In this document: one piece after another, positions 1-64,000 of the stretch | Numbering within the stretch: position 1 is the first letter of the stretch | Layout of the letters: every line of letters begins with the position of its first letter | NCBI GenBank assembly: GCA_047495785.1 | Contig: JBLDXI010000029.1 | Span: forward strand, 3,844,001-3,908,000 | Origin: Lepidodermella squamata | Taxonomy: Eukaryota; Animalia; Gastrotricha | Direction: 5' to 3' | DNA: 64,000 nt | The notes under the pieces: model-generated | What the model was told of the DNA's origin: nothing | The model's database searches: none | What the model saw: the letters and a program-made list of their open reading frames with translations, nothing else | Program-made: the position numbers and the translations under genes

Positions 1-801
1 CGCGACCTTCATTTTTATTCACTCATCGCCCTATCCGCCCATAGTAATTTTTCCGATTTTTAATTATTTTCTAAAATTCCCAGAGAAAATCTTTCATTTC
101 CCAAAAATTTTAAACAAATTTACCGGAATAATAGAAGCGCTCCTCTATCGAATGAGTCCCGTCTCATGAGACGGTTTTTTCCTAAATTTATTAAAATTTT
201 CTTAAAGTTTGTCACTTTTACGAAAAATTGCCATTTCAAGACTTTCAGGACGGTACAATTTTTCATTTTAAGCCGAAAAATTCCGAAAAAAATACTATGA
301 TCTTATTTGATTTTTTCTCTACCCAACGATATAAAACTCGTAAATGTAATATTGGGCTTTCGCGTAAAAACCCCACGCTCGTGTCGATTCTTTTACGCCA
401 GGAGTTGTTTCCCTGCTGAGATTTCCTTTCGATTTCTATGGTTAATTCAACGTCGTCTATCACCCCCATGAAATGCTACCCTTATCTCCCAGGTACTTTT
501 CCAGTTTCCGTCAAAATTCGGAATAATGGATACATGATTGAAGCAGGAATTTCCGAACCAGGTTAAAGCTGTTTAAAAGGCTAAAGAATCTCTATTTTAC
601 TGAGGTAGGACACTCCTACTGTTAATGCGTCGAAGATTTACAGGGCGCGTCTCTTTTAGTGGTAATAATCTATGCTAGAAATATCATTGTAATATTAGTA
701 GCCAGAATTCGAAGACGTTGAAGAAATCGACACTGAAACAATTCTAGCTGAAAATCATTCTGCAGTACTATAGTCCATCTTCCATTGAGCTTACAAGCAG
801 C

Positions 802-3800
802 ATGCTATCGAGCATTATTCTGGTGAGATGTTTTGAAAAAGCAATTCATATTTGTTTTGTATATCGGCTCTGAAAAAACAGATGTTTTCTCTTGCATCGA
901 GCGCAATTGGGCAACCCATGGGGAAAAGTAAGTCTCACGAGGTAGTGGAGAGTTTCTTTTTAGAAATGTCTTTTTGATTATTAATGGATTAATTGATAGA
1001 TTGCACGGATGCCTCGGTGCAATGCCCACAGCATCAAAGATGCGAATCCTTCTCGACTTTTGTAAGAAACACTGTGGAACCACTACATCGTTGAGTTTCA
1101 GCACGCGCGCTAATTGGTCAACGGTATTTGCATTTCGGCCAGTATGCGACTTTCAGGGGGGATGTGGGATCATCTCCCCCAGCTCAGCCGGGCCAGACAG
1201 CAAAATCAGAATTTATCCCACTGTTTTGTTAATTTTGGAAGGTTCTGGGGCGTGTTTTAGTGGAAAATTTCCAAAACTTTCTCGCTTCGCTCGGTTATTA
1301 GCCGAAATGACTCGTCGGCGTGCACGACCAAATAATTTTTTCCATCCCAGGGAGCTCGGGGATCGAAGATCGCACCCTGATTTTGGTCGCGCATTCGACC
1401 AATATGTTTAATGAGAAAATGACATTTCCAAACCACTTGCATAGTTTCAAATGACTACGGCAGTATGTTCGCAAACTCAGTTAAGTACCGGCAATTTTGG
1501 CGGCAGAAAATGTCCCTAACACTCTCGTCGTCTTAATCCAGCCGCACTGCCGGCTTATTTGTACATGTCATCGGCCAAATCAACTGATGTTCTTTGTAAA
1601 CATTGTCTCCTAATCAAGATTTCGACGAGAAAATTCAAAATTAATACCTATTTCCAATTTTCTACGGTGAATGATGCAGAACATTTCGCCGCATTGCGTT
1701 TGAAAGGAGCTAGGAGCTACTCAATCTTTATTATTCATAAGACATTCATCATGAACATATAACATAGTGGCTTCTTTCAAACGCAATGCGACGATTTTAT
1801 GAGACTACCCAAAAGGCACAATTGCAGTCTTGGAACCAGAATCAACTAATTCTAGACAATTGAAAACTGGTGACAATTGAGGGGAGTCATAGAAACGACC
1901 CATTGACCAATCAGCGTGGACTTTCTAGTGGTTTCTTAATGAAGGCTATGCAAAATGCCTGCTTTTCTAATTTACTGCTTATCTAGGATCCACCATGCAA
2001 GTCGAAAGCTTGCGTTTGTGAAGACTGCGCTAAGCGAGCAGATGAAATGGATATCTGTTTTCCGGGTACGTTTTTCCCATGGCATCGGAAAAAAATAACC
2101 TTTTCTTTTATCTTAGTCACTTACGTCAACTTCTTGAGCGACTCATGCGCCCCTAGAGATGTAGTAACCATACCCGGCGCGTCCTGTTTTTCCAAATCGA
2201 ACAAAATCAAGTGCCACCTTGGCAACCAGGGAAATGGCTGCGCCGCTCGGACACGATGCGGCAATGGAGCTTATGGTTATTGCGGTGGTTACAGCCGCGA
2301 ATGCGTGCAAGATTGGTGCGTTTGCGTGGTGGAGAACGAGGTTTTCGACTACAACACCGGCGGCTGTGTCGCTCGTCAAATCGGCGATTTATGCTCGAAG
2401 GATTCTGAATGCGCTATTACGCGCCAATATGGCAAGAAGAACTACTTGGTCTGCCGCAGTGGCAAATGCGCTTGCGATACGGAGCTTTCTGTTGAAACTG
2501 AGTACCGTGATTACAATTCTGAGTGGAATACCTACGATGTCAAGCGGGCTTGTCTGCACAAGAATGCCACGATTAACCTAAAACAGGGCGAGAAGTGCGA
2601 CCTTCCTGAGAACAGCCGGCCCCGGATGTGGATGGACTTCAGATGGCAATTTAACTGGGATGACGGCACGGTTCACGTTTGCGAAAAATCACTGATTTGC
2701 TTCGCTTGTATGGAAGATGGCAGTGTGGGGTTGTGCCGTGAGTTTTGAGGTGGCTTTTCAATGTGAATTCGACCCTGGGTGGTTTATTTACCTTTTTAAT
2801 ATGTTTCTGCTTTTTTGACCATAATTTTTAACCGGATTTCTACTTTTATAACCGCCCGAGTAACAGTGCTTTTACCGGCGAGGGGGAGGGGGCTCCGGCT
2901 GCATTTGAAAACCACCAGTTTGAAGGACGACGTGGCGTCAATGCGGCAAATTTAATAGATTTTCAATAATCATATTATTATAGACGCTGCTTGGTGGGTA
3001 AAACGAAGTTAGGCAGCTATCAAAGTCTGTCTTGGATGCTGCGTTACTGCTAAGATACATGCTGGGATGTCCACTTATTAACAGGCGTTGGTTATTTGGT
3101 TGTTAAATCATAAACAAATACCCGGGGAAAAAATTGAAAACCACCCTGTGAAAGCTGCAGTAAATACCGTGAACAGCTCTGATTTCTCCGCACTAGGCAA
3201 GTTTAATGGACCCATCGGAAAGACGGCTGATCAATGCGGGCGTAAACAATTCGTCTATTCCGGTCCGAAGCCCTCAGAAAGTGCTCCATTCAAGAGCCTT
3301 TCGAGGCAACGCCTGATCACAAGTGAGAACACAGTGATGCACTGTATAGTTTCGTTAATAAATTTATTTATTAATAGATTGCACCGATGCCTCGGTGAAA
3401 TGCCCACAAAATCAAAGATGCGAAGCCTTCTCCACTTTTGTAAGGAATTTCTTTGATTCGCCAATTACCTGCTTCTCTGTTTACAACCCTAAATAATCTA
3501 GGACCCACCATGCACGTCGAAAGCTTGCGTTTGTAACGACTGCGCCCTGCGACCATTGGAATATGGCGATGAATGTGTTCCAAGTATGTTTTTTTCTATA
3601 TAAAACCGTACAATGTTTCTTTTCTTCACCATGCAGCTACCTACATCAACTCCTTAAACTCTACCTGCACATCAACCCCTTGCGAGGTTGTAACCATACC
3701 CGGCTCGGCCTGTCATTCACCATCGAACAAAACCCAGTGCCTTAATGGCACACAGGGCAATGGTTGTAATACTGTGGCAAGATGCTCATCTAACGAAGAT

Positions 3801-4549
3801 TGTTTTGGCAGCGACCGCATTTGCGAGCAAGGTTGGTGCGTTTGCAAGTTGAAGTACCAAGTTTTCGACTACAACACCGGCAGGTGCGTCGAACCTCAAA
3901 TCGGCGATTCGTGTTCAAATAACACCGACTGTACTATTTCGTCCGATATTAAGAACTTTTTGGTCTGCCGCAGTGGCGAATGCGTCTGTGATACGAAGTA
4001 TTCTGTTGAAACCGAGTACCGTGAATACAATCAGGAGTGGAATAGCTTCGACGTCAAGCGTGCCTGTATTAGTGAGGAGTCCACTTTTAACCTGAAACAG
4101 GGCGAGAAGTGCGACGTTCTCGTAAACAGCCGGAAGTGGAACTTGAAGTGGAGACCGGAGTGGACTTTTAATAGGTACTTGCGGCCCTGGGAAGACAGCA
4201 AGATTCGGGTTTGCGAAAAATCACTGATTTGCTTCGCTTGCATAGAAGATGGCGACGGGGGACTGTGCCGTGAGTTTTGAGGTGGCTTTTTAATTCGAAT
4301 ATGACCTTACCATTAATAATAGGCAAGTTCAATGGAACCATTGGAAAGTCGGCTGAACAATGCGGGCGTAAAGAATTCGTCTATTCTGGCCCGAAGATGT
4401 TAGAAAGCGCTCCGACTAGATCCGTTGCCAGGCAACGCCAACTGACAAGTAAGCACAACGATACAATTGCCGGAAAGAACGACGTGACTTCGGCTGTGCC
4501 CTCAGCCACTATCCTGGCTGCTGTCCTGCTCGTCGTTTCAGCTTCATAG
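802..4549 (+). CDS. Gene A: two-module Cys-rich (EB-module-like) GPI-anchored surface protein, 10 exons
   Basis: Exons 802-822, 882-927, 1000-1061, 1987-2065, 2117-2737, 3197-3322, 3378-3439, 3502-3583, 3637-4269, 4323-4549 join in frame through GT-AG introns. Signal peptide MLSSIILMFSLASSAIG, two ~30-Cys modules with C-x5-C-xn-C-x4-C-x-C EB-like repeats, and a hydrophobic C-terminus SAVPSATILAAVLLVVSAS*. Confidence 0.85.
1140..1379. mobile_element. hAT-like MITE (TIR CAGGGTGCGA-type) in intron 3 of gene A
   Basis: Absent at the paralogous site in gene B. Ends are CAGTATGCGA / TCGCACCCTG with a degenerate 8-bp TSD ATTTCGGC/ATTTTGGT. Related copies at ~35242-35459 (inverted) and ~32180-32665. 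Confidence 0.7.
1687..1793. mobile_element. 107-bp foldback MITE with a 4-bp ATTT target duplication (Sola-like)
   Basis: TIRs CGCCGCATTGCGTTTGAAAGGAGC / GCTTCTTTCAAACGCAATGCGACG. The empty site ACATTTTATGAG is present in gene B. Confidence 0.7.
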
Positions 4550-5380
4550 TAACTGAATTGATCGCTCCGGCTGATTTATCTGAGGCAGACTGATGATGAC
4601 GAACCTTTCGAAACGCTAAAATAAATTTGGTAGTCCTAATCTGTAAATCGTAGCCAAACTTTAAATTGTCACTTACGCACCCAACAAATCGTGTAAAGTG
4701 TAAACACAAATGTGAAGCTGTAGCTAGATGCCAGATGTAGTAATTGGCAAGCCGAAACAATAAAATTGCCCCTCTATCCAACGCTATTATGAAGAGCGAG
4801 AATTTGACCATTTTTGACGATCTGATGTCCTCGCAATCAAATAAAGTCTCAGATCTACCACCTTTCCCCGTCTTCCGCCGCGTAAACCACGACTGTCATG
4901 ACCACCACCACGAGTAACACCAGGCGCCCCACGACCGCCGATAGCCAAGCCGCTAATCCCCGGACTAGGAACAACTTAAGCTCGCCTGCCACCACGGCCA
5001 CCGGGGCCTTGACCGGAGCTGTCGCCGGTAGTTTTCATCATTTCTTTCTTCATCCTCATCGTCCTCGCTCGGCTTGGCACGAGTTGGTTTTTTCGACCGC
5101 TTGGATTACTGTTCTTCAACAGTCACGAGGTGATCGGTCCCCTGGGCTCCATTCGGCTGCGTTTCTAGTTTTACTGCGTTTTACCGCAAGTGCTTTTACG
5201 GTAAAACTAACGCCGCACAAGCATTACGGTGACCTTGTTTGCTTGCTGCGGTAAAATAATTACCGTAAAATGGGGAGTTTTACCGAATCGCTAGTGAACC
5301 CATCATTTCCCACACCATATTGAATATTATAATATCTAAAAATACTGCAGAACTGCAGAAGTCGATGTTATTGTATATAT

Positions 5381-5568
5381 CGTTAGCGTCGTTGAATAAC
5401 TCGAATTTAGGCTTGTTTACATTCTTTTCAAGGCGAAAATTGACAAGTAAAAGTCTTTTGTTTTTTTGTCTCTTCATTCATGTTGAAAAAGCCGCTTTTT
5501 ACATGACACTTTTCACCATGAAACGGATGTAAACAAGCCTAAATCCGAGTTATTCAACGACGCTAACG
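5381..5568. mobile_element. ~190-bp MITE with ~40-bp TIRs, copy 1
   Basis: CGTTAGCGTCGTTGAATAACTCGAATTTAGGCTTGTTTACAT and its reverse complement, flanked by ATAT on both sides. Absent downstream of gene B. Confidence 0.8.
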
Positions 5569-6127
5569 ATATATTGCTCATCAGTGTGCGAAGTAGGATC
5601 CGGGAGCTGAGGTGTTTTCTACTTGTTTTCTAGGACACAGCTGAAGAAACCAAAGGTTCCCACCCTGTGGATTTCCAGCTTCCAGCCTTCCTCTGGTTGG
5701 AGTCTCTGGTTGGAGAGTGCTTTCGTTCCTTACAGATGAAGAAAGAGCTGCCGTTGCTACGCAAGCCGAAGTTAACAGCAGCCTCATTCTCGATCGGCGA
5801 GAAGCCAAGAATATTATTAGTTCATCAACATTGTTCAGCAACAGTGTACCTGGAAACACTCAATTTTCCCTATTCACCTTTCGAATCGTTCAAAATTTTC
5901 CACTGCACCATGAAAATTTTCAGCAATTTCCTGATGTAACCCAAGCCTATTCGTTGGTGTTCTGATGAAATGGCTCGTCTCCTGAAATATGCCGTCGTAA
6001 ACAGCTATTATGATTCGTTTGATGTTGGGGGAATTCATTTTGTTACATGTCGTATGTTGGAGTTCATTCATTAAAAAATTACTTTCTCTTTTACTTTGGC
6101 CTGGTATTTTAATAGTAATCCTCTCAA

Positions 6128-6898
6128 CCCTTTCACGGCTGGAAGGACGATTTCGGAATTTTGACTTTGAAAATTCGCAGAAAATTGAATTTGATGAATT
6201 CTTGATCGCCTTTTTGAGGAATATTGCTTTTCGATGTTGGTTACAAGGTTTTGAGACCAGGGCACCGTTATCTTGCATGGTCAGGACATACTAGCAATTT
6301 GAAAATAATCAACCTGAGATTGGAATTTCGATTTTTTTCAACTTGAAATTTCATAGATTTCTGAGTATTCTTTCATCCGACAACAAATACCACCGTGTCC
6401 GCCAGAGTCTCATTGACCTCTGTGTAAATTGTTTCGAGTTGGAAATAAAAAATGACGACGCTATTGAACTTTAATCAGACCGGCCGGCCTATCCGCCAGG
6501 AATTATACAGGCGGAGTGCGTGATTTTTGAGCTGCAAAAACTGTCGCGAACAAAAACTAGAAAAGCTGAATTCGGATCTGAATGCTGAGCCTCTGAAACT
6601 TTTTTAAACTGACCGTTTTCGGCGATTCAAGTGAGGGAGAATCTTATGGACATTCATGGGAGTAATTTATATCTAAAATTCCAAAACTGAAGACACCTGA
6701 CACAGAAATTAGGGTGCTCGAAAAATCGCCTGAAATTAGCTCGGCGGATAGGACGAATTCGGCCACTTTTTGTGCAGCCTTAACGGTGATAGATAAAGAC
6801 AAACGGCTATCAAAATCGTTATCAAGGCCTTCGAAAACGCCTAAAACTACTGTCAGATATTTTTTCTCCCGCAGATAAATAATTCCGCCATGAAAGGG
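6128..6898. mobile_element. Non-autonomous piggyBac-like element
   Basis: TIRs CCCTTTCACGGC / GCCATGAAAGGG, flanked by TCAA/TTAA. The paralogous empty site CCTCTTAAAATG is at ~14190. A partial inverted relative lies at ~25850-26097. Confidence 0.75.
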
Positions 6899-8591
6899 TT
6901 AAATGGCTAATGTTCCCGTTTCGTAAAATACAGTTTGGAACTCTACATGAAGCCATGAAATCAGAAGAAAAATCATCGCTAAATCGTAAATTATCGATGT
7001 GATTTCTCAGCAATTATGAAAATAAGCTACCCGCTCAAAAATCGCCGGTCAAACCTGCGAAAAGTGCTACGCAGATATTCAAAATTGTTCAGTTTTCAAG
7101 TTTCAAAGTCTAACTAAAAATGCAGCCTATTACGCGCATTCCGGCGCGATTATATGCAATGTTACGATCATGACCTCGTTCTGGCAGAATATTATTGATT
7201 GGTGTGAAAACTAATTTATGAATGGCGGCGCCCGTATGTCTGCTGAGGAGGCGAGTTTTCGCCTCATCGCATATTGCATTATCGCGGCGCGGCCAGTTGT
7301 GTTTTTATGAACATATCAATTTTTGACAGGAAAGTCTGCATTGGCAAGGGAGTGCGCTACCGAAGGCCTTTTTCCATGTAACACCCAGAAAAAAAACGTT
7401 CGTTCCAATTTATGATTCTCTTTAGTTAACTTTCTGCAGAATACCGTGCACCAACTGCAAAAAATCCCTGTTGTTATGCGGAAAATCCTTCTTGTTATGC
7501 AAGATTAAGCTATTACATTGCTCAATATAGAATTGTCCTAAAAAATTGCTGTGCCAATTCGATATTTTACGATATAATATTCGTAGATCGTCGATACCTG
7601 AAATCGCCGTACTTGATTTGAAACAACTCGTCTTCGACTCGTTCCATTCGTTCAGATATGAACTCTTTACTCATGTTATAGCAGACAAAAATGGAAGGCA
7701 CATACAACGCACATAACGTTTTCATACAGAAAACTTACTGATTGCTCGCATCTCATGCGAAATATTGGACAATATGGGTAAGGCTTCTGCTGCCCGAGAA
7801 AAAGTTACGCCGCTCGCAAATGTATGAATTACTACGCGGCTGCGCTGATGCATGGGTTTTTCCCTTCCTTCCACTTTCAGAGTTTCCCATACTTCTTCAC
7901 TATCACTAAAGTGGCTGGCTTTCTCCTAGTTCCTGAAACTAAATAGTAAAAAATAATGATTGCTGAAAGACGACACACTATACCTTCCATGAACCCGTGC
8001 AGGTTGTCTGTAAACATTTTTTAACTTTAGAGCGTAGTTTGCGCTCAAAATACGAGCGCATCATTTTGTGACCATTATGCATATTAGGCTATTCATCTTT
8101 TCATAATGAATTATTCCCCTAAAGCTTGGTATTTGAAGAACAGTGGGTCACGACTTGAATTGAAATGACATGTGGGGTCACGGAACAAAATTTGCATCAA
8201 GAACCACCGGGCTATTCCTTCGATAATTCGCTTTTTTCTTAAGTATCGGAATCAAGATTAGCTTAGGAAAGTCGCCAGGCTGCCCAAATTATGTTGATCA
8301 GTTCAAACACTCTGCCACTCTGTATATTCCTATTTCCTTTATCGCTATTAGCTTCTTTCTTGTAATATTTCGTCGCATGAGACATTTTCTATAGCTCGTT
8401 CCGATTCTTTTACGCCGAGTTCTGCTAACACGCCGAAGATTTACAGGGCGTGTCTATTATAGTGGTAATAATCTATGCTACCAATAATCATTGTATTAGT
8501 AGCCCGAGTTCAAAGACTTTAAAGAAATCGACATCTGACAAACTGACTGGGAAGCATTCTGCAGTACTCTTCCATTGAGCTTACAAGGAGC

Positions 8592-11500
8592 ATGCTATCG
8601 AGCATTATTCTGGTGACATGTTTCTTTGAAAAAGCAATTCATATATTTGTTTTATATTTCCTCTCTGGAAAACAGATGTTGTGTCTTGCATCGAGCGCTA
8701 ACGGGCAACCCTTGTGGAAAAGTAAGTCTCACGACTTCGTGGAGAGTTTCTTTTTGGAAATGTCTTTTGGATTATTAATGGATTAATTGTTAGATTGCAC
8801 GGATGCCTCGGTGCAATGCCCAAAGTATCAAAGATGCGAATCCTTCTCGACTTTTGTAAGAAACATTATGAAACCACTACATCGTTGAGTTTCAGCACGC
8901 GCGCTAATTGGTCAGCGGTCTTTGCATTTCGGCCGCGCATTCGACCAACATGTTTAATAACAAAATGACATTGCCAAACCACTTGCATATAGTTTCCAAT
9001 GACTACGGCTGCAGATTCGCAAACTTAGTTAACTATAACGGCAATTTTGGCGGCAGGAAATGTCCCTAACACTCTCGTCGTCTAAATCCAGCCGCCCTGC
9101 CGGCATATTTGTACATGTCATTGGCCAAATCAACTGATTTTCTTTGTAAAAATTGTCTCCTAATCAAGATTTCGACGAGAGAATTCAAAATTAATACCTA
9201 TTTCCAATTTACCACGGTGGATGATGCAGTACATTTTATGAGACTACCCAAAAGGCACAATTGCACTGCCTTGGCACCAGCCTCAAAAAATTCCAGAAAG
9301 CGGGAAAGACAAAGTGGAAAACTCGTGACAATCTCATTCAAGGAGTAGAAAATCGCCAAAATTTGCAAGATAGTCCATCGATCGGATTTTCGAAAGCCGC
9401 ATTTCAACCATCATTTTACCAAAAAAATTGAGCGGAGTCATAGAAACGACCCATTGACCAATAAGCGTGGACTTTCAAGTGGTTTCATAGTGAAGGCTAT
9501 GTCTATTTGACTTTTCAAATCTAGGATCCACCGTGCAAGTCGAAAGCTTGCGTTTGTGAAGACTGCGCTAAGCGAAACGACGCACTGGATATCTGTTTTC
9601 CGGGTACGTTTTTCCCATGGCATCGGAAAAATAACCATTTCTTTTATCTCAGTCACTTACGTCAACTCCGTAAACGACTCTTGCGTCCCTGGCGTAGTCG
9701 TAACTGTACCAGGCGCGTCGTGTTATTCCGAATCGAACAAAATCCAGTGCCACCTTGGCAATCAGGGAAATGGCTGTGCCGCTCAGACACGATGCGGCAA
9801 TGGAACTGATGGTTTTTGCGGTGGTTACGACCGCGAATGCGTGCAAGATTGGTGCGTTTGCGTGGAGGAGAACGAGGTTTTCGACTACAACTACGGCAGC
9901 TGTCGTGCACGTGAAATCGGCGATTTATGCTCGAAGGATTCTGAATGCGCTATTAAGCGCGAATATGGCAAGAAAAACTACTTGGTCTGCCGCAGTGGAA
10001 GATGCGCGTGCGATACGGAGGTTGCTGTTGAAGCCGAGTACCGTGAATACAATTCGGTGTGGAATACCTACGATGTCAAGCGGGCTTGCTTGCACAAGAA
10101 TGCCACGATTAACCTAAAACAGGGCGAGGAGTGCGACTTTTTTGATAACAGCCGGCACTGGATGTGGATGGACACTGGATGGCAATGGAAATGGGAAGAC
10201 GGGACGGTTAGCATTTGCGAAAAATCGCTGATTTGCTTCGCTTGTATGGAAGATGGCAACGTGGGCTTGTGCCGTGAGTTTTGCGGTGGCTTTTCAATGC
10301 GACTTTGACCCTGGGTGTTTTATTTACTTTCTTTTATTTTTCTGATGTTTTAACCATAAGTTTTAACCGGGTGTCTACTTTTATGACCGCCTGTGTAACA
10401 GTGCCTTAATCGGGGTGGGAAGGGGGCTATGGCTACATTTGAGAGCCAATAATGCTTTCAAGGACGACTATGGCGCGGTGCTGTGCGTCAGTGCAGCAAA
10501 TTTATTAGATTTTTCATAGATAAGGGTTAACCTTTATCTAGGAGATTTTTAAATATGAAAATATTAGAGACGCTGCTTAGTGGGTAAAACAACGTTTGGC
10601 GGCTTCTGGCAAGCAAAGTCTGCCTTGGATGGTGCGTTACTGCTAAGGTACATGCTGGGATTTCCACTTATTAACAGGCGTTGGCTATGGTTGTTAAATC
10701 ATAAATGAATACTGGGGAAAAAACAAATGAGAGCCACCCTGTAAAACTGCAGTAAACACTGTGCAGAAAACACTCTGATTTATCCGCACTAGGCAAGTTC
10801 AATGGACCCATCGGAAAGTCGGCTGAACAATGCGGGCGAAAGAAATTCGTCTATTCTGGCCCGAATCCCTTAGAAAGTGCTCCATTCAAGAGCCTTTCCA
10901 GGCAACGCCTGATCAAAAGTGAGCGCACAACAATGCACTGTATAGTATCGTTAACAAAATGTTCCATTATTTAATAGATTGCACAGATGCCTCGGTGAAA
11001 TGCCCACAAAATCAAAGATGCGAAGCCTTCACCATTTTTGTATGCGGGCATTCGCTTTGCAAATTACCTGCTTTTCTATTTACAAACCTGAATGTAGGAC
11101 CCACCATGCACGTCGAAAGCTTGTGTTTGTAACGACTGCGCTCTGCGACCATTGGAATACGGTGATGAATGTCGCCCAAGTGCGTTTTTTTCTTTATAAA
11201 ACCGTAGAATGCTTATTTTTTCACCGTGCAGCTACCTACATTAACTCCTTAAACTCTACCTGCACATCCACCCCTGGCGAGGTTGTAACCATACCCGGCG
11301 CGGCCTGTCATTTACCGTCGAACAAAACCCGGTGCCTTAATGGCACACAGGGCAATGGTTGTAATACTGTGGCAAGATGCTCATCTAACAAAGATTGTTT
11401 TGGCAACGACCGCATTTGCGAGCAGGGTTGGTGCGTTTGCAAGTTGAAGTACCAGGCTTTCGACTACAACACCGGCAGGTGCGTCGAACCTCAAATCGGC

Positions 11501-12446
11501 GATCCGTGTTCAAATGACACCGACTGCTCTATTTCAGACTATCTTTGGAATTACATGGTCTGCCGCAGTGGAGAATGCGTCTGTGAGAAGTATTCTGTTG
11601 AAACCGAGTTCCTTGAATACAATCTCGAGTGGAATAGCTTCGAGGTCAAACGGGCTTGTATTAGTCCGAAGTCCACTCTTAACCTGAAACAGGGCGAGAA
11701 GTGCGACGTATTGTTAAACGGCCAGAAGTGGAACCTCAATTGGAGACCGGAATGGATTTTCAGCAATCACTGGTGGCGCTGGGAAAAAAGCAAGATTCGG
11801 CTATGCGAGAAATCACTGATTTGCTTCGCTTGCATAGAAGATGGCGACACGGGATTGTGCCGTGAGTTTTGAGCATAGAGAACGTAGTGGTCAGAGTGTG
11901 CACTCACGCTCTTTCTCTCGAATCAAAAACCTTTTTGTGTGCGCGCATTCTTTTTTAAATTATTGTACATGGTAATTTTGTGTATTTTAACATTTTTGCG
12001 CGGAAATCGGCCTTCACGTATTTCCTTGAAATAACACCTTTCAAATAATTCGATCCTGCTTTTTCACGTGGCAATGGTTGCAGGGATATTCGAAAAGTTC
12101 GGAGGAGTTTTCATTTATTTTTTGTTTCAGTGTCGCATCGTGAGCGCGAACTCAGATCACTTCGCTCTCTATGGTTCTGAGGTAGCTCTTTAATGTGAAT
12201 TCGACCGTACCATTAATAGGCAAGTTCAATGGAACCATTGGAAAGTCGGCTGACCAATGCGGGCGTGAAGACTTCGTCTATTCTGGCCCGAAGATGTTAG
12301 AAAGCGGTCCGACTAGATCCGTTGCCAGGCAACGCCAACTGACAAGTAAGCACAACGATACCATTGCCGGAAAGAACGGCGTGACTTCGGCTGTGCCCTC
12401 AGCCACAATCCTGACGGCTGTCCTGCTCGTCGTTTCAGCTTTATAG
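8592..12446 (+). CDS. Gene B: two-module Cys-rich GPI-anchored surface protein, paralog of A
   Basis: Same 10-exon layout and phases as A (ATG 8592, hybrid linker exon 10793-10918, stop 12446). No in-frame stops were seen in the exons. Confidence 0.85.
11874..12173. mobile_element. 300-bp MITE with an 8-bp TSD (P- or hAT-like) in the last intron of gene B
   Basis: ~35-bp imperfect TIRs starting CATAGAG and TSD GTTTTGAG/GTTCTGAG. The empty site is present in gene A. Confidence 0.8.
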
Positions 12447-15400
12447 TTACTGAATTGATCGATCCGGCTGATTTATCTGAAGCATACTGATGATTAAGAA
12501 CCTTTCGAAACGCTAAAATAAATTTCGTAGTCCTAATCTGTAAATCGTAGCCAAACTGTAAATTGTCACTTGTGCATGCAACAAATCGTGTAAAGTGTAA
12601 ACACAAATGTGAAGCCGTAGCTAGATGCCAGATGTAGTAATTGGCAAGCCGAAAAATTAAATTGCCCCTCTATCGAATTCTATTATGAGCGAGAATTTGA
12701 CCATTTTTGACGATTATGTCCTCAAATTAAGTCTCAGATCAACCACTCTTCCCCGTCTTCCGCCGCGTAAACCCCGACTATCACGACCACAACCACGAGT
12801 ACCACCACGAGCCCCACGACCGCCGATAGCCAAGCTCCGCGGACTAGGAACAACTTATTCTGCAGAACTGTCGATTGTAAATATTGCTCATTGCTCATAA
12901 AAATTAGGACTCTAATTTTTTATGTAGCGATCACGTCATTTTGACACCATGAGGTATACTTCATACTGGAATAGGCAGGGTACGTGCAACTTTTAAAGTC
13001 ACGTTGAATGACACCAGGAGGGAATTTTACGATAAAAACAAGTTGGAAAACTGTTCGTCACATGTCACATGCTGCAGATGGTGCCACAATGTCAACATTT
13101 CATGGAGCACCCGATGTCGACACCAAGGTCAATAGCATTTCGCTTTCGTTCTGACTAACTAAAAGTGCATACTATTGTAAGAAATGACTCTTGAAACCTT
13201 GTTAGTCTTACGGCCTTTAATTGTCGCCATTACGGCGGTAAAAAAGTTCGCTCTCCAAGAGGTCTTGGATATGCTATAAACGGTTCGACGTCTTGCCGCC
13301 AGGATGTTGACTCGGGCGAAGGAGCAGTGTAGAAGATGGACATTTTGCCGAAAGGGGGATGTAGGTAAGGGTCCCCCCTTATATCGCTCAAGTTTCCGCA
13401 TGGTTCAGGGAAAAAATCATGAGGGTCCCCCCTGTGGTTAGGCTTCGAGCCCGAGTCCCGAGGGCTCGAAGCAGGGACAGTCCTCCCCGCCATCTTCGAA
13501 ACTGCGAAGGAGACGGTGGTGGAATTATTGACAATTTACCGCCCCGATTTCTTCTCGCTCCAGCTGAGGCCGTAACAACGAATCCAAATAGCAATCCGTA
13601 CAGTAACGAGATGCCATCGATCCAGCAAACAGGCGAGTCTTTTTTCAAACAATTGCCTTACAACTTGCCGTCTCAAATATTAGGCCCGGTTGCCATTAAT
13701 TCCGGTATTCGCCAACGACGCTTTCGTCCCTTACAGATGAAGAAAGAGCCGCCGTTGCTACGCAAGCCGAAAGGACGCCGTTTACCGAGCGCCAAACTGA
13801 AAGTACCCCTACCCCTATATGTATCGGTATATTAGTTAGTTCATCAACAGTGTTCATCAACAGTGTACCTCGAAACACTCCATTTTTCCTATATACGTTT
13901 TGAATCGTTCGAAATTTTCCACTGCACCATGAAAATTCTCAGCAATTTCCTGATGTAACCCAGGCCTATTCGTTGGTGTTCTGATGAAAGGGCTCGTCTC
14001 CTGAAATATGCCGTAAATCATTTACATCACACTTCGTAAATAGCTATTATTATTCGTAATGCCCATTTGATGTTGGGGGTTGGGGGAATTCATAACTGCT
14101 ATGTTGTTACATGTTGTAGTATGTTGTAGAGTTCGTTCATTAAAAAATTACTTTCTCTTTTACTTTGGCCTGGTATTTTATTAGTAATCCTCTTAAAATG
14201 TTCCAGTTGCTAATGTTCCAGTTTCGTAAAATACAGTTTGGAACTCCACATAAAGCCACGAAATCAGAAGAAAAATGATCGCTAAATCGTAAATTATCGA
14301 TGAGATTTCTCAGCAATAAGCTACCCGCTCAAAAATCGCCGATCAAACGCGAAAAATGCTACTCAGATATTCAAAATGATTCAGTTTTAAACAAATTCTA
14401 TCAATTTTCAAAGTCTGAATAAAAATGCAGCCTGGCGGGATTATGCAATGTTATGATTATGAGCTCGTTCTGTCTCGGCCAGTATTATTGATTGGCGTGA
14501 AAATTAATTTATGAATTGCGGCGGCCGTACGTCTGCTGAGAAGGCGAGTTTCTGCCTCATCGCATATTGCATTATCGCGGCGCGGCCAGTGCTTCCATGA
14601 ACATATCAATTTCTGACAGGAAAGCCTGCATTGGCAAGGGAGTGCGCTACCTAAGGCCTTTTTCCATGGAACACCCGGAAAAAAACATTCGTTGCTCATC
14701 TTGCATAAAAACTGGAACGCACACCTGTTGAACAAGAAAACGTACTGATTGCTCGCATCTTTTGCGAAATATTAGACAATATGCTTCTGTTTCAAATAAT
14801 GCTTCTGCTGCCCGGGAAAAAAGTTACGCCGCTCGCAAACATATGAATTACTACGCGGCTGCTAGACAAAATTAGGGCAAAAGTAGCGGCAAGATCTTCA
14901 TCCACTTCTTCTATCGTTTTCCATACTTCGTCACGATCACTAAGACCATCTCCTAGTCCATAAAAGTAATCAAGAATAATTGATCAACGAACAGATTTTT
15001 ATTGTGTCCTTTCTCCAAAACAATTAATTATGTGTGAAGAAACTGGAGGGGAAGAAAGGTTCTGCGACCGAGGGTATTACTTCCACCCAGCCGGAGCAGT
15101 AGGTGTTAAGAGCTCTGCTCAGTTATACAGTATACATACGCGCCGTGACTTGGAGGCGCCCACTGACCTTCAGAGAACGGACAGCGCACGCTTAGCCACT
15201 AGGCCACGTGCTCCCCTTGTAATACTTGTAATAACTATTAGTAGCCCGAGTTGGCTTTGAAGAAATCGACATCTGACTGACGTCTGACAATTCTAGCTGA
15301 AAAGCATTCTGCAGTACTGTAATCTATCAACTCTATATACTCTTCGATTGAGCTTACAAGCAGCATGATATCGAGCATTATTCTGGTGAGATGTTTTGAA

Positions 15401-16822
15401 AAAGTAATTCATATATTTGTTTTATATTTCCTCTCTGAAAAACAGATGTTGTCCCTTGCATCGAGCGCAATTGGGCAACCCATGGGGATAAGTAAGCCTC
15501 ACGAGGGATGTAGTTTATTTTTGGATATGTCTTTTGGATTTTTTGATGGATTAATATTTACTTATATTAATATTAATTGTTAGATTGCACGGATGCCTCG
15601 GTGCAATGCCCACAGTATCAAAGATGCGAATCATTTTCAACTTTTGTAAGAAACATTGTGGAACTATAAAATTGTTGAGCTTCAGCAAGCGCGCTGATTG
15701 GTCAACGGTCGTTACATTTTGGCCATGCAATCGACTAATGAATTAATTGAAAAATGGCATCGCCAAATTAATTGCATGGTATCCAATGACTAGACCCCGC
15801 ATGATAATCTTGGCTAAACTGCAGCAAAACAAAAACTTGTAGCAACATTTAATGGATCGCACGACCGACATGTTTCATGCCAGTCATTGAAACGACCGAT
15901 TGACTAATCAGCGTGTGCCAGAGAAATGGAATTGGTTCCATAATGAAGGCTATGCAAAATGCCTGCTTTTCTACTTGAGACTTATCAAATCTAGGACCCA
16001 CCGTGCAAGTCGAAAGCTTGCGTTTGTGAGGACTGTACTAAGCGAAAAGGTTTCCCTCACTCATTTGACAGGTGTCGTCCGGGTACGTTTTTCCCACGCC
16101 CCACAGCATCGGAAAAATAACCATTTCTTTTATCTCAGTCACTTACATCAATTCCTTAGACGACTCCTGCATCCCCGATAGTCCTGATGCTGTTCTAACC
16201 GTTACAGTACCCAACGCGGACTGTAATGAACAGAACAAACCCGAGTGCATCTTCGACAGGCAAGGAAATGGCTGCGACGCTGGGACACGATGCGGCAATG
16301 GAACTGATGGTTTTTGCGATGGTTACAACCGCGAGTGCATGCAAGATTGGTGCGTTTGCGTGGAGGAGAACGAGGTTTTCGACTACAACTACGGCGGTTG
16401 CGGTGCACGTCTCATCGGCGATCAGTGTAGAAAGTAGGGGGGGGGGGGGGGACGGTGGGTATCATCCTGGTCTCGGCGATGCTTCATCCCGACCTGGCAA
16501 GGGACGACAGCTCATCCCCGGGGGGATGAGGTTATATCCTGGTCTCCAGCCTAAACTGCACTGGGGACGATACTGGTAGCGGGGTGAAGTTAGCGCAATC
16601 TGACGCCAAAATTTGAAATTTACGCGCAAAAGCCCTTTCAACTGTAAATCGCGAGATTGTAAAAATATAATTAAGAATATCTAAATTATATATGACATCC
16701 AGCACAATAATGGAATTATAAAAGAAGCGAGGTATAGACTTTTTACGCAAGGTGAGGTGAGGCAGACCTTAAAGCGGCAGACCTGAGCCGTTCTCGTCCA
16801 CTTTCATAGATATGCAAGAGTG

Positions 16823-17295
16823 TAGAGCAAATCTGGCGATAGATGGCGTAAATCTAAAGTCATATTCTGATTCCCAGACCCTCTTTTAGTAAAGATGTTA
16901 TATTTTCTTTCAGATCTAGATGATTTGCCACCTATGAGTCAATTTTTTCGATTTTTCACTTTGGACCATCTGAAAAATGTCATTCTGAAGGGTCTAGAGC
17001 AAATCTGGCGATAGATGGCGTAAATCTAAAGTCATATTCTGATTCCCAGACCCTCTTTTAGTAAAGATGTTATATTTTCTTTCAGATCTAGATGATTTGC
17101 CACCTTTGAGTCAATTTTTTCGATTTTTCACTTTGGACCATCTGAAAAATGTCATTCTGAAGGGTCTAGAGCAAATCTGGCGATAGATGGCGTAAATCTA
17201 AAGTCATATTCTGATTCCCAGACCCTCTTTTAGTAAAGATGTTATATTTTCTTTCAGATCTAGATGATTTGCCACCTTTGAGTCAATTTTTTCGA
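16823..17295. repeat. 172-bp tandem repeat, ~2.7 near-identical copies, inside the hAT element
   Basis: TAGAGCAAATCTGGCGATAGATGG recurs at 16823, 16995 and 17167. Confidence 0.95.
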
Positions 17296-17304
17296 ATTTT
17301 TTCG

Positions 17305-18220
17305 AAGAAGAATGACAAGGTTGACCGCCTCAAGAAGATCGTGAACTCATTGACGGACTTCACCTTTCTCGCTCAGCTGGCGTTCATTCATGATGCCTTA
17401 CGAGAGATGACCTGGTTATCCTTGACCCTTCAGAGGTCCGAATCGTCGCCCCTGGACGTTTGGCCTCATATAAGGCGAACTATTGAGCACCTCGACAACA
17501 TGGGCGTGTCTGACGGTGTGAGCGTGTCAAATCTCATGAGCTCCTACGCCGAAAAACAGCTGAACGGCATTCCTCTTCGAAACTGCACTGATGCCGCCCT
17601 TGCAGCGTTTTCAGCAACAAAGTTGAAGCTATCCAGCAAGATGGCTGAAAGCCTGCGCGAACGTGTCTCGACATCGCAGAAATTTCTGGAAGCAGCTTCA
17701 GCCCTCGTCCCGCTTAACTGGCCGCCACGATCAAGTGTCAAGTTCCTCAAGTTCGGCGAGTTCGAAGTCGAAACTCTGGCAAATTCTTTTGGCCTTGATT
17801 GGTGGGCGGTGACGAAGGATCTACGCGATTGGAAAGAAGGTCGCGAACCCCTGCAATCGTCAGCGCTTGGTCAGCTCATGATAAAGTTGAAGACAGTCGC
17901 CGTCACTTCGTCTGACTGTGAGCGTGGATTTTCTGAAATGAACCGCACTCAATCAGACGATCGCAATAGGCTTTACGTTGTTACCATGTCCTGTAAGTTT
18001 CAATTTGATGATTCGTAAATACTGGAATTAAAATCTTCGATTTATAGCTCTGATGTTCGTGTGTATTAATGGGCCTGCGATTCACAACTTCGACCCAACT
18101 CAATTCGTGCGCTCATGGCTACAGAAGGGTCGTCGCAGTGCCCGTGATCAAGCCCGTCTTCCGGCTATAATCGACTCGCCGGTGGAGAAAATCAGGTCCA
18201 CCATTTTTATACGAAAATAA
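17305..18220 (+). pseudogene. hAT transposase C-terminal fragment (hATC dimerisation domain, ZNF862/KIAA1586-like)
   Basis: Motifs LSLTLQ, VTSSDCERGFSEMNRTQSDDRNRL and, after intron 17993-18047, LMFVCINGP. The N-terminus is missing. Confidence 0.85.
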
Positions 18221-18256
18221 TTGATAGAATTAGGATGAATTCAATCTCAAAATTAG

Positions 18257-18327
18257 CTTTGTCTCGTCCAATGGTAGGACGCTGCCCCTAAAAGGCGGAA
18301 ATCTTGGTTCGATTCCAAGGACAAAGA
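18257..18327 (+). ncRNA. tRNA-like cloverleaf with an atypical anticodon loop inside the hAT element
   Basis: Acceptor CTTTGTC/GACAAAG, D arm GTCC-AATGGTA-GGAC, anticodon stem CTGCC/GGCGG with loop CCTAAAA, variable region AAAT, T arm CTTGG-TTCGATT-CCAAG. Confidence 0.7.
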
Positions 18328-18893
18328 ATGCTTTGAGAAATATAGGAAGAATGTGAATAGATGATGCGAGCGAACGCGTAGCGTTCGCGAGCGAAATTTT
18401 TTGACCAAAATACTCTATCCCCCCCTCAGGAAAATTCCTACTTTCTACGCTGTCGGCGATTCATGCTCAAAGGATTCGGAATGCGCTGTTATGCCCCAAT
18501 ATGGCAAGAAGAACTACTTGGTCTGCCGCAGTGGCAAATGCGCCTGCGATATCGAGGTTTCTGTTGAAACTGAGTACCGTGAATACAATGAAGAGCGGAA
18601 CAGCTTCGATGTCAAACGTGCTTGTTTGCATAAGAATGCCACGATTAACCTAAAACAGGGCGAGGAGTGTGACCTTCCCGAGAACAGCCGGGAATGGAGA
18701 TGGATGGGCGGCAAATGGCAATGGAACTGGCAAGAAGGCACGGTTCGCGTTTGCGAGAAATCACTTATTTGCCTCGCTTGCATCGAAGATGGCGACGTAG
18801 GCTTGTGCCGTGAGTTTTGAGGTTGCTTTTCTAAGTCTATTTAACCCTGGGTGGTTTATTTACTTTTTTATGTTTTTGCTGCGTTGGTTATAT

Positions 18894-19078
18894 CGTTAGC
18901 GACGTTGAATAACTCGGATTTAGGCTTGTTTACAGCATTTTCGAAGCGACGGTTGACAAATAAAATGCGGTGTTTTTAGCGTGAATGAAGAGGCAAAACA
19001 AAAGACTGTTTCCTTGTCACCTCGCACTTTGAAACGATGTAAACAAGTCTAAATCCGACTTACTCAAGGTCGCTAACG
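18894..19078. mobile_element. ~190-bp MITE, copy 2, in intron 5 of gene C
   Basis: Same TIRs as copy 1, flanked by ATAT. Absent from the paralogous introns of A and B. Confidence 0.8.
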
Positions 19079-22000
19079 ATATGGTTGTTAAATCATAAAT
19101 AAATACCGGGTGAAAACAATCAAAAACCACTCTGTGAAAACTGCAGTAAACACCATGAACAGCTCTGAGTTAACAGTACCATTAACAGGCAAGTTCAATG
19201 GACCCATTGGAATGACGGCTGAACAATGCGGGCGTAAAACATTCGTCTATTCCGGTCCGAAGTCCTCGGAGAGTGCTCCATTCAAGAGCTTTTCCAGGCA
19301 ACGCCTGATCACAAGTGAGAACACAGTGATGCAATGTATAATTTCGTTAATAAAATTGTCTATTAATTAATAGATTGCACAGATGCCTCGGTGAAATGCC
19401 CACAAAATCAAAGATGCGAATCCTTCTCCACTTTTGTAAGGAAGTTCGCTTCGCGAATTACCTGCTTCTCTATTCACAACCCTAAATAATCTAGGACCCA
19501 CCGTGCACGTCGAAAGCTTGTGTTTGTAACGACTGCGCTCTGCGACCATTGGAATATGGCGATGAATGTGTTCCAAGTTTGTTTTTCTCTTTATAAAACC
19601 GTAGAATTTTTCATTTCTTCACCATGCAGCTACTTACATCAACTCCTTAAACTCTACCTGCACATCCACCCCTGGCGAGGTTGTAACCATACCCGGCGCG
19701 GCCTGTCATTCACCATCGAACAAAACCCAGTGCCTTAATGGCACACAGGGCAATGGTTGTAATACTGTGGCAAGATGCTCATCTGACGAAGATTGTTCTG
19801 GCAACGAACGCATTTGCAAGCAGGGATGGTGCGTTTGCAAGTTTAAGTACCAGGTTTTCGACTACAACACCGGCAGGTGCGTCGAACGACAAATCGGCGA
19901 TCCGTGTTCAAAAGACACCGACTGCACTATTGAGTACAATCTCAGCACTTTCTTGGTCTGCCGCAGTGGCAAATGCGTCTGTGAGAAGTATTCTGTTGAA
20001 ACCGAGTTCCTTGAATACAATCAGGAGTGGAATAGCTTAGAGGTCAAGCGGGCTTGTATTAGTGAGGAGTCCACGTTTAACTTGGAACAGGGCGAGAAGT
20101 GCGACGTTCTGTTAAACGGCCGGAAGTGGAACTTGAAGTGGAGACCGGAGTGGGGTCTTAGCCAGTACTTGGAGCCCTATGAGGACAGCAAGATTCGCCT
20201 TTGCAAAAAATCACTGATTTGCTTCGCTTGCATAGAAGATGGCGACGGGGGACTGTGCCGTGAGTTTTGACGTGGCTTTTCAATGTGAATTTGACTGTAC
20301 CATTAATAATAGGCAAGTTCAATGGAACCATTGGAAAGTCGGCTGAACAATGCGGGCGAAAAAAATTCGTCTATTCTGGCCCGAATCCCTTAGAAAGCGC
20401 TCCGACCAAGTCAATTTCTAGGCAACGCCACCTGACAAGTAAGCACAAAGATACCATTGCCGGAAAGAACGGCGTGACTTCGGCTGTGTCCTCCGCCACA
20501 ATCCTGGCTGCTGTCTTGCTCGTCGTTTCAGCTTTGTAGTAGCTGAATTAATTGATCCGGCGTATTTATCTGAGGCTGACTGATAGCGACAATGCTTTCG
20601 AAATGCTGAGCTTTGAACAAATCTTATTGACATATCTCATTCACGTATTGCCGGTACTAAATGTTGAAACAGTTGTAAAATTTAATTTTCAAGGTTGAAA
20701 GTTTCATATATTAATGAATGCTTCTGCTTATGTTGCGGCCGAGGTATGCAATCGCTCTCAACGGAGCTCTCTGAATAATTATTTAGATATAAATAAAGTC
20801 AAGTCTAACAAGGTGTTCAGAGTGTAATGAAGGTTGGCTGACGAATATCGTCATTTTATTTGTGTGAGCGATCATGTTTGCAAATTTATACCAGGATTCT
20901 TAATTATCGAAATGCACAGATACGGCGAAAACAAACGATGTTCAGGTCATGGCGTGGAACGATGATACTGACGTTTTCGAGACGTAGTCGATTTGTTTGA
21001 ATAAGGCGTATAATTTTGCATTTTGGGAACGATATCTGCTCACATCCGACAATCCGGCGCAAATTATCTCATGGTTTCTCGACTTACGGTCCTGATTGTC
21101 GCATCAGGGTTTACAGTGATTTCCGGCTTGCCGTTATAGAAGTTGGTAATCGAAACCGGTGGATTTGATTATGTGGTCAAGAGGCCCGCGGCACTACGGT
21201 TACTCGCATGAGCAAATTCTTCAGCTCTAAATTTTGCCACAAACGGACTTTCTGAAAAATTGAGCCTTATCAATGATCCATTTATTCATTCATTCAGTAA
21301 TTCATTGCATTTTAATTAACGACAATGGAGATATTATAGCGTGATTCACATGGCTCCCTAATGATTTTAAAATCGGCTAAACATTCCGGAAAATTAAATT
21401 GTGACACATTTTTGAGTCGGAGCAGCTGCACATATATGTGCAACTGTTAGGCCATTGACATCATAATCGAATTCCATCGGGTTAACTAGCTTCCAGCCAC
21501 GATAGGTAATGATTTTTGTTAAGAAGAAATGCAGGCTGTGAGCTATGAGTGAGATGAGTCACAATCCAAAAAGAGAGGTACTAAATTGGGGTTAGCTTTC
21601 TTTACTTGGAAAAGGACAAAACCAGGGTAAAACAACTACTCTAAAATAGAAAAGTAGGGCGTAATGCGTTTTCTCCCTCTCCACTGAAGAGTACCTAGGT
21701 GCAAAAGGTTATTTTACGCCATTCGCTTCTATTTTAGAGCGCAACACGCAATGCATATTTACCATTGCGCATACGCATGTTGTATTATGACAGCTATGAT
21801 TTTAGCACTTTTCTTTGTCTGTGTCCCAAGTACTTACAATACCGTGAGAGTAAAAATCCTACATTTGACAAGTCCTAAGAATAAATGATAATTTCGAGGG
21901 ATTACGGAATCGCAAACAATTATTAAGAAAGCGATTAATTTGTTGGGAGTAGCAAGATTCAATTTCGGTCACTCGTGTGTCGCTGCCATACTGAGTGGTA

Positions 22001-22605
22001 AAGGATATCAGTTATTTACTCAGAAAATAAGATTTTTTCGTTTAAGGAATTTTTTTTCGAGGTTAAGAATTTTTGAAATAGAGACAAAAAAGGTATTTGG
22101 CCCACCTCAAATATTCGAAAAATGTCGGTAGAAAATTCCCCACCTCTGATGGCACCAGCGCTCGCCGGTCAAACTCTGACATAATGTTTAATAAAAAATG
22201 TTGAAAGCCGCTCAGTCCAAGGTCGTGCGGAGTGAAAAAACGCCATCTTTGGCTAAAAGCGTTGTTATATATCTCATTTGTCATTTTTTTACTGCTCCGT
22301 GAATCTGTAATAATATATACGCTCGCTCACACACCGCTAGAATGCGTGTTTTTTTACTTAAGAAGGCATAAAAATAACAGAAAATGCGCGGCCAGGCGGT
22401 GGAATGACGTGGAAAGATATTCGGGCGGGATGGTGATGCAGGTGTGAAGCGTACATAAAACAAATTACATAACCGGCGAGCATGCACCGAGGCAGTTGAA
22501 CTTTACGCGCAAGAATGTCATACCGCAGTTAAAGACTATAAAATTACACGCCGAAGATTTATTTCTTCTAGAAGTTACATTTTCTTCTTCTATTCAGCAT
22601 TCAGC

Positions 22606-23846
22606 ATGCTAACAAGAATCATTTTGGTGAGACTTTTCAACAAAATTTGTGAATATTTTTCTTATTTCCTTCCTGAAAATCAGACGTTGTGTCTTGTATC
22701 GAGCGCATTGGGGCAAAAACTTTCTACAAGTAAGCCTCGCGATGCTTTATAGAGTTGCGTTGACATCATTCTTTAATTGATAGATTGCACAGATGCCTCG
22801 GTGAAATGCCCAGATAATCAAAGATGCGAAGCCTTCTCCACTTTTGTAAGGAATTTCGTTTTGCAGGCAGTTTGCTTTTTTATTCAAAAACTCAATTCTA
22901 GGACCCACCATGCAAGTCGAAGGCTTGCGTTTGTAACGACTGCGCTGTTCGAGGAGAATATGGCGATGATTGTGTCCCGAGTATGTTTTTCTTTCGCTAG
23001 ATAGATTCGCAGAATTTCTCATTCCTTTCATCTCAGTTACCTACGTCAACGCCCTGGGCGCAGCCTGCAATACGCCTGGTGCTGTTATAACCATACCCGC
23101 CGCAGATTGTGATAAGCCAGCGAACAAAGCCCGATGCCTGCTTAGTACCCAGGGCAATGGCTGTGATGCCGGGACGAAATGCTCATCCAACGATCAGTGT
23201 GCTGGCTACGACCGCACTTGCGAGCAGGGTTGGTGCGTTTGCAGGGAGAAGTTTCAGGTTTTCGACTACAACACCGGCAGGTGCGTCGAACGTCAAATCG
23301 GCGATTCGTGCTCGAACGACACCGACTGCGCTATCACACGCGATAAGAAGAACTACTTGGTCTGCCGTAGTGGCAAATGCGCCTGTGATACGGCCGCTGG
23401 TGTTGAAACCGAGTACCGTGAATATAATCAGCTGTGGAATACCTTCGATGTTAAGCGTGCTTGTTTGAACAAAAAGGCCACGGTTAACGTGAAACAGGGA
23501 GAACGATGTGACCCAGTTGTCAACAACATCAACTATGAAACGGCTAAGGTTTGCGAAAAATCGCTGGTCTGCTTCGCCTGCATGGAAGATAGCGGACTGT
23601 GCCGTGAGTTTCTAAGTATACTCTTTGAAATCTGAAGTTAACTCGATTTTTCCAGGCAAGTTCAACGGACCTATTGGAAAGTCGGCTGATCAATGCGGGC
23701 GACAAAAGTTTGTGTATTCGGGTCAAAAGCCGTTGGATGATGCTCCGATCAAGACTGCCTCGGGCAAGAGCGGTGCGACTGTCATCGCATCCTCGGTCTC
23801 GGCGCCAATCCTTGCTGCTTTCTTGCTCATTGTTTCGGCTTATTAA
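22606..23846 (+). CDS. Gene D: single-module Cys-rich GPI-anchored protein, 6 exons
   Basis: MLTRIIL|TLCLVSSALGQKLST|NCTDASVKC...|DPPCKSKAC...|large exon|RKFNGPIGKSADQC...APILAAFLLIVSAY*. 30 Cys counted in the mature module. Confidence 0.88.
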
Positions 23847-26800
23847 AAACTTTATTGGTTTCCAAAGCATCAGATGTCAGAAAAATATGACGATGCTTTC
23901 AGAATTGCAATTCCCCAGCTTTACACATTACCGACTGAAATAACTCATCTGATAAATAAAAAAGTTTTTTTTGAGTTCAACGTTAACTGGATTAGAAGGG
24001 CGTGAAGGCCTCAACCGTTCTGCAACACCTGAGGTGCGATTTCAAACAACACGCTCAACCTTTCATTATTCTTGACTGTGATCAGGTTTTTGGGCATGCC
24101 CGCACTATACGAGCGTGATATCTGCTCATTCAGGAATACCCGGTCCGTTTTTGCTAATAGGGACAACCCGTTATAGATGTAGGTGAATCAAGGCCGGCAG
24201 ATTCAATTATATGTGGTCAAGGGTCAAGGGACCCAACAGTTGCGCGTATGGGTGGATGTGAGCTACTCCAAAATTGCCAACATTCGATGGTAGTGACACC
24301 AAAAATGCGTCTCATGGTTTAATCCAACAAAAGAGCGCAGCCTACCGAAATGAGTCGGGTTAAAAGCGTTTGTTAATATTATCTATCCATTTCACTTACG
24401 TCATATAATTAACAAAAAACATCAGTGAAGTAAAAAGACGAGAAATTAAACAAACAATTCAAGTCGAAGGGCGAAAATGAAGTGGCGAAAAATGGTAAGT
24501 TCAAGCTATGTGATTCATAGGAGCTTCTTTGTTAGCTCTTTGAGACGAATGGCTGACGAGATTTTTTACTTCGCCGCCAAAACACGCCACAGTTTTTCCC
24601 ATTTTTTAATGCGAGGACCGGGGCATTTAGTCAGGGGTCAAATCGTAGCGAATACTAGAATAGTAGAGAAGAATTCCGCAATTTTTGACAATTTCGGTTG
24701 CAAATATCCGACATAGCCGGTCGAATTTGTTGCCATTTAATCAGCGGATGTACCTGAAATTAAATGAGAATATATATCAATTACTAGCTACAAAATCAGA
24801 GATCGGGTTAATTCGATTCTTAGCTTGTAAGCTTTTCTTAATAATCCGAGAAATTTCCAAAAAATTATAATAAATTTTAGAATTATGAATTTAAATATTT
24901 GAGGAATTTTTCCCATGAAAACGAGCGATATCAGCACATTTCGAAATTTTGAAACGATAAGACCTGGTTTTTTTCGTAAGATGTAAACTTCTGCTTTCTT
25001 CAGTTACCTAAAAGCGTGATTTTTTCCCGCGACCTCGAACGGCTAGTAGCCCATGTTTCCGTGCAGCTTCGGTACAGCGCACCGACATGCACTAGGCGCT
25101 GTTTACGAGTTGCGTCATGCAAAGTGACAATCTCCAGTAAACATTGCTTTCCGCAGTATGACGTCTGGGACCAATAAGCTACGGCTAGTACTGAACGCTA
25201 GTACCGCTCCGGCTACCTAGGTTACAATAGTAATTATCTGAAATAATCAATATTTAAAATCAAGTAGCATATATATGGCGAGAAAGCAACACATCTACTT
25301 CTTCTTCAAGCCCCATAGGGCACATCCAATGCCAGCAAAAGTTTGTTATTTTTGCGAGTTTTCTGAGCTGCGAACTGGTGTGATGGTGGGCCAGATGAAC
25401 TGCCATCGGCCCATTCATCTGGCTGTCGTTTAAGGCAGAGAGCGAAGCCCTACCATTACATCGTTACATCGGCCCATACGGTGAGGTCGGTCAAGGACCA
25501 CAGGGGATTTCGCCGTCCTACTTCGCTCTTTGTTTTAATCCTTTCATGGCCGATTTTGTAACCCGCTTCTCTCTATCCATCACCGTAAAGGCTGTTCAAA
25601 AAGTGATCGAAATCGCCCTATTGGCCCAGCTGATTTCAGCACATTTTTCAAACACCCTAGTTTCAGCATCAGATGCTCTCATAATTGAATTTTCATGTTC
25701 TAAGCCTCTCCTTCAACACTCCTTGACAATCTCCCTTTTTTATTTCGAGGAACAAATTAGTTGAAACCAGTTTTCAAAGTCAGCATTTTTATCAGTTTTC
25801 AGCCAAGTCAGCTTTTTCACACACTATGGCGGACACGATATCATTTTTAGTTTTATCAATAAAAGATGAGAAACCACCGTAATTTCGAAATTTCAATCTC
25901 AGGTAGACTATTTTAAAACAGCTACAATGTGCTGACCATGCCAAATAACGGCGCGTTCGTTTGAAATTCTTATAGTTAACATCGAAAAGTCGTATTCCTT
26001 AAACGGGTGATGAACAATTCATCAAATTAAAATTACTGCAGATTTTCAAAGTCTAAATTCCAAAATCGCCCTTATGTATACGGCCATGAAAGGTTGAAGA
26101 CGATCACAACTTCCACGACCATTAAAATTTGCAAGAATGAGCGTTCTCTTCAAGAATTGCTATTCCGAGTAGGGAAACAAATAATTGAAATCAAATGTGG
26201 AGGCTTAGTTTGAATTTTACGTTGCAAAAAAAATTATGAATGAATTTTAGAAGAATAATTAGGTCAGCTCAAGGCGCAGGATAGCAATTATCAAGATTTT
26301 CAAACCGAATTACTTCTCGGGAGTCGTAAAAATGAATTTCGGTCGCTGTCTTTAGGTGTTAAAGGAAATTACTCGTTTGTTTAGGAAAGATATTTTTCGT
26401 CTACAGAAGTTTTTCCAAGGTTAAGATTTTGTACAGTTTGTAAAGAAAAATTCGAAAAATTGTTTTTAAAAAATATGGTATCGGCGTTCTATGAAATAAT
26501 GTTGTTTGCAAACTGTTGATAAGCCGTTACTTAATGGCAAAAAAAAACTGTGATATACATCTCATTTGTCATTTTTTACTGCTCCGTGAATCTGTAATAA
26601 TATATATGTTCGCTCACACACCGTAGAATGCGTGTTTTTTACTTAAGAAGGCATAAAAAATAACAGAAAATGCGCCGGCCGGGCGGTGGAATGATGTGGA
26701 AAGATATTCGGGCGTGATGATGATACAGGTGTGAGGCGTACATACAACAACTTATATGACTGGCGAGCATGCACCGAGGCAGTTGAACTCTTCGTGCAAG

Positions 26801-26924
26801 AATGTCATAATGCCGCTACTATAAAATTGCTTTATTTGCTGTAGTACGACAGTCTTGCTTTTTACACGCCGAAGATTTATTTCTTCAACATTTTACGTTT
26901 TCGACTTTTCTTTAGCCAAGCAAC

Positions 26925-28130
26925 ATGCAATCGAGCATTATTCTGGTGAGATTTTTCTGAATGATTCAAATACTTTTTAAATGTTCTACCTGAAATTTAG
27001 ATACTGTCCCTTGTATCGGGAGCACTGGGACAAAAGCTGTTCTCAAGTAAGTCTTTCCCCGATGCGTAACAGAGTTTCGTTAATGTAATTTGTTAATTGA
27101 TACTAGATTGCACGGATAATTCTGCGAAATGTCCACAAAATCAACGATGCGAACCCTTCACGACTTTTGTAAGCACGCTTATTATCTATCTACTCTATTT
27201 ACACATTCTCAATCCAAACTGTAGGACCCACCATGCAAGACGAAGGCTTGCGTTTGTAACGATTGCGCTCGAGGGTACATGGCCGATGATTGTGTCCAGG
27301 GTATATTTTTCTTATTTCTCTAGAAAATCCCGCAGATTTTATCATTTCTTTCATCTCAGCAACCTACGTCAATTCCTTGAACGCAGCCTGCAATATGCCT
27401 GGCGGTATTTTAACCATACCCGGTTCGTTCTGTGATATTAAGGGGAACCAAGCTCTGTGCCTCACTAGCCCTAAGGCGAATGGTTGCGAAACTACTACAC
27501 AGTGCTCATCTAACGAAGATTGTGGAGCCACCCGAAAATGCGACAATAAAGTGTGCGTTTGCTTTGAGGCTTATCAGGCTTACGACTACAACACCGGCCT
27601 GTGCGCCGCACGGCAAATCGGTGATTCATGCTCGAATGACGCTGACTGCGCTATTACGCGTGGTAGTCCGAACTATTTGGTCTGCCGTAGTGGAAAATGC
27701 GCCTGTGATACGGCCGTTAGTAATGAAACCGAGTACCGTGAATACAACGACGACTGGAACAGCTTCGACACCAAGCGAGCTTGCTTCGGCAAGAATGCCG
27801 CGCTTAACCTGAAACAGGGTGAAAGATGCGACCAAAAACCGAGCAATGATAACTACCTAGCGCCTAAGGTTTGCGAGAAGTCACTGGTATGCTTTGCTTG
27901 CATGGAGGATAGCGGACTGTGCCGTGAGTTTTTGAAACGGAAATGTTTAATATCTGAGAATTGAATTCTTTCGATTCTTTCCAGGCAAGTTCAACGGACC
28001 CACACAGCCCACTGGTAAGTCGGCTGATCAATGCGGGCGCAAAAAGTTCGTCTATTCGGGCCAGCCTCGTTTGTCCTCCGGCTCAGCATCCGTCATAGCT
28101 GCCGTTTTGCTCATTGCTTCTGCTTTTTGA
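26925..28130 (+). CDS. Gene E: single-module Cys-rich GPI-anchored protein
   Basis: Six exons with the family phases. Starts MQSSIIL|ILSLVSGALGQ and ends SGSASVIAAVLLIASAF*. Confidence 0.85.
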
Positions 28131-28470
28131 TGATAACTCACTTGATTTGTAGCAATAGCATCCGACGTCAGACTGAATAATGACGATGCTTTCGATATTG
28201 CAACGCCTAGCTTTACACATTTCCAATTGAAAAAACTCATTCATGTATTACCGGTAATATGTAAACATTCGAATATTCGTCATATAAAGTGAAATGCTAC
28301 GATTAATTTGCCACCCGCCCTCAATTACGAAATATAGTTTCTTGATCTTAGTTGAGGATACAGGATGAGGTTACTTTCGACCAGCAGTCTGGGCTACGTC
28401 ATAAGACGAAGAGCTGTTTAATAACTTCAAATACTTCAAACATGAATCTAAAAAAGTCGCTAAAGAACTT

Positions 28471-28597
28471 TTTGGCTATTCGTTATTCCTAAATATTTTC
28501 GGCTTTCAACTGAATTGTAATTCAGGTTAGGATTAGGGTTAGGAATAGTTAGGCTAAGGTTGGGTTTGAGATTTGAGAATATTTACGAATAGCCAAA
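28471..28597. repeat. 127-bp element with 13-bp TIRs and internal degenerate TTAGG repeats
   Basis: TTTGGCTATTCGT ... ACGAATAGCCAAA flank AGGTTAGGATTAGGGTTAGGAATAGTTAGGCTAAGG. Confidence 0.6.
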
Positions 28598-28617
28598 TAG
28601 TTGAACAACATAACTAT

Positions 28618-28740
28618 GTCAGTGCGATAAGAGGATACCTAATACTAATCAATCAATGCTTCTCTTACATATTGCATTGAACGTCCTTTGAATAATCGCT
28701 TAGCCGTAACATATGGTTCCATATCGGAACCAATTGGGAC
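28618..28740 (+). pseudogene. Relic of a gene-G-like exon 4/intron/exon 5 junction
   Basis: TGCGATAAGAGGATAC...TAATCGCTTAGCCGTAAC...CATATCGGAACCAATTGGGA matches ~33860-33977, with indels and lost splice sites. Confidence 0.65.
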
Positions 28741-28749
28741 ATTGGACAT

Positions 28750-29930
28750 GCGATGACTTCGCTTTCCGAGACTAAAAAATATCATCTTCCGCTTGGCCGC
28801 ACGGGCCTGATGCACGCGGTGGGCGACACGAACTGGAATGTCAAATGTCAGCCGCCGAGTGATGTTCACGAAAAGCATATTGATTGTCCGGGAGGAGATG
28901 GTGAGGCTCCAACTACTGGGCTATTCAACGCGCGATAGCAGCGGTAGCAGAGGACGCTGCGACGACGAGAACGCGGCTTCCCCGACTTATGCACGGCCAC
29001 GGCATCTGCCTCCTTCCAATCCCGCAGTGTGTATTGGCTGCCGAGCATATGCTGTAGAGCAGACGAATGTGAATCTGTAGAGGCACACCTCCCCACTTAT
29101 AAAAGACGTTGCCGACACCGTTGAGTCCAGGGGCTCTGAAAGGCTTCAGGTTATCAATTGCGCTAGCATGCGCTGGCGGACACTGAATTCCTGCGGACCT
29201 GCGGGCTTCGACGAGAGCAGCGTTGATTGCACGGCGGTACTCGGTGAAGCGAAGGATCGGTTCGCAAGCTGAGGGAGTCGGATCGCACCGAGAAGGTACG
29301 CTGGTAGTCCTTACGATCAGCCCGGGAGAATTCGAACCGAGGGGTGGGTTCACGACTGGGCAGGACGCGCTTAACGCCAAGCAGCGGCATCTCAAAGAGT
29401 GTAGAATTTCTGAAGTGATCACTCTCCAGCCGATTGCCGATGGTAATAGATCCACTGAGCAGCTGACGGACAGCTACCACCCAGACATCGAGTGTCGACA
29501 AGCTATTCCAGTGTGCGGATTCCAGAAATCTTTTGTACGGCACAGAGAGGAGCATTCAAATCACCCGCAAAAACACAGGGTAGTCGATAGTCGATGGAGG
29601 GCGGCATCGGGAGGGAAGCTCAGATCCAGAGAAAGAGGGCGGGCAGTAGCCGGTAACAATCCGCAGGAGAGCAGCACGAAGATCGGGGATAACATTTAGA
29701 CAGATCCACTCACTGCGCTTGCGGCCAGCCATCGCCAGAAAGGCCAGCCATCGCTAGAAAGGCGGCACCCCAACAGGACACAGGACCCATTATAAAGTAA
29801 TCCACCCGGCGCCTGCTCTCTATCACACCGAAAGACTGCATAACCATGAATGAATGAATGAATGAATGAATGAATGAATGAATGGCGAGAAAGGACTTTG
29901 CCGTGAGCTATTAAGGTGGACAATTTTTTG
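28750..29930 (-). mobile_element. Degenerate non-LTR retrotransposon fragment (APE endonuclease to start of RT; Jockey/CR1-like)
   Basis: Minus-strand peptides GYAVFRCDR..GG, TLDVWV...SDHF, FEFSRADR and IDNLKPFRAPGLNGVGN occur in the expected order, with frameshifts. Boundaries are approximate. Confidence 0.65.
29846..29884. repeat. (ATGA)n microsatellite, ~9.75 units
   Basis: Read directly from the sequence. Confidence 0.95.
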
Positions 29931-29959
29931 AATAAATTAATATTGACCTCGACAGAGAA

Positions 29960-30128
29960 GTCCAATGGACCTTCGGCTGATCAATGCGGACGCCAGAAGT
30001 TTGCCTATTCGGGTCCGAAGCCGTTGGAAAGTACCCCGATATAGACCATTGACAGTAAGAACGGCGCGCCTTCAGGCATCTCCTCAGACTCAGTCCTAGC
30101 AGCGGTCTTGCTCATTGTTTCACCTTAA
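29960..30128 (+). pseudogene. Orphan terminal (GPI) exon of the Cys-rich family with a premature stop
   Basis: Translates NGPSADQCGRQKFAYSGPKPLESTPI*TIDSKNG...VLAAVLLIVSP*. A LINE relic lies where the upstream exons would be. Confidence 0.8.
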
Positions 30129-30740
30129 CATTACTTGAACGTAATGATATTAGTGATATCATCTGATTTCGTAAATTATGTCGTCGTCACAAAATGGAAG
30201 ATGGCTAAGAAACAAGTACTAAGGATTGAGAGAGGCAGACTTAACACATTTCCTCAAGAGTAGCAAGAAGATTCTCGTAAATAAGTATAACAGCAAGACA
30301 AACCAGTCAGCCTTCTGTGTTGAATTGAATATGTATACCTGATAGCGAAACGCTGCCCGGCTTAAGGTCGCTCTATTGAAGATTATACGACGTCAATTTT
30401 ACAGCTCGGTGATTACGCAAAGTAAAAAATGTGTTCTATCTCTCGTGCTCTAGTCTCTAAAGTTCTGAACCGCAAAAAATGCGGCCGTCCGCGCGTTTGT
30501 TGTGATAGAAAGAAATTCGGGCTTGATGGTGATGCCAGTGTGAGACGAACATTAAACTATACCCGGTGAGCGTGCACTGAGGCAATTCTACTGTATAAGC
30601 GCAAGAAGCAAGAATTTCATAGTAATGATAATGTACCTTACCGTCGTTCAACGCTGTAATCTATTCTCTAACACTTTTTAAACGCCAGATAGATATTTTT
30701 TCTATACTACAATTTTCTCTTTTATTTAACTTTAAGCAAC

Positions 30741-31976
30741 ATGTTAGCGAGCGTAATTCTGGTAGGATTTTGAAAAATATCAATTTCTCTGAAATTTCCC
30801 CCGGAAAATTAGCCGTTGTTTATTGCATCGAGCGCGCTGGGGCAACGCCTGTCCACAAGTAAATCAAATGTTACACTGCTAAGCTTAGTTTTAATCTGTT
30901 TTCGATCTCTAGATTGCACGGATGCCTCAGTGAAATGCCCACAAAATCAAAGATGCGAATCATTCTCGACTTTTGTCTGTTCAGCCATACAGACAATCTA
31001 TTATTCTATTTAAAATCCCAACTCTAGGACCCACCATGCAAGACTAAGGCTTGCGTTTGTAACGATTGCGCTGTTCGAGGAGAATATGGCGATGATTGTG
31101 TTCCGAGTATTATTTTTCTACATAAAATCGCAAACTTCATTTCATTTCTTTCTTCTCAGCTTCCTATGTCAACTCGATAAACGCAACCTGCACATCTACC
31201 CCTGGCGTTGTTGTAACCATACCCAGCGCGGCCTGTGATACGGAATCGAACAAAACCCGGTGCCTCATGGGCACATTTGGCAATGGCTGCCATCCTGGGG
31301 CATTATGCTCAAATAGTAGTTCGTGTCTTGGCTACAACCATCAATGCGAGAAGAGTTGGTGTAGATGCAAGGAGACGAATGAGTACTTCGACTACAACAT
31401 CGGCAGATGCGGCGAACGACAACTCGACGAAATATGCATGAGTGACAGTGACTGCGCTGTTACGTCCACTCCGAAGAACTACATGGTCTGCCGCAATAAC
31501 AAATGCACCTGTGATACGGCCGTTTCTGTTGAAACCGAGTACCGTGTGTACAGTGCGGAATGGAATAGCTACGATGTCAAGCGTTCCTGTGTGAGCAAGA
31601 AGGCCACCGTTAACCTGAAACAGGGTGAACGATGCGACCCAGTCTTGAACGCTGCCAACTATGAAACGGCTAAGGTTTGCGAGAAATCACTGGTCTGCTT
31701 TGCGTGCATGGAGGACAGCGGACTGTGCCGTGAGTTATTAAGGTGTATTTTTTCAATCTGATTTTTACCAATATTTTTCTAGGCAAGTTCAACGGACCCA
31801 TTGGAAAGTCGGCTGATCAATGCGGTCGTCAAAAATTCGAGTTTTCAACGCCAAAGGCGTTTGGCGATGCCCCAATCAAGACTGCTGCCTCGGCTAAGAG
31901 CGGTGCGACTGTCGTTGTATCCTCGGTCTCGGCGCCTATCACAGCTGCTATCTTGCTTATTGTTTCGGCTTATTAA
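30741..31976 (+). CDS. Gene F: single-module Cys-rich GPI-anchored protein
   Basis: Six exons. Starts MLASVIL|PLFIASSALGQRLST, the exon 3 donor is a weak GTCTGT, and it ends APITAAILLIVSAY*. Confidence 0.8.
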
Positions 31977-32234
31977 AACTCTCTTGATTTCTATAACAAA
32001 AACATCCGACGTCGGAATGAATATGACGATGTTTTATGCAATTCGAGCTTTACAAATTTTAAATTGAAATAACTCATTCATGTATTACCGGTAATTAACA
32101 TCCATTATTCGTCAAATCAAAATAAAGTGAAATATTACAATTTCCCTTGATCTCAATTACATTACTGTGAGTGAGAGAAACTTTCAGAGGGCGTGCGGGT
32201 ATCATCCCTCAGCTCGGCAAGACCGGAAAAGAAA

Positions 32235-32577
32235 ATCATTGTGGAACCACTCAAAAGTCCAATCCTGACGCGCACGCCTATTAGTCAATCGATCGTTGCT
32301 ATGACTCCCGGATGAAACGTTCAGTCGCGCGATCCATAACATTTTTTGCAACAAGTGTTTTTTGCCGCAGTAGTTTGCCACGACTAATATGGAGTTTACG
32401 TTCGTGGTCAATGGAAACCGTGCAGAGGGTGTGGCAGGGTCATTTTTTACATAAAATAAAAAATAATTTATCAGTGGATCGCACGACGGAAATGTTTCAT
32501 CCCGGAGTCATAGCAACGATCAATCGACCAATCAGCGTGCGCGCCAAAGTTCAACTTTTTAGTGGTTCCATAATGAT
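32235..32577. mobile_element. Foldback MITE with ~100-bp imperfect TIRs, nested in a hAT-like MITE
   Basis: ATCATTGTGGAACCACT...GATCGTTGCTATGACTCCCGGATGAAAC versus GTTTCATCCCGGAGTCATAGCAACGATC...AGTGGTTCCATAATGAT. The flanks match the 1140-1379 family. Confidence 0.75.
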
Positions 32578-32909
32578 GACAATTTTGAGAGGTTTTGGAG
32601 CGTTTCCCAGTCGAAAATCTTCACAATTTACTCGCTTCGCTCGTTTTTTGGTTGAAATGACTAGTCATTTAGGAAAATACAGGAGAACAAGGAAAAAACC
32701 AATGAATTCACGCTTATTTTCGCTAACATTAGGGAGCTCCTCGAAATTTATACCCTATGCGTATCTTTTTTCATGCTTTATTTAAAAAGGCATCAAACTC
32801 ATGCAAGTTTTTTTATGCCCTATGAATTTATGGGATTTGAATTTTTTGAATTTATGAATGCGCATGTGCATATATTTAAATTAGGGAAGAAATGAAACAT
32901 CAGAAATCA

Positions 32910-32980
32910 GGATCCCTCGGGAGGGAACCATGGTTGCCGTTTTTACAGCCGGGGATTCTAACCGCTTTACTACCAAGGCT
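32910..32980 (-). pseudogene. Possible degenerate tRNA-derived sequence or SINE head
   Basis: Minus strand GCCTTGGTAGTAAAGCGGTTAGAATCCCCGGCTGTAA...GGTTCCCTCCC resembles the A and B boxes of tRNA-Asp-like genes, but the stems are broken. Confidence 0.3.
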
Positions 32981-33505
32981 GTGTTGCAAGATAAGGCGTA
33001 TAATCATCGCCTTTCTCAATTCAAATCCTCCAAAATTTAATGTACAGGGCCAAATCTCCAAAACCGAAAATTAATGACCACCGAACATTAGTAGATATAC
33101 AGTATATAGCCCAGTTCCTTAGCTAGAATATGAGCCGTTAAACAGCGAATCAAATAAGTTTTTTCTTATCTTTCAAGTTTGCGCATCTATGAAGATAAAT
33201 TTTTTAAATCTAGGAGTCGCAACCTCCAAGCGTTAGAGTGATTTCCTATTTCCTATTCAGCAGGATTGAATATGGTTTTTCAGATGTGTTGACTAGAAAG
33301 AAATTCGGGCATATGAAAAAACAGCGAATAAGCTATTCAAACTCCGGCATTTTTTCACCTCGTATACGTATAAAGTACGATAGTGCAAAGCCATTCATTA
33401 CATCTACACTAGCGTGTATTTGTAATAATATATAGTTTCTTAAAAACATGTGAACCTGCACATACCTTATTACACAACATCATGGCTATAAATCCCGCTG
33501 GCAAA

Positions 33506-34752
33506 ATGTGCATTCGATTATACCTGGTCAGTGAACCACATATCATATTTGTAAATTCTGATTATTAATGTCAACTTTTTTCTAAAGGTCCTGTATTTTA
33601 TTACTTTTAATTCATCTCTAATTGCTGCTCAGCATTTTTATAGTTCGAGTCTGTTCATTTATGTCGTGACTGAACTTACGAACTAAACTGCCTTTTTCAT
33701 ATCAGATTGCACGGAAGTTGGCTCAAATTGCCCCGAGAATGAATATTGCGAGTCTTTTCAAGCCATGGTAAATATTTCTATTGAGATCTTGCCTATTGGT
33801 CTACTTATTATGGATTAGGACCCACCCTGCTCATCGAAAGCCTGTATGTGCAATGCCTGTGCGAAAAGAGGATACTTATTCGATCAATGCTTAACGAGTA
33901 AGAACTATTGCATCGAATATTCTTTGATTAATCGCTTAACCGTAACCTATAGTGTCATATCGGAACCAATTGGGAGATTCCTGTACCGGCAGTGAGAATG
34001 AGGTTATCACAATCCCACGAGCCGAGTGCGACACGGGGAAGAAGCAAGTCTCATGTACAGTTGGCAAACAAGGCAACGGTTGTAGTTCTGGGTTTAATTG
34101 CGACAAAGGCGGGATGTGTTTAGGCTACAATTCCAAATGCGTCGCAAATCAATGCGTTTGCCAATTCGATCACGAATATTTCGATCCAAATGAAGGCAGC
34201 TGTGTGCCGCGAAAAATCGGCGACTACTGCAATGAATTATCCGACTGCCAGAATGCAGCCTCCTTAACGCCGAATTATCTTGTGTGCTCAGCTATCAACG
34301 GAACTAAAACTTGCAATTGCGACATGGCAAAATCTGTCGAAACTCAAGTGACCACTTTCTCTGAAGATTGGAATGAGCTGGTTACGGGGAACGTTTGCCT
34401 GCCTAATGGGTCGAGAATTAACCTGGGCAAGGGCGAATCTTGCACTATGAACTATGAGCGTTTCATTGGTTCGAACACAATCAAAGTCTGCGCGAAAAAT
34501 TTGGTTTGTTTTCAATGCCCCGAAGAGGCGGATTCTGCTGAAGGCAAATGTCGTGAGTTAACGCATTACGCAATGTAAATATATTTTGAAATTTCTTTAC
34601 TGACAGGCATTTTCCCTCAAAATCTGATCAAATCAGACGAAGCTTGTGGGGCGAAGAGGTTCCTATATTCGAAAGCTGATCGAAATCGTTTCAAGTGCAT
34701 CAGGACAACATCTTTGCTGTTTTTCATTTTAGTATTAGCTTTCCTTTCATAG
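33506..34752 (+). CDS. Gene G: divergent single-module member of the Cys-rich family
   Basis: Same exon pattern (NCTEVGSNC.., DPPCSSKAC.., large exon ending GKC|R, last exon SDEACGAKRFLYS...LLFFILVLAFLS*). The exon 1 and 2 donors are weak, so the start is less certain. Confidence 0.75.
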
Positions 34753-36175
34753 ATAATCGCTACAATTTTCAAATAAAATGACTCGTTTATATTTTGGATT
34801 AAATTCAATAATCGATAACAACTTAAGCAATCAGAACTTAATTGAGAAGCAACCCAGAGATTCACTAATTTTTTAAAAGCTGAGATCCAATTTCGGATGA
34901 TAATTTAATTTGGTTATCAATTAGATCTACGATTCTTTACACCCATTTGATCTTTCATCAGACCTAAAACCTAACACCTTTTCTGTAACAATGTTGTCAC
35001 TTTCATAAACGCTCGAAACTCGAATCAACCCAAGTTTCACAGCAGTGATGAGAAATCGGGATCAACTTTTTTCATATATCCTTCTCGACTTCATCCATGT
35101 TAATTTTCCGCAGCTTTGACGATGGAAACATGAGAAGAATATCGTTTTGATTTTTCAACGCAGCAACGCAGCAGCAGCGTCCAACTTCGGCTTTTATGTC
35201 GCTATAAAATATAAAATATAAAAGATTTCATGTGAAATAATCAGGGTGCGATCTTGGATCCCGGAGCTGCCAGGGATGGAGAATAAATTGTTTGCTGTAT
35301 ATCTGCCAAAATTGTGAAGATTTCCACCAACCATCAAAACACGCTCCAAAATATACCTCTCAAAATATACGAAACAGAGGGATAAGCTCTCATTTTGTTG
35401 GCCGAGCTGGGTGAGATGATCCCCCCCCCCCCCCCCATTCTTCTGAAAGTCGCACGTCGCTTCCTTCTTTGTCTCAGAAATCCATTCGATATTTAGCGAT
35501 ACAATTTTCCAAGTTTAATCAAATCATTTTGTAAACCTGTCTGTCAATTTGCAGCTCTAAAATTCGAAACGCCGGCTTTGGAAAAGATCAGATAAGCGAC
35601 ACTAAATTGGAGAGATTGAGTTATTTGCACTATTTCCATAGCTTCGATGAGTTCCAATAAATTGACCTTAAATTAATGCATCAACGCATGCCCGCCAGCC
35701 TCCTGTGTCGAAAATTTAAGCCTGATGAGTTAACCATGCCTGGCCTACTGTCGTTCTTTGAAGGATTATATACGTAATAAACACGAACGTGAATTTGTGT
35801 AGTCTATTTGTCAAATTTTACTACTCATTGAATACGCAAAGTAAAAAAATGCATTCTATCACACCTCAACATTCGTGTTCTAGTTATAAAACCGCATAAA
35901 CTGCGGCCGTATACGCGCCATGTTGTGATGGAAAGAAATTCGGGCGTGTTGATGATACTAGTGTGAGGCGAACATCAAACAATACCCGGTGAGCGTGCAC
36001 CGAGGCAATTATACTGCATAAGAGCCAGAATGTCATAGTGATGATAATATAAATTGCCACTGTTCAACGCTATAATCAAATCTATTTGCCGTACCTGTTA
36101 CACTTTTTAAACGCCAACTGAAGATTTATTTATCATTTTCATACAGTTCCCTCTTTCATTTAAAGTATAAGCAAC

Positions 36176-37421
36176 ATGTTAACGAGCCTAATTGTGGTGA
36201 GATATTTTCAAAATTCGCTTAAATTATATATCTTAAGTTCCATTTAAAATCAGACGGTGTGTCTAGCATCGAGCGCATTCGGGCAACGCCTGCTCACAAG
36301 TATAAACCCCAGGTGCAGAGTTTCGTTTTCAGCCTTTTAAATTAATAGATTGCACGGATGCCTCGGTGAAATGCCCTCAAAATGAACGCTGCGAATCCTT
36401 CTCGACTTTCGTAAGAAATTTCGCTAGCCATACAACTATTTAGTTTTATTAAAAAATATTCAGGACCCACCCTGCAAGTCAAAAGCTTGTGTTTGTAACG
36501 ACTGCGCCATTCGAGCTCTTTTCAAGGACAACTGTGTTCCGAGTAGGCTTTCCCTGCCAAATCAGAGAAACAGGCATTTTCTTTGTTATCCCAGCCACCT
36601 ACGTCAACACTCTAAACGCGACATGCGTCGCCGATAGCCCTGGCGTTGTCGTAACCGTACCCCGCGCGTCCTGTTTTTCAGAATCGAACAAAACACAGTG
36701 CATCCTTGATAATCAGGGAAATGGTTGCGAAGCTGGGACACAATGTGGCAAGGGAACCCTGGGCTTTTGCGCTGGTTACAACCGCAAATGCGTACAGGAT
36801 TGGTGCGTTTGCGTGGAGGAGAACGAAGTTTTCGACTACAACGCCGGCGGTTGTGTCGCTCGTCAAATCGGCGATTCGTGCTCGAAAGACTCGGAATGCG
36901 CTATTACGACCGATAAGAAGAACTATTTGGTCTGCCGCAGTGGCAAATGCGCCTGCGATACGGCGGCTGGTGTTGAAACCGAGTACCGTGAATACAATGA
37001 AGATTGGAACAGCTTCGATGTGAAACGTGTTTGTATGAGCAAGAAGGCGACTGTAAATCTGAAACAGGGTGAGAAGTGTGACCCTACCGTGAACAACTGG
37101 AACTTCGAGGCTGCGAGGGTTTGCGAAAAATCTCTGATTTGCTTCGCTTGCATGGAAGATGGCGAGAAAGGACTGTGCCGTGAGTTTTCAAGGCGGATTT
37201 TTTAATCTGAATTTTACCACGAGACTTTTCCAGGCAAGTTCAATGGACCTATTGGTAAGTCGGCTGATCAATGCGGTCGTCAGAAGTTTGTCTATTCGGG
37301 TCCGAAGCCGTTGGAAAGTGCCCCAGTCAAGACCATTGCTGGCAAGAGCGGTGCGACTTCGGCTGTCTCTTCAGCATTAATCCTAGCTGCTGCCTCGCTC
37401 ATTGCTTCAGTTTCCTATTAG
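36176..37421 (+). CDS. Gene H: single-module Cys-rich GPI-anchored protein
   Basis: Six exons. Starts MLTSLIV|TVCLASSAFGQRLLT (donor GTATAA) and ends SAVSSALILAAASLIASVSY*. Confidence 0.82.
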
Positions 37422-38700
37422 CCTATTCTATATCGATTTTGAGTGTTAGCATCTGATTTTAGACTGAATATGAAGATGCTTTCGAAATCGCAATTCATTG
37501 AAATAACTCATTCAAGTAGTATGTAAGTACCGGTAAAAAGGATTCGAATAAACATTTTATATTTAAATTCACCTTTCTTTAATTTTCTGTTATCTTGACT
37601 TTTGACTTCAGAACAAATTCAATAGATGATCAGACGTTTCGAAGAGAAAAGTTGACTGCGCAACTCTTATTGATAATGCTAATTTTGCGAATAATTGGTT
37701 TATATTTCCGAAAATAAACCGAGGAAGTGCATTTTATATGCATTAATGGCCATATCAACATGTTTCTCACGTTTACTGTTTATCAGCTGAACTCTAAAGT
37801 GTCCATGGTTATCAGCTGTCCTTTCTAAAAATCGCTGTACGATAAGTTTAATGAACTCAGAAAAACTAAAAATAAAATTCGTTGCGGTGAAAAGGACAAT
37901 TTCTAAAAATCATTTGAAATATGGAATTAATCAAAGGAGCGGTTGCCTTCGCAATTGCTCATAACATTATTGAAATATTTAGAGATTGTTATTGAAAACA
38001 GTGTGCAAAGCAGGATCCTGGAACTGCCGAAGTCTTTTCCATTTTCCAGAACCCAGCCAACAAACCCTGAGGGCCCCCTTGAGGTTTTTTCGCCCTTCCT
38101 CTGTTTGGAATCCTGGAGCTTGGGGTGTCGCGGCACCCCAGCACCCCTGTAAATCGCACCCTGACATTGCTGACATGAAACGAGAGACATGTCAACCCTG
38201 GTAAAAATTATTGTTTGATGGCTCGTAAAAATTCGCGTTCGACTATCCGTGTCGCTATAAGAACATTTCCCAGGTATAATTATGCACGCACAAGCATGTG
38301 ATCGTCTCTTGCACGTTTTGAAATGAATCTGTGATTTCTTGCGAAGAAGCAACACACACCCATGCATCTTGCATCTTGCGGCTTGTGACGACATCGGCGT
38401 AGGTGTGAGATTCACTCTGATTTTATTTAGTTTCCATCACACTACCCGACATGTACATGAACTGGATTAAGTCTTGAGACTGTAATTAACAAAAATATTC
38501 AAGGCGTGGTAGAAACGTGACTTCGGCTTCGAAATAAACTGAAATCGAGCTCGAAAGATGACTGACGCCTATGTCAGGACAAAAATGCGTGGTGTAGCAA
38601 AAATTAGCGCTACTAAATTCCTCAATTAACGCTCTAATTACTGGATGGTATCCTTTAAATTTGCAGTTTTTCATTTGTTTTTGCCTCAATAAAATTCAAA

Positions 38701-41393
38701 ATGCGGTTGTTCTTGATAATAACAGTTTTTACTTTCGAGCCTATCCTCGGGAGTAAAATACCACTCAATGCCTCTATACCGGGCTCTGCTATTTCTTATG
38801 ATTACAGCAACGCTCCACTTCTCAATCGGAAAAAGCTTCATGTCATGATGTCTATTTCCTACGCGGGCGGTTTCCCGATGGGGCCGCCTTGTAGCGAGGC
38901 AAAAGGCATCGCATTGGACCAACTTCGCGCCGACCCCAACTGGCTGCCTAACTACGAACTGGTTCTTGACCTCGTTGAGGACAAATGTTCTGATGCGACG
39001 TCACTGGGCAGTCTGGCGAGGAATCTAAGGTTCAACTCCGAGTCGGATAGCCTATTGCCGATTTTCGTTGCTCCTGAGTGCGATGAACAAGTCGGGCAAG
39101 TTCTTTCAGCTTCTCTAGTCAAACAATTCAACTTTTTCTCGGTAAGACGATTCCTATTTTCATTTCTTGAAGTTTCACACGATTTTCACACAGATGACTC
39201 TAGCTCAGGGTACAAATCGGTTGTATCTCCAACGCGACCGCTATCCAAATTATCTGAATTTTGGACAGCGAGGTGACATTCAGTACATAGCCTTGGCTAT
39301 GTTCATACTGAAAATGGGTTGGAAGAAGGTCGCCATTATTTCAGACATTCACCCCTACGCCAATATGGTAAGTAAATTTGAGCAATCTCCGATAGTTCTA
39401 GAGCACTGATTTCACAGATGGACCCAGCGCTAGTCCTTGCCTTAGAATCCGCAAAGATCGAGATCCAGCACATGGGTAAATTTCACCTATCATTCGGCGA
39501 TCCTGATTTGCTCACGAGCGACTTTCTTGAGATGAAACGCCGAGAGCCCAGGATAATCATATCGCAAAGCGGGAAAACCAGTGCGGTAGCTTGCTGGCTT
39601 TATCGAATGGGAATGTATGGTCCGCAGTACGTCGTATTCTCGCTGGCCTGGTTTCCATGGATCTCCCGTGACACGCCAGTACATTCTTTAGTCAAGGATT
39701 GGTGCAAAAAAGAGATGATGCTAGAAGTCGCGCCTAGTTTCTATTATTACGGCGATATGAGCCTAGGAGACGTTTTCGGGCCTAATACAACAGATTCCAC
39801 AGGTTTATCGGAAAAGGGGATGAGAGATAAGCTGAAGGAAAGAATCGAAAAGCCGGAGACTCACGAAAATTGGGACTACTGGCCAGTTATCTGCTATGAT
39901 AGAGCTTTAGCCGTAGGTCAGTTACTTCAATCAACAGAACAAGTTTTGAACGAGAGGAATCAAACTTTGATAGATTGGGTGACTTCTGCCTCAAATTTCG
40001 CTAGGAACGGTAGTTTCATAGTCTCAGCAATCAAGGAAGGAGCTTACAGACTCAACTTCACAGGTTTGAAGGGGGAGTATGGAATTGATAAGTCGACCAA
40101 CCTTACAAAAGGATACGTCCCAATCACGTTTTCTAGAACTCAATCCAATAACTCCGGTTTCGCTACCGCTGCTTATCTTAAGCAAAACGACCCTAAAGAT
40201 CCCCTCAAAATCTTGGATTTGAAATGGAACACAAAGGATGGTTCAGTTCCTCGGGATATTGTTAAGGTAGTTCTAGTGAACCAACCTATGCTAACTACTA
40301 AGAATGGCCAGATTCTCATTGTAATCGCAGCGATTGAATGTGCAGCTTTTGCTGTTTTCATATTTTTCGCTGCCCTCCGAAAGAAAAAACGCTTTTCGGC
40401 GATGAAGCGACTCACGTTCAGAAGGGATGACTACGTAATTCTTATCGGGGATATCATTCTTTTAAGCTCAATTTTCGCACTTCCCCTAAATGTGACTAGC
40501 GAATCTATCGCTCACAACTGCAGAGCTGCTTCAGTTCTGATAGTCATCGGAATTTCTTTGATTTTAACCGGCATCTCGGCGAAGTTAAGCTACAATCAAG
40601 AGATGAAGCTCATCGTGTCCACTGGATCCCATGTTAGCCATACCAGACCTCAAACAGTTATGTCATACAATCCGAGTATGATGCTTCAATACGAGTCGAA
40701 ACTCAACCGATTGGCCTCTGACTTCTTCAAGAATAGCTACCTCTTCGCAGGGGTTTGGACTGCCATCAATTGCGGGCTGATTTCAGCTCTACTCATCCTT
40801 CATCCAATGCGAGCAACTCCAATCTTCTCGGACTCATTCTCGGATTTGGCAGATCCAAGTGTTGTTTATAAGCCATTCAGCTATCAATGCGATATCTCTA
40901 GCAGTTTCTTCTCAGAATCCGACAGTTTAGCAATTTTCGCTGTTATGTGCGTCCTTCAATTCGGTCTCTTCCTTCGAGTTGTTTTTCAGTCAATGACAGT
41001 CCGAATGTCTAAGGTAAGTTCCCCCTAAACTGTCCTTTTTCCTTTGACAAGGCAACTTTTGTTAAAGAAATTGAAGCGAAGCTTTACGGGAAACGACGTT
41101 CGCAACACGGCGCTGTTTGTCAACTGCAAGATCACACTAATCATCGCCGTTCTTATCCTCGGTCCAGTTCTAGCTAAACTTCGCGCAGAATACGCGTTAG
41201 TGCTCACTGCCTCGTTTGCGATTTCGTTCGCGCTCGCGAATGCTGTACCAGTTGTCTTAATGAAGGTATGTTGTACTTGTTCGATTATTTTAATCCAAAT
41301 TTGGTCATTTTTGTCTAATAGCTCTTCATCAAACAACGTATTGCGCCGATCAACAACAGCTCAGCTAGATTGATACGAGTCATGCCTGCTTGA
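38701..41393 (+). CDS. Class C GPCR, GABA-B-receptor-like (Venus flytrap + 7TM), divergent
   Basis: Signal peptide, then WLPNYELVLDLVEDKC, RDRYPNY, MGWKKVAII, MGMYGPQYV and WNTKDGSVPRD, then hydrophobic helices ending VVLMK|LF. Five exons with GT-AG introns and no Cys-rich linker domain. Confidence 0.85.
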
Positions 41394-42086
41394 AAGAAGA
41401 ATTTTCTGAACTCCTCCGTGACATAATTTGCGGTGAAATGCTTGTTAGACAAATTGTACTCTGAGCTAATTTTGCAGGCACAAGGCTAATAGTGCGAAAC
41501 ACATAGCCGTTAGTATTAATGCTGACTAGTAAAAATTAAGCATTTCTGCGCTATGACGACACTGATATTAAAGGAATTTCGTGGAAGGTTTTAACGAGAA
41601 AAGTAAATAAATTCATCAGAAGTTATATGATCAGATTGGAAGTTCGAAGTAGCGGAACGCCTTAGTCGAGGATCAATATCTCTCTATGATGTCAAAGCGT
41701 TCGTCGGATACATCCTCAAAGAAATTCCTCCTGAAATCGAGGAATCGACCAGTGGTGGAGTTAGGAAAATGTCTGGAAAACAGAAATTTGTTACATTTTC
41801 GCTGGAGCCGAATAGTCTATTCTCAAAACCTTCCTAATCGCTAGCAGTTCTTCTTTCGAAATCATTAAATCTTCGAATCTGAGCAACCTTTTAATATCAC
41901 TTCAATAATTTGGAGTATTTGCCTACTATAAGTGCGTACTTGGTGTTAATGCTACATAAAAGGATTCTTTACAACAGCGTAATGTTATGCTGTGTAGTTT
42001 TTTTTCACAAAAATATACTACTACAACTATACGCTCACGTAGTTGTAAAGAATAAATATATATTATGATAGTTGCATGAATTATCC

Positions 42087-43337
42087 ATGAAAGGGGTTCT
42101 GGTAAGAATTATTGATGTAATTTCTTATTTCCAGTAATCGTAATTTTTTCATCGATAAAGATTGTTCTTACCATTATTGCAGCCCTGGGCGAAGCTCATA
42201 TAAGGCTAAGAGATAGTAAGGCCCATTACGTTTTACCCTACAAGCTTTCCTAGCTGTGTTTGCTTGCTAGACTGCACTGACACTCCCTGCCCGAAACACG
42301 AGAGATGCAATGTCTTCAGATTCGTAAGTCCACTATGGAAAGGTATCAATTGATTGAAAATTTGCCTTCAGTTAACAGGATCCACCCTGCGAATCCAAGT
42401 TTTGCTCATGCGATGATTGCTCAATGCCCGAAATTGACGGCTCATGTTACCCAGGTTGGAAAATCTGAATTAACTTCCTCCTAATTTCAACATTTTTCGA
42501 AAATCAGTAAAATATATCAATGAGCTGAATGAGCCGTGTGAACCGAATAAGAAAGGTCAGGAAATCACGATGCCCTCGGCCTACTGTAACTCGGAGCTAA
42601 ACAAAACTGATTGTATCATGGCGAAATTTGGCAACGGATGCGGAACGTTAGGTGCAAAAACTACCTGTATCGAAGACCACGAATGCCTAGGCAAATGCAA
42701 ATATGGCCGATGCGTATGCGAGCTGCCTAACAGGTACATCGATCTAAACTTGGACCGATGCGTGCCTCGTAAAGTAAGATAATTTTTCTGATTTTTCCTG
42801 ATGATTTCAGGGGATTTTTCATGGATTTAGAGAGGTGATGTCTGTAGGAACAGCGCTGAATGTGCGAGCAGGCGTGATCCGAAAAAATACCCATTTGAGG
42901 AAACAAATTACATGATTTGCGTCAACGGCAAATGCGATTGTGACGCTGTAAGAGGGCAACTGGCGTTCCACACCATTTTCGACGAGGACCTCAACGAATT
43001 TGTTGATATTGAGAGATGCGTGGCTCTTACGGCGACTGTCAACCTAACTAAGGGCGAGCCGTGCTCTTTTGAAGATTTCGACGATAAGAATGCGCAGATA
43101 TGCGAGCAAGGCCTTATATGTCAGGGCTGTCTCGGGAATGACTACGAGACCACTTACCTTTGCCGTAATGCTACTTTCAATGGAAAAACGGCGAAACAGT
43201 GTGGTCGGAAGACTTATGTATTTTCTTCGGCACCATCTACTGCAAAGACATTTTCGCTAATTTTTGAATTCCTAGTGCTATATTCTATCTTCAAAATCAG
43301 AAAGATTGAACACAATCCGATGATGCAGCTTAAATAA
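42087..43337 (+). CDS. Gene I: highly divergent outlying member of the Cys-rich family
   Basis: MKGVL|IVLTIIAALGEAH..|NCTDTPCPKHERC..|DPPCESKFCSC..|..FGNGC..CVPRK|RGDVC..ICEQGLICQGC..KTAKQCGRKTYVFS. The Cys scaffold is conserved, with one extra intron and the final intron absent. Confidence 0.75.
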
Positions 43338-43742
43338 AAGTTACTATGAAAAATGATGAGTGAGTAGTAACGTTTGCATTTCAAATTTTGGAGTTAAGAA
43401 GAGGGGTTACCAGAGATTGAAAACTTCGATCCGTGCGATGGTGGAGATCTTCAAGTGTTGGCCAATTTACCCAACTTTTTTATATCGAAATTCACTTCTG
43501 AAATGTTCGTTTTCTAAACGTCGAAGATAATCTTTCGTCTCTATTCAAACAGGCCATTCATGTTAGGACCGAAAAGACCATTCACTCACGAGCAAAGACT
43601 ATTCCTTTCAATGTGCTCATGGAAACCATCAATGGAGTGTGTTATTCTAAACGCGCTTTTCAGGCGAATTACGCGCAGTCATAAGTTGGATTCTCTAATA
43701 AAGCGAACTTCTTAGCATTTATGTAGCCGTTAGTGTTCCCAG

Positions 43743-44406
43743 ATGTCAACTACATCCTCTAGCACAACTGGGGCCTACGAATATCTGCAATATGGGACAG
43801 GTATCTTCTTCTTCTTGCCTTATGTCTCGATTGAATAATTCCTGATTTCTTTTCGCAGTCGATAACCCAATTTTATGGACCTTGGTTGTGGTATCAGTTT
43901 TACTGCTTGTCACTCTTCTTGTCACTTTATGGTGCTGCCTACGCCCGAAACCAGCCGGGCCACCCCTAGCCGTTCACTACAACGACCTAGCCCCTTACCC
44001 TAGAGCAATTATTTCGAACCCGAACGACGTAGCGAGTTACGCCTATAAAGGACCTCAAGTCAGTCACTACTACCCCCAACCAAATCCGATGGAACAAGCA
44101 CCGGGTGTCCCACCTGCAGTGAGAGCCATGGAAGAACCGTATCCTTACACAGTAAGAGTCCCGCCACCATCCCAACCGCCGAGTCGATACCCTAGAAGGG
44201 GAGATCCTGTGGAGTACGAGCGGGATTTCTACAATGAAGAGGCGTACGACCCGCCGCCAGGTCGCAGGTCTAGATTCTACGACAGGGATATCACGCCTCG
44301 TAATGCTAAGAAAGACCTCAGACGGCCGACGCGGCAGATTTTCGACGAATATCTCACCAAATACAAGAAACAAAAACGCGGCTATGATTTTGGTGGAAAA
44401 TACTGA
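43743..44406 (+). CDS. Small single-pass membrane protein with a Pro/Tyr-rich tail
   Basis: Exons 43743-43800 and 43859-44406. Short N-terminus, TM ILWTLVVVSVLLLVTLLVTLW, then CCLRPKP. AATAAA follows the stop. Confidence 0.8.
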
Positions 44407-44679
44407 AAATAAATATTCAATCAAAAACGTTATTAATTCTCTATTCTTTTTTGACTGAAAAGCTGAATGCGATCTCCTGGAGCATTGCTGAGATCTTGAA
44501 TCGCCTCACCCTTGGGAATATACTGCTGCAATGATTATAGGACAAACTGTACCCCACTTTCAACCTGTAATCTGTAAAAAGAATCATGTTAACGCAGATA
44601 AGACAAAGGTGTAGAACTCCAGATAAGGTCTAGTGGTTTTTATGTTTGTTTGTTTCCTTGAATGCTTTCTGTATCCAAA

Positions 44680-45935
44680 ATGTTCCCCTTCTACGTTGTT
44701 CTAGCGTTTTTGATCGCTGGCTTGGCCAGAGGACAGTCCCCGGTCTGCGTAAACTATGAAGTTGGTAGCTGCAAATGCACGCTCGCTGATGGCTCAGGAA
44801 TCATTGACTTATCAAACTTGATCACCCAAAAGCCGTAGGTTGGGATTATTTGATCTCTACGTTGAAATTAACCCTTCTCGTTGAAGATTTACTTATGTAA
44901 CTCCCACGCAGCCTCCAGTCACCTACGAATACGCATTCTGTTCAGCACTGACTGATACGAATCGGCCGGAATGTGACGGAAAAGCTTCAGTTTGCGCCTA
45001 CAACAAAACAGGACCCGGGCTTAATCTTGGGGATGTTAAACACGAGCGATTCGAATCACGAGAAAACGGACAATTGGCGCTTGTAACGGACGTGATTTCA
45101 GGTACTCAGTGAATATTAGAAAATTAGAAAAATTCTTTTGATTTGACTCTATGTTTTTTGAAGATGGCAAACCTGTTCGACGATCTGTTGCGTACATTTA
45201 TTGCTTCAAGGATAATCCCATAAATATGTTCGTTCCAAACGTGAATGGTCAAGATATTGACAAAGATGGAGCAACCCTTTACGTGAGTCTTAAATATTCG
45301 GATCAAGTGGGAAATTCCCCATAATTCTCAATTTTCAGACTATGCAATTTGCTGGTGGAGCTTTCTGTCCTCAAAAGCCGAAACCACTACCTGCATGTAA
45401 AACCAGCTCTTTGTTCTGCGAATGTGAATTGTTGGATGGGTCTGGTACCATCGATCTCCGGCCACTGGTGAAGAAAACGATACTACAACCCTTCGAAGCC
45501 GTAGATTCGGCTGGAAAGTACGGCTACGCGTTAACTGTATGCAATGCTATGGCAGACCGGCAAAATTTGACAAGTTGCTTCAAGCAAGCGTCATCATGCA
45601 CGTGGAATAACTGGAATGTCGCCCCTCACGAGCAAAACATAGGATCGCCGAGTACGACGCGCTTTGAACTCCGAGTGTCTCCACACTATCCATCTGGAGC
45701 TTTGGCTATGGTTGTAGACTTTGTAAACTATTACCGGACAGTGGTTTACCTAGTATGCGACTCGAGCAAAGAGACTGCTGAATATTCGATTTGGGACTGG
45801 GATCCATTAGACCGTGACTACGATGGAGCTTATTTATATGTGAGTTTGATGTTGAATAAAGAATTCCCGTCTAATTTTGATTTAAATAATCAGTATGGAA
45901 AGTTGGCTGGCCGGGAGCTCTGTCCTAAAAAATGA
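44680..45935 (+). CDS. Secreted protein with two mannose-6-phosphate-receptor-homology (MRH)-like domains
   Basis: Signal MFPFYVVLAFLIAGLARG and a twice-repeated C-x-C-x3-DGSG-x-IDL...C...Y-x2-C...CP pattern. Five predicted exons, no TM segment. Confidence 0.7.
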
Positions 45936-46072
45936 GAATTCATCATACGAAGTATTGAATAATTGCGATATATAAATATAGATAAATTTACGAACAAGAA
46001 TTGGTGAATTCTTCAAAATAAAAGTGACCGTATCTAGAACATTCGTGTCTCTTCTACTGCGTGGTGGTTCAG

Positions 46073-46098
46073 TTATCTTATTGATAAGATCTGATAAA
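46073..46098 (+). promoter_or_regulatory. Clustered GATA sites upstream of propeller gene 1 (conserved at 49194-49219)
   Basis: TTATCTTATTGATAAGATCTGATAA, ~70-90 bp upstream of the ATG and followed by an AT-rich TATA-like stretch. Confidence 0.55.
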
Positions 46099-46163
46099 AT
46101 TGCGCCACCAAGTGATGAATTTACAGTTTAATAAAGGGCACTCACGGCAGTTTTTACCAAAAC

Positions 46164-47492
46164 ATGAGATCAATTCTTGTTTCCGCCGCTTTCTTAGTCG
46201 CTTCACTGCTACACGCTAATGCAGCTGTTGAGGATTGGGTAGCTGATGGAGGTGACTACAGCCATACTGGCTACAAGCCGTACTCACTGGGTTACGTAAA
46301 CAAAATCGACGTCCTTTGGAAAACGCAGCTAGAAACTACTCGCAAAGGCCTGAATGGAATTTACGTTTACAACCAGAAGTTGTACATTAACACTGGCGAT
46401 GGAAGTTTAGCAATTCTCGACGCAAAAACTGGCAAACTGATCAAAAAGTTCAACATCTTCACGGATCTCTCAGCCTCGAGGCAGGTGATTGAGCCGCTGA
46501 ACAAACTGATGTTTCTGGCAGAGGGCAACGGACTGGTTTTCGCTATTAGCCTTGAGGACGGGAAGGAGAAGCTTCTATGGTCACGAAAACTGGCTGGTGA
46601 TATCTACGACATTATCCCAGTTACTGGGTTGAAAGACCTTGTTGTTGGGTTTTCAACAGACGAGAATAATGGCCAGCTTGTGGCCCTAGACTTCCAAACT
46701 GGGGAGACGAGATCTTCATATGGAGTCAATTCCATGGATATTCCCTATTACCTATCTCTCTCAAATGACAATCGACTTATCAGTTTGACGATGAGCACTA
46801 CAACCGAAGCTATCGCCGAGTTTGATGCGACGAAGAATGGTAACAAATTATGGAATGTTGAATTCCCGCTAGATAACGCCGACTTAAATCATGGGCCTAT
46901 GATTTCTGGCAACCTCGCAATACATAGGAAAGGGTCTGAAATGGTTTCTGTTGACATCGACACGAAATCGATGAAATGGGTCGCATCCAGTGGCAGTCCG
47001 TATTGCGACCATTTCTTAATCGCTGTTACGGACAACGATTTCATCTACAGGAAATGTCAGTTGGGCGAACATCGCATGATGTTTAAGCATGACATTAAAA
47101 CCGGTGCTTTGGAGACTTCGTACCCGGTGCCGCTTTCCGATGCGCCGCCTGCTTGCAACCCTATTGTTCTCGACGATTACGTGATCGCACAGGGTTACTC
47201 AGGGTTCGCGATTTACGATAAGAACGACGGCAGCCTGGCTGCGAATATCACAGTTGGTGACAGCTCGTTTTCCTTTGGTTACAAATGGGCATTTTCGGCT
47301 GGAGTGTTCTACGCGCAGGGTTCTGATGGGTATGTCTATGCGTTTGGTACGAGCTATGTGGGTACAACGCCATCTACCAAGTCGCCCCCGAAGACAACTC
47401 AACCGAATACAACCCCAAATAGCGCAGGAGTGCAGCTAATTAGTTATGTAGCATTCATTATCAATATTTCATTTTTCGTGCTTTTTCGTTGA
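46164..47492 (+). CDS. Intronless PQQ-binding-like/BamB-like beta-propeller protein with GPI-type tail, copy 1
   Basis: Signal peptide, DWVADGGDYSHTGY, repeated LD.KTG..W blades, terminal GSDGYVYAF, T/P-rich stalk and hydrophobic C-terminus. Confidence 0.85.
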   Translation: MRSILVSAAFLVASLLHANAAVEDWVADGGDYSHTGYKPYSLGYVNKIDVLWKTQLETTRKGLNGIYVYNQKLYINTGDGSLAILDAKTGKLIKKFNIFTDLSASRQVIEPLNKLMFLAEGNGLVFAISLEDGKEKLLWSRKLAGDIYDIIPVTGLKDLVVGFSTDENNGQLVALDFQTGETRSSYGVNSMDIPYYLSLSNDNRLISLTMSTTTEAIAEFDATKNGNKLWNVEFPLDNADLNHGPMISGNLAIHRKGSEMVSVDIDTKSMKWVASSGSPYCDHFLIAVTDNDFIYRKCQLGEHRMMFKHDIKTGALETSYPVPLSDAPPACNPIVLDDYVIAQGYSGFAIYDKNDGSLAANITVGDSSFSFGYKWAFSAGVFYAQGSDGYVYAFGTSYVGTTPSTKSPPKTTQPNTTPNSAGVQLISYVAFIINISFFVLFR

Positions 47493-47959
47493 ACATTAAA
47501 GTTCCTGCAACTTGAGTAGTACATAGCAATAATAGCAATAATAGCATAGATGTAACAGCAATAAATATGAACATTGATGAGCTGAAATTCTGCCTAATAT
47601 TGAATTAATTGTTAGATAAATGACTCTGGTAATGCATCAGAAATCTTTCCGGGGTGCTACTATACCGTAAATAGTTAAATTTAAATCTGTCAAAAGTTGT
47701 ATAGCTACATTCCGGGCCTATCGTAGTTCCATCCGGGCCAAAATTACGCAAACGAGGCAGAAAGAATCGTTACTAGGATTCTTTTGACACTGAGTTCAAT
47801 GAGTTCTAAGGAATATTTCGCTGTGTGTTTCCTTACTTCCCTTTATAGGCAACAGGTAAGTATACTTGTAAGGATCTGCCGACTGGCATCGCGCCATCGA
47901 ACTAACTAGCTTGTGATAAACATGTGATAATCAGTTAGACAATGCCATGTTCGCTTTGG

Positions 47960-48600
47960 TTATTTCTCTATGGCCATGATAGGCAGATCCTCAATGTTCG
48001 ATTCCTTCTCAATAAAGTAGTATAGAGTAGTGCCTGGCCAAGTCTTGGCATTTCGCTGACAGAATGAATCGAACCATAGTACTGTTCGGACGGCCACCCA
48101 CACTCCACTACGGATTCTTCTTGCCAAGTCTCGTTCAGCTCGAATTCGTCCGCAATGCCAACGATATGCTGATACGGTATCGCCCTGGCCCGCAGGTGGT
48201 GTTCTAACATCGACATCAAGGATGATTTCTGGCAATGCCAATGGCGTTCAGCTCATCACCACTGACGTTCGTATCCAAGATCCAGCCCTCACGCTCAAGG
48301 TCTCGCCCTGGCTTACGCGCTCGATTTGCCAACGGCTCACAGGTTATGGCTACGCATCTCCATTCTCGTGTTCATGTTCGCGGTCAAGCGTTCATTGGGG
48401 CAGCCTCGCTGATGCTTGACTTCAACGCCCGCAACTCGCTTGATAGCTTGTCTCGGGCGCCGCGATCTCGATTCTACGATGGCTTGGCACTGTCTTTGCT
48501 CCATGGCGTTGCTCCTGCCTCATTTGCTCTGCGATTCTCGACCTTCCGTTCCGTTAGTCAGGAATTGCTCGACATCTTCTGTCACCCGCCAATTGATGCT
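47960..48600 (+). mobile_element. Possible degenerate 3' end of a non-LTR retrotransposon ORF2 (R1/I-like)
   Basis: Plus-strand peptides YRVVPGQVLA, DDFWQCQW, RSICQRLTGYG and HCLCS...HLLCDS resemble the post-RT region and CCHC finger. Frameshifted. Confidence 0.45.
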
Positions 48601-48613
48601 GAAGCACCACCGT

Positions 48614-48675
48614 GGGGGTTGTGGTGCAATGGACAACGCGTCTGACTTCGAATCAGAAGATTCCAGGTTCGACTC
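48614..48675 (+). pseudogene. 3'-truncated tRNA-Arg(TCG)
   Basis: GTGGTGCAATGGACAACGCG TCTGA-CTTCGAA-TCAGA AGATTCCAGGTTCGACTC. The 3' T-stem and acceptor strand are missing. Confidence 0.75.
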
Positions 48676-49285
48676 GAATGTTTTTAAACCCTCTCTGCCC
48701 CTAACTCCTACGGCATGCCTGATTTGAGCCTTTGAGCCAGCTCTCGTTATCTGCAATGTCGGCTAATTCCCTTACCCCCGCACACTGATGAAAATGCAAA
48801 AGAAAACATCATGATTTATAAGAAGCGGTTTAATTTGTATCTAAATAGGTCATAGTTTGTCTAGCGTGTCTTGTTTCTTTCTTTTAGTTTTTTCTTGTTG
48901 TGTTTTTTTCTTTTAGTGCCTCTGCTTATTATTGATAAGCGGAGGTACTGGCAGGACAAAAATTAGTAATTAGAGATTAGCTTATTAGTAAAGATGTAAT
49001 AATGGTAAAAAAGGGACATCAGAGTATAATAAACGGTTCGGGTTCCAGAATTATTGGTGAATTATCCATATCGTCATTTGAAATTTGAAAATTCAAAACC
49101 GGACTAACAAAAGTGGTTGTAAAGTGTCGTTCCGTGACGCGCGGACGCACCCATCTAAAACATTCGTTTCTATTCTTCTGCGCGGCATTCCTGTTATCTT
49201 ATCGATAAGATCTGATAACATTGCGCCACTAAGCGATGAGTTTACTGTATAAATAAGGGCATTAAAGACAGTTTTTCACCAAAAA

Positions 49286-50611
49286 ATGAGATCAATTCTT
49301 GTTTCCGCCATTTTCTTAGTAGCTTCACTGCTACAGGCTAATGCATCTGTAGATGATTGGGTAGCTGATGGAGGTGATTACGCCCACACTGGTTACAAGC
49401 CGTACTCACTGGGTAACGTCAACAAAATCGATATCCTTTGGAAATACCAACTAGAATCTACTCGCAAAAGCATGAATGGAATTCTTGTCTACAACCAGAA
49501 ATTGTACGTTTACACTGACGACGGCGATTTGGCAATAATCGATGCTAAAAAAGGCGCTCTCGTCAAGCAGTTCAACGTTAAGGCAAATTGGACAGTACTC
49601 TATCAGGTGATTGAGCCCGAAAATCAACTCATGTTCCTCGCAGACTTGGATGGGCAAGTTGTCGCAATCAGCCTCGAGGCTGGAAAGGAGGCAGTCATTT
49701 GGTCTCAAAAACTACCGGGTCGTATTCACGACATAATCCCAGTTACAGGGCTGAAAGATCTAGTCATTGCTAGTACCATCGATGGTAAAAACGGTGAGTT
49801 GATCGCACTGGACTTCCAAACAGGGCTGCAGCGATCTTCTTTTGGGGTCGCTTCACTGGACATTCCTTATTACCTATCCCTCTCGAATGATAATCGATTG
49901 ATCGGATTGACAATGAGCACTACAACCGAAGCTGTCGCCGAGTTTGATGCGACTAAAAGTGGGAACAAATTGTGGAATGTCGACTTCCCATTACTAAGCG
50001 CCGTCCTCAATCATGGGCCTATGATTTCTGGTAATGTCGCAATCACTAGGCAAAATTCCGAAATGGCTGCTGTTGATATCGACAGCAGAACTGTGAACTG
50101 GACAGCATCGCCTTGCAGCGACGATTTTTTGACAGCTGTTACGGACAACAAATTCGTCTACCGGAAATGTAAACCGGTCGAACATGTCTCTATAGCCAAG
50201 CATGACATAAAAACTGGGGATTTGGTTATTATTTTCAGGGTACCACTTTCTGATGCGCCCCCTGCTTGTGACCCTATTGTTCTGGACGATTACATTATCG
50301 CGCAGGGTTATACCGGGTTTGCGATTTACGATAAAAATGATGGCAGTTTGGCTGCCAATATCGCAGTTGGCGATGGCTCGTTTACTTTTGGTAACAAATG
50401 GGCATTTTCGGCTGGAGTGTTCTACGCGCAGGGTTCTGATGGATATGTCTATGCGTTTGGTACGAGCTATGAGGCTACAACGCCACCTCCAAATACGACT
50501 CCGAAGACAACTCAACCGAATACGACTCCAAATGGGGCAAACGGACAGCTGATTAGTTATGTAGCATTATTTATTAATATTTCAATTGGCTTGCTATTCG
50601 TTGGACATTAA
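49286..50611 (+). CDS. Intronless PQQ-binding-like beta-propeller protein, copy 2
   Basis: Colinear paralog of 46164-47492 with an intact 441-aa ORF and shared promoter and 3' flank. Confidence 0.85.
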   Translation: MRSILVSAIFLVASLLQANASVDDWVADGGDYAHTGYKPYSLGNVNKIDILWKYQLESTRKSMNGILVYNQKLYVYTDDGDLAIIDAKKGALVKQFNVKANWTVLYQVIEPENQLMFLADLDGQVVAISLEAGKEAVIWSQKLPGRIHDIIPVTGLKDLVIASTIDGKNGELIALDFQTGLQRSSFGVASLDIPYYLSLSNDNRLIGLTMSTTTEAVAEFDATKSGNKLWNVDFPLLSAVLNHGPMISGNVAITRQNSEMAAVDIDSRTVNWTASPCSDDFLTAVTDNKFVYRKCKPVEHVSIAKHDIKTGDLVIIFRVPLSDAPPACDPIVLDDYIIAQGYTGFAIYDKNDGSLAANIAVGDGSFTFGNKWAFSAGVFYAQGSDGYVYAFGTSYEATTPPPNTTPKTTQPNTTPNGANGQLISYVALFINISIGLLFVGH

Positions 50612-51631
50612 AGTTCTTGCAACTTGAGCTTCGATATCAATAAGAGCAATAAACATGAGTATTCAAAATCTGAAATTCCTCAATCCTTTCGACTGCCGAC
50701 TTAATTTTGCCTTGGGAGAAAAATTCGGATAATACATCAGACAACGAAAAGTGTTTTATGAATAGCCCTCATGCTGTTTTATGTCACGTAGCAATTTTAT
50801 TCACATATTATAGTCGACACGAATTTGTGAAGAATATCTTACATACAAGTTGGAGCGAAAATGAAAAAGCGCCGTGTAGTAAAATAAAAATACGCCGTTA
50901 TGATCCAAATTCGTGGGGGCAAAGTACAGCAGAGTACAAAAAATCACTCATGAACTTCAAAATTAGCATCATTATGTTGAGGATGAACACGGAACCGATT
51001 TTCGAAGTCGGCCGAAGTTCGCTTCATTAATTTCCAAGCCGTTTTTTCTCTGAATCGATGAAAGCAGAATATATCATATGCAGTTGTCATATTTCAGCAC
51101 AACTTCGAAAAAACTAACACTTTAAAGAATTTGAAGCATTTCAAAGTCATCGCAGGTTCAAATTTGACCACAGAGATATTGGGTTTATTTTCGCATTTGA
51201 TGGCGTGGATCTGATAATGCAGTCATCTTTGGCCGCAAATTGTCCATCGAACGTCATAGCGCAAATTACCTTCAACTAAATAACGAAAGGATCCACTAGC
51301 CAGCATTTTTTCACCCGGCCTGTCAGCAATTTCTGTGTAGAAATTTTCGCGTGTGCGCCTACAAACATGCCACAAACAGAGGTTAACGGCGGAGTTTTTC
51401 ACTAGCCAGCATTTTTCATTAATTTTTGAGCCTTCTGCTGACATGCCTTCTTTAAACGAGTATTGAAGAAAGAGAGAAAGCAGTTTTTTGTTTCAAATAA
51501 AATACAGAGGTGCCGGCCACGGTCGCCAGAATAGGATAATGATTATTTCTTGTTATCTAAAATATTTCTTCTTTCGAATAGCTTCTTTTTCTTAATAGCA
51601 ATATTATAGTGAATTATAAAATTCTTCGAAT

Positions 51632-53526
51632 ATGATCCGCTCGAATATTGTACTATCTATTGCCATTTTCACGATCGGCGCAGGTAAGAAGATTATTAAA
51701 TGTTTCTCGCAATTACACGATTCAATTAATAGCTGCCCAGTGGCCGAATCCAGCCAGCCTGATATTCGAAGCTCATATGAACGAAACTAATGGCTTGACC
51801 GACAGTATCTGCAACAAAAAGCCTGTTAGTGTGGGCACAGCGGATTACACTTTACCAGGAAGAATTATACCGGGCAACAGTCCTTTCGGTGGAAAGAATT
51901 CATCCTTCGGTCGGAGATTCAGGGGGGAAGAATTGGCCGTTTATGAATCATTGGATAATATGCTAGGATTCACAGTTTCATTCTACGCCAATGTTACATC
52001 GAACAGCTCAGCTGGATTGTTCGAACTGGATTATTCAACTGATATATTGACGGCAGCTTGTGTTTCGAACAGCTTGGTCGTCAAGATTTTCGACAAGGTA
52101 GAGATAAAAACGACATTTACCTTGACGCTCCCTGAAGCCTGCGGCAGTTATTGGCGATTCTACTCGATTTCTTACAACAATTTGACGGGCGATGTGACCG
52201 CCTATGCAGTTAACAACACCGCCAAGTCGACGAAATCCGTAAGTGGAAGATATAGCAAGAGACTGCCCGTGGATGACTCACCTTATCTGACGCTTGGCTA
52301 CGTCTTGGATCGCGGAACCTATGTCATGTACGACTTTTCGGCTGCGTCTGGAATGTTCTGCTTTTCAGTTTACAACCAAACGTTGTCTCAGGATGATATC
52401 AGCAAATTGCCGAACGCGTGCCTTGTGAAGCCAACTAAACACCAAAATGTCACTTGCCAACCTGCGGATGCTGATTGTAAGCGAACTCTCCTCGTCCCGA
52501 AAAGGATTTGCATTAAACTTTCAATTTCCCTCAGTTGAACCTGGTGTTTCTTGGCCAGAGGCGGGTCAACTGGTATTGGCACCATACATGAATTCAACGT
52601 TGGAACTGCAAGACGCGCTATGCAATGTTAAACCGATCGAGTCCGTGCGTAGTGCTCAATCTGTTACAACATTACCTGAAAAATCACCTTATATGGACAA
52701 AGCCAATAGCATGGTTGCCGGCTGGTGTTGCATAGCATTTGATAACACCAGGGTGAACAAGACTCTGGCCCGTTACAGTGCCATACCTCTCACTACCAAC
52801 AATTTCACGATCGGAATGTTTGCATCCACGTCGATTAGTTTAAGTGGTGAGAACAGAACGAACAATTTTCGCACTTCTGGCCTATTCGAGATTGAGTTTC
52901 CAACATCAGCGGTAACAGCCCACTGCGCGATGGAAAATGAACTCCACGTTAAAGTTTACAGCAAAGCGTCAAATGCGGTTGTAGCCACTTTGAAGGCGCA
53001 AAACGTTTGCCGCGGGTGGAAATTCTACGCTGTTACGTTCAGCTCAAACGGCTTGTTGACCCTATACACGTGGCACAAGAATGCTCAGATAGCTGATTCA
53101 GATTGGTCGAAACTGCCGTATGACCCTAACACTTTGTACGAGACATCAACGAGGGTTGATCCTGGTCTCTTCAAAGCTGAAGCCGTCGATGTAACTGTTG
53201 GCGGGGCGCTGGATGGTGAGACGAATACGCGATATGGGTTTTATGAGAACGACAGAATGGCTTGTGTTTCGCTCTACGAACAATCTCTTGATAAAAGTAA
53301 GGTGAAACAGCTAACGGAAGCTTGCCGCTCAGCTCCGCCACCCGCTTCTGCCTCTAAATGCTTCGACCTTACCAAGCCAAGGCGGCTAGCAACAGATGCA
53401 CCGAAAAAGCCGGATACAGTGCAACGGCAAGATACATCTCCTAATTCTGACAAGAAGAATGGAGCTACGACAGTGACGATGAGTGCTCTGGCGGTTGTGT
53501 TTGCTATTGGAATCCGCGCATTCTAG
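51632..53526 (+). CDS. GPI-type surface protein with two tandem LamG/ConA-like beta-sandwich domains
   Basis: Three exons (first 51632-51683). Two homologous repeats WP...MN...D..CN.KP...FT...A...GLFE...W.FY...M.C.S.Y.Q.L....L..AC, and C-terminal NGATTVTMSALAVVFAIGIRAF*. Confidence 0.72.
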
Positions 53527-54749
53527 CTTGATGGACTGTCGAAAAGTCTCGCTTCATGAAATATCAATTTATTATCGTGTTGCAATAATGAAAAGTTGAC
53601 ACTTGTGAAAAAATGGTTCTTATTAGCTCGGGCTCAAATTTCCGAACCAAATTTCAGCTAATGAACCTTCTCCATTCCCTCCATAATTTGCTGAGATTTA
53701 TTGTCTTAAAAGCATATGCTTAGATTTTCTAGCGATATCATTGTTCTCCTGGCTGGATATTCTTCACATCCATGGATGCTTCTTCGCTAACTCATCTCCT
53801 CAAACATATACACTGCACTTCAACTCCATCTTCCATAAGGTTGCGAAACGCTGCTTTGAATTACAGAACTTTAAAAATAATAGCGTATGAAAGCCCATTG
53901 TAATGTGTTTGATCTACTAGTTTTGCATTTTTTCATTCGAAAATGATAGAATATAAAAGTTGTCTTGAGCTTTCATGATTCTATTGTAACTTTCGTATTC
54001 ATTTATTCATCAGTTACAGGCTTGCTTCAATTTTTATTTTCAAGGCTTTCTTCTTCTATTCGACCGGAAAAATGCATCATTAGTGGAATTAGGATTTAAC
54101 CTTTCAGTAGGTTTTCATCAGTCTACAGTTTCAAGATTGAGCAGCATATCCTGAAGGCTTTAAAAGGCCTATTCAAAGCGGCCGAGGCCATTCGCGATGA
54201 ATTTCATTCTGTTTTAAATAAAAGAACTCTCCATCAATCGTTGCATCAGGTCTGCAAATGACAGAGAATTATTAAAAAAAATAACAAATGTGACGAGATG
54301 GGCGATAATGGAAACAGTTGATGAGTACTGCTTGATCTTTAGCTTCGGCCAAACTGGAAACTTCGTTTCGGTGAAAAAACCAGCAGAATCCGCGCGATTT
54401 TTACCACGTCAGCAGTTCACAGGCGTGATGGACCGCTCACCATACCAGCGTTTGTTATCTGCCTTAAGAGCGCGGCTTAAGAACCAACTTTAATAGGTTG
54501 TTATAGGCGGTGTTTTATAACAGCAACGAAGACGTTTCAAAAACCAGAAAATTTTAACAAGAAAAAGGAAAAAAGGATAACTTTGCGATAAATAACATTC
54601 GGTTAATAATGGCAGACAAAAACGATGTCAAATAAGCATGGAAATAAATTGACAACAATAATCTACGGGCTACGGGCAAAATGATCAACCAAATTTAAAT
54701 CCGTGTCACAATTGATTTGGGGGGATAATCAGCCGAAATGAGCCCAATA

Positions 54750-56954
54750 TTAGTGGGGAATATTAATCACGAAACCAAGAGAAAACCTTGAAGAGTATAG
54801 CCAAGCGGATTCCGTCGAAACGGCAAAGACTATCAGACCGATGGCAATTGTCATTTGCTGCTTGATTTGATCGCGAAGAGTTATGGCAATCAAGGTGGTA
54901 CCCACGAGTAAAGCAACTGAATTGCCCAGATTGAACGTGAGTAATTTGCCCTTCTCAATTTTCCAACGGCGACTTTTCACAACGAGAAAGCCATAGATTC
55001 CAACAGTCAAGAGGAAAATTTGCGAACTCATTAGAATGGAGATCAACGCATTCCAGGAAGCCGAGCTGCAAGAGAACAGGACAAATGTCACTAAAACATC
55101 TCTGCTATCATCGTAAACAGGCTCTGATGGCGCATTCCAGCATCGAGGAGGGTCAAACTTTAACCAAGCAACAATCATAACTGAGAAAAGTAGGAAGCAA
55201 AATGCTATTGCCAGATGTCTACACTTTTTCATCCTTCGGCTTCGCAGTGCCCTAGCTTCAGATAGCTGCGTCGATATCCATGACAACGGAGCTCTCGACC
55301 TCCGCTTTATCCTCCTTTTCGGGGCAAGAAAGCTAACAGCTGTGTAACCGTTGATAAGAGACAAGCCAATAAATGGCAGGACAATCCTCAAAATTGTAAC
55401 CCAAAATGGCGAGAAATTAGTTGGATACGAAAATGCAATCGCGGCTGCATAACAGAATAGTAGCCCGATATTAGTTGTGATTCGAAGACTTCTGCTGATT
55501 CCATTCCTGATGCCACCTAGCAAGGTTATCAGTTTTCCCATTGAAGCTATGCAACAAATAGTAATGAAAAACGGAGTTGGAACCTCTGAAATTTCTGTTA
55601 TGCTGGGGCTGGTATCTCGCGGAATTCTCCGACCCCACGCCATCCAATCGAAATGTTGCACTCTGACTACTTCGAATCGGTTAGACTTCCCCTCGCTGAT
55701 TTGCTTGATCGTGAATATTGTTCGGAAACCATCTCGTTTGTTCCAGTTGGCTATGGTCAGAATATCGTCAATCAGTCCGAATTCGTTATAACTGATGGTG
55801 CCTATTCTTAGCCCTGTTACTTTTTGTCCCACAAATGATTCATTAGCGATCTTCATGACTTCAGCAGGATACCTAGCGTAGTCAGCCAGGGTCAAATTAG
55901 CCTTCTGAAGTCGGTTCTCCGTCACGTTCAATCCGAGAGTGATCATGAGCGCGCTGTCGTAGCATAAGAACCTTGTCTCGTAGTCACCAGATCGTGAGTA
56001 GTTTAGGTACCTCTCGTCGAGAATCCTATCCATACTCTCCGCATTGTGACCCAGTACAGACCTGACCGAACTAGATTTGTTTCCCATGAGTTGACCGACC
56101 CAAAAAACAAGCTGGTATTGAGCAAGCATTATTTCTTTCGTGCATTTACTCCCAATAGATTCCGGGAGATTCTCAACGTCTGTATAAGCGAAAATATCAG
56201 CCACAATCACATACCGTTCACCTCTAATTCCGTTCGTGTATAAAATGCAGAGAAACTTGAGGAAATTAACACTGAAATCTTCGGAGAAAATAACCCGGAC
56301 ATCTTTCGCCCGAAGAACCGCAGCCACATCCTCTTCTTCATCAACTGAGGCATGGAGGTTGTAGTAGGCAACAATAAGATTGTTTTTGATGGCATTTTGA
56401 TACACTGCTTCACAGACTAAAACTGAATATTTGTCATTTATCGCTCCGAATATAGCGATTTTTCGCCAATGTCCAATTTCTTTCATCAATTGAATGGTGG
56501 ATACAGCGACACTTGCCGAGGATGAATATCCTAGGTAGAGATTCGGATACCTGCCTCGATTTTCGAGTTCTTGCAAGTTGCAAGTCCCGAGGCCGACCAT
56601 ATTAAGGTGGTGATAAAGTCTGCCACTGTATATGCATCCAGCTGAGGAACATCCCGCAAAGTTTATCGGCGAGATCAACGCACCTTCCTCGGAACTTCGG
56701 GTAAAGTTGATGAGTGCTGAGGGTTGCAGATAGCCTAGCTTTTCGTCTCCGAAAATCGCGGATATGTGATAGCCGGGGATGATATTTTGACTGTTTGCGG
56801 TGTCGTAGACCAGCTGCATCGCGGCCGTACAAGCTTCGCCCCAGTCAGGGGTTAGAGTTGCGTAAGGTATCAAGCTCAACACTTGAATTTCTTGCACGGA
56901 GTGAGCTACTGAACATCGCATTAGAAACCAGAAAATGCCACTTATAAAAAGCAT
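54750..56954 (-). CDS. Intronless class C GPCR, GABA-B-receptor-like, divergent
   Basis: Likely ATG at 56954 (MLFISGIFWFLMRCSVAHS). Motifs IIPGYHI, NRGRYPNLY, HWRKIAI, GIRGERYV and RIPRD, then seven hydrophobic segments and almost no C-tail. Confidence 0.85.
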   Translation of the reverse strand: MLFISGIFWFLMRCSVAHSVQEIQVLSLIPYATLTPDWGEACTAAMQLVYDTANSQNIIPGYHISAIFGDEKLGYLQPSALINFTRSSEEGALISPINFAGCSSAGCIYSGRLYHHLNMVGLGTCNLQELENRGRYPNLYLGYSSSASVAVSTIQLMKEIGHWRKIAIFGAINDKYSVLVCEAVYQNAIKNNLIVAYYNLHASVDEEEDVAAVLRAKDVRVIFSEDFSVNFLKFLCILYTNGIRGERYVIVADIFAYTDVENLPESIGSKCTKEIMLAQYQLVFWVGQLMGNKSSSVRSVLGHNAESMDRILDERYLNYSRSGDYETRFLCYDSALMITLGLNVTENRLQKANLTLADYARYPAEVMKIANESFVGQKVTGLRIGTISYNEFGLIDDILTIANWNKRDGFRTIFTIKQISEGKSNRFEVVRVQHFDWMAWGRRIPRDTSPSITEISEVPTPFFITICCIASMGKLITLLGGIRNGISRSLRITTNIGLLFCYAAAIAFSYPTNFSPFWVTILRIVLPFIGLSLINGYTAVSFLAPKRRIKRRSRAPLSWISTQLSEARALRSRRMKKCRHLAIAFCFLLFSVMIVAWLKFDPPRCWNAPSEPVYDDSRDVLVTFVLFSCSSASWNALISILMSSQIFLLTVGIYGFLVVKSRRWKIEKGKLLTFNLGNSVALLVGTTLIAITLRDQIKQQMTIAIGLIVFAVSTESAWLYSSRFSLGFVINIPH

Positions 56955-57459
56955 GTCAGGTATGTTTAGAAACAAGCAGATACATTTGGCTTGAGTCGAA
57001 GTGATCCTGTTGAAATATTTTGGTGTTTTCAGCAACGATTCTGTCGAAAGTCCTTTTCTGAAAGTCTCAGGTTACATATTTACGTCAACCGTTAAAAGTC
57101 CTTTGGAAATCGTGCCAAACAGCTGTTTCGTTGACTTCATGACGTCATAGGTCTATGTAGCTCTCTTGCTTATTCTGGAAATAATGACGCACGCACCTTC
57201 TGATAAATTTAGATGTGGATGTTTTTGACACAGAATATTGTGACACGCAACGGCTTTTAAACTGAATATGAGACCACATCAGTTTATCATAACATTTATT
57301 CACCACTGCACCATTGGGTAAATTGCGATTTCGTAAACATCACTCTGAAATTCATTCGATTGCTGAAGGCCGGTAAAACGTGGGCGCTGATGGCGCCTGA
57401 TAACTGATAATTCTAAAATCAAACGTCTTCCCTCTTTGGAGTCAACTCGTAACATCGAA

Positions 57460-57541
57460 GCTGCTATGCCCGAGTGGTTAAGGGGTCTGACTTGAAATCA
57501 GATGCGGTCTCCGCGCGTAGGTTCAAATCCTACTGGCAGCG
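57460..57541 (+). tRNA. tRNA-Ser(TGA)
   Basis: Acceptor GCTGCTA/TGGCAGC, anticodon arm TCTGA-CTTGAAA-TCAGA, long variable arm, GTTCAAATCC, discriminator G, followed by a T-run Pol III terminator. Confidence 0.95.
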
Positions 57542-57584
57542 ATTTTTTCTTCAAGATCTTATATTTATCAGTTTTATTAATTTC

Positions 57585-58579
57585 TCACATCCCAGTTGAA
57601 ACATGTTTCGAAGTGAGTCTTTCACTTATGTCCCACAATTTTGCTGCTTTATCATCATCCTGGCCAATCCACCATAATGCAGTAACCGCCTTTTTCCTGA
57701 ATTCGAAACAGCCATTTTTATAATTCAATTAAAGCCTATAAATAGAACTCACGTGAAATATTGACCGGAATACTGCTCCAATCCAGGCTGCGTTGCGCAA
57801 TACATTGTTGTAGCTATTCCCTCTTGAACCGTTGATATTAGGAACCATTTGATCGGTTTCCCAATTATCCTCAACCACAAAGGCTTTTCCTTTCGAAAAC
57901 CATCACCAGCATTCGTCAGTATCATGCCAGGGTGAACGCTGTAAACTGTCACCCCAGAATGTGGTTGCCCGGGGGTTAAATTCAACCTTCTATCCAACTC
58001 GCGGCCGAATAAAATGTTCGCTAATTTTGACTGAGCGTAGGCCATAAAACCACTGTAAGGTCGGTTCTCCCAGTTAGGATCGTCAATATTAAAACCCCAT
58101 GGCAACGTCATTTGATACGAATAAGACGACAAAATCACCACTCGACTTGGGGCTGATTTCTTTAGTAGGTCCATCAGTAAATTTGTTAGGAGGAAATGAC
58201 CCAGGTGATTCGTTCCGAATGCGATCTCGAAGCCATCTTTAGTGACGGCCCTCTCTGACCCTCGCGTAACTACGCCAGCATTGTTGATCAGAACATGAAG
58301 TTGCTCCTCGGTCTCGTTTATGAGTACCGCGAATTTTCGAACTGATTCCAGTGAGGCGAGGTCCAGTTGGCGAACAGCCAGCTTTTCTTCGGGAATCCCA
58401 GCTGCCTCGCGAATGTACTTCACAGCTTCTTCGCCTGCTTCAAGTCTTCTACAGGCTAGAATTACTCGAGAAGCGCCGGATTTTACGAGTTCCAGGGCGG
58501 TTTCGCGCCCGAGACCAGTATTAGCACCGGTTACGAGGCAAACTTTGCCTACGATCGACCATTCAATAGGTTCATCCAT
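57585..58579 (-). CDS. Retinol dehydrogenase 11/12/13-like short-chain dehydrogenase/reductase
   Basis: TGANTGLG, LINNAG, TNHLGHFLLT and YAQSK motifs. One intron after YFT, last exon ...AAKLWDISERLT...GM*. Confidence 0.9.
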
Positions 58580-58752
58580 TGTTTCAAATCGACCTAAAGA
58601 AAATGCTATTAGGAACAAAAATTATCTGTTATTAGTAAAGAGTTTATCTATTACGACTCTTATCTCTGTCCATTGTGAGAGGTGCCAGATTGTGCTAACA
58701 GAACGCTTCACTCTTCAGTAATATCGGTCAAACAGTTATAATTTCTTTGTAA

Positions 58753-59992
58753 ATGGACGAATCTTGGGATATCAAAGGCAAGGTCTGCCTGATCACTGGT
58801 GCTAATGGCGCTATAGGCCGAGAAACAGCAGTCTCATTGGCTAAATTAGGAGCTAAGCGCCTGATTTTCGCTTGCCGTAGCCTCGAAGCAGCAAATGAAA
58901 CCATCAATTACGTTTGCGAGAAGGCTGGAATCCCGTCATCTGAAATAGGATCGAAATTCGCTGTTTACCAGGTGGAACTCGCCTCGCTGAGCAGTGTTAA
59001 AGAATGTTGTAAGCAAATCATCGAAAATGAGGCTGAACTTCACCTGCTCATCAACAACGCCGGAATCATGGCTGCTGGTAACAAAGTTGTATCTCAGGAT
59101 GGATACGAAGCAACATTCGCCATAAATCACCTCGGTCATTTTCTCTTGACAACAAGCCTTTTGGATTTACTGAAAAGGTTAGCTCTATTAATTATTGGGG
59201 AAATTTTGATAATTTTTGAGGGTTTTGTTAGGTCAGCTCCAGCAAGAATTGTTCAAGTCGCTTCTTTAGCCTACAAGTTCTGCTATCCCTCAGGATTCCC
59301 AATCGCAGATCCAAATTTCAAGCATAGATCCTACTCGTCTCTACCAGCTTACAATCAGTCGAAACTAGCTAATGTACTATTCATTCACGAGCTAAACAAG
59401 CGGCTAAAGGCAGAAGGCTGTAGCAATGTGACAGCGTACAGCCTCCACCCAGGCCACGTTCGAAGTAATTTGATCAACAAGAGCAACAAAACGCTGTTCT
59501 ACCTGTCGAAGCCAGTTCGCGCTATTTTCTATACAACCCCGGAGAATGGGGCGAAAACAGTTGTACACGTAGCAACAAAGTCTGGAATTGAGCAGCATTC
59601 TGGAAAATATTTTGACAAGCAAGTTTTTCAATTTTAAGGGCATGGCTAGTGGGCAATCTGAAGTTTGAAGTTCTAGCCCTAGATTCCCCTGAGCTATAAT
59701 TTTTCGAGTTTCGTCTTGGTTGCCTTTTCCAGAATCCCAAGGTGCATAAATCATCAAAAGGCTAAAATCACAATAAATCAGAAAATTGTGTGCGAGGACA
59801 CGTAATTCTAGAGCTAGAGCTTCCATTTTAATGGGAAAATAATTAGACCCAATCTTTTATAATTTCAGTGGCAATCGTGATGTCGAGGAGTTGTGGAATA
59901 TCGGCAAGGACGACGTCAAATCCAGTCAGCTGTGGCAACTTAGCGAGGATCTGATTTCAGCAGCTTTCAACGTCGCCTCATTAACCAAATAG
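58753..59992 (+). CDS. Retinol dehydrogenase 11/12/13-like SDR, paralog
   Basis: TGANGAIG, LINNAG, INHLGHFLLT and YNQSK motifs. Introns ~59178-59231 and 59619-59868 (GC-AG), last exon ...SSQLWQLSEDLI...*. Confidence 0.88.
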
Positions 59993-60111
59993 AAATGTAA
60001 AATGTGACACCGCACTTGAAATAAAATTGAACATCACACTTTATTTTTCTATTAAATATAATAAATTATACCCAATTTTTAGGCTTGCGAAAATTTATGT
60101 TAAGCAACACG

Positions 60112-63100
60112 TTATTCAAATGTCAACAATTCGTTGTATTTACTAGCCAGAGCTAATACGTGGCCACTAGTTGCATTCCGAAGTGCTAGAGCAAATGACC
60201 ACAGCTCCCAGCCAGTTTCCGCCGATACCCAAACGGGCGGCATTAAGGTCCACAGCCGAGCATCGCCTTTCATTTCAAAAATCTGAAGCCGGAAATTTCG
60301 ATCGTCCGCTACAATCAGCCGTCCTGCTGGGTCGAACTGAATCTCACGCGGGCTGTAGACTGATCCGGCCATACTTATAGCAGCCCGGTTCCACTTCGCA
60401 ACAGTAGTTATGTACCGGAAGCCTTCCTTCAGCGAACTGACATGCCTGTGGTACAGCGATACCTCCTGCGAATTCTCGGCCCGTCGGACGAAAGACGCGA
60501 AATCTGTTGCGTAGAGATCGACAGAATGCGTTAGACTGCTGCTTATCGCAAGGAGCATAACGCGAATATCATCGTCATCATTATCGTCGTGACCCTCCAA
60601 GGTATTAGCTTCATACATGTTGTAAAGCTGGGCTGTTGTCGCGAAATGGAAGGCAACGTAACTAGGTCTCTGGGTCAATTTAATCGAAGCGAGTAGTTTC
60701 GCCCTTTCGTTTTGCGGCGGCAAGTACCATACAGAAATATCGCCAGTTTTTGACAGGCCATCACAAGCGTAGAGAAGCCTTCGTTGCGAATCGATAGCAA
60801 GAGACGTGAAATACCGATCTCCGTTTGACAAAACGAGAAAATCGAGAGGAACTCCGTCGTAGTTCCAGTCCTTTTGTAAATCGGCCAGGCTGGCCCGATA
60901 GATACCAGCTGGGTGAGTTGATAACGTAAAAAACAGGTCGCCGGATGGTTTATCGAGTACAGCATGGTTGACCCCGACCATTGTTTCATTCTCACTGTTA
61001 CTTTCCATGTATTCGTGGAGAAGCTCATCGGGCAGAAAAATTGAACTTTCCCACTGAACCTGGGACCAGTCAGCTTTATGAAGCTCCTGAAGGAAATTTC
61101 GAGACTTTAAGGTGGCATTTTTGAAATTGTTTTACTTACGATAACTTCTCCATGATAACAGACCACCACAATGGATTGCGTTTCCTCTGAATGGCCTGGA
61201 TTTTCGATTTTAATAATGGCTTGGACATCAGATGGCAATGAAATCAGTGTTCGGGAGAATCGCTTTTTCCAGTGCGTGTAATACGGCGCCTTGAAGAAAG
61301 GATTGACTTTTGGAGCTTCCTCTGGGATCGGAATCCTTATTGGCTCTGATAACACGGTTTTCTCTGCGACTTCAACATTAATTGGCGATGTCGCTGTTGA
61401 AGTTTCGGTTGACGTAATAGTCGACGTTTGAGTGGTTGTAGTAGATTCAGTTGTAGTTTCAGTTGTAGTTTCAGCAGTAATTGAACTAGGTTCCTGTGTC
61501 GTCGGCTTTGCTGTCGCAACTCGGACTAATCTCGAGATACATGAACCAATCGGAGGTTGCCATGAGTCTTTTTCCACGCAACTGCTGATATTAGCCGGGC
61601 CTTGTACTATGTAACCGATAGAACAGTGTAGAGTCACGTTTGAATACAAGGGAACAGCATTGTAAGGGGCGACTGTTATACCATCCATCATGAAAAACGC
61701 ATTTTTAACATAGGGTATGATGCACTAGGAATTAGAAGGATGTAGATTCAGTAATTGAGGAGCTTTCTAGCTTACTTCTTTCCGGTTTTGGGTGCTTGAA
61801 GTCATATTCCCGCCTCCAGGAGCTAAACACGCGCCAGGGTAAGACCAGGCTCCATTATCGTTGCAAATAATCGAGTTAGGGTCATGCGATTGCAGCTTGA
61901 AGCCCGGGTTGCACCTCAAGTCACGGATGGCTCCTATTTCGAAGGTTCCATTTGTGAAAAATCCATTCTCGACAATTGGAACTGGCCCGCAAGATGTTGG
62001 CTTTTCAGGAATCTTTGTCGTCCGTGTCATGTAAGCTGAGGCCATCAAAATCGAAGAACCTGTGTTGGTGATGGATTTTACCCACGGTAAAACAGAGCAA
62101 ATCCTGAATAATTCATGGATTACTTGTGAAATGAAGTCTTTCGGGAAATTACCTGCTGTAAATCCTAGGGACGCCTTGATAAGTTTTGCAAGCTGTTGAG
62201 TTTCGAATCGAGAGAACGCCGATTTGGTACCAAGAATCTTTGACATGGCACATAAGAGGGTCACCAGGTTCACCGATGAGGCAAGACCTGTATCCTTCAT
62301 CATCACCCCCAGCACACATTCGAGTCTTCGCGAAATATGCTGACTTTGAAACTCTCGAACAGATCGCATAAGGCTGGAGGGGTAGGGCGGCTTTCTTCAA
62401 AACACTCAGTTTTTGGTCTAAAATTTTTAGATTTAGATTTTAGATTTTTAGATAGATTTGCTATCATTGCGAAAATAGGAAATTAAGTCTTACCTCTGCT
62501 TATCGGGTTCCAACTCGCTGTAACAGCAACCTGGCAGTTATCAACGGTCGTACTGCCCTCGGAGTAGCTAGCAGGAGCTTGGCATAGTTCGTCGGGTAGC
62601 TTGATAGGCCGAGTTTGTGGTGTAAGTCTAATGGCCATGTTCAGTTTCAGCAAGGCGAAATCGTAATTTTGAGGCAGTCCATTCTCGTCCGTTACGTAAT
62701 CAGGATGCGGAACAACCAGTTCAGCAAAGGTCCGAACTTCACGGGGCTCGTTATTAAGCGCCATGTTATATTTACCCAAGCTCGCTATTACCCTAAAAAT
62801 GGTTTAATAAAATTCAAAAAAATATCGAAAAATTTGAATTTAACTCACACTTTCGATTTATGACCGTTTGTAGTCACGCAACTTGCGGAGGTTAGCAACC
62901 AACTTGGTGTTATAAGGGTCGCCCCGCAAGTCTTCCGTGGTTTCCCATCAAAAAATGCCTCAAGACTGGCCTAATGAAAAAAAAATTGCAAAATGTCTCA
63001 GCTTCGGGTGAGAGTCTCACCATCCATGGGAACTCATGCGGAGACGTGAGAATGTTTTTGTCCTCTTCCTGGAAATCTTCCTCGGCTTCATCGCTGTACT

Positions 63101-63218
63101 CCAAAGGTTGATGTTCTTCTTCGAGCTCGGCTTCTTGTTCATGATCTATTTCAATGTCAATCGCTAATAATCGATTAGCGATAGTTAGGAAGATCAAACA
63201 ATGAGTTATAGTAAGCAT
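60112..63218 (-). CDS. Mosaic secreted protein: acidic pro-region, inactive trypsin-like domain, 2 Sushi/CCP, Thr-rich stalk, NHL-like beta-propeller
   Basis: About seven exons join in frame: PHEFPWM|..CGATLITPSWLLTSASC..|..YDFALLKL..|..SCLIGEPGDPLMC..|CCP1|CCP2+TTTETTTEST|..PREIQFDPAGRLIVADDRNFRLQIF. Confidence 0.75.
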
Positions 63219-64000
63219 TCGTGGTAAGTTTCCGCGAAAAAATTGCGAAAAGCAATAAAACTAACACGCGATGGCGTCGGCCTTAACGACAATGTTTATC
63301 GCGCTTTGAAACAGTAAATAAAAGTGACACTTGACCATTATTTCATCATTATATCCGCGGCGGTGTATATCGCTTTCATATCATCGGTGCGACTGCTACC
63401 TGGTGTATGATGATGATACATGTTGTAATAAAGAAGACAGCAGCCACTTGAGCGGCTTGTTGTTAAATATTTATTTGTGTGTAGTTCGGCTTTGATTCAA
63501 AGCGCGTGTAGTACGAGACTCACTTGTTGGTTGAGCGCTAAAAATGAGCGCTGGCGTAAACAAATTAAGCAGCGCTTTCACAATGGCACGCGCGCAAAAA
63601 ACTTCGTGCGCACTGGCAGATGCGCTCAACGCACTCGCGCACAAGAACTGAGCAAATACTAAACCTAGAAATTATTTCAACATAGGACAGAAAACTATGG
63701 GATCAAACCGAGGTAATGGGTTCTCTCTGATCTTATGCGTTGAAAATTTCCACTTTTAATAGGTTTTAATTTGACTCAAGAGCTCAATTAAATTTAGTAG
63801 CTCGAAGATTTCAAGTCTAAATTCAATTCTAGAATTCCCCAAAATTGAGTTTATCGTCATCCAAAATCCTAATAATCTCAATTATCATCATTGCTAAGTG
63901 TCCATTGGGCAAACAACACAATTGCCTTAAGGCCCCGCGGTTTTTTTGGGCTTTTGCCAAGGGTCCCCATAATTTCTGACTCTCGTTAGGAATTCCATAG

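What the first reader, a model, noticed from the sequence alone, without database searches (positions are those of the whole stretch)
802..43337. Tandem array of GPI-anchored 30-Cys proteins with CDR-like hypervariable loops: candidate undescribed variable recognition system
Seen: nine genes and 12 modules share a conserved Cys scaffold and exon phasing, while divergence is concentrated in three loops. (1) The end of exon 4: KRADEMDI, KRNDALDI, KRKGFPHSFDR, LRPLEYGDE, VRGEYGDD, IRALFKDN. (2) The segment before NYLVC: ITRQYGKK, ISSDIK, ISDYLW, IEYNLS, ITRGSP. (3) The loop before CEKSL, 12-33 aa long. Relics and a disrupted copy show birth-and-death turnover. Known: this pattern is typical of immune, allorecognition and other ligand-binding families (e.g. 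lamprey VLRs, sea-urchin Sp185/333, Hydractinia Alr), but those use other scaffolds. Inference: an EB-like disulfide scaffold is used as a diversified surface binder.
Basis: partly seen in the sequence, partly recalled or inferred. Interest (0 to 1): 0.92.

Follow-up and report, generated by a model that had tools for sequence, protein, structure and literature searches.

The report
Tandem array of EB-like surface proteins
This is a real cluster of nine neighbouring animal genes for cysteine-rich, probably GPI-anchored surface proteins built around an EB-type module; some of their loops vary faster than the rest, but nothing tested here shows an immune-like variable recognition system.

Summary
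The array is real. There are 12 modules in 9 genes on the + strand (802-43337), with 29 conserved Cys columns plus one in the following exon. The exon plan and phases are conserved, and C-terminal tails look like GPI signals. One copy is split by a 2,030-bp transposon, and one terminal exon is a relic.

The module contains a below-threshold EB module. Its only relatives among 1.84 billion representative proteins are 37 unnamed metagenome proteins, which are also arrayed on their contigs. No solved structure matches.

The "three CDR-like loops" claim holds only in part.
- Among the recent duplicates (genes 1-3), amino-acid differences are 2.3-5.3 times denser in those loops.
- Across the family, at least six other inter-cysteine segments have pooled dN/dS near 1.
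- About half of all sites fit omega = 1.
- Loop 1 is identical in three modules.

Site models favour a class of 6-16% of sites with omega about 2-2.5. P is 0.0002-0.009 on all columns and 0.03 and 0.005 on ungapped columns with segment trees. No site reaches posterior 0.95. Gene conversion and indel bursts confound the test.

Best reading: an undescribed lineage-specific family of surface proteins, diversified between germline paralogues. An immune or allorecognition role is untested.

The parts
802..4549 (+). Gene 1, two modules: M01 (1002-2745) and M02 (3380-4277). Linker exon at about 3197-3322. Terminal exon with hydrophobic tail ends at 4549.
8592..12446 (+). Gene 2, two modules: M03 (8796-10281) and M04 (10980-11869). 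Terminal exon 12225-12446.
15365..20539 (+). Gene 3, two modules: M05 (15586-16422 plus 18461-18817, split by a transposon) and M06 (19376-20267). Terminal exon 20318-20539.
16423..18452 (.). DNA transposon inserted in the large exon of M05. It has 16-nt terminal inverted repeats (16423-16438 / 18437-18452) and an 8-bp target duplication TCGGCGAT (16415-16422 and 18453-18460). It also holds three 172-bp tandem repeats and a 259-aa ORF. It is hAT-type by duplication length; Pfam does not recognise the ORF.
22606..23846 (+). Gene 4, one module (M07, 22786-23611). Terminal exon 23661-23846.
26925..28130 (+). Gene 5, one module (M08, 27109-27931). Terminal exon 27990-28130.
29961..30128 (+). Relic terminal exon (SNGPSADQCGRQKF...hydrophobic tail) with an in-frame stop and no module upstream of it.
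   Evidence: no module hit nearby
30741..31976 (+). Gene 6, one module (M09, 30915-31737). Terminal exon 31788-31976.
33708..34752 (+). Gene 7, one divergent module (M10, 33708-34560). Terminal exon ends at 34752. The start codon was not located.
36176..37421 (+). Gene 8, one module (M11, 36351-37187), mosaic between clades. Terminal exon 37239-37421.
38701..41028 (+). Unrelated gene inside the array: an ANF-receptor-type ectodomain plus a multi-pass membrane region, in two long ORFs. It is homologous to a gene that follows an EB-family gene on metagenome contig L004.
42087..43337 (+). Gene 9, the most divergent module (M12, 42273-43163). It has an extra intron at 42774-42830 and no intron before the FNGK...QCGRK stretch. 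Its C-terminus is less GPI-like.

Best explanation
The region holds a lineage-specific family of secreted proteins, most probably GPI-anchored, on the cell surface.

THE PROTEIN. Each module of about 260 aa is a disulfide-locked stack of short beta-hairpin subdomains with 30 Cys and an EB module at its centre. It sits on a short stalk (KFNGxIGKSAxQCGRKxFVYSG...). That stalk is followed either by a GPI-type signal or, in genes 1-3, by a second module.

HOW THE ARRAY GROWS AND CHANGES. Four processes are visible: whole-gene tandem duplication, internal module duplication, gene conversion between copies, and short indel or frame-shift bursts in loops. Genes are lost by transposon insertion and decay.

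SELECTION. Cysteines and the two terminal subdomains are kept. About half of the sites are nearly free to change. A few loop positions may be driven to change.

INFERRED FUNCTION. The proteins bind extracellular partners, with specificity differing between germline paralogues. This is an ordinary diversified surface-protein family, not a hypervariable receptor system.

SHOWN VERSUS INFERRED. Shown: gene anatomy, family membership, relatives, evolutionary pattern and predicted all-beta fold. Inferred: GPI anchoring, surface location and a binding role.
For: - Anatomy and conserved exon plan.
- Signal-peptide mini-exons and GPI-like tails.
- EB core.
- The predicted fold is all beta-hairpins, with pLDDT 85.4 and pTM 0.69.
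- Relatives: 37 hits in 1.84e9 representative proteins. All 30 whose clusters were looked up are unnamed and come from metagenome or read-archive assemblies.
- The relatives are also arrayed. Five genes lie in 6.8 kb on L006, three to four on L002 and two on L001.
- Mosaicism: nucleotide identity shifts along the module. Segment trees conflict, with a 98% split against a 99% split.
- Selection profile. M0 omega is 0.38. M1a puts 48-55% of sites at omega=1. M2a/M8 put 6-16% at omega 2-2.5.
- Loops are enriched for differences in young duplicates.
Against: - No expression, protein or localisation data were available.
- GPI anchoring was judged by eye only, and gene 9 has an atypical tail.
- A binding function is inferred only from architecture.
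- The omega>1 class, if real, would also fit a more specialised recognition role.
- My site models hold relative branch lengths fixed and use home-written code. That code was checked only against the IQ-TREE M0 likelihood.
Confidence: 0.6

Rival explanations
1. One reading: a germline-diversified recognition system for immunity, allorecognition or symbiont sensing. The EB-like scaffold would display three hypervariable loops that form a binding site under diversifying selection.
For: - Site models reject the null. M7/M8 gives p 2e-4 to 7e-3 and M8a/M8 about 0.001-0.005.
- 9 of 13 columns with posterior >=0.8 fall in the three loops, which make up 22% of columns (hypergeometric p 3e-4).
- In young duplicates, differences are 2.3-5.3 times denser in the loops.
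- The array shows tandem birth-and-death with conversion.
Against: - No site has posterior >=0.95.
- M1a/M2a falls to p=0.034 on ungapped columns with segment trees.
- Recombination and misaligned indel bursts are known causes of false positives, and both are present.
- Six other segments are as variable as the named loops.
- Loop 1 is identical in three modules and in another pair.
- Only 12 modules are seen.
- In the wider family the equivalents of loops 2 and 3 carry conserved motifs: G[FY]T[FYW] and DP[IV]Y.
- No immune-type domain is present, and there are no expression or polymorphism data.
Confidence: 0.12
2. A structural surface coat or apical-matrix component, comparable to other EGF/EB-type repeat proteins. 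Only the disulfide frame would matter, and the loops would simply drift.
For: - About half of the sites fit omega=1.
- Variability is spread over many inter-cysteine segments.
- EB, EGF, WR1 and lustrin-type modules form a continuum typical of matrix and cuticle proteins (PMC13174244).
- First-reader notes report many other GPI/mucin arrays in the same genome (unchecked).
Against: - The omega>1 class remains significant in every variant of the test.
- Trp-rich insertions of 19-25 aa arose in loop 3 of the two-module genes and were kept in frame.
- The modules are single or double, not long repeat strings.
Confidence: 0.2
3. Accessory subunits or tethered ligands of the neighbouring ANF-receptor-type membrane proteins, kept together by linkage.
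For: - The gene at 38701-41028 lies between array genes 8 and 9.
- On metagenome contigs L004/L005, an EGF + EB-family gene with a GPI-like tail lies about 460 bp upstream, on the same strand, of an ANF_receptor gene.
- That gene is homologous to the window's gene (E 2e-31 over 510 aa), against E 0.001 for the window's other receptor gene.
Against: - This is a single case. Three other relative loci (L001, L002, L006) have no such neighbour.
- Receptor genes of this type seem common in this genome, with two in this window.
- The L004 EB protein is only a distant relative (hhalign E 7e-15; BLAST to modules 1e-4 at best).
Confidence: 0.08

Closest known systems
EB module proteins (Pfam PF01683), e.g. 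nematode and arthropod 'EB domain-containing' or 'prion-like (Q/N-rich) domain-bearing protein 25' entries
   Same: The central part of the large exon (about residues 84-122) aligns to the EB profile. The best Foldseek and Atlas neighbours are EB-domain proteins. Both are extracellular, disulfide-rich beta-hairpin modules.
   Different: The window copies score 19-20 bits against a cut-off of 24.3. The EB part is only about 40 of 260 residues. The flanking 8-Cys N-terminal subdomain, the following Cys-rich part of the large exon and the C-terminal hairpin subdomain have no Pfam model. TM-scores are only 0.2-0.33. The function of EB modules is itself unknown.
Dickkopf CRD2 / colipase-fold proteins (Dkk1, MIT1)
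   Same: They are the top PDB hits and are small disulfide-rich beta folds.
   Different: E-values are 0.03-0.14 and TM by query is 0.16-0.17. This is not significant, so they are not the same fold.
Plasmodium P25/P28 (GPI-anchored surface proteins made of EGF-like domains)
   Same: The analogy is in design: a compact, cysteine-dense module tethered by GPI. Pfs28 appears among the weak PDB hits (E 0.2).
   Different: There is no detectable homology, and the cysteine pattern and organism group differ. The GPI/EGF description of P25/P28 comes from my own knowledge, not from a tool result.
   Same: They are tandem multigene families whose variation is focused on parts of the protein.
   Different: The scaffolds differ. 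Here there is no evidence for somatic assembly, extreme polymorphism or immune expression. Variation is modest, with mean column identity of 64% among 10 modules.

Membership tests
EB module (PF01683) | Score at or above Pfam's gathering threshold (24.3 bits) | tested here: not met
   Window modules score 19.0-20.2 bits, E 6e-4 to 1.5e-3. Two of the four first tested gave no EB hit.
EB module (PF01683) | Relatives of the same family recognised as EB | tested here: met
   24 of 37 aligned family members match EB at E<=0.01, with best 7.3e-9. Precomputed EB hits are listed on L001, L002 and L004 genes.
EB module (PF01683) | Same fold as EB-domain proteins | tested here: inconclusive
   Foldseek probability is 0.9-1.0 for EB-domain proteins, but TM is 0.17-0.33. 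No solved EB structure was found.
GPI-anchored surface proteins | N-terminal signal peptide | tested here: inconclusive
   A split hydrophobic N-terminus (e.g. MLSSIIL + MFSLASSAIGQ...) was seen by eye in 8 of 9 genes. No predictor was available.
GPI-anchored surface proteins | C-terminal small-residue site, spacer and hydrophobic tail that ends the protein | tested here: met
   Genes 1-8 end in, for example...SGKSGATVIASSVSAPILAAFLLIVSAY. Gene 9 is atypical. Judged by inspection only.
GPI-anchored surface proteins | Release by PI-PLC or lipid-anchor chemistry | not testable with these tools
   This needs experiment.
Diversified recognition receptors (immune or allorecognition type) | Robust site-specific positive selection in defined loops | tested here: inconclusive
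   LRT p ranges from 2e-4 to 0.034 depending on model and filtering. No site has posterior >=0.95. Recombination and indel bursts are present.
Diversified recognition receptors (immune or allorecognition type) | Variable loops forming one binding surface | not testable with these tools
   A model was obtained (pLDDT 85.4), but no coordinates are returned. Loop 1 lies in another exon that was not modelled.
Diversified recognition receptors (immune or allorecognition type) | High allelic polymorphism or copy-number variation, and challenge-responsive expression | not tested
Dickkopf / colipase fold | Significant structural match | tested here: not met
   Best PDB E-values are 0.03-0.14, with TM by query 0.16-0.17.

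The most novel reading that the evidence does not exclude
The array is the visible part of an undescribed germline-diversified recognition family on an EB-type scaffold. GPI-tethered modules would diversify their binding loops by gene conversion plus local indel or frame-shift bursts under positive selection. They might work together with the linked ANF-receptor-type membrane proteins.
Probability: 0.12. Interest if true: 0.8.

Novelty: new variant of a known kind. Interest (0 to 1): 0.4.

Why it matters
EB modules are widespread in invertebrate extracellular proteins and have no assigned function. This work defines a compact 30-Cys, probably GPI-anchored architecture around an EB core. It has no named relative among about 15 billion proteins, it forms arrays in at least two animal lineages, and it carries a measurable but modest signal of loop diversification. 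That gives a concrete family in which to test what EB-type scaffolds bind. If loop diversification proves adaptive, it would add a new scaffold to the short list used by animals for variable recognition. If not, it is one more fast-evolving surface family in a genome that seems rich in them.

Tried and rejected
- The search for homologous proteins with one module found nothing. The exhaustive profile search was needed.
- A profile search of PDB sequences found nothing.
- The first structure model, from 10 sequences, was poor: pLDDT 63.6 with the N-terminal 57 residues disordered. It was replaced by a 37-sequence model.
- Fold searches in PDB, AFDB clusters and Atlas gave no match with TM>0.33.
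- The weak SH3_10 Pfam hit (E about 0.01, below cut-off) was dismissed as chance.
- The look-up of encoding contigs for a window protein found no record, so the source organism was not identified. A literature search on 2DBD nuclear-receptor expansions did not identify it either.
- Literature searches for EB module plus GPI, and for PF01683, found no description of such a family.
- A search for relic copies of the large exon found none outside the 12 modules.
- My first combined model-fitting run timed out and was redone in parallel.
- The transposon ORF gave no Pfam hAT hit. 'hAT-type' therefore rests on the 8-bp duplication and the inverted repeats only.


Full report
WHAT IS THERE

The window is eukaryotic DNA of about 38-48% GC with introns of about 50-60 bp. 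tblastn with one module, regex scans and a six-frame hmmsearch all find the same 12 module copies on the + strand between 1002 and 43163. There is no further copy of the large exon.

Each module is encoded by three exons.
- A 20-aa exon (CTDASVxCP..RCESFSTF).
- A 23-26-aa exon (PPCKSKACVCxDC, then 'loop 1', then Cys).
- A single large exon of about 190-212 aa.

The exon ends, as printed for 10 of the 12 modules before the script stopped, are as follows.
- The first exon ends in phase 0, directly before GT, in nine modules. M10 read +9 because my segment stopped three codons short.
- The second exon starts one codon before PPC.
- The large exon starts 2 nt before the [TS]Y.N motif.

Introns are 49-66 bp. 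The exception is the first intron of the leading modules of genes 1-3, at 925, 669 and 349 bp.

The apparently conserved 'CREF' end is Cys followed by the donor GTGAGTT. After splicing the protein reads ...GLC-R-KFNGxIGKSAxQCGRKxFVYSG. Module 12 carries this stretch without an intron. That exon supplies the 30th cysteine, and 29 Cys columns are conserved in the module itself.

GENES

Upstream ATG mini-exons (MLSSIIL and similar), followed by a short hydrophobic exon, give a split signal peptide for eight genes. The start of gene 7 was not found.
- Genes 1-3 (802-4549, 8592-12446, 15365-20539) carry two modules joined by a linker exon. About 140 nt of that exon match the terminal exon at 80.6% identity.
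- Genes 4-9 carry one module.
- Terminal exons end with a run of small residues and a 12-20-aa hydrophobic tail at the very C-terminus. This is the classical look of a GPI signal. It was judged by eye only. Gene 9 is atypical.

Module 5 is interrupted by a 2,030-bp element at 16423-18452. The element has 16-nt inverted ends and an 8-bp target duplication TCGGCGAT, so removing it in thought restores the frame. A lone terminal exon with an in-frame stop lies at 29961-30128. An unrelated ANF-receptor-type membrane protein gene (38701-41028) separates genes 8 and 9.

FAMILY

Pfam gives only a below-threshold EB match for the window's copies: 19-20 bits against a cut-off of 24.3. A word-based search of 5.8 billion proteins was blank.

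An exhaustive profile search of 1.84 billion representative proteins found 37 proteins at E<=1e-3, the best at 4.9e-27. The 30 whose clusters were looked up are all unnamed and come from ENA, JGI or Logan assemblies.

The relatives share 22-30% identity with the window modules and 17 invariant cysteines. Of the 37 aligned sequences, 24 match EB at E<=0.01, with best 7.3e-9. The module therefore has a genuine EB core flanked by unmodelled Cys-rich parts. A recent paper notes that EB, EGF, WR1 and lustrin-type domains grade into each other (PMC13174244).

The relatives sit on animal contigs with CUT, PDZ, cadherin, astacin and LIM neighbours, and they are themselves arrayed.
- Five genes lie in 6.8 kb on L006.
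- Three or four lie on L002.
- Two lie on L001.
- Other pairs share contigs.

STRUCTURE

With the 37-sequence alignment, AlphaFold2 models the large exon at pLDDT 85.4 and pTM 0.69, as a chain of short beta-hairpins.
- No PDB chain matches. The best are Dkk1 and MIT1 at E 0.03-0.14.
- AFDB and Atlas neighbours are EB-domain and Dickkopf-like proteins at TM 0.17-0.33.
- The PDB sequence profile search was blank.
- Model coordinates are not returned, and loop 1 lies in another exon. The question of whether the three loops share one face could not be tested.

IS DIVERGENCE CONFINED TO THREE LOOPS?

I joined the in-frame exon segments in a script, aligned the 12 modules (280 codon columns) and computed pooled Nei-Gojobori dN/dS for every inter-cysteine segment over the ten closer modules.
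- The three named loops score 0.92, 1.15 and 0.87.
- Six other segments score 0.78-1.29: columns 57-73, 75-82, 93-100, 102-108, 110-115 and 124-136.
- The first two exons outside loop 1, and the C-terminal CEKSLxCFxC part, score below 0.3.

Among recent duplicates (the three two-module genes), amino-acid differences are 2.3-5.3 times denser in the three loops (Fisher p 0.017 to 9e-6). For M07/M09 and M07/M11 they are not.

Which loop varies depends on the clade. Loop 1 varies among M01/03/05 but is identical in M02/04/06 and in M07/09. Loop 2 is almost completely replaced among M02/04/06. There the nucleotides suggest short insertions and deletions that shift the frame locally, rather than point substitutions.

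SITE MODELS

I wrote a GY94-F3x4 likelihood with site classes and checked it against IQ-TREE. M0 lnL is -6519.51 in both, with omega 0.38. Relative branch lengths were held at the IQ-TREE values with one free scale.

With a single tree:

| Test | Ten modules | All 12 modules |
|---|---|---|
| M1a vs M2a | p=0.0036 | p=0.0019 |
| M7 vs M8 | p=2e-4 | p=0.007 |
| M8a vs M8 | p=0.0013 | p=0.0019 |

In these fits, 8-16% of sites have omega 1.9-2.8 and about half have omega=1. No column reaches posterior 0.95. The 13 columns at or above 0.8 under M8 lie in loop 1 (2), the CGNGxxGxCG region (3), loop 2 (2), column 197 (1) and loop 3 (5). That is 9 of 13 within 22% of the columns, hypergeometric p 3e-4.

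The modules are mosaics. Nucleotide identity to different clades changes along M07 and M11. Segment trees conflict, with a 98% split against an incompatible 99% split.

With four segment-specific trees the fit improves by more than 110 log units. The tests then give p=0.009 (M1a/M2a), 0.0013 (M7/M8) and 0.0011 (M8a/M8). After also dropping all gapped columns and the intronic 'REF' columns, p=0.034 (M1a/M2a) and 0.0046 (M8a/M8). In that run 6-10% of sites have omega 2.0-2.5, and the top columns are 42, 106, 197 and 226.

The signal is therefore present but modest. It is exposed to the known false-positive sources: recombination and misaligned indels.

INTERPRETATION

The best-supported reading is an undescribed, lineage-restricted family of probably GPI-anchored surface proteins on an EB-type disulfide scaffold. 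It evolves by tandem and internal duplication, gene conversion, indel bursts and loss. The frame is under strong constraint, many inter-cysteine segments are under relaxed constraint, and a few loop sites may be under diversifying selection.

A binding role with paralogue-specific partners is the most likely function (inference). An immune or allorecognition system is not excluded, but it has no positive evidence beyond the weak selection signal. A purely structural coat is a serious rival.

One observation hints at a link to ANF-receptor-type membrane proteins. On contigs L004/L005, an EGF + EB-family gene with a GPI-like tail lies directly upstream of a gene homologous (E 2e-31) to the receptor-type gene embedded in this array. 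It is a single case.

LIMITS

- The source organism was not identified.
- First-reader notes on the same genome list many other arrays of GPI or secreted families. These are unchecked, but they suggest such arrays are common in this genome.

Noticed in passing
window 38701-41028; L004 17257-20765; L005 13993-17502: An ANF-receptor-type membrane protein gene sits between array genes 8 and 9. On a metagenome contig its homologue (E 2e-31) lies about 460 bp downstream, on the same strand, of an EGF + EB-family gene with a GPI-like tail. This may be conserved linkage.
   Followed up: partly
window 2737-2752 and the equivalent end of every large exon: The conserved peptide 'CREF' is a reading artefact. 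Everything after the Cys codon plus one base is the splice donor GTGAGTT. The Arg codon is completed by the next exon.
   Followed up: yes
window 3942-3965, 11537-11560, 19935-19958 (loop 2 of M02/M04/M06): Seven to eight codons are almost completely different among otherwise roughly 88% identical paralogues. The nucleotides look like a local frame shift with compensating indels rather than point substitutions.
   Followed up: partly
window 16816-17331: Three tandem copies of a 172-bp unit (100, 98 and 87% identity) lie inside the transposon that splits module 5. The element's 259-aa ORF has no Pfam match.
   Followed up: partly
window 46164-47492 and 49286-50611: Two single-ORF paralogues of 442 and 441 aa. 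The first, the only one scanned, has a PQQ_2/BamB-type beta-propeller hit (E 6e-16). Both have a Thr/Pro-rich stretch and a hydrophobic C-terminal tail. No exact record was found in the contig collection.
   Followed up: partly
window 5375-5574 and 18889-19082: A roughly 200-bp sequence matches itself in reverse (78%) and has a second copy, matching in both orientations, between the modules of gene 3. It looks like a foldback or MITE-like element.
   Followed up: no
window 1156-1382 and 1883-1918 versus 32504-32666 and 35239-35433: Pieces of the long first intron of gene 1 recur, in direct and inverted orientation, between genes 6-7 and 7-8. This suggests a dispersed repeat carried in that intron.
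   Followed up: no
window 54750-57035 (-), 57749-58618 (-), 58753-59637 (+): There is a second ANF_receptor-type membrane protein in one 761-aa ORF. There are also two divergently oriented genes of about 290 aa. The first has short-chain dehydrogenase Pfam hits; the second was read as the same kind by eye only.
   Followed up: partly
L006 549-6790; L002 2037-7192: Metagenome contigs from one sample carry arrays of four to five mutually divergent members of the same family (different 50%-identity clusters). Arraying is therefore a family trait, not peculiar to this genome.
   Followed up: partly

Follow-up and report, generated by a model that had tools for sequence, protein, structure and literature searches.

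Results

Genes A, B, and C lie in a tandem array of Cys-rich modules

The 64-kb stretch of Lepidodermella squamata DNA analysed here (the window) carries an array of genes encoding related Cys-rich modules. Using the B1 module as a tblastn query, we located 12 modules, all on the + strand, between 2.1 and 43 kb of the window. Each module occupies one large phase 1-1 exon that begins after an AG acceptor and is followed by a GTGAGT donor; a small Cys-rich exon lies 5' of it and an exon starting (R)KFNG lies 3' of it. After A2, B2, C2, D, E, F, and H, the (R)KFNG exon encodes a hydrophobic tail and then terminates with a stop codon. After A1, B1, and C1, it leads via two small exons to a second module. 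Only weak matches to this exon were detected after G and after the interrupted module I. Genes A, B, and C, each with ten exons and two modules, stand in tandem array with single-module paralogues (Table 1). The phase 1-1 exons had suggested one giant multi-module gene or a set of mutually exclusive cassette exons. We rejected this reading because of the terminal exons with tail and stop and the open ten-exon models of A and B.

The models of genes A and B are open throughout, and all of their junctions are AG/GT. Inspection of both products revealed a signal-like MLSSIIL... start and a GPI-like tail. In gene B, the N-terminus reads MLSSIILMLCLASSANG/Q, and a 15-residue C-terminal stretch with a mean hydropathy of 2.3 precedes the stop. 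Judged from sequence, the products of A, B, and C are probably secreted, GPI-anchored, Cys-rich EB-module surface proteins. Contigs of RNA-type run X2 contain the GT..AG joints 10918>10978 and 11039>11098 of gene B, and in the same run the module-2 donor is joined at 12220. These splice joints support the gene B model. An RNA-type contig also joins 9603 to 9653, bringing the mini-exon onto the module-1 exon (loose end 9652). RNA-type contigs cover the B1 motif only thinly, with a depth of 3.4 in bin 10000-10199 that drops to 0 in the bin after it.

Other features of the array were noted in passing. The short introns of gene B (8613-8675, 8722-8793, 9604-9652, 10919-10977, 11040-11097, and 11180-11231) measure 49-72 nt and are canonical GT..AG introns, and the intron 5' of the module's mini-exon is 46-49 nt long in D and H and 669 nt long in B. 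The twelfth module (42507-43133) is divergent, with 30% identity to B1 and with mid-module stops or an extra intron. The ORF after it (43882-44406) starts with a transmembrane-like segment and has a Pro-rich tail, which makes a membrane-spanning rather than a GPI-type protein possible for this member. The window further contains two paralogous ORFs without introns, at 46164-47492 (442 aa) and 49286-50611 (441 aa); both begin with a signal-like segment and end in a hydrophobic tail rich in Thr and Pro. For the 442-aa beta-propeller ORF, no homologue was recovered at E <= 1e-10 in a word-indexed search.

Table 1. Positions of genes, exons, Trp-rich loops, and the transposon in the window.
Feature	Position	Strand	Description and basis
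Gene A	802-4549	+	Ten-exon plan identical to gene B, intact ORF of 652 aa; gene model
A1 12-mer PRMWMDFRWQFN	2620-2655	+	Degenerate copy in an intact gene; translation
A2 loop	4113-4208		Counterpart of B2 loop
Gene B	8592-12446	+	10 exons, 651 aa, two modules; assembled gene model
Gene B exons 1-5	8592-8612, 8676-8721, 8794-8855, 9525-9603, 9653-10273	+	Gene model
Gene B exons 6-10	10793-10918, 10978-11039, 11098-11179, 11232-11861, 12220-12446	+	Gene model
Gene B module-1 exon	9653-10273	+	621 nt, phase 1-1, AG/GT; EB-type Cys-rich module with Trp loop
B1 12-mer HWMWMDTGWQWK	10156-10191	+	Full W-x-W-x4-W-x-W spacing; translation
B1 13-residue Trp-rich insert HWMWMDTGWQWKW	10156-10194	+	Residues 238-250 of the predicted 651-aa gene B protein
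B2 loop	11705-11800	+	Other Trp-rich insertion, 19 residues (KWNLNWRPEW...HWWRW); alignment
Gene C module-1 exon, 5' piece	16139-16422	+	Stops at transposon
hAT-type transposon in exon C1	16423-18452	.	2030 bp; terminal inverted repeats and target site duplication
Gene C module-1 exon, 3' piece	18453-18809	+	Contains C1 motif; other frame than 5' piece
C1 12-mer EWRWMGGKWQWN	18692-18727	+	G-G-K turn, full W-x-W-x4-W-x-W spacing; within 18453-18809, the 3' piece of the exon split by the transposon; translation
C2 loop	20103-20198		Counterpart of B2 loop

The host module resembles EB below the Pfam cut-off

In Pfam, the modules of the window match EB (PF01683) at 19-21.5 bits, below the gathering cut-off of 24.3, and B1 has no EB hit. 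EB is detected at E <= 0.01 in 34 of 46 aligned family modules (best 2.7e-10). A word-indexed homologue search with the B1 module was empty, and relatives were recovered only by an exhaustive profile search of 1.84 billion representative proteins. That search yielded 35 relatives (best E 4.9e-27), all of them unnamed ORFs of ENA metagenome assemblies, and found no further insert-bearing copies among the proteins covered. The contig of one relative carries PDZ, CUT, and WD40 genes, which indicates that it is metazoan. Foldseek neighbours of the module (AlphaFold-DB) and its Atlas neighbours are EB or EGF-like proteins. Together with the family matches, these neighbours suggest a likeness to the EB and EGF-like Cys-rich extracellular proteins of invertebrates, from which the window modules differ in their sub-threshold scores and in having the Trp loop C-terminal to the EB part.

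Neither the module nor a 32-mer spanning the C1 motif had a significant PDB match by sequence or fold, in libraries for which trpzip peptides are themselves too short; fold matches of the 32-mer model were generic three-strand meanders (E > 2). The whole ~230-aa module belongs to no named family and has no solved relative by sequence or fold.

A related metazoan ENA metagenome contig (L001) holds two tandem family members of 498 and 445 aa at 3950-7588. Both have two or three modules in an uninterrupted ORF and lack Trp inserts, indicating that a multi-module architecture arose there too, minus the inserts.

Module 1 carries a Trp-rich insertion with tryptophan zipper spacing

In our alignments, a 13-residue Trp-rich insertion is private to the first module of A, B, and C (type-1 modules). 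It is situated in a loop bounded by the conserved Cys161 and Cys189 of the module. Between these Cys residues, A1, B1, and C1 have 27 residues with 3-5 Trp. The short form of this loop, with 14-19 residues and 0-1 Trp, is found in nearly all of 34 distant modules (one has 8 residues) and in paralogues D-H. None of these 34 distant modules, nor any of the single-module paralogues (D, E, F, G, and H), has the insert. The lineage-specific aromatic loop in module 1 is real.

Tryptophan zipper (trpzip) peptides were designed by Cochran and co-workers (as cited in PMC2705519). Trpzip2, SWTWENGKWTWK, has a type I' turn at residues 6-7 (PMC2705519). The original prediction had placed peptides of this kind in the loops of C1 and B1 and had cited the A1 counterpart, and all three peptides and their positions are exact on translation. 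As it had claimed, the W-x-W-x4-W-x-W spacing of B1 and C1 is identical to that of trpzip2. A1 lacks this spacing, with Arg and Phe replacing Trp at two of the four zipper positions (codons CGG and TTT vs TGG). Six-frame translation of the whole window revealed W.W....W.W in B1 and C1 only. C1 and trpzip2 also have G7-K8 in common, in agreement with the GK turn ascribed to C1; the turn residues are GG in C1, DT in B1, and DF in A1, compared to NG in trpzip2. The tips read MDFR, MDTG, and MGGK across the three paralogues. The proposal of a variable tip holds to the extent that tip residues change between B1 and C1 while the Trp residues are retained. Trpzip2 is a free 12-mer, whereas B1 and C1 are natural sequences embedded in a disulfide-rich module, where a fifth Trp follows the motif.

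A transposon disrupts the C1 exon

The module-1 exon of gene C is split by a hAT-type element. The element has 16-bp terminal inverted repeats (15/16 matching) that start with CAG and is flanked by a perfect 8-bp target duplication, TCGGCGAT, at 16415-16422 and 18453-18460. The insertion in C1 thus has both hallmarks of hAT elements, terminal inverted repeats and an 8-bp target site duplication, and the perfection of the latter suggests that it is recent. The gene C frame meets an in-frame TAG four codons into the element, and the insertion leaves the 3' piece of the exon frame-shifted relative to the 5' piece. The 259-aa ORF of the transposon (17239-18018) had no transposase Pfam hit.

C1, the closest lookalike of trpzip2, belongs to a disrupted exon in this assembly. 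Since the exon has phase 1-1, skipping it would preserve the frame and lose the motif. In the one RNA-type run found, which contains B1 (38% of its words), the C1 3' piece was below threshold. The full motif within an intact, spliced gene is found only in gene B.

Trp enrichment and retention exceed chance

At a generic Trp frequency of 1.2%, the naive chance of the pattern is ~2e-8 per site; this estimate uses the wrong null and overstates the case. When five Trp are placed within a 13-residue insert, trpzip spacing results in 36 of 1287 placements (2.8%). Since B1 and C1 are paralogous, their trpzip spacing represents one evolutionary occurrence with a single origin. What is clearly non-random is the Trp enrichment of the loop relative to other family modules, together with the retention of Trp between B1 and C1. 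At a dS of about 0.42 between these copies, 5/5 Trp are retained vs 2/8 other insert residues (one-sided Fisher p = 0.016). The dS between A1 and B1 is 0.21, and that of either to C1 is 0.32-0.42. Given that A1 and B1 are the closer pair, the five-Trp pattern is ancestral and two zipper Trp were lost in A1, where the ORF is still open.

The loop has a dN/dS of 0.9-1.7, compared to 0.2-0.4 for the remaining exon (Fisher p 0.03-0.04 per pair, the pairs being non-independent). These values suggest relaxed or diversifying change; an excess over 1 is not established.

The DNA of the B1 loop (10156-10182) contains a 9-nt direct repeat, CACTGGATG, with copies 17 nt apart that are translated in two frames (H-W-M and T-G-W). 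TGGATGG also occurs twice. The repeat is missing in C1, so the B1 tip may derive from local templated duplication.

Module-2 inserts follow gene architecture

Module 2 of genes A, B, and C contains another Trp-rich insertion. In the type-2 modules it reads KWNLKWRPEW..., with Trp at i, i+4, and i+8 followed by a variable half. Type-1 and type-2 inserts have only their flanks, NSR.W and W(E/Q)(D/E), in common. Both modules of the two-module genes carry Trp-rich inserts, which no single-module paralogue does. In a tree constructed without the loop, type-2 modules cluster with D, E, and F, which lack the insert (support 93/98), and type-1 modules make up a separate clade. This topology indicates that the inserts track gene architecture rather than module phylogeny. 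The distribution points to within-gene conversion, parallel gain, or repeated loss.

Structure predictions for the Trp loop

The AlphaFold2 model of the B1 module, built from a 46-row alignment, has a mean pLDDT of 81.8 and a pTM of 0.68. Residues 166-178, which include most of the motif, have pLDDT < 50. No strand is assigned from 156 to 186; a strand is present at 187-189, and the block 181-190 recovers to a pLDDT of 80. Low confidence in the insert is expected because 40 of the 46 alignment rows have a gap in this segment, and for the same reason the B1 module model neither confirms nor refutes a hairpin.

A 32-mer from C1 (18665-18760) was modelled by AlphaFold2 from a single sequence. The model contains strands at 11-14 (WRWM), 17-21 (KWQWN), and 27-30, with a turn at G15-G16. 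The best of the five models has a mean pLDDT of 78.2, with 85 in the block of residues 11-20, and the remaining four have means of 61.6-75.2. Mapped onto the 12-mer, the predicted turn falls at residues 6-7 with symmetric strands, which is the topology and register of trpzip2; the model is compatible with W2:W11 and W4:W9 as cross-strand neighbours in C1. The third strand matches strand 187-189 of the B1 module model. The structure-prediction check of the original proposal was accordingly split, with a hairpin in trpzip2 register for the C1 32-mer and an insert of pLDDT < 50 and no secondary structure for B1.

The turn sequences differ in what they are suited to. G-G suits the two-residue type I' turn of the standard hairpin-loop classes. 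Turn statistics make D-T unfavourable for a type I' turn at positions 6-7. M-D-T-G of B1 may better suit a type I turn with a Gly bulge. Such a bulge would pair M173 with W177, so that each Trp would face a non-Trp residue. In contrast, a four-residue B1 loop closed by W172:W177 would preserve the zipper register. Given these different turn preferences, the two paralogues may not have one common register.

AlphaFold2 predicts beta-hairpin peptides well, and its pLDDT ranks models poorly; the benchmark that reports this is silent on false-positive hairpins (bioRxiv 10.1101/2022.02.17.480937). Overall, the models weakly support a hairpin fold of the Trp insert.

Discussion

A proposed hairpin with an aromatic face

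We propose that the insert is a short two-stranded beta-hairpin with an aromatic face that is used as a contact surface, and we assign this reading a probability of roughly 0.4. The 13-residue insertion arose in module 1 in the lineage of the three tandem two-module genes. It would fold back on itself as a two-stranded beta-hairpin, extending the small sheet that ends at strand 187-189. The alternating Trp residues would line one face, and polar and variable residues would form the other face and the tip. We infer the hairpin, together with its register, exposure, and binding role. The hairpin fold is favoured by two considerations: a loop insertion has to bring its ends together, and alternating W-x-W is the pattern of a strand. 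The aromatic face could act as a sticky surface that contacts a partner molecule (glycan, lipid, or protein) or the Trp loop of module 2. A protruding hairpin formed by the Trp loop is plausible. C1, and possibly B1, would adopt the tryptophan zipper register. Even if the hairpin is granted, true trpzip Trp-Trp pairing in C1 is less likely than not, and pairing of this type in B1 is less likely still.

An alternative use for the same residues is packing, in which the inserts of the two modules would contact one another, or the module body, and thereby join the modules. The strict co-occurrence of Trp inserts in both modules of the two-module genes, with none in a single-module paralogue, would be explained by such packing, as would inserts that follow gene architecture instead of the loop-free module tree. 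All type-1 loops conserve the fifth Trp, W181, which has an aligned Trp in 2/3 type-2 loops and is located where model confidence recovers (block 181-190, pLDDT 80), and five exposed Trp would be unusual on a soluble surface. However, identical co-occurrence can result from conversion between modules within a gene, and the fast change of the non-Trp residues is unusual for a packed interface. We regard packing as unlikely, while giving it serious weight.

The insert could instead be an unstructured, tolerated flexible loop, built by slippage or templated duplication of TGG units, with its spacing a (W-x)n coincidence. The low pLDDT (< 50) and lack of secondary structure in the B1 module model would be expected of such a loop, but a low pLDDT is also expected where an insertion is gapped in 40 of 46 alignment rows, and the C1 peptide model is a moderately confident hairpin. 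At the DNA level, B1 contains CACTGGATG read in two frames and TGGATGG twice, the spacing has a 2.8% chance given composition, dN/dS in the loop is near or above 1, A1 is minus two Trp, and C1 tolerated a transposon. Against this, most other insert residues differ between B1 and C1, yet all five single-codon Trp are retained (p = 0.016). On this evidence, a purely flexible loop seems rather unlikely.

The original prediction went further than our hairpin reading, viewing the loop as a self-stabilising hairpin. Insertion into a Cys-bounded loop and the C1 peptide model argue for that part of it, whereas the degenerate A1, the broken C1 exon, and the poor turn of B1 argue against. We consider quite improbable a reading with B1 and C1 as natural trpzips that fold autonomously and act as a rigid, disulfide-free stalk showing a fast-evolving four-residue tip on a GPI-anchored receptor. 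A further reading, in which a self-stabilising hairpin displays a hypervariable tip for immune-type or self/non-self recognition, is very improbable: MDFR, MDTG, and MGGK differ on a conserved Trp frame, loop dN/dS is raised, and the genes lie in a tandem array of surface proteins, but there are only three germline copies, one degenerate and one broken, an excess of loop dN/dS over 1 is not established, zero further insert copies occur among 1.84 billion representative proteins, and there is no sign of somatic or combinatorial diversification.

Comparison with known systems

Ultralong CDR H3 loops and the VLR LRRCT insert belong to somatically diversified repertoires. They are protruding loops with a variable tip on a stable scaffold, as the Trp loop may be, whereas the Trp loop exists as three germline paralogues and lacks a diversification mechanism. 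The analogy drawn to them earlier is weakened in that it rests on these three paralogues. The dN/dS of the loop is raised, with no established excess over 1.

The Trp ladder of the thrombospondin type-1 repeat (TSR) has the form W-x-x-W-x-x-W, a C-mannosylation motif. The TSR is likewise an extracellular Cys-rich metazoan module with a Trp-rich motif on one strand face. Its ladder has W-x-x-W spacing, whereas type-1 loops have W-x-W. Neither W-x-x-W nor W-x-x-C occurs in A1, B1, or C1, and B2 alone has one W-W-R-W. In the 46 aligned family modules, the TSR profile had no match beyond one stray member. We rejected a C-mannosylation or TSR ladder reading on account of the wrong Trp spacing.

The choline-binding repeat of pneumococcal LytA provides a natural beta-hairpin rich in aromatic residues. 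This hairpin folds on its own as a 14-mer, and its aromatic residues contact ligand without Trp-Trp cross-strand stacking (PMC4471590). Its likeness to the Trp loop is that of one natural aromatic-rich beta-hairpin to another, predicted one. In contrast to the Trp loop, it is a bacterial solenoid repeat with other aromatic spacing, and there is no sequence relation. The trpzip literature that we found comprises design, simulation, and materials papers, plus LytA as the one natural aromatic hairpin; in these searches, the coverage of which is incomplete, no natural protein with the exact trpzip motif was found.

Implications

Tryptophan zippers are known as a design product. If the B1 loop does fold as a trpzip, evolution would have reached the same minimal hairpin solution, and a natural scaffold with a variable tip would be available for study. 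As a prediction for one broken copy and one intact copy, the structural claim has the value of a cheap, well-defined peptide experiment and not that of a discovery. The locus itself is a small, datable case of a surface loop gaining an aromatic insertion, one that was gained in two-module genes only, partly via local DNA repeats, and that has since met with decay in one copy (A1) and transposon knockout in another (C1).
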